In this document: in pieces, positions 1 through 64,000 of the stretch | Layout: every line of letters begins with the position of its first letter | Numbering within the stretch: position 1 is the first letter of the stretch | NCBI GenBank assembly: GCA_038087875.1 | Contig: CM075988.1 | Coordinates: 5,146,001-5,210,000 of the forward strand | DNA: 64,000 bases | Direction of reading: 5' to 3' | Source: Malacoraja senta | Taxonomy: Eukaryota | The notes under the pieces: model-generated | The model's database searches: none | What the model was told of the DNA's origin: nothing | Seen by the model: only the letters and a program-made list of their open reading frames with translations | Program-made: the position numbers and the translations under genes

Positions 1-100
1 CCAAGTGCGGCCTTACCAAATATCAAGTCAACTGTAGCATAATGGCCCAATTCCTCCACTTTGTTGGCATCCCAACCACACCCATTCCCTTTTCTAATAT

Positions 101-310
101 GTAGGAAGGAACTGCAGAAGCTGGTTTAAACCGAAGATAGACATAAAATGCTGTTGTTACTCAGCGGGACAGGTAGCATCTCTGGTGAGAAAGAATGGGT
201 GACTTTTCGGGTTGAGTCTGAAGAAGGATCTCAACCCGAAACATCACCATTCCTTCTCTCTAGAGATGCTGCCTATCCAGCTGAGTTAATCCAGCATTTC
301 GTGTCATCTT
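101..310. mobile_element. Fold-back PLE mini-insertion (type A)
   Basis: Two inverted copies of the PLE 3' repeat (GACACAAAATGCTG...GAATGGGTGAC), meeting at a decayed CTGAAGAAGG..CCCGAAAC core. Confidence 0.8.
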
Positions 311-721
311 CCCCTTTCCAGCATGTACCCCAATATAAGGTGCACTGCTTTAGCCTCACAGGGCATTTCTGTCAAGCTCAATATCTCCCAATCGTGAAAC
401 TTCCACCACCTGCAAAGACAAGGCCAGAAGGAACATGGAAACACTACTGCCTGCCGTTATCCTTCGCGTCACATTCCATCCTAATACAGCTCCTAATGTG
501 AAGGATAAATTTAATATGCCTTACCTATATGCTCGATTAAAACCTAAGCATTGAAATATTACTGCTTGACCTATGCTCTAGATTAAGAATTGAGCCATAG
601 AGACATTACACAATTAGAATTGAGGAACTAGATGCACTTGACAAGGCTTACTTAAGTTACTTCATAATGCGAGCTGCAAGCAAAGGCTAAGTTTGAACCA
701 ACTGAGCCGTACCGTTAGGCT

Positions 722-1542
722 ACAGGAGGAAGGGGCGCCACATTGAAGGCACCTTTGCCTTCAGTCTGTCCGTTTTTTCACATCTTTTTTTAATTTTAGT
801 TTGTCTAAACAGATTGTTTTGGGGATTCTTTAGTTTTTCTATGTGGGGGAAGGGGATAGGATAAGGGGGAAACCATTTCCCGGGACTGCGACTATTTCTC
901 CGTGTCGTGTCCTTGCCCCCCCTCCTCGCGGTCTACCACTGGATCCTACCAGAGCTTCGGCAGCGGCGGCGTGGCGCTGGATTCACCGTGGAGCGGGCGA
1001 TACCTACCTGGATCGTCGTCTGAAGCTCCGGAGCATTGGGCCCGCTGCTCCAACATTGCGGGGCTGTGGGTTTGCGGAGCTCCCTCGCGCGGGCGGCGCT
1101 GACCGATATCCCGGAGTCCTGGGATACTTTGCCGAGGGCTGCCAGCGTGAATCTCTGCCCGGCGCGGCCTGGGGACGTCTTGAGCTGCGGACTTCGGTGG
1201 GAAGCGGCCGATTTGGAGGTCCAGCCGCTGAGGTTGGCCTCCCGTTCCGACGTCGGAGTTCCAACATCCCGGTGAGCGGGCCTGAGCGGCGGGCTGCCCG
1301 TAGCGGCGACTGTGGAGGGCTCCGGAGGCCCCGACCACGGGTGAACATCAGAGGAAGATGACTGACTTTGGAGCCTTCCCTTACAGTGGGAAACCTTTGA
1401 TTCTGCTGTGTGGGGATGTTTTATGTTGAACTCTATCGTGTGTTGTGTTCTTTATTTTAATGTATGGCTGTATGGTGATCACATTTCACTGTGCCAACTG
1501 GCACATGTTACAAATAAATGTATCTTGTATCGTGTATCTTGT
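722..1542 (+). mobile_element. CpG-rich non-coding retroposon with LINE-type 3' tail
   Basis: T-rich head, GC-rich body, tail TTTCACTGTGCCAACTGGCACATGTTACAAATAAA plus TGTATCT repeats; shares sequence blocks with 2172-3180. Confidence 0.65.
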
Positions 1543-2171
1543 AAGCATCTGTATAGTTACAATGTTAATATGGGAATTAACTGGAGAAAGGAGAAGTGCA
1601 GAAAGTGAACTTGTCTAGAAAATCGGGTAGTTAGTGCAACGTGTCTAAATATTGGGGTCGTCAGTGCTGAGTATGTGGAAAGTTGTGGCTAAGCAGTAAC
1701 TGACCTAATGGCCATCTGGCATCTGTTATTGTAATATACGATTAGCCTTACTCTTGACTGTTTGTATGATGCAATCAAACTCGTCGGCACCCTAAATTAC
1801 TTCTCGTTTTTTGTAGGTATAAAAATGCAGCTCGCCCTCTCCATCATTGAGTGGGTCTTAGAGCGACAAGCACTATGTAACCATACTGACTGTGTCTCCC
1901 CTACTCCCGGTTTCCGTAATAAAGAGTGATTTGTTTGACTGAAATTGTTTGATGTACTCTGTTGTCTTCTAACGAAACTTTTACACTTCAACTTTGCCAT
2001 GTCTAGTTCCTGAAACTCCTCCCATAGCACTGTGGAACTATCTTCACCTGGAAACCTAAGCTAGACACAAAAGCTGGAGTAACTCAGCGGGTCAGACAGC
2101 ATCTCTGGAGAAAAGAAATAGGTGACGTTTCAGGTCGAGACTTCAGACTGAGAGTCAGGGGAAATGGAAAA

Positions 2172-3180
2172 AATAATAATAATAATAATAGATTTTATTT
2201 AAGGGCGCCTATACAAAAGTCTCAAGGACACCTTACAAAATTTAACAAAGAAACATTAATCAGAGTAAAATAAGTTATAAAGACATCACAATACACAAAT
2301 TAAAGACAGAAATTCGATCCAAAAAAGACAACAACAAAATTCAGAAACACAATGTGAAGGGAGAGCAGCGGTAGCCAAACCGCGCCAGCGTACACTCTCC
2401 CTTCTGACCGCCATCTTGGACATAGACTAACATAGACACTACACACTACACACAAAATCATCCCCCCACAATGGTTACCACTGTGGGGGAAGGCACAATG
2501 TCCAGTCCCCAACCCAGTTCTCCCCAAAGTCAGGCCTATTGAGGCCTCCACAGTTGCCTCTATGGAGGCCCGATGTTCCTGGCCGTTCTCGCCGGGTGCA
2601 GTTGCCCCGGCGTCGGGAGAGTCCTCGCAGCGGCTGGGTCAGCTGGAATGGCCGGTTTCCTACCGGAGTCCGTGGCACCTGAAGCCGACAAGGCCGCGCC
2701 GATTTGGAGCTCCGAGGCTCCCGATGTTAAAGTCGGCGCCGCCGCCCGCGGCTGGCCGCTCTGCAGTCCCGCAGCCCGGAGGTGTTGAGCTCGGCAGTCA
2801 CCGCTTACCGGAGCTCCAGCGCGTCGATCCAGCGCGACGACCCAGGCAAGGCATCGCCCCGCTCCGCTCCGCGATAGCGCTCCAGCGCTGTGCCGCCACC
2901 GAAGCTGAAAGTGCTGGGCAGTCCCCGCCCGGAAACGCCACTCCACGCGCTACACGCCCGCTGGTAGGCCGCAAGGACGGGTCGACGGGGCAGCCCGGAG
3001 AAAAAGCTGCCTCACCGACCAGGTAGGGACCTAGAAATAGTTTCCCCCTTACCCCCCCACATTAAAAGTCAAAATTCCCCAACAGACAAAGACATAAAAA
3101 AACTAAAAACTAAGAAAAAAAAGTGAATTTAACGGACGGCTGCTGGTTAGCAGCCGTTCCCCAAGATGGCTCCTCCTCCT
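2172..3180 (-). mobile_element. CpG-rich non-coding retroposon with L2-like (TTA)n tail, inserted in a PLE remnant
   Basis: Minus strand ends TGTAAGGTGTCCTTGAG..GGCGCCCTTAAATAAAATCTATTATTATTATT; head homologous to 722-1542; flanks 2058-2170 and 3190-3430 are halves of a PLE 3' region. Confidence 0.65.
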
Positions 3181-4573
3181 CATCCACCTATATGAGTGAT
3201 ATAGACGGTGATGTACAGAGATATAGAACAAGCAAATGAACGATAAGCAAAAAAGTAAAGATGATAAGGGATACAGGCCATCGTAAGCTATGGGCCAGGT
3301 GAAAATGAGTTTCAGACAATGAGACTCAACAAGACAACTTTGAAACTAGTACAACAACTTGGGTGGGGAAGGGACGGAGAGAAGCGGATGCAAGTGTTAC
3401 TTGAAGTTAGAGAAATCAATATTCTTGTATCACTATGCTTGTCATGCATACCTGGCCTCCAGTGCTATCTCTGTGGAGTTTGCATGCTCTCTGTGACCGC
3501 ACGGGTTTTGTTCAGGTGCTCCGGTTTCCTCCCAAACGCATGCACGTGGGTCAGGTTGACCAGCCAGAGAAAACTGTCCCTAGTAAGTGGGTTAGCAGCA
3601 GAATCCAGGGAGATCCTGTTGCATTTCAAGAGGTCACCTGACCACCACCCTTCTCAAAGACAATTCGGAATAAATGCTGGCCATCTGCAGATCATATCTC
3701 CAATAATGGGGATCATGACAGAAGCCTCCTCCTGGCGATCCCTGGAAGCGATGGCACGATGCATTCTGCGACGCGTCGGGCAACAATTCTGGCAACATGT
3801 TGGACGATGGCAGAAGCCAACAGCGAACTACATCGCCTGACACACGAGCGAACAAACGAACGATCTCCAATAATCAGGGGAGGGATCACTCTCCATTAGT
3901 CTCACCAATGCTTCTGCTATTTTGCTCTCACAAGATTCCACCTCATTTCTCTCCCTTACTGTCCTATCTTATACCTTCTCCAACCTCTCACCCTCAGTTT
4001 CCTGCTCTCTCACTTTCACCACCTCATCGCCCCTTTCTCTCCCAAGTACAAATACTCTGTTACTTTTCTTGACCTCTCTCCTCTACTTGGTGATCACCCG
4101 TCTGAACAGCACCATGGAGATGAGCTCATTTCAATTTAAAAGCATTTCACCATAGCAGAGATGTTGCCAAATGTTGTTATCAATGAACGTGGGTACCAAC
4201 CATATAAACAGCATGATCCTCCATCTCGCCTCCAGTAACGTATGTGGTCACCCATTCATCTCCTGCTGTAGAAATTAACTCCTGTGCAAATGAACTGTCA
4301 GTACAAAGTCAGAATCCAATTCCCTGAATTTATTACTTTAATTGTGCGTAGTTTGCTGTCAGTATATTTTACTCTGGTGGTTTTGCTCAGTACACAATGT
4401 TAGTCTGGATATATGGGGAAGGGATAACTGGCCGGTAGACATCAGTGCAGTAGTTCCTGGCCTCCACTGTCTATAGATTTCCACTTATATTTACCTGGTA
4501 GGAGAGAGAACATGAACAAAGAGGCGGATCTCCCAACGAGGTTATCGCATTGTACTTTGTATGTGCAAAAGCA

Positions 4574-4912
4574 GCACGGTGGCACAGTGGTACAGTTGAT
4601 GCATTACAGTGCTTACAGCACCAGGGACCCGTGTTTGATCCCGACTATGGGTGCTGTCTGTAGAGAGCTTGTATATTCTCCCATGACTGCGTGGGTTTTC
4701 TCCGAGAACTTCAGTTTCCTCCCACACTCCAAAGACGTACAGGTTTGTAGGTTAATTGCTTGGTATAAATATAAATTGTCCCTAGTGTGTTTTAGGGTAG
4801 TGTTACTGTGCGGGGATTGTTGGTTGGTGTCAGTGGGCCAAATGGCCTGTGTTTCCACACTGTATCTCTAACTAAACTAAACTAAACTAAACTATACTAA
4901 ACTAAACTAAAC
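4574..4912 (+). mobile_element. HE1/V-SINE-type tRNA-derived SINE
   Basis: GGCACAGTGG A-box-like head, GTTTGATCCC B-box-like motif, central GGGTTTTCTCC..TTCCTCCCACACTCCAAAGAC core, CR1-like tail with (CTAAA)n. Confidence 0.88.
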
Positions 4913-6157
4913 TATTGCCCACTGTCTTTATCTGCCAACTCCACCCTCCTGGCTCCTTTAAGAAACATAGAAACATAGAAAATAGGTGCAGGAGTAGGCT
5001 ATTCGGCCCTTCGAGCCAGCACCACCATTCAATATGATCATGGCTGATCATCCAAATCATTACCCCACTCCCACTTTTTTCCATTGATCCCTTGATTCCA
5101 TTAGCGCTAAGAGCTAAATATTTTGTCAACCATCCCACACCTCACCGCGGTCCTCTAGTCATCTACCAGCCCCTGTCTCACCCCTTCCCTCTATATTGGT
5201 TATCTCCCGTTTCCACACTGTACAAACAGCACCCATGGTCAGGAAGAGGACCCAGTTCTCTGAGGCTGTAAGGCAGCAACTCGACTGCTGTGCCGCCGTG
5301 CCGCTTTTATAAATTGTTCCTGATGTGTAGGGTGTGGGGGAGAAAGTGTAATAACGGTAAACTAATGTGAACGGGTGATCGATGGTCGGCCTGGATACGA
5401 TGGGCCGAAGGGCCTGTTTCCTTGCTGTACCTATCAAAACAAAAAATAAATGAATGCGTGTCTGCCTTTTTTCCACTATGGTACACCAGGCTCTTCTTTA
5501 AAAAAAATCCAAATAAATAAGGTCTGAGTTTGCAGTTGTTTATACAGCTTCACATCTTGTCAGTGTGGATTGCTGAGAGTCTTGGCCTGGTTTCAATAAG
5601 AACGGTTTTCAGTCGAATGACAGCATTAGTGTCCAGCAGACAAACAAGTCCTCGGGGATGAAAAGCCAAACTGAGCGCTGTACCATGCATGCCACCTACT
5701 GGGAACGTGCTGCCAGGATTATTTTAATGAGAGGATTTGCAGGGAAAACGTATCGTTCATAACCCCAGGACATATTACAGAACATTAAAGACAATTAATT
5801 ACGACAGAAGAGGTGCCACTTGTAATGTAAGAAACTTCAGTTAATTTCATCCCATAAACAGCAGTATGATGTTGGACAGATGTTCAGTTTGGGTGGTGTT
5901 TGCGGGCAATTCTTTGTTCAAGATGATGGAGAGAACTCCCACACTCTCTGTAAAATGGCATGAAGCCAGTTACAGCAAGCGGATTGTAAAAGCACAGTCT
6001 CAACTTAACCTCATGCAGCTGATGGTCTGTACTCAAGACTATGGACAGTTCTGTGGATGGATATTCTTCTAATTCAGACACAGCCATGCTATTAATTGAG
6101 CCATAGAAGATACCTATATTAACAGCGGCACTGAAACCCTGTTTGATTTCTGACCTG

Positions 6158-7047
6158 GAGACTGCAAGGTGACTTGGATAGGCTGGGTGAGTGGGCAAAT
6201 GTTTGGCAGATGCAGTATAATGTGGATAAATGTGAGGTTATCCACTTTGGTAGCAAAAACGGGAAGGCAGACTATTATCTAAATGGTGGCCGATTAGGAA
6301 ATGGGGAGATGCAGCGAGACCTGGGTGTCATGGTACACCAGTCATTGAAAGTAGGCATGCAGGTGCAGCAGGCAGTGAAGAAAGCGAATGGTATGTTGGC
6401 CTTCATAGCAAGAGGATTTGAGTATAGGAGCAGCGAGGTTCTACTGCAGTTGTACAGGGTCTTGGTGAGACCACACCTGGAGTATTGCGTACAGTTTTGG
6501 TCTCCAAATCTGAGGAAGGACATTATAGCCATAGAGGGAGTGCAGAGATGGTTCACCAGACTGATTCCTGGGATGTCAGGACTTTCATATGAAGAAAGAC
6601 TGGATAGACTTGGCTTATACTCGCTAGAATTTAGGAGATTGAGAGGGGATCTTATAGAAACGTACAAGATTCTTATGGGGATGGACAGGCTAGATGCAGG
6701 AAGATTGTTCCCGATGTTGGGGAAGTCCAGGACAAGGGGTCACAGCTTAAGGATAAGGGGGAAATCCTTTAAGACCGAGATGAGGAAAAACTTTTTCACA
6801 CAGAGAGTGGTGAATCTCTGGAACTCTCTGCCACAGAGGGTAGTTGAGGCCAGTTCATTGGCTATATTTAAGAGGGAATTAGATGTGGCCCTTGTGGCTA
6901 AAGGGATCAGGGGGTATGGAGAGAAGGCAGGTACGGGATACTGAGTTGGATGATCAGCCATGATCGTATTGAATGGCGGTGCAGGCTCGAAGGGCCGAAT
7001 GGCCTACTCCTGCACCTAATTTCTATGTATCTATGTATCTATGTATC
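6158..7047 (+). mobile_element. CR1/HER1 LINE, 5'-truncated, young (open frame 6174-6944 = ORF2 C-terminus)
   Basis: WQMQYNVDKCEVIHFG, RDLGV, LVRPHLEYCVQFWSP, RRLRGDLIETYKI, RTRGHSL, FFTQRVVNLWNSLP; 3' UTR ends in TATGTATC repeats. Confidence 0.95.
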
Positions 7048-7519
7048 AGGTGCTGTCTGTGTGGAGTTTGCACGTTCTCCCTGTGACCGCATGGGTTTCC
7101 TCCAGGTGCTCCACATCCCAAAGACATGCGGATTTGAAGGTTAATTGGCCCTCTGTAAATTGTCCCTAATGTGCAGGGAGTAGATGAGAAAGCGGGGTAT
7201 CGTAGAACCGGTGTGAATGGGTGATCAATATTTGGCGGGCCGAAGGGCTGGTTTCCATACTGTATCTTCAAATTTAAACTTAAATGATATGGTGTCCGAG
7301 CAGCTTCACTGTATCCATAGATATCATAGAGTTAAGGTTTCAAGGTTTCATGGTTTCAAGGTCAGTTTATTGTCACATGTACCAATCAAGGTACAGTGAA
7401 ATTCGAATTACCATACATCCATACTAAAAAAAAGCAACAAGACACACAACTACATAAACATTAACATAAACATCCACGCTACGTTCCTCTCTGCGATGCA
7501 AGGCATTAAAGTCATATTG

Positions 7520-7925
7520 CGTGGAATCAGCATCCTCGGCCCAACTTGCCCACACTGACCAACAATTCCCATCTACACTACACTAGTCCCTCTAGGCCCA
7601 TATCCCTCTAAACCTGTCCTATCCGTATACCTTTCTAAAAAGTTGTGATAATATCTGCCTCAACTACCATACACCCATCAGCCTTTGTGTAAAAAGGTTA
7701 TCACTCAGGTTCCTATTAAATCTCTCTCGCGCCCCCCCCCCCCCCCACCCCCTCCCCCCCTCACCTTAAACCTATGTCCTCTGGTTCTTGATTCCCCTGC
7801 ACTGGGAAAGAGTCTTTGTGTGTTTACCCAATCTATTCCTCTCATGATTTTGTACACTTCTATAAGATCACCCCTGATCCTTCTGCGCTTCAAGGAATAA
7901 AGCTCCTGCCTGCTCAACCTCCCCC
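7520..7925 (-). mobile_element. CR1/HER1 3' fragment
   Basis: RRIRGDLIEVYKIMRG..RTRGHRFKV. Confidence 0.85.
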
Positions 7926-8117
7926 CTACAGCTGATGAACATCAGTATTTTATTACTCATTTCAATCACCATTTTCAAAACTATGAACATCTGTGTTAAG
8001 TGGCCTAAAATGTTAAGCTTGATGGAAGGAGAGCGATTTGGAAACCAAAAAAACTCATTAAAGGAGAATTAATTTGCAATGAAGTTCATTGGGATTGATA
8101 TCCAATCTACCTCGAAT

Positions 8118-8413
8118 ATGTTTCCACTAGTGGAAGAGCCTAGGACCAGAGGTCAGAGTCTCAGAATAAAAGGACATACCTTCAGGAAGGAGATGAGGAG
8201 GAATTTCTTGTCAGAGCGTGGTGAATCTGTGGAATTCATTGCCACAGAAGGCTGTGGAGGCCCAGTCATCGGATATTTTTTAAGGCAGATATAGATAGAT
8301 TCTTGATTAGTATGGGTGTCAGGGGTTTTGGGGAGAAGGCAGGTGAATGGGGTTAAGAGGAAAAGGTCAAGAGGGAATGGCAGAATAGACTTGATGGGAT
8401 GAATAACCTAATT
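8118..8413 (+). mobile_element. CR1/HER1 3' fragment split by DIRS copy 1 (resumes 12829-12850)
   Basis: MFPLVEEPRTRGQSL motif; 3' UTR matches the sibling copy at 15490-15862. Confidence 0.85.
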
Positions 8414-9649
8414 TTACTTCGGAGTCACGTGAGTGACTATGTGAAGAAGACCCGTCAGGGTGCATGCGCGTCATTACGTCTGACGCATTGTCGAACGGCA
8501 GCAGGAGGACGGAGCTCCTGCTGCAGGTGAGTAATTACAGCTCCACCAAAGTCGGGGAGACTTTGGAGGAGATAGAAAAAAGTAAAAATTTGTTTCTGTA
8601 TGTTTTACCCCACACATTATAGGAACAAGTAAAAAATTATCAAGGTGCAGGTCTGCTACCAACAAGGAGAGAGAGAGCTGTGGGACGCAGTCTCTGAAAG
8701 GCAGCCTGTCACCTCGGGGGAGTCGCATGCTGGTAGCGGTGCGGCGACAGACTTGGCAAAGTGCCCAGCCGGGTACACAGCCAACGCCAGTCGGGCGGTA
8801 GGCATAAGCCAAGTCTGTCAGGGCTATAAACTCTGCAGAGTCGGGCCACGAGAGTCCCGTCGGGGACAGGATACCGTTCCCCAGCGGTTATCCAAAAGGA
8901 GCAGCTCATACAGGGGCTGCTCCACAGAGACGCTCCAGGAGGAGTTGTGTGGGCGGGAAGCCATAGGGAAGGCTCTGCTGGCAGTGCCTAGGAGAGGCCT
9001 GCTTCATAAAGCCATACTCCAGGAGGAGTAGTGCAGGCGGGAGGCCGTCGGGAAGGCTCCGCCGGCAGTGCCTGGTAGAGGCCTGCTTGAAAGCACCCTC
9101 TTTGCAAGAGGTGAGTGCAGAAGGGCAGATACCCTCTGACCCTGAGTCCGACGACGACTTCCAAAGGGAGGGCAGGCAGCTGCCAGAGCTGACACCGTGT
9201 GCAGCACGGTTTGCCATGTCGTCGGGCGCTGGTGAGCCTCTGGGTGAGGAACTTGCCACCAGCATAAAATATGCTTCACTCTGCCAGCCTGGCACAGTGC
9301 AACCGGCACAACTGTTTGGCGAGGATTTCGCAAAGCAGGTGAAGGAGCTGGAGGAGGAGGCCAAGACGGTGGGCTTGATTAAGCAGCCAGCAGCCACATA
9401 TCCACCAAAGAGTATCCCTATAAGCGAGGAGACTGGTCCGGGCAAGGGACGAGTCCAGCTACGATGCAGCGCAGTTGGCGTTCGGCTGTAGCAGCGCCAG
9501 GGAAGGTGAGATATCCAGCTCGAGGCCGGGGAAGAATGCCAGGGGGTAAGGAGGTAAGTGGGTCTGGTTCTCATGTAGACAGATCTAATGTGATACCTCA
9601 GATATGTTTATATTGAAGGTTATAGAAGGATATCGAATAAAGCTTAATG

Positions 9650-11300
9650 CAAATTCTGATTTACCCATACAACATGTTCCAAAAAGCAGTTTGACTTCAG
9701 TATCACTGAACAATTGGAAGGTCAGTTGGAACTTGCAAGGTTATGTAATAAAGGTGTAATTGCTAAGGCAGTTTACCAAAGCCATCAGTTTGTGTCCAAT
9801 ATCTTTCCCAGACCAAGCAAGGATGGGGGATGCAGAATTATACTGGACCTGAATAGTCTTAACCCTTTTGTAGGGTATAGACATTTTAAGATGGAAATGT
9901 TTGTGAAGGAGATCTTAAAGAAACGGAGTCAGTGTCTGTTCATTTGCAGGATAGAAGATTTAAAATTCATCTGGATGGGGCAATTATTGCAATACAATGC
10001 ATTGCCTAATAGTTTGTCTTCAGCTCCTAGAGGGATTACAAAGTGGTTAAAACCTATTCTAGGCATGATGAGAAGTCGAGGGCATGTGCTCATGGCTTAT
10101 TTAGATAATATCTTGATTGTAGGACAATCAAAGGAAACAGCTGAAGCATCAGTGGCAGTTGGGAAAAAACCATTTTAAATTGGGTTTCATAAACTATCCA
10201 GAGAAATCTAAATTTATACCTGTGACACAAATTGACTAGTTGGGTTCACAATAGACTTAATCAACATGATTGTGATCTTGCCCAGGCAAAAAAGGGTAGA
10301 GCTAATTAAGAGCTGTATCAAGTTAATTGCTGACACACAGCCTTCAATTAGCCAGGTGACAAGTCTGCTGTGGTAATGGCTGGCAGCATTTCCAGCAGTT
10401 CAATATGGCCACTTTATTATCTACAATTACAAAGTTCAAAGGAACAAGCATTGACGATACATTGGGGTCATTATAATAGACCTATGCTTCTATCAATAGA
10501 GGCTGTTGCTGATGTACAATGGTGGATTCAGCATGTGTCCACTAGTAGTTCCAAAGTGTTATTGGACCAAGCTTCCATGATTTGCAGACAGATGTCAGAG
10601 CACTTGGGTAGGGTGCTACTGATACAAGATGCAGCGGTGGAGACAGATGAACATTGCTTCTGCAAACATGGGGATAACCAAGAGTATTTTATGGACTCAA
10701 GGCTTATGGCACAAACTAAACTACTTTGCATGTGCAGTGCAAAATAGACAACACTACAGCAGTTGCTGATATGAATCACATGGGTGGAATAAAATCATTC
10801 TCATGTGACAGGTTGGCAAATACAATTGGACCTGGAGTAGGGATAGAGAGATTTGGATTGGAGCTATCTATCTGCCAGGTAAACTTAATGTAGTACCAGA
10901 TGGCAGGTCACGAAAATTACGTGATAATACAGAGTGGATGTTGAACCAGGATGTGTTCAAGAACATAGTACTTCTATATCGAAGGCCAAAATATGTTTCA
11001 TGGGAACCAGATTCAGGGGCAGTGGCAATTGATGCTTTTTCACTAAATTGGGATGATATGTTTGTGTACATTTTCCCACCATTCTGCCTCATGGTGTTTG
11101 AGAAAATCAAGCAGGGTGCCGCTTCAGAGGTTTTGGTGATACCAAATTGCCCGATTCAACCATGGTTCCTTTTCAGGTTACAGATAGCGATCTAACCTCC
11201 TTTTGATGATTCCAAACAGTAGGAATTTGCTGGAGCATCCAGGAACGCGTTAAGTTCATCTGTTATGTGATCGTATTGATCTGTTAATTTGCAGGTTTGT
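9650..11300 (+). pseudogene. DIRS pol remnant (reverse transcriptase, RNase H, methyltransferase-like domain), frameshifted
   Basis: ORF 9714-10178 has FVSNIFPRPSKDGGCRIILDL, HFKME, LPNSLSSAPR and AYLDNILI (decayed YLDD). ORF 10938-11195 has WEPDSGAVAIDAFSLNW..YIFPPF..PWF, the DIRS MT domain. Many stops and frameshifts. Confidence 0.88.
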
Positions 11301-12278
11301 GAGAATGCCTTACATTGGTCGAGGACTTTCTAGGCCAACGGTGGATATACTCACTGCAGCCTGGAGAAAGAGTACTCAAAAACAGTATATGACTTATGTA
11401 AAAAAAAAATTTTTAAAATGGGGACAATAATGTGTTCAAAAGAATATGCAATATGATATTGTAGTTATTGAAAATGTGTTAGAGTTTTATCTACACTTTA
11501 TTATGATGAGGGTCATAGCTATAGTGCTATCAATACAGCTAGAAGTGCTTTGTCGGCATATCTTGTAATAGGTACACGGACACAAAGTATAGGACCTCAC
11601 CCTCTCATATCTAGGTTGATGAAAGGAATCTTTAATTCCAAAACGCCTAAGCCTAGGTATATGGTATTCTACGATGTAAGCATTGTTCTTAACATGCTTC
11701 GTCATTGGGTCCCTGTCACGTCTATAACTTTGCTGAATTGGCTATGCTAATGGCATTGGTGTCAGTACAGAGAGTGCAGACTTTGCAAAAACTTCAGTTC
11801 GGGAGAATAGAAGTGACTACAGAGAATGTTCTGTTTTATATTTCTGACCTGCTCAAACAAAGCAGGCCAGGTGTGACAGGATTTAAGATTGTGTTCTCAG
11901 CATATCCTACAGCTCCATGTTTATGTGTAAGGACACATTTGTTACACTACATTGAAGCCACAAGGGCTTTAAGACAAGAAGAAACAGGATTATTTGTCAG
12001 TTACAAGAAGCCAACATAAAAGAGTGGCAGTTCAGACTATCTCAAGGTGGTTAAAGCAAGAGTTGGTTCAGGCAGGAATTAATATTTATGTGTTTACATC
12101 TCATTCCACTAGTGCAGTAGCAACATCCGCGGTCAGGGCGATGGACGTTCCCATCGACCATATATTAAAAGCCGCAGGTTGGAAAAATGAACTTGTGTTT
12201 CAGCATTACTACCATCGGCCGATTGCCGATGGAGGGCTGATTGCCACCTCAATATTGAGTGCTGTTGCTATTGTTTAA
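11300..12278 (+). pseudogene. DIRS tyrosine recombinase remnant
   Basis: Fragments HPLISRLMKGIFN..P.PRY, QRVQTL, LLKQSRPG, TISRWLK, SHSTSAVATS (HSTR motif with R lost), AAGW and FQHYYHRP across ORFs 11550-11750, 11705-12019 and 11994-12278. Confidence 0.9.
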
Positions 12279-12487
12279 AGTCTGTTTTCAATACTGTTTC
12301 ATTCTGTTTCGTTTGTTGCCCTTACATTAGAGGGTTTATTGGTTGTTTTATGACCAAAAATAAACTGTTTTGGTTTTGCATGATATGCAATGTCATGTTT
12401 ACAGCATTATTGATGATACTCAGAGTCAATCGATGCAGTGAGAAGCGGGATTTTGATCTGCGCATAAAAATCACAGAGCTTTAAAAT

Positions 12488-12598
12488 CTTCACGTAGTCA
12501 CTCACGTGACTCTGAAGTAAAATAATAAGATTAAACGAGAACTTACCAGTTTGAAGTTTGATCTTTATTTTATGAGGAGTTACGTTGGTGATTACGTG
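12488..12598 (+). repeat. DIRS internal complementary region (ICR) of copy 1
   Basis: 12488-12523 is the reverse complement of the left end (8411-8446). 12521-12598 is the reverse complement of the right end (12751-12828). The two halves overlap at AAT. Confidence 0.93.
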
Positions 12599-13264
12599 CC
12601 CGCCACGCCCAACCCTCTCTCATAAAAAAAGGTCATAATGGTAGTTCTCATGTTGATCATCTTAAATATGTTACTTCAATTATGGTGTTGTCTGTGATTT
12701 CATACCGCTGCTTTGAAGATTGACGCGCATGCGCCCTGACGGGTCTTCTTCACGTAATCACCAACGTAACTCCTCATAAAATAAAGATCAAACTTCAAAC
12801 TGGTAAGTTCTCGTTTAATCTTACTATTCTGCTCCTATCACTTATGAACTACCATTTCCACCTTGAAGCGCCGGTTCAGTCTCAACATTGCCCAAGAGAA
12901 TAACTCTTGTGATTCTGAACATCACTACTGACTTGCACAGATTTTAATTACAGTGATAAGTAATTATGGAGTCAAATGGCAATCGAGACCTGAAATTCTT
13001 ATTGGGAAGTTTAGCTCATCAAAGAGACCTTCTTTTGACCTATACTTGTTAGAAATCCGACTCTCATAGGAAAACAAAAATGGTCCAAGCACCTGAAGCC
13101 ATGGTGTTTCTTGGTTTAAAAATGACCAAAAAAACAACTTTGATATGACATTATTATCTTAATTAATTAGCTGAATAACTATGCTCCCACAAAACAGACA
13201 GACTCTCAATCCCAGATATCACACAATGGGCGGTGGGTATATGGAACGAACACCCAGAGGAGGG

Positions 13265-13795
13265 TCATTAGGTCATAAGTGATAGGAGTAGAATTAGGCC
13301 ATTTGGCCCATCAAGAATATTTCGCCATTCAATCATGGCTGATCTATCTCTCCCTCCTAACCCCATTTGTTTTCCATTCATAATTCATACTCATTCCTGG
13401 GTCATTCTTGTAAACCTCCTCTAGACCCTCTCTAGAGCCAGCACATCCTTCCTCAGATATGGTGCCCAAAATTGCTCACAATATTCCAAATGCAGCCCTA
13501 CCAAGCACCTTATAGAGCCTCAGCATTACATCCCTGTTTAATTATACAAGCCCCCTTGAAATAAATGCTGGCATTGAGTTTGCTTCTTTACTACCGATTC
13601 GACTTGCAGATTCACTTTTGGGGACTCCTGCATCAGCACTCCCAAGTCCCTTTGCACCTCCGATTTCTGGATTCTCTCCCCATTTAGAAAATAGTCTATG
13701 CCTTTATTCCTACTGCCAAAAAATGCATGACTCCACACTTTGCGACCCTATATTCCATCTACCACTTCTCTGCCACTTTTCCAACCTGTCCAAGA
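13265..13795 (-). mobile_element. CR1/HER1 fragment, internally deleted
   Basis: YFLNGERIQKSEVQRDLGV plus 3' UTR. Confidence 0.8.
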
Positions 13796-14179
13796 GTTGA
13801 GGCAGGTGCATTAACAAAATTTAAAAGGCATGGATTGGAAAGGGATATGGGCCTAACTCAGGCAGGTCTAATGTCGGTGGGACATCTTGGTCAGCATAGG
13901 AAAATTGGGCTGAAGGGCCTGCTTCCACACTGTACAACCTAATGGCTCTATGACTCTAACTATCCGGGGCATTTGTTTGTAATTTACAAATCCAGCTATC
14001 GCCAGAATGATGACCATGAATCTGTAGAAATGCACTACACCAATATGTCCTTAACGCACCTCACCCAGTCTTTTTGATTTATGAAATTTCATTTAATGCA
14101 AACATTTCAAGGAATGCATCACTTTTATAAATGAAGGAATACCTGTTTACTGTCCATTGTACTGAGCCACCTGCCATCA

Positions 14180-14755
14180 AAGAAACAGAAATATAGAAAA
14201 TAGGTGCAGGAGGAGGCCATTCGGCCCTTCGAGCCAGCACCGCCATTCATTGTGATCATGGCTGATCGTCCCCTATCAATAACCCGTGCCTGCCTTCTCC
14301 TCATATCCATTGACCCCACTAGCCCCTAGAGCTCTATCTAACTCTCTCTTAATTCCATCCAGTGATTTGGCCTCCACTGCCCTCTGTGGCAGGGAATTCC
14401 ATAAATTCACAACTCTCTGGGTGAAAAAGTTTTTTCTCACATGGCCTCCCCTTTATTCTAAGACTGTGGCCCCTGGTTCTGGACTCGACCAACATTTGGA
14501 ACATTTTTCCTGCATCTAGCTTGTCCAGTCCTTTTAATATTTTATATGTTTCTATAAGATCCCCCTCATCCTTCTAAACTCCAGTGAATACAAACCTAGT
14601 CTTTTCAATCTTTCCTCATATGACAGTCCCGCCATCCCAGGGATCAATCTCGTGAACCTACGCTGCACTGCCTCAATCACAAGGATGTCCTTCCTCAAAT
14701 TAGGAGACCAAAACTGTACACAATACTCCAGATGTGGTGTCATCAGAGCCCTATA
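14180..14755 (-). mobile_element. CR1/HER1 3' fragment
   Basis: PHLEYCVQFWSPNLRKD..YEERLKRLGLYSLEFRR; (TTTCTATG)-type tail. Confidence 0.9.
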
Positions 14756-15489
14756 CATCGACGCAGCTTCTTCAGGTTTTTTTCCATTTAGAGATACAGC
14801 GCGGAAACAGGCCCACCGAGTCCTCACGGCCAGCGATCCCCGCACATTAACATTACCCTACACACACTAGGGACAATTTTACACTTATACCGAGCCAATT
14901 AACCTACAAACCTGTACGTCTTTGGAGTTTGGGAGGAAAACTGAAGATCTCTGAGAAAACCCACGCAGATCATGGGGAAGAACATACAAACTCGGTACAG
15001 ACAGCAACCGTAGTCGAGATCGAACACACGTCACAAGCTCTTATTTTTATCCCATAGAATAACTCCTCCAACAACATTCAAATATTGTGTAACCAGTTAA
15101 TTCAATTACTTAATGCAATGTGTCGTCTTCCATCCTGCCTTCCCTTGGTGCTGTTGCTGCACGATCCTTCGCAATAACTTTTTAATGATTTCCCTGGTGT
15201 AGGTGGTTAGAATGCTGACCAGCTCTGTGGTCTCAATGGGATTCATGTACCATCACGTATTGCATTGAAAATTACTGTCAACTGCATTTTTCTTGCTGCA
15301 GCCTTCTACAAGCAATAAAAATTATCGGATTTTACGACATAGAAGGAAGCTCTAGTCCAGCTTTCCAATTATCTTGATTTAATGAGCGAGCTAATTAGTA
15401 CCACTTCCTTGCACGTTCACTGGAAGTATCTCCCTTTCAAATCCATATTTCAGGTTGTTTTGAGTGTTATTGAGCCTACTTTAACTTTC

Positions 15490-15862
15490 CTCATTGAAAC
15501 TTACCGAATAGTGAAAGGCTTGGGACCGAGTGGATGTAGAGAGGATGTTTCCACTGGTGGGAGATTCTAGGACTAGAGCTCACAGCCTCAGAATTAAAGG
15601 GGATGAGGAGGAATTTCTTTAGTCAGCGGGTGGTGAATCTGTGGAATTCTTTGCTACAGAAGATTGTGGAGGCCAAGTCAATGGATATTTTTAAGGCCGA
15701 GATGGATAGATTCTTGATTAGTTCGGGTGTCAGGGGTTATGTGGAGAAGGCTGGAGAATGGGGTTAGGAGGGAGATAGATCAGCCATAATTGTATGGCAG
15801 AATAGACTTGATGGGCCGAATGGCCTAATTCTGCATCTATCACTTGTGAGCTTATGACCTTC
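15490..15862 (+). mobile_element. CR1/HER1 3' fragment
   Basis: LIETYRIVKG motif and the CR1 3' UTR. Confidence 0.85.
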
Positions 15863-16025
15863 CTTTCGAACAGTATATTACAATTCTTGATGGTTCATTG
15901 ATACCTCCTCATCCCCCACTCATTATCTTGCATGTGCGCCTTTGGTTACGGAGTCCCCTGCCAGTTAAAAGAGATCCTCCCTACTTCATTAGTCCACTTC
16001 ATGATTTTGAAAACTTCTATTAAAT

Positions 16026-16376
16026 AGTTTAGTTTAGTTAGTTTGAGTTTAGTTTAGTTTAGTTTAGTTTAGTTTAGTTTAGTTTAGAGAAACAGCGTGG
16101 AAACAGGCCCTTTGGCTCATTGAGTCCACGCCAACCATCGATCACCCGTACAGTAGATCTATGTCCTACACACATGGGGATAATTTACAGAAGCCAATTA
16201 ACTTACAAAATTACACGTTTTTGGAATGCAGGAGGAAACCGGAGTACCCGGAGAAAACCCACACGGTCACAGGGAGAATGGACAAACTCTGCACAGACAA
16301 CAACTGGAGTCAGGATCAAACCCGGGTTTCTGGAGCTGTGAGGCAGCAGCTCTCCCGCTGCACCACTGTGCTGCCC
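16026..16376 (-). mobile_element. HE1/V-SINE-type SINE with long (CTAAA)n tail
   Basis: Same architecture as 4574-4912. Further copies at about 7049-7280, 14785-15030, 19785-20082, 23690-23957, 30581-30891, 35935-36228, 36503-36809, 37606-37901, 39803-40103, 44138-44430 and 56908-57198. Confidence 0.88.
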
Positions 16377-17789
16377 ATTGTTCATGAATGACACAGAAAT
16401 TGCCCAATAACCTTATCTGCTCTGAGAACAATTCGTTTAGTCTCTCCGTGTGAATCCATTGTCCCTAGTTCCAGCGTAATAAACCTCGGAATCTTCTCTA
16501 GTATATTTATACCATTCCAGTGTGGTGGTTGAAAGACTGGATGGAATTCCTCTGTCCAGCGAATGAATTATGAATGGAAAACGCTAGTCAACAGGTCAAG
16601 TAGCGTCCATGGATGATCAGGGTCGCCTTGCAGACTGAATGCTGTGTTCAGACAGTGAGTTGTCCTGAGATGTCAAGCTTTCCCTAAATGTGTGATTAGT
16701 GCAGCTTCAATGACTTTCAAAAGAAAATGGCATATTCTTCTGCAGAGGAAATATCTATAGTGCAAGTGCAGAGTGGGCCTGTTTATCAATTGCCTGTCAA
16801 TACTCTGTACCAAATCCATATTGACCTTCAAGTGCTTTCCAGATTGTCACTTGGAGTAGAATGGAGGCTGAAGGATTAGTTTGATTTGGCATCATGTTCG
16901 GCACAGACATGGTGAGTCAAAGGGCCTGTTGCTGTGCTGTACTGTCCCTTGTTCTACACGATACGATATGATGCGATTCCCCCACCTCTACACCACAGCG
17001 ACTTACTCTCACTCACCCTCTTTCATGCCTTCTTTTCACTAACCTTCACCAGGGATCATTTATAGCAGCCGTTAACCTACCAGCATCCCTCTGGGATTTG
17101 GTGTTCAAGTCGGGGCATCTGGGAGAAACCCATATAGTAATGGAAAGAACCTGCCAACTCCTCACAAAGAGCACCTGATGTCAGGATCGAACACAGGACC
17201 CTGGAACTGAGAGGCAACAGAGCAAGCTACAGTACCATCATCCTGCCCTCTGTCTTTGACATCTGCATTGGTCCACAGCAATGGCCACTACAAGCCCATC
17301 ACCTCTCTGGGCACACTGAAGCCCTCAGGACTCCACATCGAATTCAACAAGGCCATGTTCATCCACAAGTGTGCCTGTACCTTCCTCTTTCAATGTCTTT
17401 CTTTTTTTTCTCATCTGTCTCAAACAGCAGGTTGATAAAGTAATTGCTGCCTTCATGTCTTTGATCTGCACTTGACACAGTCATTCACCCTGTTCTCTTG
17501 CCTGTTCCCCTCACTCCAATATAATGCACACCCTTTCATCTCTTCACCAGATCTGACGAAGGGAGGTTGAGGAGAAGGCAGTGGAATAAAATTGAATTTG
17601 TGCAGGATTATGGATAGGATCATGCTTAGAAAGGGTTAAAGAGAATGGGTCAAGTGCAGGTAAATGGGCCTAGCTTAAATGAGCATGGACAAGTTGGGCC
17701 GAAGGGCCAGCTTGCTCACTGTACAACTCTTTATGAAGCTATAGCTTCATCAAGCATTACAGCATCATTAAAGCAGCATACATAGAACA

Positions 17790-18435
17790 CCAAACAACAT
17801 AGGAACAGACATTTAATCCCACAATATACCAGACATGAAGGGGACATGTTGAAACTAATCTCTTCTGCAGCACATGATCCATGTACCATCACTCCCTGCA
17901 TATATCTGAATCTATTTAAAAGTCTCTTAATAACCACCATCGTATCTGCTTCTACCAACACCCAAAGCATGATGATCTAGGCACCAACCACTCTGTGTAA
18001 AATCCTTCCTTCTCTCCAGAGATTCTGCCTGTCGCGTTGAGTTACTCCACCATTTTGCGTCTATCTTCAATGTAAACAGCATCTGCAGTTCCTCCCTACA
18101 CTTGAAATATGCATCTCCTTTAAACATTCTATATCTCACCATAAAGCCATGCCTTCTAGTATTTGACTTTTACACCCTGGGAAAAAGTTTCAGGTTATCA
18201 TGGCTCTCATAATTTTATATACCTCTATCAGGTCTCCCTTCAGCCTCTGGCACTCCATAGAAAACAATCCAAGATCGTCCAACGTCTCCTTATAAGTAAT
18301 ATTCTCTAATCCAGTCAGCATTTTGGTAAACCTTTTCTGCACCCTCTCCAAAGCCTTCCCATTCTTCCTGTAAGGGGGCAACCAGAGCTGCACATAGTCC
18401 GCCAAATGCAGCCTAACCAAAGTTCTATAACCAGT
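17790..18435 (-). mobile_element. Older CR1 3' fragment with PLE insertions
   Basis: LVRLHLADYVQLWLP..LERVQKRFTKML..GDLIEVYKIM. Confidence 0.8.
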
Positions 18436-18637
18436 GGTACACAAAAATGCTGGAGAAACTCAGCGGGTGCAGCAGCATCTATGGAGCGAAGGTAATAGGC
18501 AACGTTTCGGGCCGAAACCCTGCTTCCGAAACGTTGTCTATTTCCTTCGCTCCATAGATGCTGCTGCACCCGCTGAGTTTCTCCAGCATTTTTGTATACC
18601 TTCGCTTTTCCAGCATCTGCAGTTCCTTCTTTAACAC
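18436..18637. mobile_element. Fold-back PLE mini-insertion (type B) with 14-bp TSD
   Basis: Near-perfect palindrome; TSD GTTCTATAACCAGT at 18422-18435 and 18638-18651. Confidence 0.88.
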
Positions 18638-19039
18638 GTTCTATAACCAGTCTTGGCCTCACCATGTCAGCAATGTTGCATTTGTCATTTTGCACTCTCT
18701 CTAAAACTTCGAACAAACTTTCCCCATTTGTGCTTGGAACATTGCCTTTGTTTCTCTTTCCACTGATGCTGTCTGATCTTCTGAGCATTTCCAGCGTTTT
18801 TTGTTTTTATTTAATATTTCCACCATTTTCCTTTGATTTCCATTTACAGGGGTTGAGAACAGTTGACTAACAGTGTTTAACCGAGGAAGTAGCAATCTGG
18901 GTCAAAATGGGCCCACTGGCAGCAAGCAGGGGGCAGTGGTTTTTTTGAGACTGGAAGGATATTGCTCGTCAAGACCCCAGGGCTTAGTACTGACTTTCTG
19001 GCATTTTGTTATGAACGGTCAGAACTTAAAGTAGAGGAA

Positions 19040-19783
19040 GCAAGGACTCTGCAGAAGAACTGGACAGGTTAGGAGAGTGGGCAGAGAAGTGGCAGATGAA
19101 ATTCAGTATAGTAAAGTGCAGTCATGCATTTTGATAATAATAAGATTGTTTTCTAAATGGAGAGAGAATCCAGAAATCGGAGGTGCAAAGGGTTTGGGGG
19201 GTGCTGGTCCCAAAAAGTTAATTTGCAAGTCAAATCGGTAGTAAGGAAGGCAAATTCAATGCTAGCATTTACTGTGAGCAAATTTGGGCCCTATATCTGA
19301 GGAAGGATGTGCTGGATCTGGAGAGAGTCCAGAGGAAGTTGATAAGAATGAGTAGGTTAGGCAAGGATTAGAAGGTTGATTAGGCTGGAGTGTAGAAGGT
19401 TGAGGGGGGGACCTCATTGAAACTTACAGAATAATGAAAGGCATAGATAGAGTGGATGTGGAAAGGATGTTTTCACTGGTGGGAGAGTCTAGGACCAGAG
19501 GTCATAGGGAATTATAGGATGCTCTTTTAGAAAGGAGGTTTGGAGGAACTTCTTTAGTCAGAGGGTAGTTAATCTGTGGAACACATTGCCACCGAGGGCT
19601 GTGGAGGCCAAGTCAGTGGATATTTTTAAGGCAGAGATGGACATATTCTTGAATAGAACGGGTGTCAAGAGTTACGGGGGGAGGCAGGAAAATGGGATTA
19701 GGAGGCAAAGATCAGCGATGATTGAATGGCGGAGTAGATTCGATTGGCCGAATGGCCTAATTCTACTCCTATAACTTATGACT
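19040..19783 (+). mobile_element. CR1/HER1 fragment, internally deleted
   Basis: GACAGGTTAGGAGAGTGGGCAGAGAAGTGGCAGATG through the 3' UTR. Confidence 0.85.
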
Positions 19784-20409
19784 TAGTTTAGCTTAGTTTT
19801 GAGATACAGTGTGCAAACAGGCCTTCCGGACCACCGAGACCAACTAGTCATCCCCATATACATACACTATCCTGCACACACTAGGGATAATTTACAATTC
19901 TTTCCAAAGCCCAAATAACCTACAAACCTTTACATCTTTGAATAGCGGAGGAAACTGGATTTTCCGGAGAAAACCCACAGTCACAGGGAGAACGTATAAA
20001 CTCCATACAGACTCCATATAGTCAGGATCAAACCAGGGTCTCTGGCATTATAAGGCAGCAACTCTACCGCTGTGCCACTGTGACATCCTCATTCCAGTTT
20101 CCTCCCACCCCTCCCTATGCTGTCCCACATTTCCCTTTTATCTCCATTCTTTCCCTTCTCCCCTGTCCCTATCCTCCCTCAGGCTTTACATTTCACTCCT
20201 CTTCTTCCTTCCTTATCTGACACCCTTTTGCCTCCATTTCACTTCTAGCCTTCGTCAATATCTCCACTCAAGTGGCAATCACCCCTCCTTTGTTCTACCT
20301 CCACTTCTCTTTACCAGCTTTCTCCCATCACTCCATTAGGGTCTGGACCGGAAATATCATGTGTCCATCCCCTCAACAAATGACCCGCTGAGTTCCTCCA
20401 GCACTATGT

Positions 20410-20593
20410 TTAAGAAGGAACTGCAGATGCTGGAAAATCGAAGGTAGACAAAAATGCTGGAGAAACTCAGCAGGTGAGGCTGCATCTATGGAGCGAAGGA
20501 AATAGGCAACGTTTCGGGCCAAAACTTTGCCTATTTCCTTCGCTCCATAGATGCTGCCTCACCCGCTGAGTTTCTCCAGCACTTTTGTCTACC
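20410..20593. mobile_element. Fold-back PLE mini-insertion (type B) with ~16-bp TSD
   Basis: Palindromic arms; TSD TCCTCCAGCACT(A/T)TGT at 20394-20409 and 20594-20609. Confidence 0.85.
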
Positions 20594-20659
20594 TCCTCCA
20601 GCACTTTGTTTTTTACTTAACATTCCAACATCTGCAGTTTCTTGTATCCCCTGTCTGAC

Positions 20660-21250
20660 TAATTTGATTGAAATGTTCGGAGGCAGCTAAACGTATTGGT
20701 GACGGTGGTGTGGTTGATGTAGTGTACATGGTCTACAACAGCCCTTTAACAAGGTCCCACAGGGAAGGTTGGTCCGAAAGGTAAAGGTGATGGAATCCAG
20801 GGCAAATTGGATCTGATTGATTGTAAGTGGCAGCGGCTCATGCTTGATGGATGTTTTTATGAATGGCTGTGACCAGTGGTGTACCACAGGAATCGATGCT
20901 GGGACCCTTATGGTTTACTAAATGCATTAGCAATCTAGATTTGTACATCGGATTAGCAAATTTGCGGATGACATGAAGATTGATGGTGCTGTTGTGGGTA
21001 ATCTTTGCCTGAAGAATGATAATGATACCCTGGCAAAATGGGCAGAGCAATGGTACATGGAATTTAATCCTGAAAAATGTGAAGTGTTGCATTTTGCAAA
21101 GGGATACAAGGCTGGGATATGATGGATGGTTGAACTGTTGGAGGTATTGAGCAACAGAGGAACCATCATGAGCATGCCCAATGATCACTGAAGGTAACTG
21201 GACAGGTAAATAAGGAGGTTAAGGATGTATATGTGATATTTGTCTTTATT
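20660..21250 (+). mobile_element. Old CR1 RT-region fragment
   Basis: Decayed SGVPQESMLGP and SKFADD motifs at 20876-20972. Confidence 0.75.
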
Positions 21251-21289
21251 AGCCAGGGTAGAAGACCAAGGGATGCCATAATAAAACAT

Positions 21290-21905
21290 GTATCAAATAG
21301 GTTAAGCAGAGGTTCACTTGCACCTCCTCCAACCTCATCTACTGTATCCGTTGTTCAAGATGTGGACTCTTGTACATCGGCGACACCAAACGCAGACTGG
21401 GCGATCGTTTCACTGAACACCGTTGCTCAGTCCGCCTGACCCTACCTGATCTCCCGGTTGATAAACACTTTAATTCAACTACCCATTCCCACACAGACCT
21501 TTCTGTCCTTGGCCTCCTCCATTGTCAGAGTGAGGCTAAATGCAAATTGAAAGAACAGCGCCTCATGTTCTGCTTGGGCAGCTTACAACCCAGTGGTATC
21601 AATTTTGATTTCTTTAACTTCAAGTAACCCCGGCATTCCCTCTCTCTCCATTCCTCCCCCACACAAGTCACACCAGTTTCTCATTCTCATCTAGCAAACA
21701 GCTAACAATGGCCAGTTTCCTTTATCATTGTAACTTTTTTGCATATCTTTCATTCAATTGTTCAATATCTCTCTACTTCACCGTCTATATATCTTGTTTC
21801 CCTTTCCCCTGACTCTAGTCTGAAGAAGGGTCTCGACTCAAAACATCACCCATTCCTTCTATCCAAAGATGCTGCCTGTCTCGCTGAGGTTTTGTGTCTA
21901 TCTGT
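21290..21905 (+). mobile_element. Neptune PLE 3' fragment (GIY-YIG endonuclease end plus 3' repeat)
   Basis: ORF 21370-21627 YIGDTKRRLGDRFTEH..PVDKHFN..EQRLMFCLGSLQPSGIN, followed by a decayed hammerhead repeat at ~21820. Confidence 0.85.
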
Positions 21906-24251
21906 ATCAAACAGTAGTTGGACCACAACTGGAGTACTATGTGCAATTCTAGTCACCACACTGTAGGCAAGATGTGATTGTACTGGTGAGGATGCTAAGG
22001 AGATTAACTTGAGGAATTGGAGGCGCAGCACCTGATATTTTACTTGGATAGCTTATAACTTAATGGTATGAACACTGAATTTTCCAAATTTAGGTAACTA
22101 AGCTCCTCTCTTTATTTATTTGTTTTCCCTTCTCTCTCTCTTCCATCTGGATTTACTCCCAATTCTCCCCTTCCATCTCTTCCTGTCCCCTTCCACTTAT
22201 ATTCTTTCCTCTTGCTTTACAATTGCACTTCTCTCCTTATCTCACATCTTTTGTCTTTTGTTCTCTGGCGTTTGACCAACCATCTGCTTATCAAAAACAT
22301 CCCTCACCTGTGTCCACCTATCAGCCGCCACACTTTGTCCCGTTCCCACCTCTCTTCCAGCTTTTCCCTCCTCCAACACAATCCATCTGTAGTCCTGACC
22401 TGAAACATCATCTTTTCATGTTCTTTAGAGATCCTGCCTGACCCACTGAGATAGTCCAGCATTTAGTTTAGTTTAGTTTATTGTCACGTGTACTGAGGTA
22501 CAGTGAATAGCTTGTGTTGTCTGCTACCCATTCAGTGCAAAGCCAATACATGATTGCAATCGAGCCATTCACATGATAGTGGGGAATAATGGGAATAACG
22601 TTATAAGCCTTCTAAGGAAGTAGAGGAGTTGGTGCGCTTTCATCGATATAGCTAGTCCAGGACATGTTGCTGGTGATATTTACTCCTAGGAACTTAAAGC
22701 TTTCAACCATCTCTACTTTGGCACCATCAATGTACACTGAGTATAAACACAAAATGCTGGAGTAACTCAGCGAGACAGGGAGCATCTCGGGATGGAACGA
22801 ATGGATGTCGTTTCGGGTCGAGTCCCTTCTTCAGACTGAGAATGAAGGGAGAGGGAGACACGGAGATATGGAAGGGTAAGGTGTGAAAACGAGACATCAA
22901 AGGGGATTAGCTTCAAGGAAAATGTAGAATAGATTATTGTCAGCTAGGGGAAGGTGACAGTGAAGCATGCAAAGATAAAATTTAATCAGGAGGGCGGCAG
23001 ACTTGTCAGATGGGGCAGGGATGGAGAGAGATGGAAACACTAATAAATGTATTAGAACAACAAACCATGGATGAAGTCTCACAAGAATTTTACCAGAGAA
23101 TTTACGTCATTTTAATCCATCACAATCAGAAATATACATCCCATGCTTTCAGTCACTCTGCCCCAAAGAGACAGTGGGCATGTAAATTGTCATAAAGATA
23201 TTGACTAAATGCAGCAACAATCGGAGCTGGTTGGATCAGGTAATATCAGATTATTTTGTCTGTGGGCAGAGAGTGTTCAATCAGGACTATTTGGCACACA
23301 GGCCCTGATGGTGGATGGTGTGGGCGGAATAGTCACAACTACAGAAACGAACGTGAAACAGTTTTAATCTGGACACACATTCAGAGGTGTAGGCAATGTC
23401 CTTGTGTCAAGAAACAGGAGGTCCCACGAGACAAGGGATAAGAGGGTCACTGGGGTGGAAGAGGGACAAATGTTGCTCTATCAAAACACAAAGTCGTGGG
23501 AAAGCTCATCAGCTCAGGCTGCATCTGGGGATTGAATGGGCGGGTGACATTTCATTCAGTCTGAAGAAGGATCCCAACCCGATATCTCACCTCTCCATTC
23601 CCTCCACAGGTGCTGCCTGACCCATTGAGTTATTCCAGCGCTCCGGTTTCACTCAAAATTCCAGCATCTTGAGGGAGGCACAGTCCTTGTGTCACAACAC
23701 CTGAGACCCCGGTTCAATCCCAAACTCGGGTGCTGTCTGTGAGGAGTTTGCACGTTCTAATTGTGACCACAAAGGTTTCCTCCCACATCCCAAAGATGCA
23801 CAGATTGGATGGTTAATTGACCGTCTATAACTTGTCCGGAATGTGTAGAGAGTGGGTGAGAAAGTGAGATAACATAGAATTTGTGAGAATGGGTGTCCGA
23901 TGCTCAGCTGGGGCTGAAGGGCCAGGTTCCATACTGTATCTCTGAACTAAACTAAACATCTGCAATTCTTTGTGTCTCCAATATATCCCATCTCATGGCC
24001 ATTAGTTTGTGCAGCAGTCTTTCTAGTGCATTTGATTGAATGCCTTCTGAACCTTCAAACACGTTCTATCCATTAGCTTCTTTTTATCCACCCTCTTAGT
24101 TGCAATCGCAAATTCTGTTACATTTTTAAAATGTGATTTTTCTTTCATCAAATCCTTAGATTCGTCATAACATTGTTCGAAGCATTGAAAGCAATTGATC
24201 AGTTGTCATCAATCAAAAACAATGTGGCCATTAATCATAGTGAGGCCATTC

Positions 24252-24886
24252 AGGGCAGCAGAGTAGCGCAGCAATGAAACTGCTGCCTCAGCACCAGCGA
24301 CCCGGTTTAATCCTGACCTCCGGAGCTGTCTGTGTGGAGTTTGCAAGTTATCACTTTGACCATGTGGGTTTCCTGTGAGTGCTCCGGTTTCCTCCCATAT
24401 CCCAAAGATGTGCTGGATTGTGGGTTAATTGGCCTCTAGTTTTTAGTTTAGTTTAGTTTAGTTTAGAGATACAGCGCGGAAACAGGCCCTTCGGTCCACC
24501 TAGTCCGCACTGACCAGCGATCCCTGCATACTAACACTGTCCTACACACACTCGGGACAATTTCACATTTATATTCAAGCCAATTAAACTACAAACCTGT
24601 ACATCTTTGGACTGTGGGAGGAAATTGAAGAAGTCGGTGAAAACCCATGCAGGTCACGGGGAGAACATGCAAATTCCGTGCAGACAGTACCCGTAGTCAG
24701 GATCGAACTCTGGTCTCGGACCTGGCGCTGTAAGGCAGTAGCTCTACCGAAGCGCCACTGTACCATACTGGTGTGTAGGGATGGATGAGAAAGTGGGATA
24801 ACATAGAGCTAGTGAGAACGGTTGGTTATTGGTCGGTGTGGACTTGGTGGGTCAAACGGCCTATTTCCAAGTTGTATCTCTAAATT
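24252..24886 (+). mobile_element. HE1 SINE (+) interrupted by a second HE1 (-, 24437-24765) and by DIRS copy 2 in its tail
   Basis: Head 24252-24435; body resumes at 24770; tail remnant AAACTAAA at 29253-29260. Confidence 0.8.
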
Positions 24887-26384
24887 TTACTTCGGAGTCA
24901 CGTGAGTGACTACGTGAAGAGCCCGTCCAGCACGCATGCGCGACATTAGTGTTCACGCAGTGCAACAGCGACGAACGGGAGTACAGGCGCTCCCGCTACA
25001 CGTCGGTGGAAAATAAACAGCGGACCATCAGGTAAGTTTTACACTGAGGTCGTAATCAGCAAGCTGTGCTCTGCTCTGTATTCCAGGGGACTGTGAAAAT
25101 GAGCAGCACGGCAAAGGAAGAAAACCGCCCCCCGTTTGACTCCAACAGAACGGGAGTGTTCCATCAGTGGGGGGCGAGAGGCGGCACCTGGACCGCACAT
25201 GCTGCGGCACACCCTCATCGAGACCGAGCTGAGCCCAGTCCCGCTAGCGCAGCCTGACCAACAGCAGCGGGCTGGAGGCAAATCAAGGCACAAAACATAC
25301 CGGCCGGTTATGTCTGACTCCGATGAGGAGGCTCTCCGCCTTAGAGCGGCAGAGCTAGCTGCCTGAGCCGCATGGAAAGGCTCATGGAGCAAATGCTCCA
25401 GCGAGACTTGCTTCGGGAGCTGGAGCAGTCTCGCCAAGGGAACTCAGGCACTCCCACATCAGTGCTCTACAAGGCACTGGCCATCGCTTTCCCCTCAAAG
25501 CAGGGCAGCGTTGGCGACCAGGGCTGGGCTGGTCAGGAACAGGGGTCATTGGCTGAAGATGTCGGGAGTACGCTTGGGGTACAGGATCAGGAAGAGCTGC
25601 TGGGTGTGGAGATTCGCTACGTGGTTACACCACGAGCAGGGCGGCCGTTGCAGCCAAAACTGGCGGCCAGCATTAACCACCTGTCCCTCAAACCCCTACA
25701 AGACTAGGTACTTAATGAGGCACTAGAGCTGGAAAACTGCAGTTCGCTCAATGTACCGGCTGTTAACAGTCAAATCTGGGGGGGGGGGTATGTGGGACAG
25801 AGTATCCGAAACCAGGAGCTAAAATCCTCAAGCTCCTGACGACAGGGATAACAGCCTATGCTCGTTCCGTGGATGGGGTGGATATGACCACAAACCAGCA
25901 AGACACTCTGGCTCAGCTGTGCAACACCCAATATGAGATAAACAACCTCCGCAAGGAGAGAATAAGACCTGCCCTCAATCCCAGGTTTGCAGGACTGTGT
26001 AAAACACCGGCCTCAGAGCCGCAGATCCTGTTATTTGGAAGGGCAAGTGAAAGACCTGGAGGAGAGTCCAAAGCATTTTGCCTCATGAGGGCAGGCCCCG
26101 GAACGAGCAGACCCACACAAAAACCAGACGGCAGTACCCCACCGCGTCCACCAGTCGAGGACAAATTTATGGAACTGGTGAAAGCTCGGGGTCCGCATAT
26201 TATCCCCGAAAGCCTTTTTAGGCCAGGCCCCATGGAAAATGCACCACCCCCAATCAACGGTACATCCAGCAGTACTACGACGGATGAACAAACGGAAGAA
26301 GGAACACTACCATAACTATGGAGGTAGGAGGGTATGGTTCCTACCAGCATGTAAAAATGGGGGAACTGTACTAACAGGGGGGAG

Positions 26385-27277
26385 ATTTTACTTCGGAGTC
26401 ACGTGAGTGACTACGTGAAGACCCCGTCCAGCACGCATGCGCGACATTAGCGTTCACGCAGTGCAACAGCGACGACCGGGAGTACAGGCGCTCCCGCTAC
26501 ACGTCGGTGAAAACTAAACAGCGGACCATCAGGTAAGTCTTACTCTGAGGTCGTAATCCGCAAGCTGTGCTCTGCTCTGCTCTCTATTCCAGAGGAACTG
26601 GGAACAGGAGCAGCACGGCAAAGGAAGAAAACCGCCCCCCGTTCGACTCCAACAGAACGGGAGTGTTCCATCAGTGGGGGGCGAGAGGCGGCACCTGGAC
26701 CGCATATGCGGCGGTCCACCCTCATCGAGACCGAGCCGAGCCCAGTACCGCTAGCGCAGCCTGATGAGCGGCAGCGGGCTGGAGGAAAAGTTTAAACAAA
26801 CAAACAAACAAACAAACCGGCCGGTTATGTCTGACTCCGATGAGGAGGGTCCGCCTTAGAGCGGCAGAGCTAGCCGCCTGAGCCGAATGAAAAGGCTCAT
26901 GGAGCAACTGCTCCAGCGAGACTTGCTTCAGGAGCTACAGCAGTCTCGCCAGGGGGATCAGGCACTCCCACAGCAGTGCTCTATAAATGCACTGGCCATC
27001 GCTTTCCCCTCAAAGCAGGGCAGCGTTGGCGACCAGGGCTGGGCTGGTCAGGAAGAGGGGTCATTGGCTGAAGATGTCGGGAGTACGCTTGGGGTACAGG
27101 ATCAGGAAGAGCTGCTGGGTGTGGAGATTCGCTACGTGGTTTCACCACGAGCAGGGCGGCCATTGGAGCCAAAACTGGCGGCCAGCATCAACCACCTGTC
27201 CCTCAAACCCCTACAAGACAGGTACTTAATGAGGCACTAGAGCTGGAAAACTGCAGTTCGCTCAATGTACCGGCTGT
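26385..27277 (+). mobile_element. DIRS1-type retrotransposon (copy 2b), 5' part, nested in copy 2 and running into the gap
   Basis: A second ATTTTACTTCGGAGTCACGTGAGTGAC left end, followed by a diverged copy of 24884-25762 with several substitutions and indels (e.g. GAAGACCCCG, (AAAC)n expansion). Confidence 0.85.
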
Positions 27278-27477
27278 NNNNNNNNNNNNNNNNNNNNNNN
27301 NNNNNNNNNNNNNNNNNNNNNNNNNNNNNNNNNNNNNNNNNNNNNNNNNNNNNNNNNNNNNNNNNNNNNNNNNNNNNNNNNNNNNNNNNNNNNNNNNNNN
27401 NNNNNNNNNNNNNNNNNNNNNNNNNNNNNNNNNNNNNNNNNNNNNNNNNNNNNNNNNNNNNNNNNNNNNNNNNNNNN
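27278..27477. other. Assembly gap (200 N)
   Basis: Run of N; the round size suggests a placeholder length. Confidence 0.99.
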
Positions 27478-29526
27478 AAATCACCACGTACCAATGTATG
27501 TCCCTTGGGAACCACACCCTGAGGCAGCAGCGATAGATGCATTCGCGCTGAACTGGGGGACCTATTTCATCTATGCTTTTCCCCCCTTCTGCCTTAATCT
27601 GTAGGGTACTACGCAAAATACAGATGGACTCTGCTTCAGGTATTTTGATTGTACCAACTGGCCTACACAGCCATGGTTCCCAGTGGTCCTCGACATGGTC
27701 ATCGAAACTCCTCTGACCTTTCCCAGTATCCCAGACCTATTGACGCACCCTGTATCAGGCATAAGTCATCCATGCCATGACAAAGTTAACCTACTGGGTT
27801 GCAGATTATCAAAAGACCACTGCTGGGACTGGGGTGTCTGACAGGACCATCAACATGATGACACCGTATGTCCACCAGGAAACAATACCTATCGAGCATC
27901 AGGACGTGGGAAAGATACTGCTCGACTACTGGGACAACTTACTCATCTGCAAATATAACCAATGTACTGGAGTTCCTGGGGGGCCTTCACCATAATGAAG
28001 GATTGAGCTACAGTGCCATCAATATTGCCAGACGTGCGCTGTCAGCCTACTTAAAACAGGTGCCAGGACAACAGGCCATAGGGTCTCAACCGCTGGTGAT
28101 CAAACTCATGAGGAGTATCGTCAACTCCAACCCTCTTAGACCTATGTATACCCAAATCTGGGAAGTCAGTGTGGTCCTGACATACCTAAGGGGATGGTCC
28201 CCAGCCAGGTCTCACCCTGGAAAAGCTAACCCTGAAAACGGTCATGCTGATGCCACTAGTCTCAGCACAAAGAGTCCAGTCCCTCCACTTACTGCGACTG
28301 GACAACATGGTTATAACACCAGACCGGGTCTCATTGACCATTCAGGAGCTGCTAAGCAGAGCAAGCCAGGAACTTGAGTCCTAGTTATGGATTTCCAGGC
28401 ATACCCACCTGACTTACGGTTGTGTGTCATGACTCACTTATTCACTTACATCAACACAACAAGAAATTCTCGAGGGAGAGGAAAAAATATATATATATAT
28501 ATATATATAAAAGCCTTATGGGTCAGCCACAAGAAACCTCATGGTTGGGTGTCGAGCCAAACCATCTCGAGATGGCTCAAGCAGGTACTGGGAGCTGCTG
28601 GAGTAGATACTGATGTATATACATCTCACTCCACCAGGGCAGCATCCACATCGGCGGCTAAAAGAATGAAAATGGAGAAAACGTTCCAAACGTTCTACCA
28701 CAAGCCGCTAGCAGAACCTGTGTTATTTGCAGAAAGTTTTAAAAATATATAATTTAAGCCCGGGGGAGCATTTTGTCTTTTGTTATTGTTTAATAGATAC
28801 CATTATTGTTTACAAACAGATTATGGTTGATTACGATAACATACTTCCTCCCTTGAATGACTTCGGCAGCGAGTGAAGTATGAACTGTTACACGGTTTGA
28901 AATCACAGAGCTTTAAAATCTTCACGTAGTCACTCACGTGACTCCGAAGTAAAATAGAAAGATTAAACGAGACTTACCAGTTTGAAGTTTGATCTGTATT
29001 TTATGAGGAGTTACGATTGAGGGATTACGTGCCCTCCGCTCCCACCCTCAATTATAGATCAACTGGTATCTTAGTTCTCCTTTTCTTTACTATGTTTATT
29101 TCAATTATTGTGTTTCCTGTGATTCCACACCGCTGCTTTGAAGATGTCGCGCATGCGTGCTGGACGGGCTCTTCACGTAATCCCTCATCGTAACTCCTCA
29201 TAAAATACAGATCAAACTTCAAACTGGTAAGTTCTCGTTTAATCTTACTATTAAACTAAAAAGAAATGAGCTAGGTGTGGAATGGCTGCGGAGTTCAAGG
29301 CCTGGTAACTACCATCAGAGGCAAGTATCTCAGTCATAAACATGGATCGCTCTTCACGTCTAAGATGAAAAAAATGCCAAGGAATTGGAAGTTATCAGTG
29401 TGATAAAGGATCCCAACCCGAAACATCGCTTGTCCATTCCCTCCACAGATGCTGCCTCACCTGATGAGTTACTCCAGTACTTTTGCTGAAGATTCCAGCA
29501 TCTGCACTTTATTTTGTCTTGGTTTG

Positions 29527-29838
29527 CACAGTGGTGCAGCGTTAGAGTTACTGACTTACAGCGCTTGCAGTGCCGGAGACCCGGGTTCGAACCTGACTAC
29601 GGGTGCTGTCTGTACGGAGTTTGTACGTTCTCATCATGCCGCGTGGGTTTTCTCCGAGATCTTCGGTTTCCTCCCACACTTTAAAGATGTACAGGTTTGT
29701 AGGTTAATTGGCTTGGTATGAGTATAAATTGTCCTTAGTGTGTGAAGGATAGTGTTAATGTGCGGGGATCGTTGATCAGTGTGGACTTGGAGGGCTGAAG
29801 GGCCTGTTTCCGCGCTGTATCTCTAAACTAAACTAAAC
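29527..29838 (+). mobile_element. HE1/V-SINE-type SINE
   Basis: GGTTCGAACC B-box, V-core, (CTAAA)n tail. Confidence 0.88.
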
Positions 29839-31551
29839 TTCTGTTACATGCTTTATTTCACCCGTTTACAACTTTGTTAACCTGCAATGTTATTTTTTAA
29901 ATATTTTATAAAATATTTTTTATAATTTGTAAACTGACAGCCTACATTTATTTTTGCGATCTAAACTTATTTAGAGGTTTCCAAGAAGTGGCATTGTACC
30001 AAAATTCGCCATCTTGCACAAATGTTGTATTGATATCCATCAGGTACTGACACTCCTTGTGTGATGCTGGGTAATGTTTTCTTAATGTTTGTCATTGTTT
30101 ATTGTATATCCATATAAATGCATGGAAATGAAAAGTTTAGAGTGATGTGGGCCAAACACAGGCAAATGGGACTAGATTAGCTAGTCGGTATGGACGAGTT
30201 GGGCCGATAGATCTGTATCCACGCTCTATGACTCCAGGACTCTAATGCTGAGCTCATTTATATATATTCAATGAGGAAAGGAACGTCGGTTTGTGAGCCG
30301 AGCCCACTAGGGGCGATGGAGGAGGTCCTGTAGCAGCCTGGGCTTACCTGGGACTTACCTGGATCAGGGGTGTTCCAGCACTTCCCGCATATGGACCCGA
30401 CTTTGGACTTTTTCCTTTTGTAAATGGTACCACAATATGGCGACTCGTGCATGTGTGACATATGCAAAAAGAATTTCACTATGCAGTGCATTCATGATAA
30501 TAGAGAACCATAAAACCATTGATATGTAAGTCAATTAAGCAATTGGTGAAGACAATCCTAAAAGAAACGCAATGAATCATAGTTTAGTTTAGTTTAGCTT
30601 AGAGATACAGCGCAGAAACTGGCTCTTCGGCCCACCAAGTCCGTGCCGACCAACCATCCCTGCCCACAAGCAGTATCCTACACACACTAGGGACTATTTA
30701 CAATTTTACCGAAGCCAATTTACCCACAAAGCTGTACATTTTTGGAGTGTGGGAGGAAACCGGAGCACTCGGGGTAAACCCATGTGGTCACAAGGAGAAC
30801 GTATAAATTAGGTACAGACAGCACCTGTAGTCGGGATTGAACCAGGGTCTCTGGCGCTGCAAGGCAGCAACTCTACCGGTGCATCACTGTGCTGAAGGGT
30901 CTCAACCCGAAACGTCACCCATTCATTGTCTCCAGAGATGCTCCTTGTTCCTCTGAGTTACTCCAGCTTTTTTGTGTCTATCTCCTTTCTTCTCATCTCT
31001 TCTCCCCCCCCCCCCCCCCCATCTTCTTTCAGTCCATTGTTCAGCCTTCCTTCTGTTCTGCAGCCGGCTCGCTGTTGAATCTGTGACTTGACCTCTGATT
31101 TCCTGTGGTCTGAATGCATCCAATCCATCATAATTGTATGTCCTGTTTTCAAAATGTGTTGAGTCATTGATAATATAAGTGAGATTTCAATTTCCTCTGG
31201 TCTTTCAAAGCTTCACAGCCATGGAACACTTTCAATTCTGATATTTCAGACCTGATAACTGGAGCAACAAACAAAACAAAAAGCAATTTATTCTCATTTT
31301 GCAGTCAATTTAACTGAAGAAACATAATTTAGATTTTAAATATAACATAGTAAAAGGTATAAAATAAAATATAGCAGTGCATACTAACCTGCATAAGTTC
31401 GTCACCAAATGATCCATTTTATCATCGAGTTCAGAGCCTCAGCCTCCATCACAGTCATTGGCTTCTCTCCCACTGGGATGATAGAGGCGGTGACCCAAAC
31501 ATTGTGCAGTCCCATGGTCAGGTCAAACATGGACAAGTAAATCTGTTGATT

Positions 31552-34500
31552 GTAGACACATAAATGCTGGAGTAACTCAGCGGGTCAGGCAGCATCTCTG
31601 GAGAGAAGGAATGGATGACGTTTCGGGTCGAGACCCTTCATCAGACTGATGTCAGGGAAGGGTCGGGACAGAGATAGAATGTAGTCAGATACAGTAAGAC
31701 TGGTGGGAGAACTGGAAGGAGGAGGGGATGGAGAGAGAAAGGGAAAGCAAGGGCTATGTGAAGTTATGAGAAGTCAATGTTCATGCCGCTGGGGTGTAAG
31801 CTGCCCAAGCAAAATATGAGGTGCTGTTCCTCCAAATTGCACTGGGCCTCACTCTGACAGTGGAGGAGGCCCAGGACAGAAAGGTTAGTGTGGGAATGGG
31901 ATGGGAGTTAAAGTGTTTAATAACCGGGAGATCAGATTATTTTGGCAGACTGAGCGAGGTGTTCAGCGAAACGATCGCCGAGCCTGCGTTTGGTCTCGCC
32001 GATGTACAGGAGTTGACACATGGAACAGCAGATACAGTAGATGAGGTTGGAGGAGGTGCAAGTGAGCCTCTGCCTCACCTGGAAAGACTGTTGGGGTCCT
32101 TGGATGGAGTCGAGGGGGGAAGTAAAGGGACAGGTGTTACATCTCCTGCGGTTGCAGGGGAAGGTACCTGGGGAGGGGGTGGTTTGGGTGGGAAGGGACG
32201 AGTTGACCAGGAGTTTCTGAGGGAACAGTCTCTGCGGAAAGCAGAAAGGGTGGAGATGGAAGATGTGGCCAATAGTGGGATCCCGTTGGAGGTGGTGAAA
32301 ATGGTGGAGGATTATATGCTGTATGCGACGGCTGATGGGTGGAAGGAGAGGACAAGGGAGACTCTGTCTTTGTTACAGATGGAGGAGGGGGAGCAAGAAC
32401 GGAACTGCGGGATATTGAGGAGACCCTAGTGAGAGCCTTATCTATAATGGAAGAGGGAACCCCCGTTTCCTAAAGAATGAGAACATATCTGATGGCCTGG
32501 TATGGAACACCTCATCTTGGGCGCAGGTGCGGCGTAGATGGAGGAAGTTGGGGATAGAGTATTTACAGAAAGCAGGTTGGGAAGAGATGTAGTCTAGATA
32601 GCTATGGGAGTCAGTGTGTTTGTAATAGATGTCGGTCAATAGTCTGTTTCCTGTGATGGAGACGGTGAGATCTAGAAATGGTATGGAGATGTCGGAGAAG
32701 GCCCAAGTGAATTTGAGTGCAGGAAATTCTCGTGAAGTTGATGAAGTCAGTGAGTTCTCCATGGGTGCAGGAGGTAGCACCGATGTAGTTGTCAATGTAG
32801 CGGAGGTAGAGTTCGGGAATAGGGCCAGTGTATGCCTGGAACAGGGATTGTTCAACGTACCCTACAAAGAGGCAGGCATAGCTGGGGCCATGCGAGTACC
32901 CATAGCTACGCCTTGGATTTGGAGGAAGTGGGAGGATTCGAAGGAGAAATTGTTGAGGGTAAGGACCAGCTCTGGTGGCAGAGGAGAGTATTAGTAGAAG
33001 GAAATTTGCTGGTTCTGCAGTCGAGGAAGAAACGGAAGGCTTTAAGACTTTCCTGGTGGGGGATGGAGGTGTAGAGTGACTTGACATCCACAATAAAGAT
33101 GAGGGAGTGAGGGCCTGGAAAACGGAAGTCATTGAAGAGACGAAAAGCATGTGAGGTGTCTTGGACATAGGTAGGGAGAGATTGCACCAGGGGGGATAGA
33201 ATGGAGACGAGGTATGTGGAGACTAATTCGGTGGTACATGAACAAGCAGAAACAATGGGTCTGCCAGGACAATTCAGTTTGTTGATTTTGGGGAGAAGAT
33301 AAAATCGGGCCGTGCGGGGCTGGGGAACGATAATGTTGGAGGCTTTAGAGGGCAGAGAGCCGGAAGTAATAAAATCAGAAATGGTGTATGATATCAAGGT
33401 CTGGTGCTCGTCAGTGGGGTCATGGTCCAAGGATATAGGAGGAGGCGTCTGAGAGTTGTCGCCTGGCCTCAGCCCGGTAGAGGTCAGCGTGCTAGACTAC
33501 CACGGCACCTCCCTTGTTGGCGGGTTTGATTATCAAGTCGTGGTTGCTGCAGAGTGTGCGGAGAGCTGTACGTTCAGGGGGGGAGAGGTTAGAGTAAATA
33601 AGGGAGTGGAGAAGTTGAGGCGGTTGATGTCCCGCCGGCAGTTGGAAATGAAAAAGGTCCAAAGAAGGTAGAGGGCCATCCAGGGGAGTCCAAGAGGGGG
33701 TCAAGTGGAGATGGGAGAAGGGGTGATCACTGGGTGGTGAGGACACCTTCCCATAGAAAAAGGCCCAGAGGCGGAGGCGACGGAAGAAGAGCTCCACATC
33801 GTGGCGGACCCGGAACTTGTTGAGGTGGGGGCGGAGGGGAACAAAGGTGAGGCCTCTGCTGAGGACAGACCGTTCCGTATCAGAAAGGGGGAGGTCAAGG
33901 GGGATGGTGGGTATTCCATGAGGAGGGGGGCATGAGGACTATTTGTATGGGTGGGGAGTAGCTGGGGTCAACCTGGCTAAAAGGAAAAGGGGAAGAACCA
34001 GTGGAACCCCCACTGAGCTTCCCAGTAGGAGGGGGAGAGCAGTAAGACCCAGCACAGTCAGATCCCGTGGTGTTGGAGTCTGCATCGTGGAGGCTGTAGG
34101 CCGGTGCTGAGCCTGGGACTCGCGTAAGGCCACGGCTGTGGCCCACTGGTGGGCGGTGGAGTGGCGAGGGTCGGCGGAGTTGCTGGTGGAGGCCGCAGGG
34201 AGTGGAGTCCGGGTCAGCGGATGAAGCGTCGATATTCCTGGTCAGCGGATGGCCGGGGAGGAGGCAAGAATATGCAAGGTGGCAGTGGTGACATCGGGGA
34301 GGCGGTGGGAGTTGGCGACAGCGGCCCCGGGGAGGCGGTGAAGGTCAGTTGTCCCGTGGAGGAGGAGAAGGTCGGTGGCAGCGGCAGCTTCGGTGGTCCG
34401 GGCCTGGGAACGGCCAGGAAGGCGGTGAGTGTTGGTGCTGCTCCTCTTGGCAGCAATGGCATCACGGGTCTCGGCATGGTGATGGTCGGGAAGGTGGCGC

Positions 34501-35098
34501 GGACCAGCGGTGGAGCACCGGGCCTGGGGGCGGTCGGGTCGAGGTGTAGGGACCGGTCTGGAGGCGGGCAAGTTTGCAATCCTTTGTGGCGTCCAGGTTG
34601 GCGAGGAAGTGTTTGTTGAGGGCGTGGGTCTGGCGTTGAAAGAAGTGCAGTTGGGGTCCATCGCAGGTGTGGGTGAGTGAGGCCCGGAGCTGCGGGAGAG
34701 TCCGAGCGAGGGGCCTGTTGGTGTCGGCGCATCGCAGCCAGTGTAGAACGCAGGGCACGGAATGAGAACTGTTGTGAAAAATGGCAGATCGACTGTTGGA
34801 ACCGATAGTCCGGGTTGTGTCCGAACTAGGGTGTCTGGAGACGGAGTTGGAATCTCCGTGGTAGCAGATGGAGGCGCAGGCAAACGTGGCAGTGGTAGCG
34901 GGACTGGGTTACAACATGGTCGTAGAGTCGGAGGGAAGGAGAAAACACAGGGGGGGGCAGTGAGAGAGGATGTTGCTGAACTCTCGTAGGAGAGAGGATG
35001 AGAACCTCTTCAAATTAGACATACCTTGAGGAGATTTCGCAGTGGAGCGGACAAAACGTGTAGGAACGAACTGCAGATGCTGGTTTAAATCAAAGGTA
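31552..35098 (-). mobile_element. Penelope-like element, Neptune-type, near full length, frameshifted
   Basis: ORF fragments FFRRLRL, SNLSPPERTAL, IKPANKGGAVVV, FYLLPKINK, GRPIVS, DVKSLYTSIP, GPSYACLFVG and YLRYIDN; Cys-rich linker GTFPCNRRRCNTCP; GIY-YIG LIYCICCSMCQLLYIGETKRRLGDRFAEH. 14-bp TSD TAAATCTGTTGATT at 31538-31551 and 35114-35127. Confidence 0.93.
31617..31644 (-). ncRNA. Minimal hammerhead ribozyme motif in the PLE 3' repeat
   Basis: Minus strand reads CUGAUGA-A-GGGUC(UC)GACCC-GAAA-CG-UC: catalytic boxes, helix II, palindromic ACGU in place of helix III, and a GUC cleavage triplet. Minimal hammerheads are established features of PLE pLTRs. Confidence 0.75.
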
Positions 35099-35182
35099 TC
35101 TTAGATTGAAGAATAAATCTGTTGATTATTGCACACTGGTCTTCCTCAGCTGATGAGTCATTGTGCAGCACAAGGGATGGGT

Positions 35183-35210
35183 GACGTTTCGGGTCGAGAC
35201 CCTTCTTCAG
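35183..35210 (-). ncRNA. Minimal hammerhead motif (PLE remnant, type A)
   Basis: Minus strand CTGAAGAAGGGTCTCGACCCGAAACGTC. Confidence 0.65.
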
Positions 35211-38200
35211 ACATAATTTGCATCCAATTGATTAGCTCACCATGGATTCTATGCGATCTAACCTTCCAGTCTAGCCTCCTCTTATCAAAGACCTTGCTAT
35301 AGACCACGTGGAGAAGATCAATTGCCTTTCCCTCATCAGTCTTCATGGTGAATTCTTCAAAAACTCTATCAGACTTGTGAAACATGATTTCCCACAGAGA
35401 GAGCCATGCTGACTATCCCTAGTCAGTGTGTGACTATTGAAATGCTAGTAGATTTGCACTTTAGACTTTACTTTAGAGATACTGTGTGGAAACAGGCCCT
35501 TCGGCCCACCGAGTCCATGCCAACCAGTGATCACCCCATGCACTAGCACTATCCTGCACACTAGGGATATGGGGAGAAAGCAGGAACGGGGCACTGATTT
35601 GGGATGATCAGCCATGATCATATCGAATGGCGGTGCTGGCTCAAAAGGCCAAATGGCCTACTCCTGCTATTTTCTATGTTTCTAGGTTACTATTCAGAAT
35701 CAGCATCAATTAAAAAAAAATCTTTTTGGAAATTTACTTCATCATAAAAGCATTCCATGTTTTAATTTTGAGCAGCAGGGGTTTGCATAAGTCGACCCAT
35801 TACATCACAACGCTCCTTTGCATCTAAGTTACAGCCAATCAAGAAAAATAGATAAAGAAGGGAAGGATCTATATAGACATCTTTCCCTGTGTGCCCACAT
35901 TTACAACAGGCTGGCAATGGATTTACTGCTGGTTACGATGGCGCAGTGGTAGAGTTGCTGCCTCACAGCGCCAGAAACCCGGGTTTGATCCTGACAACGG
36001 TTGCTGTCTACATGGAGTTTGTACGTTCTCCCTGTGCCCGCCGTGAGTTTTCTCCGAGTACTCTGGTTTCCACCCACAATCCAAAGATGTACAGGTTTGT
36101 AGGTTAATTGACTTTGGTAAAATTGTAAATTGTCACTAGTGTGTGTAGGATAGTGTTAGTGTGCGGGGACCGCTAGTCGGCGCGGATTCTGTAGACTGAA
36201 TGGTCCGTATCTCTAAACTAAACTAAAAGTTCTTACCTCTAAATCAGTCTGATAGTGAATTATAATCTCAAATTCCCCTTTAATCTGACACCATGGTTTA
36301 CAATATCTGTTTCCCTCCGATCTGAGCAATAAGGGCTTCAACTCTTTTCCCCTCTCCTGTCGCGTGTCTGTGCTAGCTGCTTTCAATTTTCAGTGTTAAA
36401 AGCTATAAACATGAATTACATTCCAAATGGTGAAATGTGACTCTCACAGTTACAATGCTGTTAATTTTTACTATAGGGTTTTGGGTGGGAAGTCAGTCAG
36501 CCTTTACTTTAGACTTTAAAGATACAGCGCAGAAACAGACCCTTTGTTCCACCAGGTCCCACCAACCAGCGATCACCCGTTACACTAGCACTATCCTATA
36601 CATTAGGGACAACTTACAATTTTACCAAAGCCAATTAACCTACAAACCCGTACGTCTTTGGAGTGCGGGAGGAAATCGAAGCACCCAGAGAAAATCCATG
36701 TGGTCACAGGAAGAACGCACAAACGCTGTACAGACAGCACTTGTAGTCAGGATCGAACCCGGGTCTCTGATGCTGCAAGGCAGCAGCTGTACCGCTGTGC
36801 CACTGTGCCAGTCTGAATGGAATGACATATTTAAAGTGAGATCATATTTCGGATGGGAAAGTACAAATTTCAATATTTCTCCACCTCTATCTCCGGTGCT
36901 GAATCAATGAATCCATGCTGACGTTCATATGCACAATTGCAGTGCATTCTAATGTTTATTAAATCAAAAATTTAGGTACAAAAGGTTTTATTGCCCATTA
37001 TTATATTACTTGTTAGTTTACACTCTAACACCATTTCCTCCTTCCTCAGTTAGTCACTGGGTGTTTAGTCTTCTCACAGTGCCTTTCTTCCTCGCTAAAA
37101 TATACTCTGAGATTTATGAAACAGTTCCTAAATGTCTGCCATCAGTGATCTACAATCTTACCCTTTAATCTCTTTTCTCAATCCACATTAGCCAATCCTG
37201 TTTTCATGCTATAGTAATTGCCATTATTTATGTTTGGGGCTCCAGCTTTATACCTAAGTTTCTCATCCTTAAACTCAATTTGAAATTCCACAAAGCTGTG
37301 ATTACTCTTTCTTTATGATGCGTTCCTTAATTAATACTGTTTCACTGCATAGAATCAAAAACAAAATGGCCTGATCTCTGATTGAATTTACAGCTCTAAC
37401 AATTCATAGAATATAGAACAGTACAGCACAGGAACAGGCCCTTCGGCCCGCAATGTCCATGCCGAACATGATGCCAGGTTAAAGTAATCTCCGCAGCCTG
37501 CACATGATCCACATCCCTCTATTCTCTTCATATCCACTCGACTAACCAAAAGCATCTTTAATGCCATAAACATAACTGCCTCCATCACCCACCCCGGCAG
37601 CACTTAAGACTTTACTTAACTGTAGAGATACAGCGTGGAAACAGGTCCTTCGGCCCACCGAGTCCATGCTGGCCAGTGATCACCCCATACACTAGCACTA
37701 TCCTACACAATAGGGACAATATTTTACTATTTTACTAACATACAAATCTGTACCTCATTGGAGTGTGGGAGGAAACCGGAGCACCCAGAGAAAACCCATG
37801 CGGTCACTGAGAAAATGTATCAACTCCACACAGACAGCACCCGTAGTCAGGATCATATTCGGATCTCTGGTGCTGTTAGGCAGCAACTCTACCGCTGTGC
37901 CCCAATGTCGCCCATTGCCAAGCATCCACCACTCTCCATGTAAGAAAATTGTCCCGCACATCCCCTCTAATTTTTTCCCCTTTCACCTTAAACGTACTAT
38001 ATGCCCTCTAGTTTTTCACATTTCCACCATGGAAAAAAGGTTCCGACTCCCTATCCTATCTACGCCTCTTATAATTGTATATATTTCCATTATATCGCCA
38101 CTCAATCTCCGATGCTGCAGAGAAAACAATCCAAGATTGTATCGTTGACCCCAGCGGTATGAAGGTTGGCTTCTGTAACTTCAAGTAACCCTTGCTTTCC

Positions 38201-40373
38201 CTCTCTCGATCCCTCTCCCTTCCTAGTTCTCCGACCAGTCTAACTGTCCTCCTGATTAAATGTTATCTCAGGATGCTTTGTTGTCACCTTCTCCTTGCTA
38301 ACAATGATCTATTCTACATTTACTTGATCCCCATGCCCTTTAATCTCTTGTTTTCACACCTTACTCTTCCTTATCTCTGTCTCCCTCTCCCCTGACTCTC
38401 AGTCTGAAGTATGGGGCTTGACCCGAAACGTCAGCCATTCCTTCTATCCAAGAGTTGCTGCCTGTCCCGTTGAGTTGCTTCAGCATTTTGTGTCTTTCCA
38501 AGATTGTCCAACCTCTCGTTATAGCTAGTACTCCCTAATCCAAGAAGCATTCTGGTAAACCACTTCTGCAACCTCTCCAAAGCCTCCACATCCTTGCTGT
38601 CAAGGGATAGCCAGAACTGTATGCAATACTCCACATAATCGCAAACCATTCGACTTTTATTCTGATTATATTATGAATTGGGAAGAATCTTTGATCAAGC
38701 TCCACATGTAATGAGACTGAAAATAACACTATTCAATATTTATAAAGAAAAATAACAAAAATACCTTTGTTAACTGCTGCTTTATCGAGCCTGATATTTT
38801 ATTTACAAGTACTAAGTGAATTGATCTTTTGCAACAAAAACCAAAGCACAGTAGAGGCACAAGGAATTGCAGATGCTGGTTTACAAAAAAGGAAGCAAAG
38901 TGCTGGAGGAACTCAGCAGGTCAGTTGGCATCTCTGGAGAACATGGATAGGTGAAGTTTCACAGAGTGCTGGAGTAACTCAGCGGGTCAGGCAGCATCTC
39001 TGGAGAACATGGATAGGTGACATTTCGGGTCAGGATCCTTTGGACTCAGGCTGAAGAAAGGTCCCAACCCAAAACGTCATCTCTCCATGACCAACATATA
39101 GTAAAAGATAGACACAGAATGCGGGAGTAACACAACAGGACAGGCAGCATCTCTGGACCCATTCTTTCTACCCAGAGATGCTGCCTGTCCCGCTGAGTTA
39201 TTATCTTCAGTGTAAACCAGCATCTGCAGTTCCTTCCCACACCAACAAATAGTGGGGAAGATTGAAGAAGGGTTTCGGCCCGAAACGTTGCCTATCTCCT
39301 TCGCTCCACAGATGCTGCTGCACCCACTGAGTTTCTCCAGCATTTTTGTGTACCTTCGATTTTCCAGCATCTGCAATTCCTTCTTCAACAACCTGACAAG
39401 ATTATTACGTTTGGATGCATTAGCCTGGCAAAGGCCTGGACAGAGTGAATGTGGAGTGAATGTGGAGAGGATGTTTCCATTAATGGGAGAGTTTTGGACC
39501 AGAGGCCATCATCTCAGAATAAAAGGACGTACCATTAGAAAGGAGATGAGGATACATTTATTTAGTCAGATGGTGGTGAATCTGTAGAATTATTTGCCAC
39601 AGATGGCTGTGGAGGAGAAGTCAATGGATATTTTTAAGGCAGAGATTGACAGATTCTTGATTAATACAGGTGTCAGGGTTTATGGGGAAAAGGCAGGAGA
39701 ATGGGGTTGAGGGGGAAAGATAGATCAGCCATGGTTGAATGACCTAATACTACTCCTAGAACTTATGAACATATAATTAGTTACTTTTTTATTGTCATGC
39801 TGTAGACTTTAGACGAGAGAAACAGCACGGAAATAGGCCCTTTGGCCCACGAGAATGCTCAACCAGTGATCACCCCATATACCAACACTAGCATACACAA
39901 TTGGAACGATTTAGAATATTATCTAAGCCGAGTAGCCCACAAACCTGTACGTCTTTGGAATGTGAGGCGAACCGGAGCCCCTGGGGAAACCCCACGTGGT
40001 CACAGGGAGAAAGTACAAACTCCGTACAGAGATAGTCAGTATCAAACCCGTGTCTCTGGCGATGTAAGGCAGCAACTCTACCGCGGCGTCACTGTGCTGC
40101 CCCACGTACAAAAATATGGTGAAATGCTTGTTCTGCATGCTATGCAATCAAATCATACAATAGATCCTCTGTGGAACATTACGTAAAAGGTCACCGCGTT
40201 CAGGGCACCATCTTGCAACTTCCAAGTCTCTGAAAAGTCCGATCTTGGCCCAAGGAGTTAGATACATATATACATTAGCATACATTATATGTGATAATAT
40301 GCATATATTCATAATGTGTGCATTTTTCTGCAGATAACACATTTATGTGTGTATGTACATATATATATAAATA

Positions 40374-40520
<147 letters not shown>

Positions 40521-40635
40521 ATGTATAGAATTTATATATATTAAATATAATGTTATATATTTATAAAGTATATGTATATAATATTTTATAGCTATATGAA
40601 ATGTAAAATTCTACATATACATATAAATATGTAGG

Positions 40636-40823
40636 TAGACACAAAATGCTGGAGCAAATCAGCGGGACAGGCAGCATCTCTGGAGAGAAGGAATGGGCAA
40701 GGGTTTCGACCCGAAACGTCACCATTCCTTATCTCCAGAGTTGTTGCCTGTCCGGCATTTACTCCAGCATTTTGTGTCTACCTTCGATTTAAACCAGCAT
40801 CTGCAATTCTTTCCTACACATCC
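40636..40823. mobile_element. Fold-back PLE mini-insertion (type A) with 14-bp TSD
   Basis: Palindromic arms; TSD TATAAATATGTAGG at 40622-40635 and 40824-40837. Confidence 0.85.
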
Positions 40824-41403
40824 TATAAATATGTAGGACTGTTTCACACATGAATATATACATAAAGAAAATATTCTTCTGGTTTAAATCTTTAAACAAA
40901 ATCCTTTCACTATATGGATATGGTTTGGGCTGGATTAAATTCCATTTCCTCCTTTCTCGCCTCATTTCTTTCTAATCAATATCATTTACAGAAGTTAAAA
41001 GAAAATTACCAGTGGAACACTTTCCCTGCAACATTAACACTGCCATCAGTACTTTTGGCAAGAAACATACTACTTTTCCTTCCAGATTCTGGTGAAAAAA
41101 TAATTAATTTAACATTGTAATAATGTCTGTATTAATTTCCGACAATGTTTCATATCAAAGTTAATAAACGTGAAACCCATTTACTGGCAAGTGGAGAAAT
41201 TGAGGATCATGAACCATTATCTTAAATTCATAAATCCTTGTGTGAAAAATTATGTCATTTTATAAGAGTCTGATCGGGAAACTAATTATCACCTCACTTC
41301 CAATCAGCATTTCGAAGTTCATTGACAATCAATTGACCCCACATATAAACCAATCAGTATCCAAGGCTGGGAACTTTGCAGTGAGAAAGGAATCAATAAG
41401 CAT

Positions 41404-42205
41404 AGGAGGGAACTGCAGATGCTGGTTTAAACCGAAGATAGACACAAAATGCTGGAGTAACACAGCGGGACAGGCTGCATCCCTGGAGAGAAGGAATTGG
41501 TGACGTTTCGGGTCAAGACCCTTCTTCAGACTTGTCAGTCGAAAGCGAAACGAGAGATATAGACAGTAATGTGGAGCGATATAGAACAACTGAATGGAAG
41601 ATATGCAAAAATGTAACAATGATAAAGGAAACAGTCTATTGTTAGCTGTGTGCTAGGTGAGAACGGGAACCTGGTGCGGTTTGGGTGGGGGAAGGATAGA
41701 GAGAAAGGGCGTGCAGGGGTTACTTGAAGTTAGAGAAATCAATATATTCATACCACTGGGTTGTAAGCTGCCCAAGCGAAATATGTGATGCTCTTCCTCC
41801 AAATTTGCGATTAGCCTCACTCTGACAATGGAGGAGGCCTTGGACAGAAAGGTCAGTGTGGGAATGGTAAGGGGAGTTAAAGTAGACAAAAATGCTGGAG
41901 AAACTCAGAGGGTGAGGCAGTATCTATGGAGCGAAGGAAATAGGCAACGTTTTGGGATGAAACCCTTCCTCAGACTTGAGTCTGAAGAAGGGTTTCGACC
42001 CGAAATGTTGCCTATTTCCTTCGCTCCATAGATGCTGCCTCACCCGCTGAGTTTCTCCAGCATTTTTGTCTACCTTCGATTTTCCAGCATCTGCAGTTCC
42101 TTCTTGAACAGGGTAGTTACCTGAACTCCCGGTTGACAAGCAGTTAAAGTGTTTGTCAACCGGGAAATCAGGTAGGTCCAGGCGGACTGAGCAAAGGTGT
42201 TCAGA
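41404..42205 (-). mobile_element. Neptune PLE 3' fragment containing a nested type-B fold-back mini-insertion (41882-42110)
   Basis: EEEHHIFRLGSLQPSGMN on the minus strand; 3' repeat with tail extension; the PLE sequence resumes at ~42140. Confidence 0.8.
41502..41529 (-). ncRNA. Minimal hammerhead motif (PLE remnant, type A)
   Basis: Minus strand CTGAAGAAGGGTCTTGACCCGAAACGTC. Confidence 0.65.
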
Positions 42206-42639
42206 GAATCATTAACAAACTTGTGGATGGTGCCTTAGGGAGGACCAACCAAAATATGTGTGAAATAGTAACATAAGAACCAAGAATTGCTGAACTTTAC
42301 TAACAGGCTGACAATGGATAGAGAATGGATAATATTTAAGGAATATCAAGGCATTCATTTCTTTCTGGCACAAAAGTATTTAAGAAAAGATGACAAAAAA
42401 ACGTTGCTTACAAAGGTAATTAGGAGAAGTGTTGGAACCAAAGTAGTGGCATATACCAGGAAACGCAACAACCCTAGGGACTGAGAGCTAGTTAGAATTC
42501 AGCAGGGGACAGAAGGATTGATTTGGAAGTGAAGGATGAAATTTGTGAATATGCTTGCAAGAAACATAAAAATTGGCAGTTAAACTTTTTAATAAATATG
42601 TGAAGAGAATAAAGTTTAGAGTCGTAGTGAGAGTGCTAG

Positions 42640-43545
42640 AGTGATACAGCATGGAAACAGGCCCTTCCGCCCAGCCTGCCCACACCAACCAACATGTCCC
42701 ATCTACACTAGTCCCACCTGCCTGCATTTGGCCCATATCCCTCTCAACCCTTCCAATCCGTGTATCTGTCTAAATGTATCTTAAACGTTGAGACAGTACC
42801 TGCCTCAACTAGCTCCTCCAGCAGCTGGTTCCATACACCCACCACATTTTATATGAACAATTTACCACTCAGGTTCTTATTAAATCTATCACTCTTCACC
42901 TTAAACCTATATGCTTTGGTTCTTGATTCCCCCAATCTGGGCATGAGACTCTGTGCATCTGCCCGATCTATTCCTTTTATAATTTTGTACACCTCTATAA
43001 GAATACCCCTCATCCTCCTGCGCTCCAAGGAATAGAGTCCTAGCCTACTCAACCTCTCCATTTAGCTCAGGCCCTCGAGTCCAGGCAACATCCTGGTAAA
43101 TCTTCTCTGCACCCTTTCCAGCTTGACATCTTGACATCTTGACACCTTTCCTATAACATGATGCCCAGAACTGAACACAATACTCTAAAGGTAGACAAAA
43201 ATGCTGGAGAAACTCAGCGGGTGATGCAGCATATAATTGCAACATGACCTCCAAACGTCTATACTCTGACCGATGAAGGTCAATGTGCCAAAAGCCTTTT
43301 GGACCACTCTATCTACCTGTGGTGCTACTTTAAAATAACTATGTACCTGCTCTCCTAGATCTTTACAACACTCCCCTGGAGCCCTACCATTCACTGTGTA
43401 GGTCCTGCCCATGTTAGTCTTCCCAAAATGCAACACCTCATGTCTCTCTGTGTTAAATTCTATCAACCGTTCCTCAGCCCACCTGCCCAAGCGATGAAGA
43501 TCCTGCTGCAATATTTGACAACTATCTTTACTATCTACAATTTAC
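42640..43545 (-). mobile_element. CR1 3' fragment
   Basis: QQDLHRLGRWAEE, LEYCVQFWAS, LGLYSLERRRMRG. Confidence 0.85.
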
Positions 43546-46500
43546 TATTGAGAGGCTTTTAGATAGGCAACTGAATATGCAGGGAATGGAGAGATAGGGT
43601 TCATATACAAGTAGAGGGGATGAGTTGAACTGAGCATTATGTTCAGCACAGTGAGCCAAAGGGCCTTTCCCTGTGATATTCTTTCTTCTATGTTTTGCGA
43701 ATGATACTTCAGATGAATTCACTTCAAATAAAAACTGAGCTTGCTGAGCAGAGAGCCAAGCAACTACAGACAGCTTGTGGTGATGGTTGCAATGCTTCCC
43801 TGCTGCGGTGCAAGGATGATCGTTCATGCTGATGGCTTCCTGCTAGGAGGAGAACATTTGGGATTTGTGTTGGTGGGTATTTAAAAAGCAGACACGGTTT
43901 TGCACCCAAACTTTTCACCATTCCTCCGATAACCCTCCCTCACCTCATGATATTGTAGAATGATACTATGTTAATGTCTGATGCCTCTGCCACCTTTGGT
44001 CCTGGGTGTGAATTGATGCACATTAGTGACCAAAGCATTTTAATTTAGTCTATTATTGTCATGTGCACCGAGGTACAGTGAAAAGTTTTTTTGTTGCATG
44101 CTATCCAGTCAGCGAAAAGAATATACATGATTACAATGGGGCGGCACAGTGACACGGTGGTAGAGTTGCTGCCTTACCGCGCCAGAGACCTGGGTTCAAT
44201 CCTCACAACGGGTGTTGTCTGTACGGAGTTTGTACATTCCTCCTGTGACCACATGGGTTTTCTCCTGGTGCTCTGGTTTGTTCCCACACTCCAAAGACAT
44301 GCAGATTTGTAAGTTAATTGTTTTTTGGTAATTTGTCCCTAGTGTGTGGGATAGAACTAATGTCTGGGGGGTCGTTGGTCGGCAGGCCAAAGGTGGGACA
44401 TTGTATCTCTAAACCAAAATAAAAACCAAATCAAGTCTTCCACTGTATACGGATACAGGATAAGAGAATAACATTTAGTGCAAGGTAAAGTCCAGTAAAG
44501 TCTGATAAAAGATAGTTCGAAGGTCTCCAATGAGATGGGAAGTCAGGACCACCTCTGGTTGCTTCAGTTGCCTGATAGCAGCTCGGAAGAAACTGTCCCT
44601 GAATCTGGAGGTGTACATTTCCACACGTCTGTACCTCTTGCCTGAAGGGAGAGGGGAGAAGATGGAGTGACTGGTCCTTGATTATGCTGCTGGCTTTGCC
44701 GAGCAGCAGCAAGTGAAAGATCAACTGCCCTACGGAGCTATCCATTGATAATGTTCAGTAGAAGGAATCTTAAAGGAGAAGTTGGACAAACATAGATTGT
44801 TTTCCCTGGAAGATCTGAGGCTGAGGGGAGACCTGAATGATTGAATACTTTGCTGTCACATGTGACAAGGCACAGTGAAATTCTTTGCTTGCGTACTCAA
44901 GGTATACAAATAGTCGCCACATAAGGGCGCTGACAGAGGTACAAAGCATCTGCGCCAGGGCCCCCTTAGTTCTCCCCCTCCCCCACACCCCACCCCCTTC
45001 CTCACGGCGGGATCTCCCAGCCATGGTGGAAGTATACACAATCATGTAAAGGCATGGATAGGTTAGATAGTCAAAACTTTTTTCCCAGGGTTCAAAATGT
45101 CAAAGGCCACAGGGCATAGCTTTTATGTGAGACGGAAAAAGTTTAAAGGAGATGTGTGGGACAATATTTTTAAGCAGACAGTAGAGTGCTCCTGGAATGT
45201 TCTTCCAGCTGTGGCTGTGGAAGCAGATATAATAGTCTTTTTTTAAAGAGGCTTTTCGATAGGCACATGGGCTTTTCAATACCACAACCAGAGAGCAGTG
45301 CTCTTTGGTGACCCTTGAACTATCCTTGATTGGACTCTGCTGGCTTTACCTTGCACTAAACGTTGATTCCTTACCATGTGTCTATACACTGTAAATGGAT
45401 CGATTGTAATCATGTATTGTCTTTCTGCTGACTGGTTAGCACGCAACAAAAGCTCTTCACTCTACAGGTGACAATAATCTGAATTTGACATGGGTACATA
45501 AGGATTGGAGGGATATGGATCATTTGCTGGGAGATGAGGCTAGATTTAACCTGACATCGTTCAGCCTGGAAATTGTGGGCTGAAGGGCCTGTTCGGATCT
45601 GTACCGATCTATGTTCTATGTTCTGAGTGAAAGGATGGCTGGAGCAAGTGTACCTCTAGCCTGCATTAGGGTATTATTCATTAATAGAAAACAGAATCTG
45701 TTTCAACTATGGATAGTTGCTCTGCTGAAGGATAAATTACTTGGTTTTTAAGGCATGACCAAAGTAGCGAATGGAGAACACTATGTGGAGCACTATCATA
45801 CGATACGATATGATAGAACTTTATTTATCCCAGGAGGGAAATTAGGCTGCCCACAGTCATACACGAAACATGAAATTAAAGTGACCAGTGGAAAGTCCAG
45901 GATTAGGAAGTGTATTGGGTGGGGGGGGGGGGGGGGGCAGGAAGGGGAGTCAGTCTACCCCACGACAGAAGGGGGAGGTGTTGTACAGGCTGATAACCAC
46001 AGGGGAAAAGGATCTCCTGTGGCGTATTTATATTACATATTTATATCTCTCAGAATCCCAAAACTAGGCACTTTGACATTGACTGCAAATTTCAGAATGA
46101 CGAGAACATCTGCCCATCATGGAACAAAATGGGCTCAAGTGACGAAGTAGAAAGGGTAAAGGTCAATGGGATGATCAGTGACTGGGAGTTAGGTGTACGC
46201 TGGGTTCCACAGGGCTCTACTCCAGGGCTCTGCTGGTCCATGATGACTATGTCGAAATAAGGCTGTCGGTGAGTGAGGTGGGCTGTTGGAGAACGAGGAG
46301 TGCCGTCAGTGAGTGCCGAACACACCAAGAGAGGACCCGGCAGCAGCAGCTGAGCACGGAGGTCGGATGCCAGAGGTCGGACGGGCCTGCGGTAGGTGAC
46401 ATAGGTTGATCGACCTGAAATGTCACCCACTCCTTCTCTCCAAAGATGCTGCCTGTCCCGCTGAGTTATACTAGCACTTTGTCTCTATCTTCAGTTTAAA

Positions 46501-47138
46501 CCAGCATCTGCAGTTCCTTCCTACTTGCTTGGCCTTGTCCCAGTCCCACCTCTCTTCAAGCTTTCTTCCCCCTTACTACAATCAGTTTGAAGAAGTGACC
46601 CACCCAAAATATCACCTATCCATGCTTGACCCAACGTTTCGATAGTCACAAAATACACTTATCCATGGCAAGAACATTATCCCTCAGCTAAGGACATTAA
46701 ACGTGCACACATAACTCCAAATTAGATCTCACCAAGACTCAATATTGTTACAGCAATTCGTCCTTGATCCTGTGCTTGAATCAACCAAGAGTGATAAACC
46801 TCATACCATTTTCCTTCCTCTCTGGGAAGTTATTTGTGTTCTTTTTCTTTGTACCCAATTATAATTTCCCTGGAGATAGACACAAAAAGCTGGGGCGGAT
46901 CTCAACGGGTCAAGCAGCATCTCTGGAGAAAAGGAATCGGTGACATTTCGGGTCGAGATTCTTTTTCACACTCCGAGTCTGAAGGAGGGCCTCGACCCGA
47001 AACGTCACCTACTGTATGTCTTTTCTCCAGAAATGCTGTCTGACCCGCAGATTTACTCCTGCATTTTGTGTCTACCTTTGGTGTAAACTAGCATCTGCAG
47101 TTCCTTCCAACACATTTTGTCGGGCCCACAGTTTGTCC

Positions 47139-50100
47139 TTTTTTGTAAACCAGCACCTGCAGTTCTTGCTTATGCGTTGTCCAAGTAATTAATAATTCTG
47201 ATTGCAGCTTCTTTAACTCTCCCCACTTCTGTGGTTAAACTGAAAGCTCTGTTTAAACATAAGGAACTGCAGGTGCTAGTTTACAAAAAACAACACAAAA
47301 TGCTGGATTGACTCAGCAGGTCAGGCAGCATCTCTGGATAGGTCTGCATTTATTGGTTTATCCCCACATTCCTTTTGTACAACAATGTAACATTTGCAAT
47401 CTACTGGTCCTCCTGCATCAAGTGCATCTTTACATTAGAATTACATTACAGGTAGAGGGTGGAAACAAGCCCTTTGGCCCACCGAGTCCACTCTGACCAG
47501 CAATCACCCCGTACACTAGCACTACCCTACACACTAGGGACAATTTACAATTTTACGAAAACCAATCAATCTACAAACCTGCGAGTCTTTGGAGTACGGG
47601 AGGAAACGTGAGCACCCAGAGAAAACCCACATGGTCACGGGGAGAACGTACAGACTCTGTACAAACAGCACCCATAATCAGGATCAAACCCAGGTCTCTT
47701 GCACTGTAAGTTGCTACTCATTCAAGTCTATAAACGTTCGGAAGATTGAAGTTGTTACATTTACCTCTATTCCCAAAACAACCTTGAATCCATTCTGTAC
47801 CAAGTGATTTATCCAGTGCAGTGTAAATAGCCTTTCATATACCTTTGCTTTATCAATTTCTGGCCCATGGTCACGGGGAGAACGTACAGACTCTAGTAAG
47901 ATTAAATGAGAACTTACCAGTTTGAAGTTTGATCTGTATTTTATGAGGAGTTACGATGAGGGATTACGTGAAGAAGCCCGCCAGACGCATGCGCGTCAAT
48001 CTTCAAAGCAGCGGTGTGAAAACACAGATAACAGTTGATGAACTGAGTATAGTAAGATTCGAGAAAGTAGAACTATCAGCTGATCCTTATGAGAGAGGGT
48101 TGGGAGCGGCGGGCACGTAATGGTCCTCATAAAATAAAGATCAAACTTCAAACTGGTAAGTTCTCGTTTAATCTTACTATTAACCTACAATACTGTTCAT
48201 CTTTGGAGTGTGGGAGGAAACCGGAGCACCCGGGGAAAACCCACGCAGGTCATAGGGAGAACGTACAAACTGCGTACAGACAGCACCCGCAGTCAGGATC
48301 GAACCCGGTTCTCTGTTGCTCTAAGGCAGCAGCTTTATCGTTGCACCACCATGCCGCCAGAGGTATATTTTTTTATAGTGGATCTCTAGAGAATATCAGG
48401 GATATTGTTTTGGATGGGTAGATGTGAAATATGGCTAATTAACTTCTCCAAAGTCGGGAGAAGTAAATATGTGAATTTTCTTTTTGTTTCAAGCCTACAA
48501 TTGAACTGGGTTATGCTAGTAATGATTGTAAGCTAAATGCTTCTTTTATTACTCGATTATTGACCAAGTCTGGTTCAATGCTCAATACCAGGTAAGATAC
48601 GACCTGTACTCTTGCTGATACCATTACGTACTGCTGCACAAGATTATTCTTGAAACGACTGAGAATGTTTATTGCTTTATTGATGATGTTCCTTCTTCTA
48701 CCAATCTATATAAACAGAAGAAACAACAACATGTTGTACTGCAATACTTTAAAGCCCTTAACATATCCTAAGGTGCTTCCAAATGGGCCAGAAATTGATA
48801 AAGCAAAGGTATATGAAAGGCTATTTACACTGCACTGGATAAATCACTTGGTACAGAATGGATTCAAGGTTGTTTTGGGAATAGAGGTAAATGTAACAAC
48901 TTCAATCTTCCGAACGTTTATAGACTTGAATGAGTAGCAACTTACAGTGCAAGAGACCTGGGTTTGATCCTGATTATGGGTGCTGTTTGTACAGAGTCTG
49001 TACGTTCTCCCCGTGACCATGTGGGTTTTCTCTGGGTGCTCACGTTTCCTCCCGTACTCCAAAGACTCGCAGGTTTGTAGATTGATTGGTTTTGGTAAAA
49101 TTGTAAATTGTCCCTAGTGTGTACGGTAGTGCTAGTGTACGGGGTGATTGCTGGTCAGAGTGGACTCGGTGGGCCAAAGGGCTTGTTTCCACCCTCTACC
49201 TGTAATGTAATTCTAATGTAAAGATGCACTTGATGCAGGAGGACCAGTAGATTGCAAATGTTACATCGTTGTACTAAAGGAATGTGGGGAGAAACCAATA
49301 AATGCAGACCTATCCAGAGATGCTGCCTGACCTGCTGTCAATCCAGCATTTTGTGTTGTTTTTTGTAAACTAGCACTTTCAGTTCCTTGTGTTTAAACAG
49401 AGCTTTCAGTTTAACCACAGAAGTGGGGAGAGTTAAAGAAGCTGCAATCAGAATTATTAATTACTTGGACAACGCATAAGCAAGAACTGCAGGTGCTAGT
49501 TTACAAAAAACAACACAAAATGCTGGATTGACTCAGCAGGTCAGGCAGCATCTCTGGATAGGTCTGCATTTCTTGGTTTCTCCCCACATTCCTTTAGTAC
49601 AACGATGTAACATTTGCAATCTACTGGTCCTCCTGCATCAAGTGCATCTTTACATTAGAATTACATTACAGGTAGAGGGTGGAAACAAGCCCTTTGGCCC
49701 ACCGAGTCCACTGTGACCAGCAATCACCCCGTACACTAGCACTACCCTACACACTAGGGACAATTTACAATTTTACCAAAACCAATCAATCTACAAACCT
49801 GCGAGTCTTTGGAGTACGGGAGGAAACGTGAGCACCCAGAGAAAACCCACATGGTCACGGGGAGAACGTACAGACTCTGTACAAACAGCACCCATAATCA
49901 GGATCAAACCCAGGTCTCTTGCACTGTAAGTTGCTACTCATTCAAGTCTATAAACGTTCGGAAAATTTAAGTTGTTACATTTACCTCTATTCCCAAAACA
50001 ACCTTGAATCCATTCTGTACCAAGTGATTTATCCAGTGCAGTGTAAATAGCCTTTCATATACCTTTGCTTTATCAATTTCTGGCCCATTTGGAAGCACCT

Positions 50101-50979
50101 TAGGATATGTTAAGGGCTTTAAAGTATTGCAGTACAACATGTTGTTGTTTCTTCTGTTTATATAGATTGGTAGAAGAAGGAACATCATCAATAAAGCAAT
50201 AAACATTCTCAGTCGTTTCAAGAATAATCTTGTGCAGCAGTATGTAATGGTATCAGCAAGAGTACAGGTCGTATCTTACCTGGTATTGAGCATTGAACCA
50301 GACTTGGTCAATAATCGAGTTATAAAAGAAGCATTTAGCTTACAATCATTACTAGCATAACCCAGTTCAATTGTAGGCTTGAAACAAAAAGAAAATTCAC
50401 ATATTTACTTCTCCCGACTTTGGAGAAGTTAATTAGCCATATTTCACATCTACCCATCCAAAACAATATCCCTGATATTCTGTAGAGATCCACTATAAAA
50501 AAATATACCACTGGCGGCATGGTGGCGCAACGATAAAGCTGCTGCCTTAGAGCAACAGAGAACCGGGTTCGATCCTGACTGCGGGTGCTGTCTGTACGTA
50601 GTTTGTACGTTCTCCCTATGACCTGCGTGGGTTTTCCCCGGGTGCTCCGGTTTCCTCCCACACTCCAAAGATGAACAGTATTGTAGGTTAATAGTAAGAT
50701 TAAATGAGAACTTACCAGTTTGAAGTTTGATCTTTATTTTATGAGGAGTTACGATGAGGGATTACGTGAAGAAGCCCGCCAGACGCATGCGCGTCAATCT
50801 TCAAAGCAGCGGTGTGAAAACACAGATAACAGTTGATGAACTGAGTATAGTAAGATTCGAGAAAGTAGAACTATCAGCTGATCCTTATGAGAGAGGGTTG
50901 AGAACGGCGGGCACGTAATGGTCCTCATAAAATAAAGATCAAACTTCGAACTGGTAAGTTCTCGTTTAGTCTTACTATT
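47139..50979. repeat. Direct-inverted-direct local triplication
   Basis: 47264-47868 = 49484-50088 (direct); 47895-48181 = 50693-50979 (direct); ~48124-49497 is the reverse complement of the same segment plus 47155-47263. The identical 72-aa and 84/95-aa ORFs on opposite strands in the ORF track confirm this. Confidence 0.92.
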
Positions 50980-53900
50980 TTACTTCGGAGTCACGTGAGT
51001 GACTACGTGAAGATTTCATAGCTCTGTGATTTCATGCCGTGGACACGAGTCCATGCGTCACTCACTGCATCAATTGACCAAGGATGAGTGAACATTAATC
51101 ATGCATTTAGACATGACATAGATATAGACATGCTGATGCTTTTTATGAACAAATAATAACAATAGTAACCCCGGTCATCCGGGAGGAAACTATAGACAGA
51201 ACTTAAAATAGAGTTGGCAAATATCCCCGGTCTGGCAATGGTTTGCATAAATGTATGGAAAGATCGTTCATTTGACCACCCTGCAGACGCTAGGATGTGG
51301 TACTGCAGAATGTCCATACCCCTGCCGCTGAAACTGTTGCAGCCCTGGTGGAGTGAGATTTAAAATGTCAGAGTCACTCCTGCACAAGGCAGAACCCATT
51401 TAACCATCTGGAGATGGTCTGTACTGATACCTTCTTATGTTTATGTAACTAACAAACATTGCTAGATCAGTGCCCCTAAGGCTCTAAGTGACCTAACGTA
51501 TAGTAGTAGATGACCACACACAACCAAAGGTCCATGGGGTATGCCCAAATTCTAGTTAGAGACCTGATGCCCCTGGTCTGCTCTGCTTGAATAAGCCATG
51601 AACATAAATAGTTATTTGCCTGCAGATGTAACCATGCTGTCCAGTCGCAATGACTGGACACGTTGCGCTGAACCAGTGCCATGAGCATAACCACTTGTAA
51701 GTGAGTTTGACCAAGGACAGGGATGAAGCCGGAGCCCACCGGCGAAGCGGCGTCAGAACAATGTTAACATCCCATATCTCTGCGTACCTGGGCCTGGGAG
51801 GTTTGAGTTGAAGATACCCTTCTTGAATCTGGATATCAGAGGGTGAGACCCAACAGAGTAGGTCCCGCTCCTTGCAGAAATATGATGAGAAGGCACGTTT
51901 GGCACAGTTAATGGAACTATAACTAATTTTATGTCAAAGACCCATTCGAAAATGAACTCCCAGTCATCAGTTATCCGTGCCGTATATATGTCAACGAATT
52001 GATTTATCATGCATTGGATGGTTGCCCGAGTCACGGGCTGAACCAGCTATACTATGTTAGAATTAACCATATAAGGTTCTATTTCATTCCCAACATCAGC
52101 GGGAACCATGGCTGCATAGGACAGTCACTACAAAAATGCCTGAAGCGGGATTACTGAATTTAACAAGACCCGACTGGTGAGGAAAAATGGAGGAAGACAA
52201 ACCTCCCCAGTGTAGCAAGAGTACATCTATCGCCACTGCCATGCCACCTATATATATATATTTCTCTACTGGTGATTGAGCCTGGATGCAACATCTCGAT
52301 CTTAATGTTCCATAAGTCACCAAGTCATTAAATACTTAGTGATCCAACATCCATTCAGTTTTGACATTGATTTTACATGATGATACACCAGTGCCAAATG
52401 AGGTTAGGTAAACCATCCCCGGATACTTTGACTTGATTGCACCCATGTGATTAACTTATGACACCACCAAAGTGTATCATCTTGAACTTGAACATGCTGA
52501 TTATGCATATTCGCACAACCCTTGACCCATAGAATGCACCTGGTGTCTAAAGGCAGTTGATACCATAGAACTGAAGAATAGGTAACATGCAAATCCCATC
52601 ACCTCCGTAACTAGAGATGGTATAAGTAATTTCACATCTTTAAGCACTCGCATCAGTTTGTAATATAACTGAAGATTTACTGACGAAAAGTTAGTGGTGC
52701 AATGCTGAATACTGTTCGTCCACCATAGTGACTTTCATGGAGGTAAATAACGAGACCTACTTACCAGCGTCTCTAACTCCAGGTCCCTTACCTTTGCTAG
52801 AGTTCCAGCGAAATTTCATTCGCAGACTCTGACCATGTTGTCATTTCCATTAGATCGCTGATGCTGCTGGCCAACTTCTCTTGTAGTGGCTAGTCCGTCA
52901 CCGACGGAGCAGCAATTTTAGGGGCAAAGCACAGTTTTCCCTCATGCGATTGTCATGCATTATGCATTAAGCATGGGACCCCGGCACAGTCATATTTGGG
53001 TTCCTGTTTGGAGTCAATCCATACTAACCTTAGACACTCTTTTAGAGTGGGAGTAATTGCACCTGAACCAGGTGTCACCATCCGTCTCCTCAATTTGTCT
53101 GTGCATGCCTCTGTACCAAGCATGTTTTGCGACTCCATCTCCCATGGTCTTATAATATATATGGCTCCATCTTCATCCTTTATATATCCAAATGGGAGGA
53201 CATGCCCTGAACCAGGGGCTGCCTCAGGCATGTGTGCATGTATTTTAGCACCATCTCCATCACTGCGCTCAACCGAGTGGAAGGAATGGCAACCCTGAAC
53301 CAGGCGTTGCTTCAGGCACATGTGCATACTCCTGTAGCACTCTCTCTACCATTCCGTCATTTGAGTGGGAGGAAATTTGCAACCCTGAACCAGGAGCTGC
53401 TGCCTGACATGCCTTTAGATGGAGCGTTCTTTGACTGCGACGAATCGCAATCTTGTCTGACATAGATGCCCAAGACTTGGCACTCACTCTGAGTTGGGGT
53501 TGTCAGGTTGCTTCCTTCAGCAGCCGCCAGGACTAGCTGTGCAAATCGATGCTCTGTTGGTATCCTCATTCCCCAAACAGGCTGCACGTGCTAGTGACTC
53601 CGAATCCTGCTCCTTCCCGATGCCAATGCAGTATACAGGGAAGGACTGGAGCGCCTCTGGCCCCCGTACATCAGGCATAGTGGGAGAAATGTTGGAACAA
53701 AAAACCTGCCAGTTATTTGCCATGTGCAAAGACGTTTACATGAATGAAGATGCCCATCCCAGTTAAATCAGAGATTTGATTACTTTATTGATATGAATAA
53801 TCGGCGTTTTGGGGAAGAATCTTCCACAGTCCCGTAATGAGCGGAATTACCATGACGCCACCATGTATAGCTCGCACAGGTGACTGATAGGTATAGCTCA

Positions 53901-54998
53901 ACAAGGCTTTCCAAGCCAGGGATCTAGACCGCCATGGCAGGTCCGATTCTACTACACAATTTGTTGGTGTAAGCGATAATAAAATTCCTCTCTTGGTTAT
54001 GATAGTCACAACGTGACCTAGTGGCAACTATATAAATGCCCACCCTGTATAGCCATACTTTAAAAGAATACACTATAACTAGACCACACAACCCATTTTA
54101 TGGAAACCCAGACTCACGTACCTGCATAGATACCAGTGGTCTTGAGGTAAGCCCAAAGGCCCCTGATGTAGGTCCCATTCCCGTCCTTGATTTGGAGGGT
54201 AGAACTGCTGAGGTGCGTGGATCGTATATTTTCCCTGAAGGCCAGCTTGGGCCTAGCCCTGAAGACCTCTGCCCACAGAATCAGTTCCCTGGCTGCTACC
54301 AGCTTTAGAAAAAAGACTACTGCCATAGGAGAGGTAAGGGTGATGTAGCCGTTAGTAATGTGAGGGGAACTCTGCCCCCCCCCCCCCCAGGTATACTGGA
54401 ATCTAATGTAGAATGTGCCCTGGACACACTTCCGGGGTTGGGGTCAGACACACACTGACCCCTTGCACTCCTCTCCACTGAGGGGATATTAGTAAGCAGC
54501 CCTGATAACAGGTGCTGCCGTCGTCCCCTGAGGACCTGCGCTGATATGGCCCTATCCGTGGACCATATCAGGATGTGTAGAACGTCCGAGAACGTACCGT
54601 AATGACGGAGGAGAACCCTCCTTGCCGGCCTCGTCCAGCCCAGGCCTCTCTAACTCCGTATAGTTGCCCTCTTTGGGCTGCCGAAGTCGGGGTCGCTGAC
54701 CGTACTGTCAGCGAGTCGTGTAGTAAACCATAGCCGGCATCACCCGCGGTCTAAAGTACCGCGCGGCCCGATTTATCAAAATCCTCGGGAGTCGCTGACC
54801 GTACTGTCAGCGACTCAAGCAGCAACCCCAACGGCCACCCGCTACCCGCATACCGCGGTCCGTAGCCGGCATCCCCGCGGTCCAATTGGTTTCCCCGCGG
54901 TCCGACCGGGTTACTGTATGCAATATTCCACAGGAAACTCTGCGAGAAGAGTTTCCTGCAACAAAGGACAACCTAAAAACGTGACTCCGAAGTAAAAT
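50690..54998 (-). mobile_element. DIRS1-type retrotransposon (copy 3), strongly decayed; left ITR deleted and RT core apparently missing
   Basis: Right end and ICR at 50690-51013; only ~20 bp of the left end remain at 54979-54998. YR remnants (HPLISRFKKGIFN, LASAGWSNERSFHTF) and an RNase H LQTDAS motif near 52655. The empty site rebuilds an HE1 body: TTGTAGGTT-AAT-TGGCTTGGTAAAATTG. Confidence 0.9.
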
Positions 54999-57684
54999 TG
55001 GCTTGGTAAAATTGTAAATTGTCCCTAGTGTGCATAGGATAGTGCTAATGTGCAGGGATTGCTGGTCTGTGCGGGCTAGGTGGGCCAAAGTGCCTCTTTC
55101 CATGCTGTATTTCTAAACTTTCAACTCTAAACTCTAAGCTCCACTGGGACAGAGATAACTGAAAACTGTGTGTGATTGGGTGTTTCTAGGTATAAAGAGT
55201 GAGGAGTGTTCAAAAATAATTTACAGCTTAATGCAAATATACAAAGTGATGATGTACTTATACAAAACTAATGAACCCATAAGGATTTAAATATTATTAA
55301 TTGGATGGCAGAGTATTAAAATCAGCAGATAAGGTGCACAGAAGAATATAAACAAAAGACACAGAATGCTGGAGTAACTCAATAAGTCAGGCAGCATCTC
55401 TGGAGAACATGGATAGGCGACGTTTCGAATTGGGACCCTTCTTCAGATTGATTGCAGTCGGGAGAGAGGGTGGGTTGAAAGCTGGATGAAACGTAGGATT
55501 CGTACAATAAAAAAGCCTGCATTATCGAGATTAACTAAACATTTCTCCAACTATTTGCGAATAGAAAGAGCAATCAAGGATAATGTTAACTCTAAAAACA
55601 ATCAATAGAAGTATGATGGATTAAAATAGGAAATCACAAGGCATGTTGCAGAGTTACTTTGTATCAGAATTCCCAGGAGGAAGAAGTAAACACTTCAAGA
55701 AAAATAATTAATATGATTCTTTGAGTTACAAAACCAGGAAAACAAAAATAGGGAGGAATAAAGCACTAAAATCTGATAACTTGCTCAGATCTGAGAAGTT
55801 TCACAAGTAACGTTAAGGGCAATTAGGGAGAAAGTTTCAGATCCTTTTAATATCCATCTTCCAAACCTGTTAATTCAAGAGTACTTTCTTTAAATTGGAC
55901 AATTGCAAATGAAGTCTCATTATTTATTAAAGAGAATACTACAAACTACTTGCCTGTCAGCCCGAATTTATTTTGAGAACATTATTGGTAATTTTAATTA
56001 AGAACAAAGTAAGAGAAGGCTTAGGAAATGTGAGCTGATTTTAAGGAGACAAAATGTATTGATATGGCTTTTCTGAAATGAGCCTAATTGATCTTTTTAG
56101 TTAGTATTGTATTTGAATTGGTACAGTTTAACATCAATGGATAAAGCTTAGATAGATCTCCAGAAGTCATTCAAAATGGTTCCACATGAGAGCATCAGCT
56201 AGAAAGCTAAAGCATCTGAACATAAATTTATTGAACTTGGAGATTGGCTAATTGCAGAAGACAGAATAGCAACCTCGAAATTCAAATGCATGTTAAAATG
56301 CATCTGGTGAGATTTGAGTTCAGCCTAGAGGTCAAACTGCATCTCTGGAGAACATGGATAGATAGCGTTTCAGGTCGGGACCCTTCTTCTGACTCAATGA
56401 GGAATCAGACTCAGTTGGCCCGACCCCAAGCGTCACGTTGCTAAGTTTTTCAGAGATGCTGCTTTACCCACAGACCTACTACAGCACTTTGTGTCTTTTT
56501 TTCTAAACCAGCATCTGCTGATCCTTGTTTCTACAAAGACCTAGAATACATATGTAGCACAGAGTGTGGTAAATAAGGTTGGTATCCAGTAGGCATCTTG
56601 GAACATGACATAGTGGCAAGAATAAAGAAATGGTTCAGAGAGATGCCAGATAAAAGTCCTCTAACAAAGGCAGGGCAGGAGGAAAGGGAACAGGGTGGCG
56701 GTCAGAAAAGTTAAAAAGTCATATACACTCCATCCTAGTATGGGAGTAGGGAGCTCCATCAGTAGGGAAGCTCCTTGTGAGCGCTGCGCAGCCATGCTGG
56801 AGTGGACCCAGCCAGTGGCCGAAGGAAACAAGAACAAGTCTGGCGGCCAAAGTGACTGATGAGAATGAGGATGGACCAGACAAGGACCGACCAGTGACTG
56901 CATTTATGGTTTAGTTTGGTTTAGAGATGCAGCGTGCAAACAGGCCCTTCAGCCCTCCGAGTCCGCACCGACCAGCGATCCCCGCATATTAACACTACCC
57001 GACACACATTAGGGAGAATTTACATTGTCAGACCTATACGTCTTTGGAGTGTGGGAGGAAACCGAAGATCTCGGAGAAAAGCCACGCAGGTCACAGGGAG
57101 AATGTACAAACTCCGTACAGACAGCACCCGTGGTCGGGATCGAATCCGGGTCTCTGGCACTGTAAGTGTTGTAAGGTAGTAACTCTACCGCAGCACCATA
57201 CTGAAAGGTATGGTTGTGCAAAATAATTTCACTGTGCTGTGCATATGCAACAATAAAGAACCACTGAACCATTGAACCATCCGCTGTTAAGAACCTGCAC
57301 CTCCGGTCCCTTTTAAATATTTATCCTCTCATCTTAAAATGATGTCCTTTATTTTTAGATTTCCCCTGTTCTTTGAAAAGAAATGTGACCATTCACCTTA
57401 TCTATTCCCCTCAGGACTTTATAAACCTCTATAAGGTCACACTAAAACTCCTTTTGCTCAACAATCCCAGCCTAGCCAGTCCTGGTAACATCTTTCTGAA
57501 TAGTTTATGTACCTTCTCCAGCTTATGGTGACCAGAACTGCTCACAATACTCCACTAGACCCGTGCATGTAAAGGTCTTGATGTGAATGCTTGGCTGTTG
57601 TTTCAATGTAGTTGGTTTATGACAGATAGTTGGTAATATTAACATCAAGGACTTCAAGCTCCGAACCAGTTCCATTGGTTTACC

Positions 57685-58035
57685 ATGCTCCCTGAAGACT
57701 CCCCTCTCCCATCAGGCAAAAGGTATAGAAGTGTGAAAACGCACACCTTCAGATTCAGGGACAGTTTCTTCTCAGCTATTATCAGGCAACTGAATCATCC
57801 TACCACAACCAGAGAGCAGTGCTGAACTACTATCTACCTCTTTGGTGACCCTCGGACTATCCTTGATCGGACTTTGCTGGCTTTACTTTGCACTAAAAGT
57901 TATTCCCTTAGCATGTATCTATACACTGTAAATGGTTCGATTGTAATCATGTATTGTCTTTCAGCTGACTGTATAGCACGCAACAAAAGTTTTCACTGTA
58001 CCTCAATACAAGTGACAATAAACTAAACTGAACTA
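57685..58035 (+). mobile_element. Rex/Babar-type LINE 3' end
   Basis: PLPSGKRYRSVKTHTFRFRDSFFSAIIRQLN, then TTTCACTGTACCTC..GTGACAATAAA(CTAAA)n. Related pieces at 44430-44715 (-) and 45280-45480 (+). Confidence 0.8.
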
Positions 58036-58065
58036 ATCTGGGGGCAAGGAGAAACCTAGAGTAAA

Positions 58066-58316
58066 GGGCCTGTCACACGGCGATTTTTTCAGCGACTGCC
58101 GGCATCATTGACTGAAGTATCAGGTCACCGAAAAAGTTGCGGCGTGATGTTGCGTAATGCAGCGTGACTGCCGTGATGCGGTGTAACGCGGCATGATGCG
58201 GCATAATGCGGCGTGATAACGTATTGACGCATGGTGTTTTGAAATGTTCAAAATCATTTGGCGACCCTGGTATGACACCGGCAGTCGCTGAAAAAATCGC
58301 CAAGTGGGACAGGCCC
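58066..58316. mobile_element. MITE with ~38-bp terminal inverted repeats (PIF/Harbinger-like termini)
   Basis: Left GGGCCTGTCACACGGCGATTTTTTCAGCGACTGCCGG; right CCGGCAGTCGCTGAAAAAATCGCCAAGTGGGACAGGCCC; internal GCGGCRTRAT decamers. TAA precedes the left end, but the right TSD is not clear. Confidence 0.8.
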
Positions 58317-58637
58317 AGAGGACATTTTCAGTGGAGGATTAATTTCAATGTAATTAGTGGGCAACTGGCCAGAGTAAATTGTAAACAGAGATTGGCAGGT
58401 AATACAGTAACATAATGCACAGTATTGAAATAATGAAGTCAAGTACAATGCAGTACTTCCTCACAAGGGGAAAGAAACTTATAGAATGTGGTCAGAATCT
58501 TTTCGAAACAACAATGAGCAAAGCTGTAAAATTACGACTTGGAGAATTAAATTTGAAGAACCAGTCTGGAGTTGTTGAAGACAAATTAGTTCAATTAAGA
58601 TCAAAGGAATTATTTGATGAGGTAACAAAAAAAATAA

Positions 58638-58811
58638 AAGATAGACACAAAAAAATGGATTAACTCAGCGGGACAGGCAGCATCTCGGGAGCGAAGGAAT
58701 GGGTGACGTTTCAGGTCGAGACCCTTCTCCAGAGATGCTGCCTGTCCCGCTGAGTTACTCCAGCTTTTTGTGTCTATCTTCAGTTTAAACCAGCACCTGC
58801 AGTTCCTTCCT
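58638..58811. mobile_element. Fold-back PLE mini-insertion (type A)
   Basis: Inverted arms; flanks AACA(A/G)AAAAAATAA resemble a TSD. Confidence 0.78.
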
Positions 58812-59988
58812 CAACAGAAAAAATAATCTCCTCTGCCTGCATGTAATCCATATCCCTCCATTCCCTGCACATCCATGAGCCTATCCAAAAGCCTCTTATA
58901 TGCAACTATCACATCTGCCTCCACCACTACCACTGGCAGTAGGTACCATGAACCCACCACTCTCTGTGCAAACAATGTGCCCCACACATCTCCTTTAAAC
59001 TTTGCCCCTCTCACCTTAAAGCTATGCCCTCCAGTCTTTGACATTTACACCCTGGGAAAAAAATGTGCTGACTGTTTACCTATGCCTCTCATAATTACCA
59101 GTCGTCCATCAGCCTCCAATGTCCCAGAGAAAACAATCCATGTTTGTCCAACCTCTCCTTGTAGCCAATACCATCCAATCCCAGGCAACATTCTGGTAAA
59201 CCTCTTCTGCACCCTCTCCAAAGCCACCACGTCCTTCCTTGTAATGAGGTGACCAGAACTGTTTGCAATACCTAACCCAAATCCTGACAACAGAGAGAAG
59301 GAAGTCACAGGATAGGAACATCTTTCCAACCAGAGGATGTTGATGCCTAACATTTAGACCAACGTTTCTCTAGACACACACTAGTATTTTAATGTTGAGC
59401 TCAGAAAGTAGCATTTCAATGTTTTCAACTGACAATGAGCTCGGACATCTTGTAAGCACTAAAGGGTGGTCATAGATGGCAAGAGATGCCAGATACACTG
59501 GCAGAATGGGTCAACAGGAAACAAATTACATTTAGTAATGGGAATTTGAAAGTTGTGATTTCTCAATGAGAAATGAGGGCCACTATTGCATGAATGGCAT
59601 AGTTCTCAGAGAGTGCGTGAGAACTAAAGGTGTATATGTGTGCAGGTTTTGAATAGGGCAGGAGAGGTTGAGATAGCAGTTGACATAGAACAGGGAAACT
59701 TGCGCATCATTAACAGAGTCAAAGTGTAAAAGCAAAGCTGCAATGCTTTAGTTGAGAACGTTCCTATTTGCGGATGGTAAACATGACACCTCTAAATAGG
59801 CTCCAGACTTGGAGACATTGCTTTTGACTTTGCATTACTATGGTCTATCTATTCATCTGTTTAGTGTATGTACTGAACATTTTGTTGTTGTTTATTATAG
59901 TTTTTACAGAGAATAGGTTTACATATCTGCTGTGTTGCGGCAAATAAGAATTTGTTTGTTCCATTTGGAAAATATGACAATAAAACAC

Positions 59989-60210
59989 ATAATGTGTAGG
60001 GAGGAACTGCAGATGCTGGTTTACACTGAAGAGAGACAGAATGTTGGAGTAACTCAGCAGGACAGGCAGCATCTCTGGATAGTAGGAAAGGGTGATGTTT
60101 CACGTCGAGACCCTTCTTCATTCTGAAGAACACGAAACGCTACCCATTCGTACTATCCAGAGATGCTGCCTATCCCGCTGATTTACTCCAGCATTTTGTG
60201 TCGATCTTTA
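59989..60210. mobile_element. Fold-back PLE mini-insertion (type A) with 12-bp TSD
   Basis: TSD ACAATAAAACAC at 59977-59988 and 60211-60222; arms meet at CTTCTTCATT/CTGAAGAACACGAAAC. Confidence 0.82.
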
Positions 60211-60390
60211 ACAATAAAACACTCTTGACTCTTGACTCTTTTTGTGGATCAGGGACAGAGATGGGCAAAAGACAACCGGCAGGTGTGAACAATGTGCGGT
60301 AGTGGGTCTGAATAAAACACGAGTTGGACACAACAGGAATAACGCATTCAATTCTATAGCAAGAATGTGCAGAGAAGATTATTTACGTGG

Positions 60391-60621
60391 GTACACAACA
60401 ATGCTGGAGAAATTCAGCAGGTGCAGCAGCATCTATGGAGCGAAGGAAATAGGCAACGTTTCGGGCCGAAACCCTTCTTCAGACGTTTCGGGCCGAAACC
60501 CTTCTTTCGGCCCGAAACGTTGCCTATTTCCTTCGCTCCATAGATGCTGCTGCACCCGCTGAGTTTCTCCAGCATTTTTGTGTACCTTCGATTTTCCAGC
60601 ATCTGCAGTTCCTTCTTTAAC
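60391..60621. mobile_element. Fold-back PLE mini-insertion (type B) with reiterated hammerhead core
   Basis: Palindromic arms; centre has tandem and inverted GGGTTTCGGCCCGAAACGT units; flanks AGATTATT(T)TACGTGG duplicated. Confidence 0.85.
60455..60482 (-). ncRNA. Minimal hammerhead motif (PLE type B, UUCG-capped helix II)
   Basis: Minus strand CTGAAGAAGGGT(TTCG)GCCCGAAACGTT. Confidence 0.65.
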
Positions 60622-60949
60622 AGATTATTTACGTGGTTGGCTCCAGGGATGAGTGGTTTTTAACTGCAAAATTAAAGTGAACAAACCAGGCTTTGTTTTC
60701 TTAGAGCAGAAAGCTAAAAGAATAAATGTAAAATCATGTTGGATTTGAAGGAGTAGCAGAGAACCTGTTACCTGTTCCTATTTGCAGATGATTTGTAGAC
60801 CAGGAGCTTTGATGAGCAGTTGAAGAATCAGTCTGAAGCTTTCAAAAAGCTACTGGATGGACATTTAAGGGAATAACATTTGTAGCATTGTGTGGATTTT
60901 GTAAGAGATTCGGACTGATAGACTACCGTTAAAAAAACTGGCATTGATT

Positions 60950-61270
60950 AGGGCGGCACCTTGGCGCAGGGGTAGAGTTGCTGCCTCACAGCGCCAGAGA
61001 CCCGGGTTCGATCCTGACTACGGGTGCTGTCTGTACGGAGTTTGTACGTTCTCCTCGTGACCTGCGTGGGTTTTCTCCAGGATCTCCGTTTTCCCCCCAC
61101 ACTCCAAAGACGTACAGGTTTGTAGGCTAATTGGCTTGATATAAATGTAAATTGTTCCTTGCGTGTGTAGGATAGTGTAAGTGTGCTGGGATCGCTGGTC
61201 GGCGCAGACCCGGTGGGCCGAAGCGCCTGTTTCCATGCTGTATCTCTAAACTGAACTAAACTAAACTAAA
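60950..61270 (+). mobile_element. HE1/V-SINE-type SINE, full length and little decayed
   Basis: GGGCGGCAC..TGGCGCAGGGG A-box, GGTTCGATCC B-box, CpGs retained, (CTAAA)n tail. Confidence 0.9.
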
Positions 61271-62117
61271 GATCTGTGGGACCAAATGACTGCATTCTGG
61301 GTTGAAATGATTCGATATAATTACATTTGTGGCTGAGTAGAATCAAATTTGCCATGGGAGCATAGAACAGTGAAATAGCCAAAGGCACAAGGAACTGCAG
61401 ACGCTGGAATTTTGAGCAAACCACAAAGTGCTGGAGGAACTCAGCGGTCAGGCAGCATGGACAGGCAAGGCTTTGGATACAGACCCTTCTTCAGTTTCAA
61501 GGAAGGTCCCGACCAGAAACATTGTCTACCCATGCCCACCATAGATGTTACCAGACCTGCTGAGTTCCTCCAGCACTTTGTGTTTCGTAAAAGTAAAATA
61601 GCCTCTTGTTTCTGCGGGAAGAATGGATCGTTCCTTGCCTGGAGATGCACGAGACCCCCAATACTGGGGGCACTGACTGGAGAAAGCAGAGAGTAGCATC
61701 GAAAACAATGAGAGTCTGTAGCTGGGACAGAGTCATACTCCATCGAGGGTTCCCCGAAGACCAGGGACCGGGAGGACGGAGTCGGCGAAGATGACGGACG
61801 AGATGGGTGAGGAGTTAAGGCCGGTGGGAGAGGGGAGGGAACCGGAGTCTGGCCTATGGCACCTTCAAGGTCAGCTGCAGGAGGAACCCCCGGGGAACAC
61901 AGGTGAATGGGCGAGGAGAGGACATCGGTTGCTGGTCAACCCAAGGAAGGCGATGGCTGGAGGCCTGCAGCAGCCTGGGTCTTGCCTGAATCAGGCACCG
62001 CTCATAATAACTGAAGCCTGGACTACACTTGGAAAATGGTGCCAAGATATGGTGCCTCTTTCCTATGGGCTCCGTAGACCATAGCTGTACAACTGCTAGT
62101 CAGGGTGGTATGGTTCG

Positions 62118-62548
62118 CAGGTTCACAAGTTATTGGAGGAGAATTAGACCATTCACCCCATCGAGTCTACTCTGCCATTCAATCATTGCTGCTCTGCCAC
62201 CTAATCCTATTTTACTGCCTTCTCCCCATAACCTTTGACACCCGTTCTAATCAAGAATTTGTCTATCTCTGCCTTAAAAATGCCCACTGACTTGACCTCC
62301 ACAGCCCTCTGTGGCAATGAGTTCCACAGATTAACTACCCTCTGACTAAAGAAGTCCCCCTCACCTCCTTTCTAAAAGAGCTCCGTTTAGTTCTGAGGCT
62401 ATGACCTCTGGTACTAGACTCCCCCACTAGTGGAAACATCCTTTCCACATCCACTCTATCTATGCCTTTCATTATTCTGTAGGTTTCAATGAGGGGACCC
62501 CTCATCCTTCTAAACTCAGGTGAGTAGAGGCCCAGTGCTGTCAAACGC
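62118..62548 (-). mobile_element. CR1/HER1 3' fragment
   Basis: LGLYSPEFRRMRGPLIETYRIMKG..TRGHSL. Confidence 0.88.
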
Positions 62549-62655
62549 TGTATCACATGCTCACCCACTAAATGCTACGGTGATACTCTACTGGACTGTT
62601 TGTAAGAAAAAAAAATTACTGTGCATTTGCAATTTGCACCCCTTTAAAATAAAGC

Positions 62656-63055
62656 ACCATCGAACCATCGAACCATCGAACCATCGAACCATCGAACCAT
62701 CGAACCATCGAACCATCGAACCATCGAACCATCGAACCATCGAACCATCGAACCATCGAACCATTGAACCATCGAACCATCGAACCATCGGAACATCGAA
62801 ACATCGAACCATCGAACCATTGAACCATCGAACCATCGAACCATCGAACCATCGAACCATCGAACCATTGAACCATTGAACCATTGAACCATCGAACCAT
62901 TGAACCATTGGAACATCGAAACATCGAACTATCGAACCATTGAACCATTGAACCATCGAACCATCGAACCATTGAACCATTGAACCATCGAACCATTGAA
63001 CCATTGAACCATTGAGCCATTGAACCATTGGAACATCGAAACATCGAACTATTGA
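62656..63055 (+). repeat. 8-bp minisatellite (GAACCATY)n
   Basis: About 50 tandem units directly after AATAAA. Confidence 0.98.
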
Positions 63056-63654
63056 ATTGAACTCAACATCAGTTGGGATTCGGGGGATTGCTAAATACAG
63101 GTCCCAATTCTGTGTCCATTATTTAAGTCAATTATCATGCTATCCTTGAAGCAGGATCTCACAAACTCTGCCCATGATTGTATTATCATAATAGAAGGTG
63201 TTTCAGTGATAAATTGATACTCTGAAATGATAGATATGTTTATTAACATGCATAGAGCACCATGATGTTACTTAAGCAATTGATTAAATTAGGAAAATAA
63301 TTTTCTTCTTAATAAATCCCAGGATAATAAATGAATTAAACACAATTACCAACAATAAGTGATGTTTCATTAGTATCTTTCCAATGCCAACTACCTCCTC
63401 ATTACACAGTGTCTTTAATTGATGACAATATATTCAGCAAATATGTTAAAGGGGTGTTAATCTCCAACTCTCTGCACATTGTGTCAACATGCACTCATTT
63501 TGAAAGTGTTATTAGTTTTTAACTAATATGATTTCAGTCCCAGCTTCATGAGGTCTTAGATGAGAAGGAATGTAACTGCAAATAACTAGCGGTTATATTA
63601 CTGCTGGTGCGGGAGAGGCAGCACAGTCTGTGTGCGTGTGCCTAGCACCTTCCC

Positions 63655-63920
63655 ACCATTGAAGGGATTTACCAGAATCGCTGCCTTAGAAAGGCAGCCA
63701 GCATCATCAGAGACCCTCACCACCCTGGCCACGCTCTCATTTCACTCCTGCCATCGGGACGAAGGTACAGGAGCCTGAAAACAATAACGTCCAGGTTCAG
63801 GAACAACTTCTTCCCGACAGCCATCAGGCCATTAAACACAACAACCTCCAAATAAGCTCTGAACTGCATAGACTATTATTGTTATTATTGCACTATTATT
63901 GTTCACTTGTTTTTTATGTG
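63655..63920 (+). mobile_element. Rex/Babar-type LINE ORF C-terminus
   Basis: RCLRKAASIIRDPHHPGHALISLLPSGRRYRSLKTITSRFRNNFFPTAIRPLN. Confidence 0.8.
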
Positions 63921-63925
63921 TACAT

Positions 63926-63926
63926 A

Positions 63927-64000
<74 letters not shown>
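63926..64000 (+). repeat. (GT)n/(TA)n microsatellite running off the window end
   Basis: Seen directly in the sequence. Confidence 0.98.

Follow-up and report, generated by a model that had tools for sequence, protein, structure and literature searches.

Short head-to-head insertions of a Penelope-like element that turn in or beside a hammerhead motif in Malacoraja senta

A 64-kb window of Malacoraja senta DNA (the whole stretch analysed) carries a swarm of short palindromic inserts, which raises two questions: whether these are DNA MITEs or products of Penelope-like element (PLE) retrotransposition, and what determines the place at which their two arms turn. The original prediction listed nine such inserts. 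All nine are present, to within a few bases of where they had been placed, and we found five additional ones (23482-23670, 38960-39090, 39105-39242, 56330-56535 and 61386-61592), giving 14 fold-backs in this single window.

The inserts and the full element

Positions are given as c and are counted from the predicted hammerhead cut (GAAAC-GUC^ or GUU^), with +1 as the first base 3' of the cut. Paired values below refer to the tail-less and the tailed arm, in that order.

101..310, minus strand: fold-back; tail-less arm to c -31, tailed arm from c -14; weak target-site duplication (TSD; 10 bp, 1 mismatch)
18436..18637, plus strand: fold-back, subfamily B; c -26 / -9; 14-bp TSD
20410..20593, minus strand: fold-back, subfamily B; c -10 / -11 on 7-nt microhomology; 18-bp TSD (1 mismatch)
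23482..23670, plus strand: old fold-back, newly found; c -9 / -33; TSD looked for, none found
38855..39090, minus strand: partial direct tandem (38855-39050) and inverted arm (fold-back 38960-39090, interrupted); turn near c -31 / -31 (-22 / -35 before by-eye correction); tail-less arm truncated at about c +12
39105..39242, plus strand: short fold-back, newly found; c +15 / +2; 13-bp TSD (1 mismatch)
40636..40823, plus strand: fold-back; c +1 / -22; 14-bp TSD
41882..42110, plus strand: symmetric fold-back, subfamily B; c -31 / -31, 2-nt centre; weak 10-bp TSD
46874..47115 (listed as 46870), plus strand: symmetric fold-back; c -31 / -31, 3-nt centre; TSD looked for, none found
56330..56535, plus strand: old fold-back, newly found; c about -31 (-57 before by-eye correction) / -18; centre complex; no significant TSD
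58638..58811, plus strand: fold-back; c -23 / +15 on 6-nt microhomology; 14-bp TSD (1 mismatch)
59989..60210, minus strand: near-symmetric fold-back; c -29 / -27; 12-bp TSD
60391..60621, plus strand: fold-back, subfamily B; tail-less arm c -30 (-46 before by-eye correction), repeated antisense piece, tailed arm from c -17; 15-bp TSD
61386..61592, minus strand: old near-symmetric fold-back, newly found; c -30 / -27; 12-bp TSD (1 mismatch)

Each insert consists of two Penelope-like (Neptune-type) pLTR ends placed head-to-head, with a tail of about 40 nt on a single arm, a total length of about 140-240 bp and no ORF between the repeats. The predicted shared asymmetry holds throughout, with one tailed and one tail-less arm in 13/13 complete inserts (best-case chance 1.2e-4), although the tail of the 23482 insert is only partial. 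The tail-less arms had been expected to stop at the same point as the 31552 end of the full element; they end in a narrow zone around it (about c +63 to +70, read by eye) rather than at a single base. Ordinary non-inverted copies in the window have their 3' ends at the same two points. Hammerhead-to-tail matches, inverted or not, cover 8.7% of the window. Within the window, no inverted junctions were seen elsewhere along the 3.5-kb element. The 20410 insert sits inside the pLTR of an older PLE copy, and the 41882 insert lies within an older PLE fragment (~41375-42230). Pattern scans of metagenome contigs, viral contigs and prokaryote genomes gave no matches.

The full element and its landmarks are as follows.

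31552..35098, minus strand: near full-length EN+ Penelope-like element, frameshifted, with Neptune-type linker, of unit length
35058..35098, minus strand: tail sequence of ~40 nt, with which the full element starts at its 5' end
31613..31647, minus strand: minimal type-I hammerhead motif (CUGAUGA, 4-bp helix II, GAAA, palindromic ACGU)

The element begins at the tail start, finishes at the tail-less end and is flanked by a 14-bp TSD, with about 15-19 nt of filler at its 5' side. Its GIY-YIG Pfam match falls just below the cut-off (E 2.8e-4; 21.6 bits vs 22.6), and the window's own RT pieces gave no Pfam match (5/6 pieces blank). There are 79 homologues, many with RVT_1 and some with GIY-YIG, and the best RT homologue, from a ray, is 74% identical. 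A CCHH-type motif, as defined for EN+ elements in the available part of PMC8557442, has two cysteines between GIY and YIG (LIYCICCSMCQLLYIG...EH in frame 32372-31935) and was traced as far as EH; the second His would lie across the frameshift. Between RT and EN, upstream of GIY-YIG, the linker CX2-5CxxC, which the same part gives as common to the Neptune and Nematis clades, is present as CNRRRCNTC. Judged by these motifs, the element is an EN+ PLE, of Neptune type by its linker, and the inserts show EN+ traits in turn: an inverted 5'-truncated pLTR plus a 30-40-nt tail at one end in 13/13 complete cases, and TSDs of variable length in 8/13.

TSDs and independent origins

TSDs of 12-18 bp with 0-1 mismatch flank 8/13 complete inserts (above the cross-paired null, p<0.02), compared with 0/6 short non-inverted copies (Fisher p=0.018). 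For the nine inserts first listed, the TSD claim stands in six; 101 and 41882 have weak 10-bp repeats and 46870 has none. The centres of all 14 differ. Between-locus arm distances have no side structure (tail-less/tail-less 0.273, tailed/tailed 0.242, mixed 0.263); arms cluster by subfamily and not by side, both starred clades contain both arms of their loci, and the two arms of an insert always belong to the same subfamily. Because the TSDs are long and variable, the 14 centres different, the subfamilies several and left-arm and right-arm lineages absent, we conclude, in agreement with the original prediction, that the inserts are independent Penelope-like retrotransposition products and not a DNA MITE.

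Identical centres with a fixed short TSD, which had been named as the sign of a true MITE, were looked for: the 14 centres differ and the TSDs vary over 12-18 bp. Nor do the inserts have the symmetric TIRs, fixed short TSD and uniform interior of a DNA MITE. The palindromic form and high density of the inserts, the common centre near c -31 of three or four copies, a weak clustering (84/79) of 20410 with 41882 by their tail-less arms, and the recurrence of one joint type (14-28 contigs per run; see below) might still suggest a MITE, or a single master palindrome amplifying as a unit. However, the TSDs are variable, the ends asymmetric and 14/14 centres different, the between-locus distances and starred clades are blind to arm side, and the arms are the ends of an RT and GIY-YIG element; this reading is thus largely refuted and we consider it highly improbable.

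The window also holds a separate 2.6-kb palindrome (97-99%) at 48124-50747. This could raise the suspicion that the inserts are assembly artefacts from fold-back reads, but the two arms of an insert differ by 4-38%, TSDs flank 8/13, and four independent runs contain an opposite-strand joint of this type, so that an artefact has almost negligible probability.

Where the arms turn, and why

The inversion points were predicted to fall in or beside the hammerhead, and they do: 26/28 arm ends lie within c -33..+4 and the other two at +15, with different centres (three inserts corrected by eye). Breakpoints spread uniformly along the element, which would have spoken against this, were not found. The furthest arm end lies 29-33 nt upstream of the cut in 9/14 inserts, or 6/14 before the three by-eye corrections; this cluster at c -29..-33 gives a scan p<=2.5e-4 under all 7 nulls with corrected values, and p of 0.056, 0.017, 0.004 or 1e-4, varying with the null, with raw ones. 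Beyond c -36 there are no fold-backs (corrected values; 2/14 with raw values) compared with 10/18 non-inverted copies (by-eye count, p=0.001). The asymmetry goes both ways, with the tail-less arm reaching further upstream in 5 inserts, the tailed arm in 3, and 6 near-symmetric (n=14).

The motif itself matches a minimal type-I hammerhead with predicted ribozyme activity. Its predicted cut lies between 31617 and 31616, so that 31647 is c -31, the A of TCAGT. A 22-row alignment contains the core (CUGANGA / GAAA / NUH), the extra base before helix II and the palindromic helix III. Cells of helices I and II are 80% paired vs 18-40% when slid, with one-sided changes only and no excess over shuffles; two-sided covariation was found in none of the helix pairs of this alignment, and Rfam gave no hammerhead match at E<=5. 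In most of 8 copies the motif is not the minimum-energy monomer fold. The whole inserts fold strongly in silico (41882: -173.7 kcal/mol, z -23.8), with 38-97 predicted pairs and a longest unbroken helix of 6-58 bp across 13 inserts; therefore the originally proposed ~80-bp dsRNA suits the younger copies only. Sub-threshold Rfam miRNA matches were also observed.

It had been proposed that ribozyme cleavage fixes the turn, the RT running off the 5'-OH end at GUC^/GUU^ and flipping. In keeping with this, 26/28 arm ends lie inside the motif, one arm ends at +1/+2 in both 40636 and 39105, and a single non-inverted copy begins at +3. However, only 2/28 arm ends fall within 3 nt of the cut (p=0.72), whereas 24/28 lie upstream of it; most arms therefore contain sequence from beyond the cut, and their template was uncleaved there. 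In addition, helix I is just 2 bp, the top loose ends listed for the run contigs include no pile at the predicted cut, and in the available part of PMC11167929 ribozyme mutants left insertion unchanged and the cut was not the start or end point of any read. We regard this explanation as very unlikely: the ribozyme would mark the turning place without setting off the turn by its cleavage.

RNA structure (helix II, or a folded or dimeric hammerhead) might instead stall the RT within the motif and provoke a switch, given that 7/28 arm ends lie within c -21..-9, that a subfamily-B hairpin which overlaps helix II is the place where 20410 turns, and that helix II is 88% paired across the 22 copies. 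But the proposal that the helix-II hairpin fixes the turn is not supported: 0/6 near-symmetric turns are centred on it (~c -15), and in most of 8 copies the minimum-energy fold lacks the motif. Moreover, since the RT moves 3' to 5' on RNA, a structural stop would be expected on the +4 side and not at c -31. The pile-up at the motif's 5' edge, the far side for the RT, is more readily explained by a template boundary than by a structural block, and we consider a structural stall improbable. The proposed single-cDNA 'stop and flip' would likewise require additional steps, because the tail-less arm outreaches the tailed arm in 5/14 inserts.

What such a boundary may be is suggested by the TCAGT motif at the pile-up, which reads as an initiator or a splice acceptor. 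TCAG precedes the hammerhead motif in 5/8 long copies listed. The initiator consensus BBCA+1BW (PMC5287114, in part) is human, and is matched in full by 3/8 long copies (by eye). Upstream of the motif, the native sequence is similar to the reverse complement of its 5' half and alignments cross the centres by 15-35 nt, so that the exact boundary position is ambiguous. At least two long tailed copies (41375 and 20291) pass c -31, and the boundary is therefore not absolute. G at c -32, of cap type, occurs in 6/9 arms vs 0/8 long copies (p=0.009), a post hoc idea; without another explanation it occurs in 3/9 arms only (p=0.21).

We also compared contigs of four public runs; the two possibly-RNA runs may be DNA and consist of contigs, and they therefore carry no information on expression, starts or cleavage. 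Run X3 has 1169 contigs that depart from the element with a consensus end at c -31, a pile selected by the point of alignment break; its loose-end consensus has T, not C, at the place of the cap-type base. Head-to-tail direct joints at c -30 occur in 19, 11, 0 and 2 contigs, and thus the boundary is not specific to inversions. Among the best 15 of 3240 joints there is one internal opposite-strand joint, -24/+13 (14, 28, 4 and 3 contigs), and no symmetric -31/-31 joint. A joint of the 58638 kind recurs in the contigs of all four runs, and in several copies -24/+13 ranks among the better local pairings.

We propose, with a probability of about 0.5, that the known inverted-pLTR-plus-tail insertion is seen here in its shortest form, each insert probably being a separate event of twin priming. 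The element protein would nick both target strands 12-18 bp apart, one cDNA being primed at the tail end and another at the tail-less end. Both would travel back along uncleaved RNA and usually end at, or short of, a template boundary that lies about 31 nt upstream of the hammerhead cut. This boundary is most likely the RNA 5' end at the initiator-like TCA+1GT; alternatively, the same AG could be a splice junction. Joining of the two cDNA ends, with variable trimming, would proceed via short self-complementary words in the hammerhead region and produce a head-to-head palindrome between TSDs. In the available part of PMC11167929, purified PLE protein nicks and extends both strands and RT starts at two sites flanking the tail, in an element of the Poseidon clade, different from the Neptune-type one here. 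Target/element-end microhomology as a sign of priming amounts to 0-3 nt by eye, not above chance.

A serious rival, possible in our view rather than probable, is self-priming: a tail-primed cDNA would reach a native quasi-palindrome 5' of the motif, fold and copy itself to the pLTR end, to be resolved by the endonuclease, with asymmetric centres arising later by microhomology deletion. Palindromes at inverted pLTR junctions, with self-priming proposed, appear in PMC3846280 (in part). Here, native GACT-n-AGTC and CAG-T-CTG palindromes lie at 5/6 near-symmetric turns and a subfamily-B palindrome at the sixth, the arms are always of one subfamily, and the start of the full element coincides exactly with that of the tail, as expected from a fixed cut at that point. 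A native hairpin centred near c -33 in 5/8 long copies (3.0 expected) likewise speaks for fold-back, but it is weak (mean -4.0 vs -2.5 kcal/mol shuffled), too weak to be the sole cause of the turn. Stronger self-priming sites lie elsewhere; self-priming energy does not favour c -29..-40 (rank 1, 6, 16, 37, 38, 42 and 46 in 7 copies). The 5/14 inserts with a further-reaching tail-less arm would require a second event, and the direct joints at c -30 are left unexplained. The two-way asymmetry, fixed outer ends and TSD enrichment fit twin priming, though later centre deletion from a self-primed parent would also be possible. As a further idea, a splice or back-splice could join a donor-like site just past the tail (~35024) to the AG at c -30. 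The 41882 centre fits this on 2 informative bases, but no such joint is among the best 15 of 3240, and the window holds no second copy of the post-tail region.

Twin priming can be taken further, tentatively. Ray and shark genomes might be a vast fossil record of it, in which an RT-endonuclease acting as a dimer starts a cDNA on each target strand, using two fixed RNA sites, each cDNA runs off the RNA at the capped 5' terminus of a transcript that begins at an initiator directly abutting the hammerhead (with a cap-templated base in some centres), and the ends are joined. If true, this would explain tail, inverted pLTR and TSD in one step, and would make the element's transcription start mappable from DNA alone. 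A cap-templated G is a signature in L1; our literature search gave no match for it there.

Significance and relation to known systems

The ORF-less inserts isolate the inverted junction in very large numbers, and a genome-wide tabulation of ends could therefore separate twin priming from self-priming and test the role of the hammerhead. They make up a sizeable share of such DNA and are easily mis-annotated as MITEs or miRNA precursors; young copies, if transcribed, would be predicted to yield long dsRNA. PMC8557442 and PMC11167929 both treat the formation of PLE inverted repeats and tails as an unsettled question, and the available parts of PMC6431247 and PMC8969392 hold nothing further on turning points. 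Literature searches found no title or abstract on twin priming or inversion in PLEs, nothing on Penelope with MITE, skate and inverted repeat, and, from 2024, only PMC11167929 on Penelope-like TPRT on both strands with inversion.

The architecture of inverted pLTR, tail and TSD is already published. Canonical EN+ PLE insertions (Pen2a_Av and Pen3a_Av; PMC3846280; scheme in PMC8557442 Fig. 2; both in part) likewise have head-to-head pLTRs with a 30-40-nt tail on one, a TSD around the unit, a palindrome or overlap at the inverted junction and a hammerhead in the pLTR. Here, in contrast, there is no ORF between the repeats, the inserts are about 140-240 bp at 14 per 64 kb, and TSDs are 12-18 bp rather than the 8-10 bp of the rotifer examples. 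Turning points are counted here against hammerhead coordinates, unlike in the available parts of these descriptions. The PAc Poseidon element studied in vitro (PMC11167929, in part) is alike in its two ends bracketing the tail, AT-rich targets, own-pLTR insertion and independence of ribozyme cleavage, but lacks the CX2-5CxxC clade mark; that account leaves inverted products and TSD length aside.

Metazoan PLE hammerheads (PMC4209133) share the conserved core, the extra base before helix II, the G-C first pair and the palindromic helix III; dual motifs 100-700 bp apart on opposite strands were already noted there, as was a Drosophila virilis intron ending at the 5' end of helix I. In our case helix I is only 2 bp, and the opposite-strand motifs are adjacent, often partial and known from sequence alone. 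Animal non-LTR retrozymes (bioRxiv 10.64898/2026.07.22.740005) are also short non-coding PLE-pLTR derivatives with type-I hammerheads; however, they are direct tandems with a complete motif per unit, whereas our inserts are inverted pairs, often with partial motifs. We therefore do not identify the inserts as retrozymes, as they are inverted and the window has a single partial tandem (38855-39050). The layout being known, the fixed turning point is the sole new detail.

In L1 twin priming, another cDNA starts from the second target strand, and the resulting 5' inversion lies between TSDs and is joined through microhomology. The inverted part of L1 is adjacent upstream sequence, whereas here both arms copy one region, which yields a palindrome, and priming would be at two fixed internal sites.

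Build and independence of the inverted inserts

All nine palindromic inserts of the original prediction are present in the window, and a profile search recovered five more (starting at 23482, 38960, 39105, 56330 and 61386), so that 14 head-to-head pairs of Penelope-like element (PLE) pLTR ends lie within 64 kb. We name each insert by its start and give positions relative to the predicted hammerhead cut as c (+1 is the first base after the cut, and negative values are upstream); on this scale the first base of CUGA is c -28, and the tail-less and tail ends lie at about +65 and +105, respectively. One tailed and one tail-less arm were found in every complete insert (13/13). In eight of these 13, target site duplications (TSDs; 12-18 bp, no more than one mismatch) scored above a null built from 420 cross-paired flanks; by the same test TSDs were borderline at 101, 41882 and 56330, and none was found at 23482 or 46870. 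They were also absent from the short non-inverted copies (0/6 tested).

The parent of the inserts is listed below.
31552-35098, minus strand: frameshifted element with reverse transcriptase (RT) and GIY-YIG, TSD of 14 bp

The inserts' tail corresponds to the first ~40 nt at the 5' end of this element. Its closest protein relatives (74%, 68% and 64%) are those of a ray and of sharks, which makes a cartilaginous fish the likely host. We assign the element to the Neptune/Nematis type because it contains the CX4CxxC linker, a mark of that type (PMC8557442, partial text). The full element (31552-35111 in the window) is exactly unit length, without a terminal repeat: its opening bases are those of the tail, it finishes at the tail-less end, and a short filler precedes the TSD.

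The view that the inserts are independent products was borne out, and a DNA MITE was rejected: all 14 centres differ, the arms fall into at least three subfamilies, and arm distances show no side structure (between-locus values of 0.273 for tail-less pairs, 0.242 for tailed pairs and 0.263 for mixed pairs). The two arms of one insert differ by 0.04 to 0.38, and the partner arm ranked 1-3 among 19-27 arms in nine of the 14 inserts and 11-14 in the other five. Both starred clades contain both arms of their loci, and two tail-less arms were joined by one weak branch. The inserts were formed repeatedly over a long time.

Position of the turn relative to the hammerhead motif

Near the 3' end of the element lies a motif that matches the minimal type-I hammerhead (PMC4209133, partial text) in its core, its extra base before helix II and its palindromic ACGU. 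Across 22 rows helix II is 88% paired; helix I has just 2 bp. No base pair changed on both sides in these rows, and an Rfam search of the window gave no hammerhead match at the motif.

Inner ends were determined by aligning both arms to a profile made solely from non-inverted copies, and three of them (38960, 56330 and 60391), where the profile had crossed the centre, were corrected by eye. The furthest reaches of the 14 inserts were -33, -31 (five inserts), -30 (two), -29, -26, -23, -22, -11 and +2. Nine thus lie within five bases, with p of 2.5e-4 or less under each of seven nulls (four uniform, three geometric); with raw values the cluster holds six of 14, with p from 0.056 to 1e-4. By a count made by eye, about 10 of 18 non-inverted copies continue past c -36, versus none of the 14 fold-backs (two in the raw values). 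The pyrimidine-rich native sequence upstream is similar to the 5' half of the motif in reverse complement; therefore, the turn boundary is blurred. The tail-less arm reaches further upstream in five inserts and the tailed arm in three, and six are near-symmetric.

It had been proposed that ribozyme cleavage fixes the turn. However, just 2/28 arm ends lie at a distance of 3 nt or less from the cut (p=0.72). Given that 24/28 lie upstream of it and that ribozyme mutants of one purified PLE inserted unaltered (PMC11167929, partial text), hammerhead cleavage is unlikely as the trigger. A structural stall of RT within the motif could also set the turn, but such a stall would be expected at the motif's 3' side; seven of the 28 arm ends fall in c -21 to -9.

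We also aligned contigs of four public sequencing runs, of which the two large ones comprise 336,691 and 392,983 records, to the full element. Summed contig depth, which is not copy number, was 37.5 million over the last 120 nt in run X1, versus 0.74 million in the neighbouring bin and no more than 6.9 million elsewhere upstream, and 3.7 million in the tail bin versus 27 thousand adjoining; these peaks arise in part because subfamilies diverge upstream. Among the loose ends listed for run X3, 1169 contigs depart from the element with a consensus ending at c -31, and no pile at the cut was found among the best 24 of 8781 loose ends. The joints listed include direct head-to-tail joints at c -30 (19, 11, 0 and 2 contigs in the four runs) and joints of the type seen in insert 58638 (+13/-23, 4-5 bases shared; 14, 28, 4 and 3 contigs); the symmetric -31 joint was not among the best 15 of 3240.

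The 20410 and 41882 fold-backs sit inside older PLE copies (20291-20647 and 41375-42230), and the target of 20410 is a pLTR end itself. Two joints that link the pLTR end to the tail end on opposite strands (31562/31565 to 35058) occur in 39 + 25 contigs of X1 and 38 + 32 of X3, and may reflect the same self-targeting.

Twin priming and self-priming as candidate mechanisms

We consider twin priming the main candidate mechanism, with a probability of about one half. Purified PLE protein, a predicted dimer, nicks and extends both strands and starts at two sites that bracket the tail (PMC11167929, partial text). If each start site primes one target strand, then the observed polarity, one-sided tail, TSD and both asymmetries would follow with no added steps.

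Under twin priming, the wall at c -31 would be the boundary of the template. A copied RNA cap would leave a G. G occurs at c -32 in six of nine arms versus none of eight long copies, although this idea is post hoc and only three of the six have no other explanation. The wall falls on the A of TCAGT, and in three of eight long copies this motif fully fits the initiator consensus BBCA+1BW (PMC5287114, partial text). TCAGT also reads as a splice acceptor; the intron of D. virilis Penelope ends at the equivalent place in its own hammerhead (PMC4209133, partial text). A strong splice-donor-like site lies at ~35024 (minus strand), ~35 nt beyond the tail end, and together with the AG at c -30, which resembles an acceptor, could bring two hammerheads ~170 nt apart; this joint was not among the best 15 of 3240 in the public contigs.

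Self-priming at a native quasi-palindrome, with centres deleted later, is close to a published proposal (PMC3846280, partial text). The symmetric turns do fall on native palindromes, but these are weak, and better self-priming sites lie elsewhere. Moreover, if one tail-primed cDNA folds back on itself, the inverted arm cannot exceed its own template, yet it does so in five of the 14 inserts. We regard this route as a serious rival, though less probable than twin priming.

Other features of the window and known systems

Other features of the window
3697-3770, plus strand: CPEB3/HDV-like ribozyme, sub-threshold Rfam match (26.4 bits, gathering 35, E 0.0087)
6147-6944: presumably a CR1-type RT end
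8900-10200 and 25760-28400: decayed ORF fragments, which we take to resemble DIRS-type retroelements (RT and tyrosine recombinase)
12516-12833, 28972-29232, 47894-48181 and 50692-50979: ~290-320-bp family with 46-83-bp terminal inverted repeats
47139-50979: recent complex inverted duplication, with a 2.6-kb palindrome (48124-50747) and a third copy (47139-47868)
62588-63118: long short-period tandem repeat, which gives a repetitive open frame

The ~290-320-bp family appears to be a genuine MITE with no relationship to the PLE arms. The palindrome is 96.6% identical overall and 99% over 1214-nt arms, with tail-to-tail PLE ends at its centre; the duplication may be genuine or a product of misassembly.

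In the literature within reach, which leaves out most subscription titles and older Penelope work, no study was found that puts the points of PLE inversion at the hammerhead's 5' edge or that applies twin priming to PLEs. Inverted pLTRs, the one-sided tail, TSDs and the palindromic junction have been described before (PMC3846280 and PMC8557442, partial texts), as have opposite-strand minimal hammerheads (PMC4209133, likewise). The architecture of the inserts is already known, and one testable detail is added here. Retrozymes, in the portion of their description covered (bioRxiv 10.64898/2026.07.22.740005), form direct tandems only, whereas the inserts reported here are inverted pairs.

Follow-up and report, generated by a model that had tools for sequence, protein, structure and literature searches.

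Inverted triplication at the right end of a DIRS1-like element in Malacoraja senta, and the right end/ICR pair as a recurrent fold-back site

Introduction

How does host DNA beside a transposon come to lie in three copies, the middle one reversed, with both turning points inside short inverted repeats, and does the transposon end itself favor such an outcome? This question is raised by a locus in the genome of Malacoraja senta, situated in a window of 64,000 nucleotides (GCA_038087875.1, contig CM075988.1, positions 5,146,001 to 5,210,000) whose SINE and Penelope content is reminiscent of cartilaginous fish. At this locus one of the turns coincides with the right end of a DIRS1-like element and its ICR, which is described as the circle junction of DIRS elements and as a requirement for their transposition, pairing of the ICR with the termini being the step that it serves (PMC7192593). 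A sequence-only reading of the window had classed the arrangement as an ODIRA-type inverted triplication formed by fork template switching, and had proposed that every DIRS right end is a built-in fold-back site capable of amplifying flanking host DNA. Both proposals are considered below, together with the evidence from the whole genome and from other samples.

Layout of the Inverted Triplication

Self-BLAST and alignments bear out the order X-Y-filler-D1, Z'-Y'-X', Y-Z-D3, with a reversed middle copy, that had been read from the letters. Positions 47139-47868 on the plus strand match 49510-48783 on the minus strand at 98.5% identity, 47258-47868 match 49475-50088 at 98.2%, and 47894-48181 match 50692-50979 at 98.3%; the palindrome spans 48124-50747. 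In window coordinates, the parts and the neighboring element are as follows.

47139-47165 (+): outer arm of the proximal pair, likely the end of a Penelope-type terminal repeat (alignment; the arm lies near GIY-YIG-like ORF remnants)
47166-47263 (+): X, the 98-bp spacer of the proximal pair (alignment)
47264-47868 (+): Y copy 1, starting with the inner arm 47264-47290; 4 private substitutions (alignment)
47869-47894 (+): templated filler, source 47633-47658, in place of Z (601 bp) (self-BLAST, alignment)
47894-48181 (+): D copy 1 (D1), comprising the DIRS right end starting at the final core base, the spacer, the right-end half of the ICR, and the ATT core at 48179-48181 (alignment)
48182-49510 (-): inverted copy Z'-Y'-X' plus hybrid arm, 1,329 bp (alignment, contigs of other samples)
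49484-49510 (+): proximal turn, hybrid arm; switch within 49484-49497 (alignment; contigs of samples X15 and X16 end at 49497)
49484-50689 (+): Y copy 3 (49484-50088, 4 private substitutions) and Z (50089-50689) (alignment, outgroup contig)
50690-50979 (+): D copy 3 (D3), the fold-back pair, with the right end at 50690-50747 and the right-end half of the ICR at 50922-50979 (self-BLAST, alignment, folding)
50690-54998 (-): decayed DIRS1-like element in a SINE, with an ATT core at both ends (self-BLAST, alignment)

Y-Z-D3 is the ancestral order, since Y and Z are joined in an outgroup contig and the SINE that was interrupted goes on in Z. For Y, an inverted copy lies between two direct copies, with two switch junctions and a single copy age; a third junction deletes Z from copy 1. 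At this third junction the filler match (47866-47894 with 47630-47658) is exact over 29 bp, with microhomology of 3 nt on the left and 1 nt on the right, and the filler/D1 boundary falls within the 3-bp DIRS core, retaining at most one core base. The endpoint of the Z deletion lies within 1-2 nt of the core, a placement with a chance probability of about 0.5%.

A genome search with unique Y/Z sequence returned only the three places in the window and found no second assembled allele in the assembly. None of the 10 open frames of Y and Z matched Pfam, and the triplicated stretch is apparently non-coding.

The DIRS Element and the Inverted Pairs at the Two Turns

The element at 50690-54998 is one of three DIRS-like elements within the window. 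Its ICR (50922-51013) consists of the right end, ATT and the left start and is complementary to both termini, and its two flanks rejoin like an intact copy of the SINE at 60952-61252. Among the DIRS copies checked, the same trinucleotide ATT is found at 56 of 69 right flanks and 23 of 25 left flanks. The ITRs measure about 35 bp in the window relatives E1 and E2, and the left ITR of the 50690-54998 copy is cut after 18 nt. The ORFs of this copy are decayed: Pfam gave no integrase match in it and no RT match in any of 12 frames, and integrase-family matches below the cut-off occurred in two of the 12 frames (E 9e-5 and 4e-4), both in the window relatives. Rfam returned only hairpin-shaped miRNA matches below threshold, and no hammerhead.

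Because the ICR is reported to be essential for transposition (PMC7192593), a long, near-perfect inverted pair with its arms 150-175 nt apart is to be expected in every DIRS1-like right end. In the window, this distal pair (50690-50747 and 50922-50979) has 58-bp arms with three mismatches and a 174-bp spacer, and folds with -80.5 kcal/mol (z -14.9). The proximal pair (47139-47165 and 47264-47290) has 27-bp arms with one mismatch around a 98-bp spacer, and its folding z is -7.5. Both turns lie where the earlier reading had placed them, and both spacers are retained once each, as the loops of interrupted palindromes. The distal switch can be narrowed to 48167-48181 because an ICR-type G is retained at 48166, where both right-end copies have A.

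The usual right-end/ICR pair of the DIRS family measures about 77-82 bp, and both D1 and D3 carry a private shortening, of about 12 bp; since it is common to both, they stem from one insertion. An independent DIRS insertion as the source of D1 was considered and is ruled out by this private deletion. The proximal arm sequence occurs 266-359 nt after the end of a GIY-YIG-like ORF in five of 15 remnants (two of the five being one duplicated locus), and the Pfam GIY-YIG match beside the proximal-arm repeat is weak (E = 0.07), so that a Penelope origin of this pair can be called likely from its sequence context.

Age and Reality of the Locus

Over the 605 bp of Y, private substitutions number four in copy 1, three plus one 2-bp deletion in copy 2, and four in copy 3, a star-like pattern of about 0.6% each; X' has one private change. 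The copies therefore differ at a few sites, as had been noted, and because each of the three Y copies has private substitutions they indicate one old event and no read chimera. All copies taken together show 23 substitutions (11 transitions) and one indel, which resembles the spectrum against a sister species (57:51) and is unlike that of read errors, the differences being substitutions and not homopolymer indels.

Samples X15 and X16 are near-identical to the source (0 differences over 229 bp of flank), and X1 and X17 are outgroups, two sister species about 5% away. Derived alleles of copy 2 occur in X15 and X16 with 0 differences over 151 and 172 bp, X15 also has a derived allele of copy 3 (48550), and the contigs of both samples stop at 49497, the branch point that the triplication predicts. 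Contig depth, a weak hint, is higher over Y and Z than over the flank in X15 and X16, and level over flank, X-Y and Z in X1 and X17.

An assembly artefact, produced by fold-back chimeric reads or by the merging of two haplotypes, is very improbable. Long palindromes are hard to assemble, and the arms of another long event, L108, are 99.84% identical to each other. In addition, no contig of X15 or X16 bridges the filler/D1 or ICR/Z' junction, positions 47848-47863 are covered by a Y-Z contig alone, and at 99% identity the contigs leave much of the D spacer without cover; Logan contigs, however, lose rare branches adjoining high-copy repeats, so that a missing junction is no proof of absence. 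Copy-1 private alleles were found in none of the other samples. Against an artefact stand the copy-2 and copy-3 alleles in X15 and X16, and the short fold-backs elsewhere in the genome, which, with their clean returns, fillers and LINE insertions, are not products of chimera formation. A merge of two haplotypes is excluded because two alleles cannot yield three distinct Y haplotypes. The inverted triplication is thus almost certainly real and old, and the other samples confirm it in part.

D1 and D3 have a private deletion and a CpG change in common and differ from each other at five of 288 sites, and their nearest paralogue is only 94% identical, from which it follows that the triplication took place much later than the DIRS insertion. 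This bears on the idea that duplication took place in the course of DIRS integration, before the cDNA ends had come apart from the ICR. Such pairing is given as the very purpose of the ICR (PMC7192593) and could account for some of the short events described below, but the LINE-linked events among them also postdate the insertion, and as a general explanation this origin is hardly credible. For the window locus it is excluded by the changes that D1 and D3 share.

Fold-Back at DIRS Right Ends Across the Genome

In the 1.94-Gb assembly, the pattern of a normal ICR has a baseline of 9,407 matches. Two patterns for an ICR that is not followed by the left start gave 24 matches (all examined) and 76 matches (69 examined, seven already seen), or 89 distinct. 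Thirteen of these 89 aberrant ICRs, the window locus included, run into the reverse complement of the flank of their own element, with the following tract lengths.

Long tracts: window 1,329 nt; L108, at C1:332.34 Mb, ~3,060 nt
Tracts above 60 nt: L159 84 nt; L032 63 nt; L039 62 nt; L100 61 nt
Shorter tracts: L053 53 nt; L040 50 nt; L136 35 nt; L050 25 nt; L134 10 nt
Borderline tracts: L101 7 nt; L034 5 nt

Without the two borderline events the count is 11. Three further candidates had been dropped, L098 as a tandem element and L119 and L135 for tracts of 6-7 nt with a low score. Applied to 69 real flanks, the two patterns jointly pass 57, which corresponds to about 16 outward events after correction and to a fold-back rate of about 0.15-0.2% of DIRS copies, or about one copy in 600, in exact-pattern counts that miss older copies. 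Background inverted pairs of at least 25 bp number three in 97.9 kb of non-DIRS DNA (28 loci and the window), and a rough expectation for exact register at 9,407 sites is about 0.04, versus 10 observed.

The mirror pattern, a right end followed by the left start, gave 84 matches (79 + 5 classed), among them four inward fold-backs (L055, L065, L078 and L184) of 52-87 nt that share private variants with their template. Of the remainder, 46 of the 84 are head-to-tail pairs, most of visibly different subfamilies, eight are whole elements at the ICR core of another, and the rest are other or ambiguous arrangements. A script had flagged 16 inward fold-backs, 12 of which were dropped since the sequence past the right end belongs to a different element: eight of these 12 are whole DIRS elements inserted at the ICR core of another (five independent events), and the other four are L063, L190, L203 and L204.

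The distant left-end/ICR pair (37 bp, about 4 kb apart) serves as the contrast. None of its five matches folds back, with a baseline of 8,156 and a pattern that passes 17 of 25 flanks. Compared with the matched right-end pattern this gives a Fisher p of 0.017-0.034, in a comparison in which distance is confounded with arm length, the control pair being also shorter (37 versus about 80 bp). The DIRS right end is a recurrent, though not necessarily a DIRS-specific, fold-back site, as the junction test proposed with the earlier reading indicates through 13 outward and four inward events, with none at the distant left-end pair. That such sites "amplify flanking host DNA" was overstated: flank is indeed copied, but 11 of the 13 tracts measure 5-84 nt and only two reach kilobases, in a small fraction of copies. 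Repeated capture of loose 3' ends by the right-end/ICR pair would be a structural side effect of a whole transposon order. Its practical impact looks modest, since it concerns about one copy in 600 and mostly tens of bases, and an effect on a gene was not seen.

How the Events End

Six events (L034, L039, L040, L134, L032 and L108) rejoin the ICR 3-24 nt ahead of the end of the core. The first four return through 2-4 nt of microhomology; in L032 the join is a filler that has the arm as its template, and in L108 it is a filler of 4 nt. The return point of L039 coincides with the core, and most returns lie 5-66 nt off it; core-exact junctions are limited to L039 and the filler/D1 junction of the window. 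In L159 and L108 the core is a variant one, taken from the right end. L050 and L100 re-enter the element interior past a deletion, and L159 enters another insertion, with no return in 20 kb.

L053, L101 and L136 are LINE insertions with the fold-back at their 5' junction, followed by a return to the ICR. L101 has an ORF of 1,271 aa and a target duplication of 12-13 bp, and the apparent target duplications of L053 and L136 are 39 bp and about 65 bp. In L053 and L136 the right-end allele is found in the first copy and the ICR allele in the copy after the return, as would follow from extension of an ICR-internal 3' end along the right end, an argument that depends on one hypermutable CpG. For these three events the ends of LINE insertions were the starting point, and fork switching is not evident.

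Proposed Mechanism

We consider it probable that the inverted triplication of about 1.6 kb began with a free 3' end in the ICR that folded onto the DIRS right end and was extended through the flank, with a second switch at the Penelope pair. In the first step, which would be common to all events, a 3' end that lies free within the ICR arm or shortly beyond it pairs with the right end, over a distance of 150-175 nt, and is extended into the flank. At the window locus, the new strand would have copied X-Y-Z-D, turned at D and run back over 1.33 kb; at the 27-bp Penelope pair it would have annealed to the original template again and gone on in the forward direction, to give X-Y-Z-D-Z'-Y'-X'-Y-Z-D. 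End-joining repair with templated filler, later or concurrent, may then have removed the first Z. Any loose 3' end in the ICR could act as a trigger in general, whether from a stalled or regressed fork, a break or the nick of a LINE insertion. Most tracts would halt after 5-84 nt and rejoin the end of the ICR by microhomology, and kilobase tracts would need a processive restart. Small snap-back insertions and full inverted triplications could in this way come from one first step, and the more than 9,000 near-identical substrates provide a natural experiment on germline template switching, which records how long the tracts are, where they return and what sets them off.

The first step may be either an SD-MMEJ snap-back or the leading-to-lagging switch of ODIRA, which sequence alone cannot tell apart. 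An inverted primer repeat, a short templated tract and a microhomology return are combined in L034, L039, L040 and L134 and, with filler, in L032; the 1.3-kb window tract is the exception.

ODIRA in the strict sense, in which leading-to-lagging switches at both pairs free an extrachromosomal piece with hairpin caps, to be replicated as an inverted dimer and brought back into the chromosome by homologous recombination, is an unlikely account of the locus. Its geometry does fit, as had been claimed: both turns lie in pre-existing interrupted inverted repeats in the outward orientation required, the spacers are retained, and secondary deletions of an arm are an expected fate of such palindromes (PMC10766186). 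Described as invariant, however, are two features, an amplicon that contains an origin and arms no more than about 100 bp apart (PMC10766183), and the distal spacer of 174 bp exceeds this distance, spacers in yeast being below 100 bp and mostly 40-80 bp (PMC10766183). A second hairpin turn occurs at the window locus only, 12 of the 13 outward events being without one, and three events start at LINE insertion junctions. The locus is accordingly not filed as ODIRA, although it works like ODIRA or DUP-TRP/INV-DUP, because the spacing is too wide and an origin within the 1.6-kb amplicon would be hypothetical.

Another account starts from the DIRS tyrosine recombinase, provided by relatives that are still active. 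It would nick the ATT core in the chromosome, at the ICR or at the right end, and its abortive cleavage would leave both the 3' end that folds back and the break that removed Z. The geometry of tyrosine recombinases places the cleavage edge at the core boundary, and the filler/D1 junction, with at most one core base retained, lies at that edge; the return of L039 falls on the core. The ICR moreover reproduces the circle junction exactly and serves as a target, given the whole DIRS elements at the ICR core of another (eight of 12 loci) and the head-to-tail pairs (46 of 84 mirror-pattern matches), most of differing subfamilies. Exchange at the core should nevertheless occur alike at both element ends, and no fold-back was found at the left end, though its core is identical; most returns lie off the core, LINE insertion is an evident source of nicks in three events, and the filler/D1 site TT/AATA also resembles the LINE endonuclease motif TT/AAAA (PMC13526784). 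We regard this account as quite unlikely for the locus. In its wider form, that recombinase from active DIRS copies nicks resident ICRs and ends and the mirror pair then folds back to copy host DNA over up to kilobases at thousands of loci, it is likewise unlikely; if true, the transposon would itself encode a site-directed means of amplifying DNA in inverted form.

Two observations concern the third junction. A deletion of Z that ends in the 3-bp core is unpredicted by template switching alone and suits abortive recombinase cleavage. The same site, as TT/AATA, comes near to the LINE endonuclease motif TT/AAAA (PMC13526784).

Relation to Known Systems

Template switching at inverted repeats, repeat-mediated inverted triplication and snap-back insertion are already known. 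The open-access literature as searched yielded no link of DIRS elements with inverted duplication, palindromes or fold-back through the ICR/right-end pair, in agreement with the earlier reading, which knew of no such DIRS effect; within that literature, the DIRS right-end/ICR pair as a fold-back substrate appears to be new.

The ODIRA events described at yeast SUL1 share with the window locus the inverted middle copy, the turns in short interrupted inverted repeats, the retained spacer and the later loss of a palindrome arm (PMC10766183; PMC10766186), which is the expected fate (PMC10766186). Their arms measure 2-14 bp, versus 27 and 58 bp of transposon origin in the window; unlike them, the window locus has a distal spacer of 174 bp, an amplicon of 1.6 kb and no known origin, and DIRS sites mostly give tracts of 5-84 nt (PMC10766183; PMC10766186). 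DUP-TRP/INV-DUP rearrangements, including those at inverted Alu pairs at 17p13.3, likewise involve two switches and a repeat-derived inverted pair at the junction; as described, however, their pairs are chance juxtapositions or LCRs of at least 10 kb, whereas the DIRS pair is obligatory for each element and present in more than 9,000 copies (PMC11293582).

In snap-back SD-MMEJ, too, synthesis is primed by a 3' end that pairs with an inverted repeat on the same strand, a short tract is made, and the end rejoins by new microhomology, but the primer repeats are reported as 2-9 nt near the break, as opposed to about 80 bp across a loop of 150-175 nt and tracts of up to kilobases in DIRS elements (PMC5728401). 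The inverted triplications of FEN1/rad27 mutants are similar as small DUP/INV/DUP products of replication error, although they average 148/160/148 bp with 30-bp spacers, and the abstract of that report draws no link to transposon ends (PMC13334657).

For Dictyostelium DIRS-1, the borders of duplications are explained in the published accounts as a scar or by unequal crossing-over, with no role given there to the ICR/right-end pair and with the target of self-insertion left undefined (PMC2665215; PMC2643946). As in the present case, DIRS sequence is placed at a duplication: DIRS-1 lies at the border of the inverted duplication on AX4 chromosome 2, flanks the duplication of Ax2(Wee), and inserts into other DIRS copies (PMC2665215; PMC2643946).

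DIRS mini-elements

Twenty-one distinct DIRS mini-elements of 243-265 bp, in which several subfamilies are represented, occur at unrelated sites in the Malacoraja senta assembly (G000; L-numbers denote its DIRS-related loci). They are laid out as left start, terminal repeat, spacer and right end, and most are flanked by ATT at both ends.

DIRS mini-elements
L033, L041, L043, L045, L046, L051, L052, L054, L095, L096, L102
L106, L110, L129, L130, L137, L143, L149, L155, L156, L164

As judged from sequence, this would fit a minicircle excised around the ICR, the internal region reading right end, ATT core and left start, between direct repeats of ~10 bp and subsequently integrated by the recombinase. 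No obvious prior description of such elements emerged among the papers listed by our literature search.

DIRS self-insertion

The ATT core of one element's ICR is the insertion site of another DIRS at eight loci, which represent five independent events, and DIRS lie head-to-tail at element ends in 46 of the 84 genome matches to the mirror pattern (right end, then left start).

DIRS in the ICR core of other DIRS
L227-L230, L234-L237
Mirror-pattern matches, head-to-tail DIRS among them
L056-L084, L179-L223

These ICR-core and element-end insertions supply a defined target for DIRS self-insertion, a point called unresolved for Dictyostelium in PMC2665215.

Fold-backs and other rearrangements

An outward fold-back of 3.06 kb on contig C1 (L166+L167, G000:C1:332.344-332.351 Mb) has 99.84% arm identity, re-enters the ICR through a 4-nt filler 8 nt before the core end, and carries a flipped spacer. 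Such similarity of the arms would indicate either a young event or homogenisation.

A right-end and ICR-interior fragment fused to one common sequence (L194, L195, L214, L219, L220, L241) is scattered over at least six places, and is possibly an inward fold-back later spread inside another repeat. Separately, right end and spacer (~230 bp) are directly tandem-duplicated from the core onward at L015 (G000:C2:144910753-144911315), and at L077, L081 and L181 a palindromic spacer separates right end and ICR, with right-end-type sequence on either side. Micro-duplications of 3-41 nt lie at the ICR core in L042/L114, L049, L098, L146 and L147, a position that ascertainment favours.

Further repeats in the window

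8411-12828, +, DIRS copy
24884-29252, +, DIRS copy, left part repeated internally, 200-N gap at 27278-27477
40633-40783, 41879-42076, 46874-47077, 58638-58780, 60390-60586, palindromic Penelope-type terminal-repeat pairs, 140-210 bp

The Penelope-type pairs are natural controls for fold-back rates.
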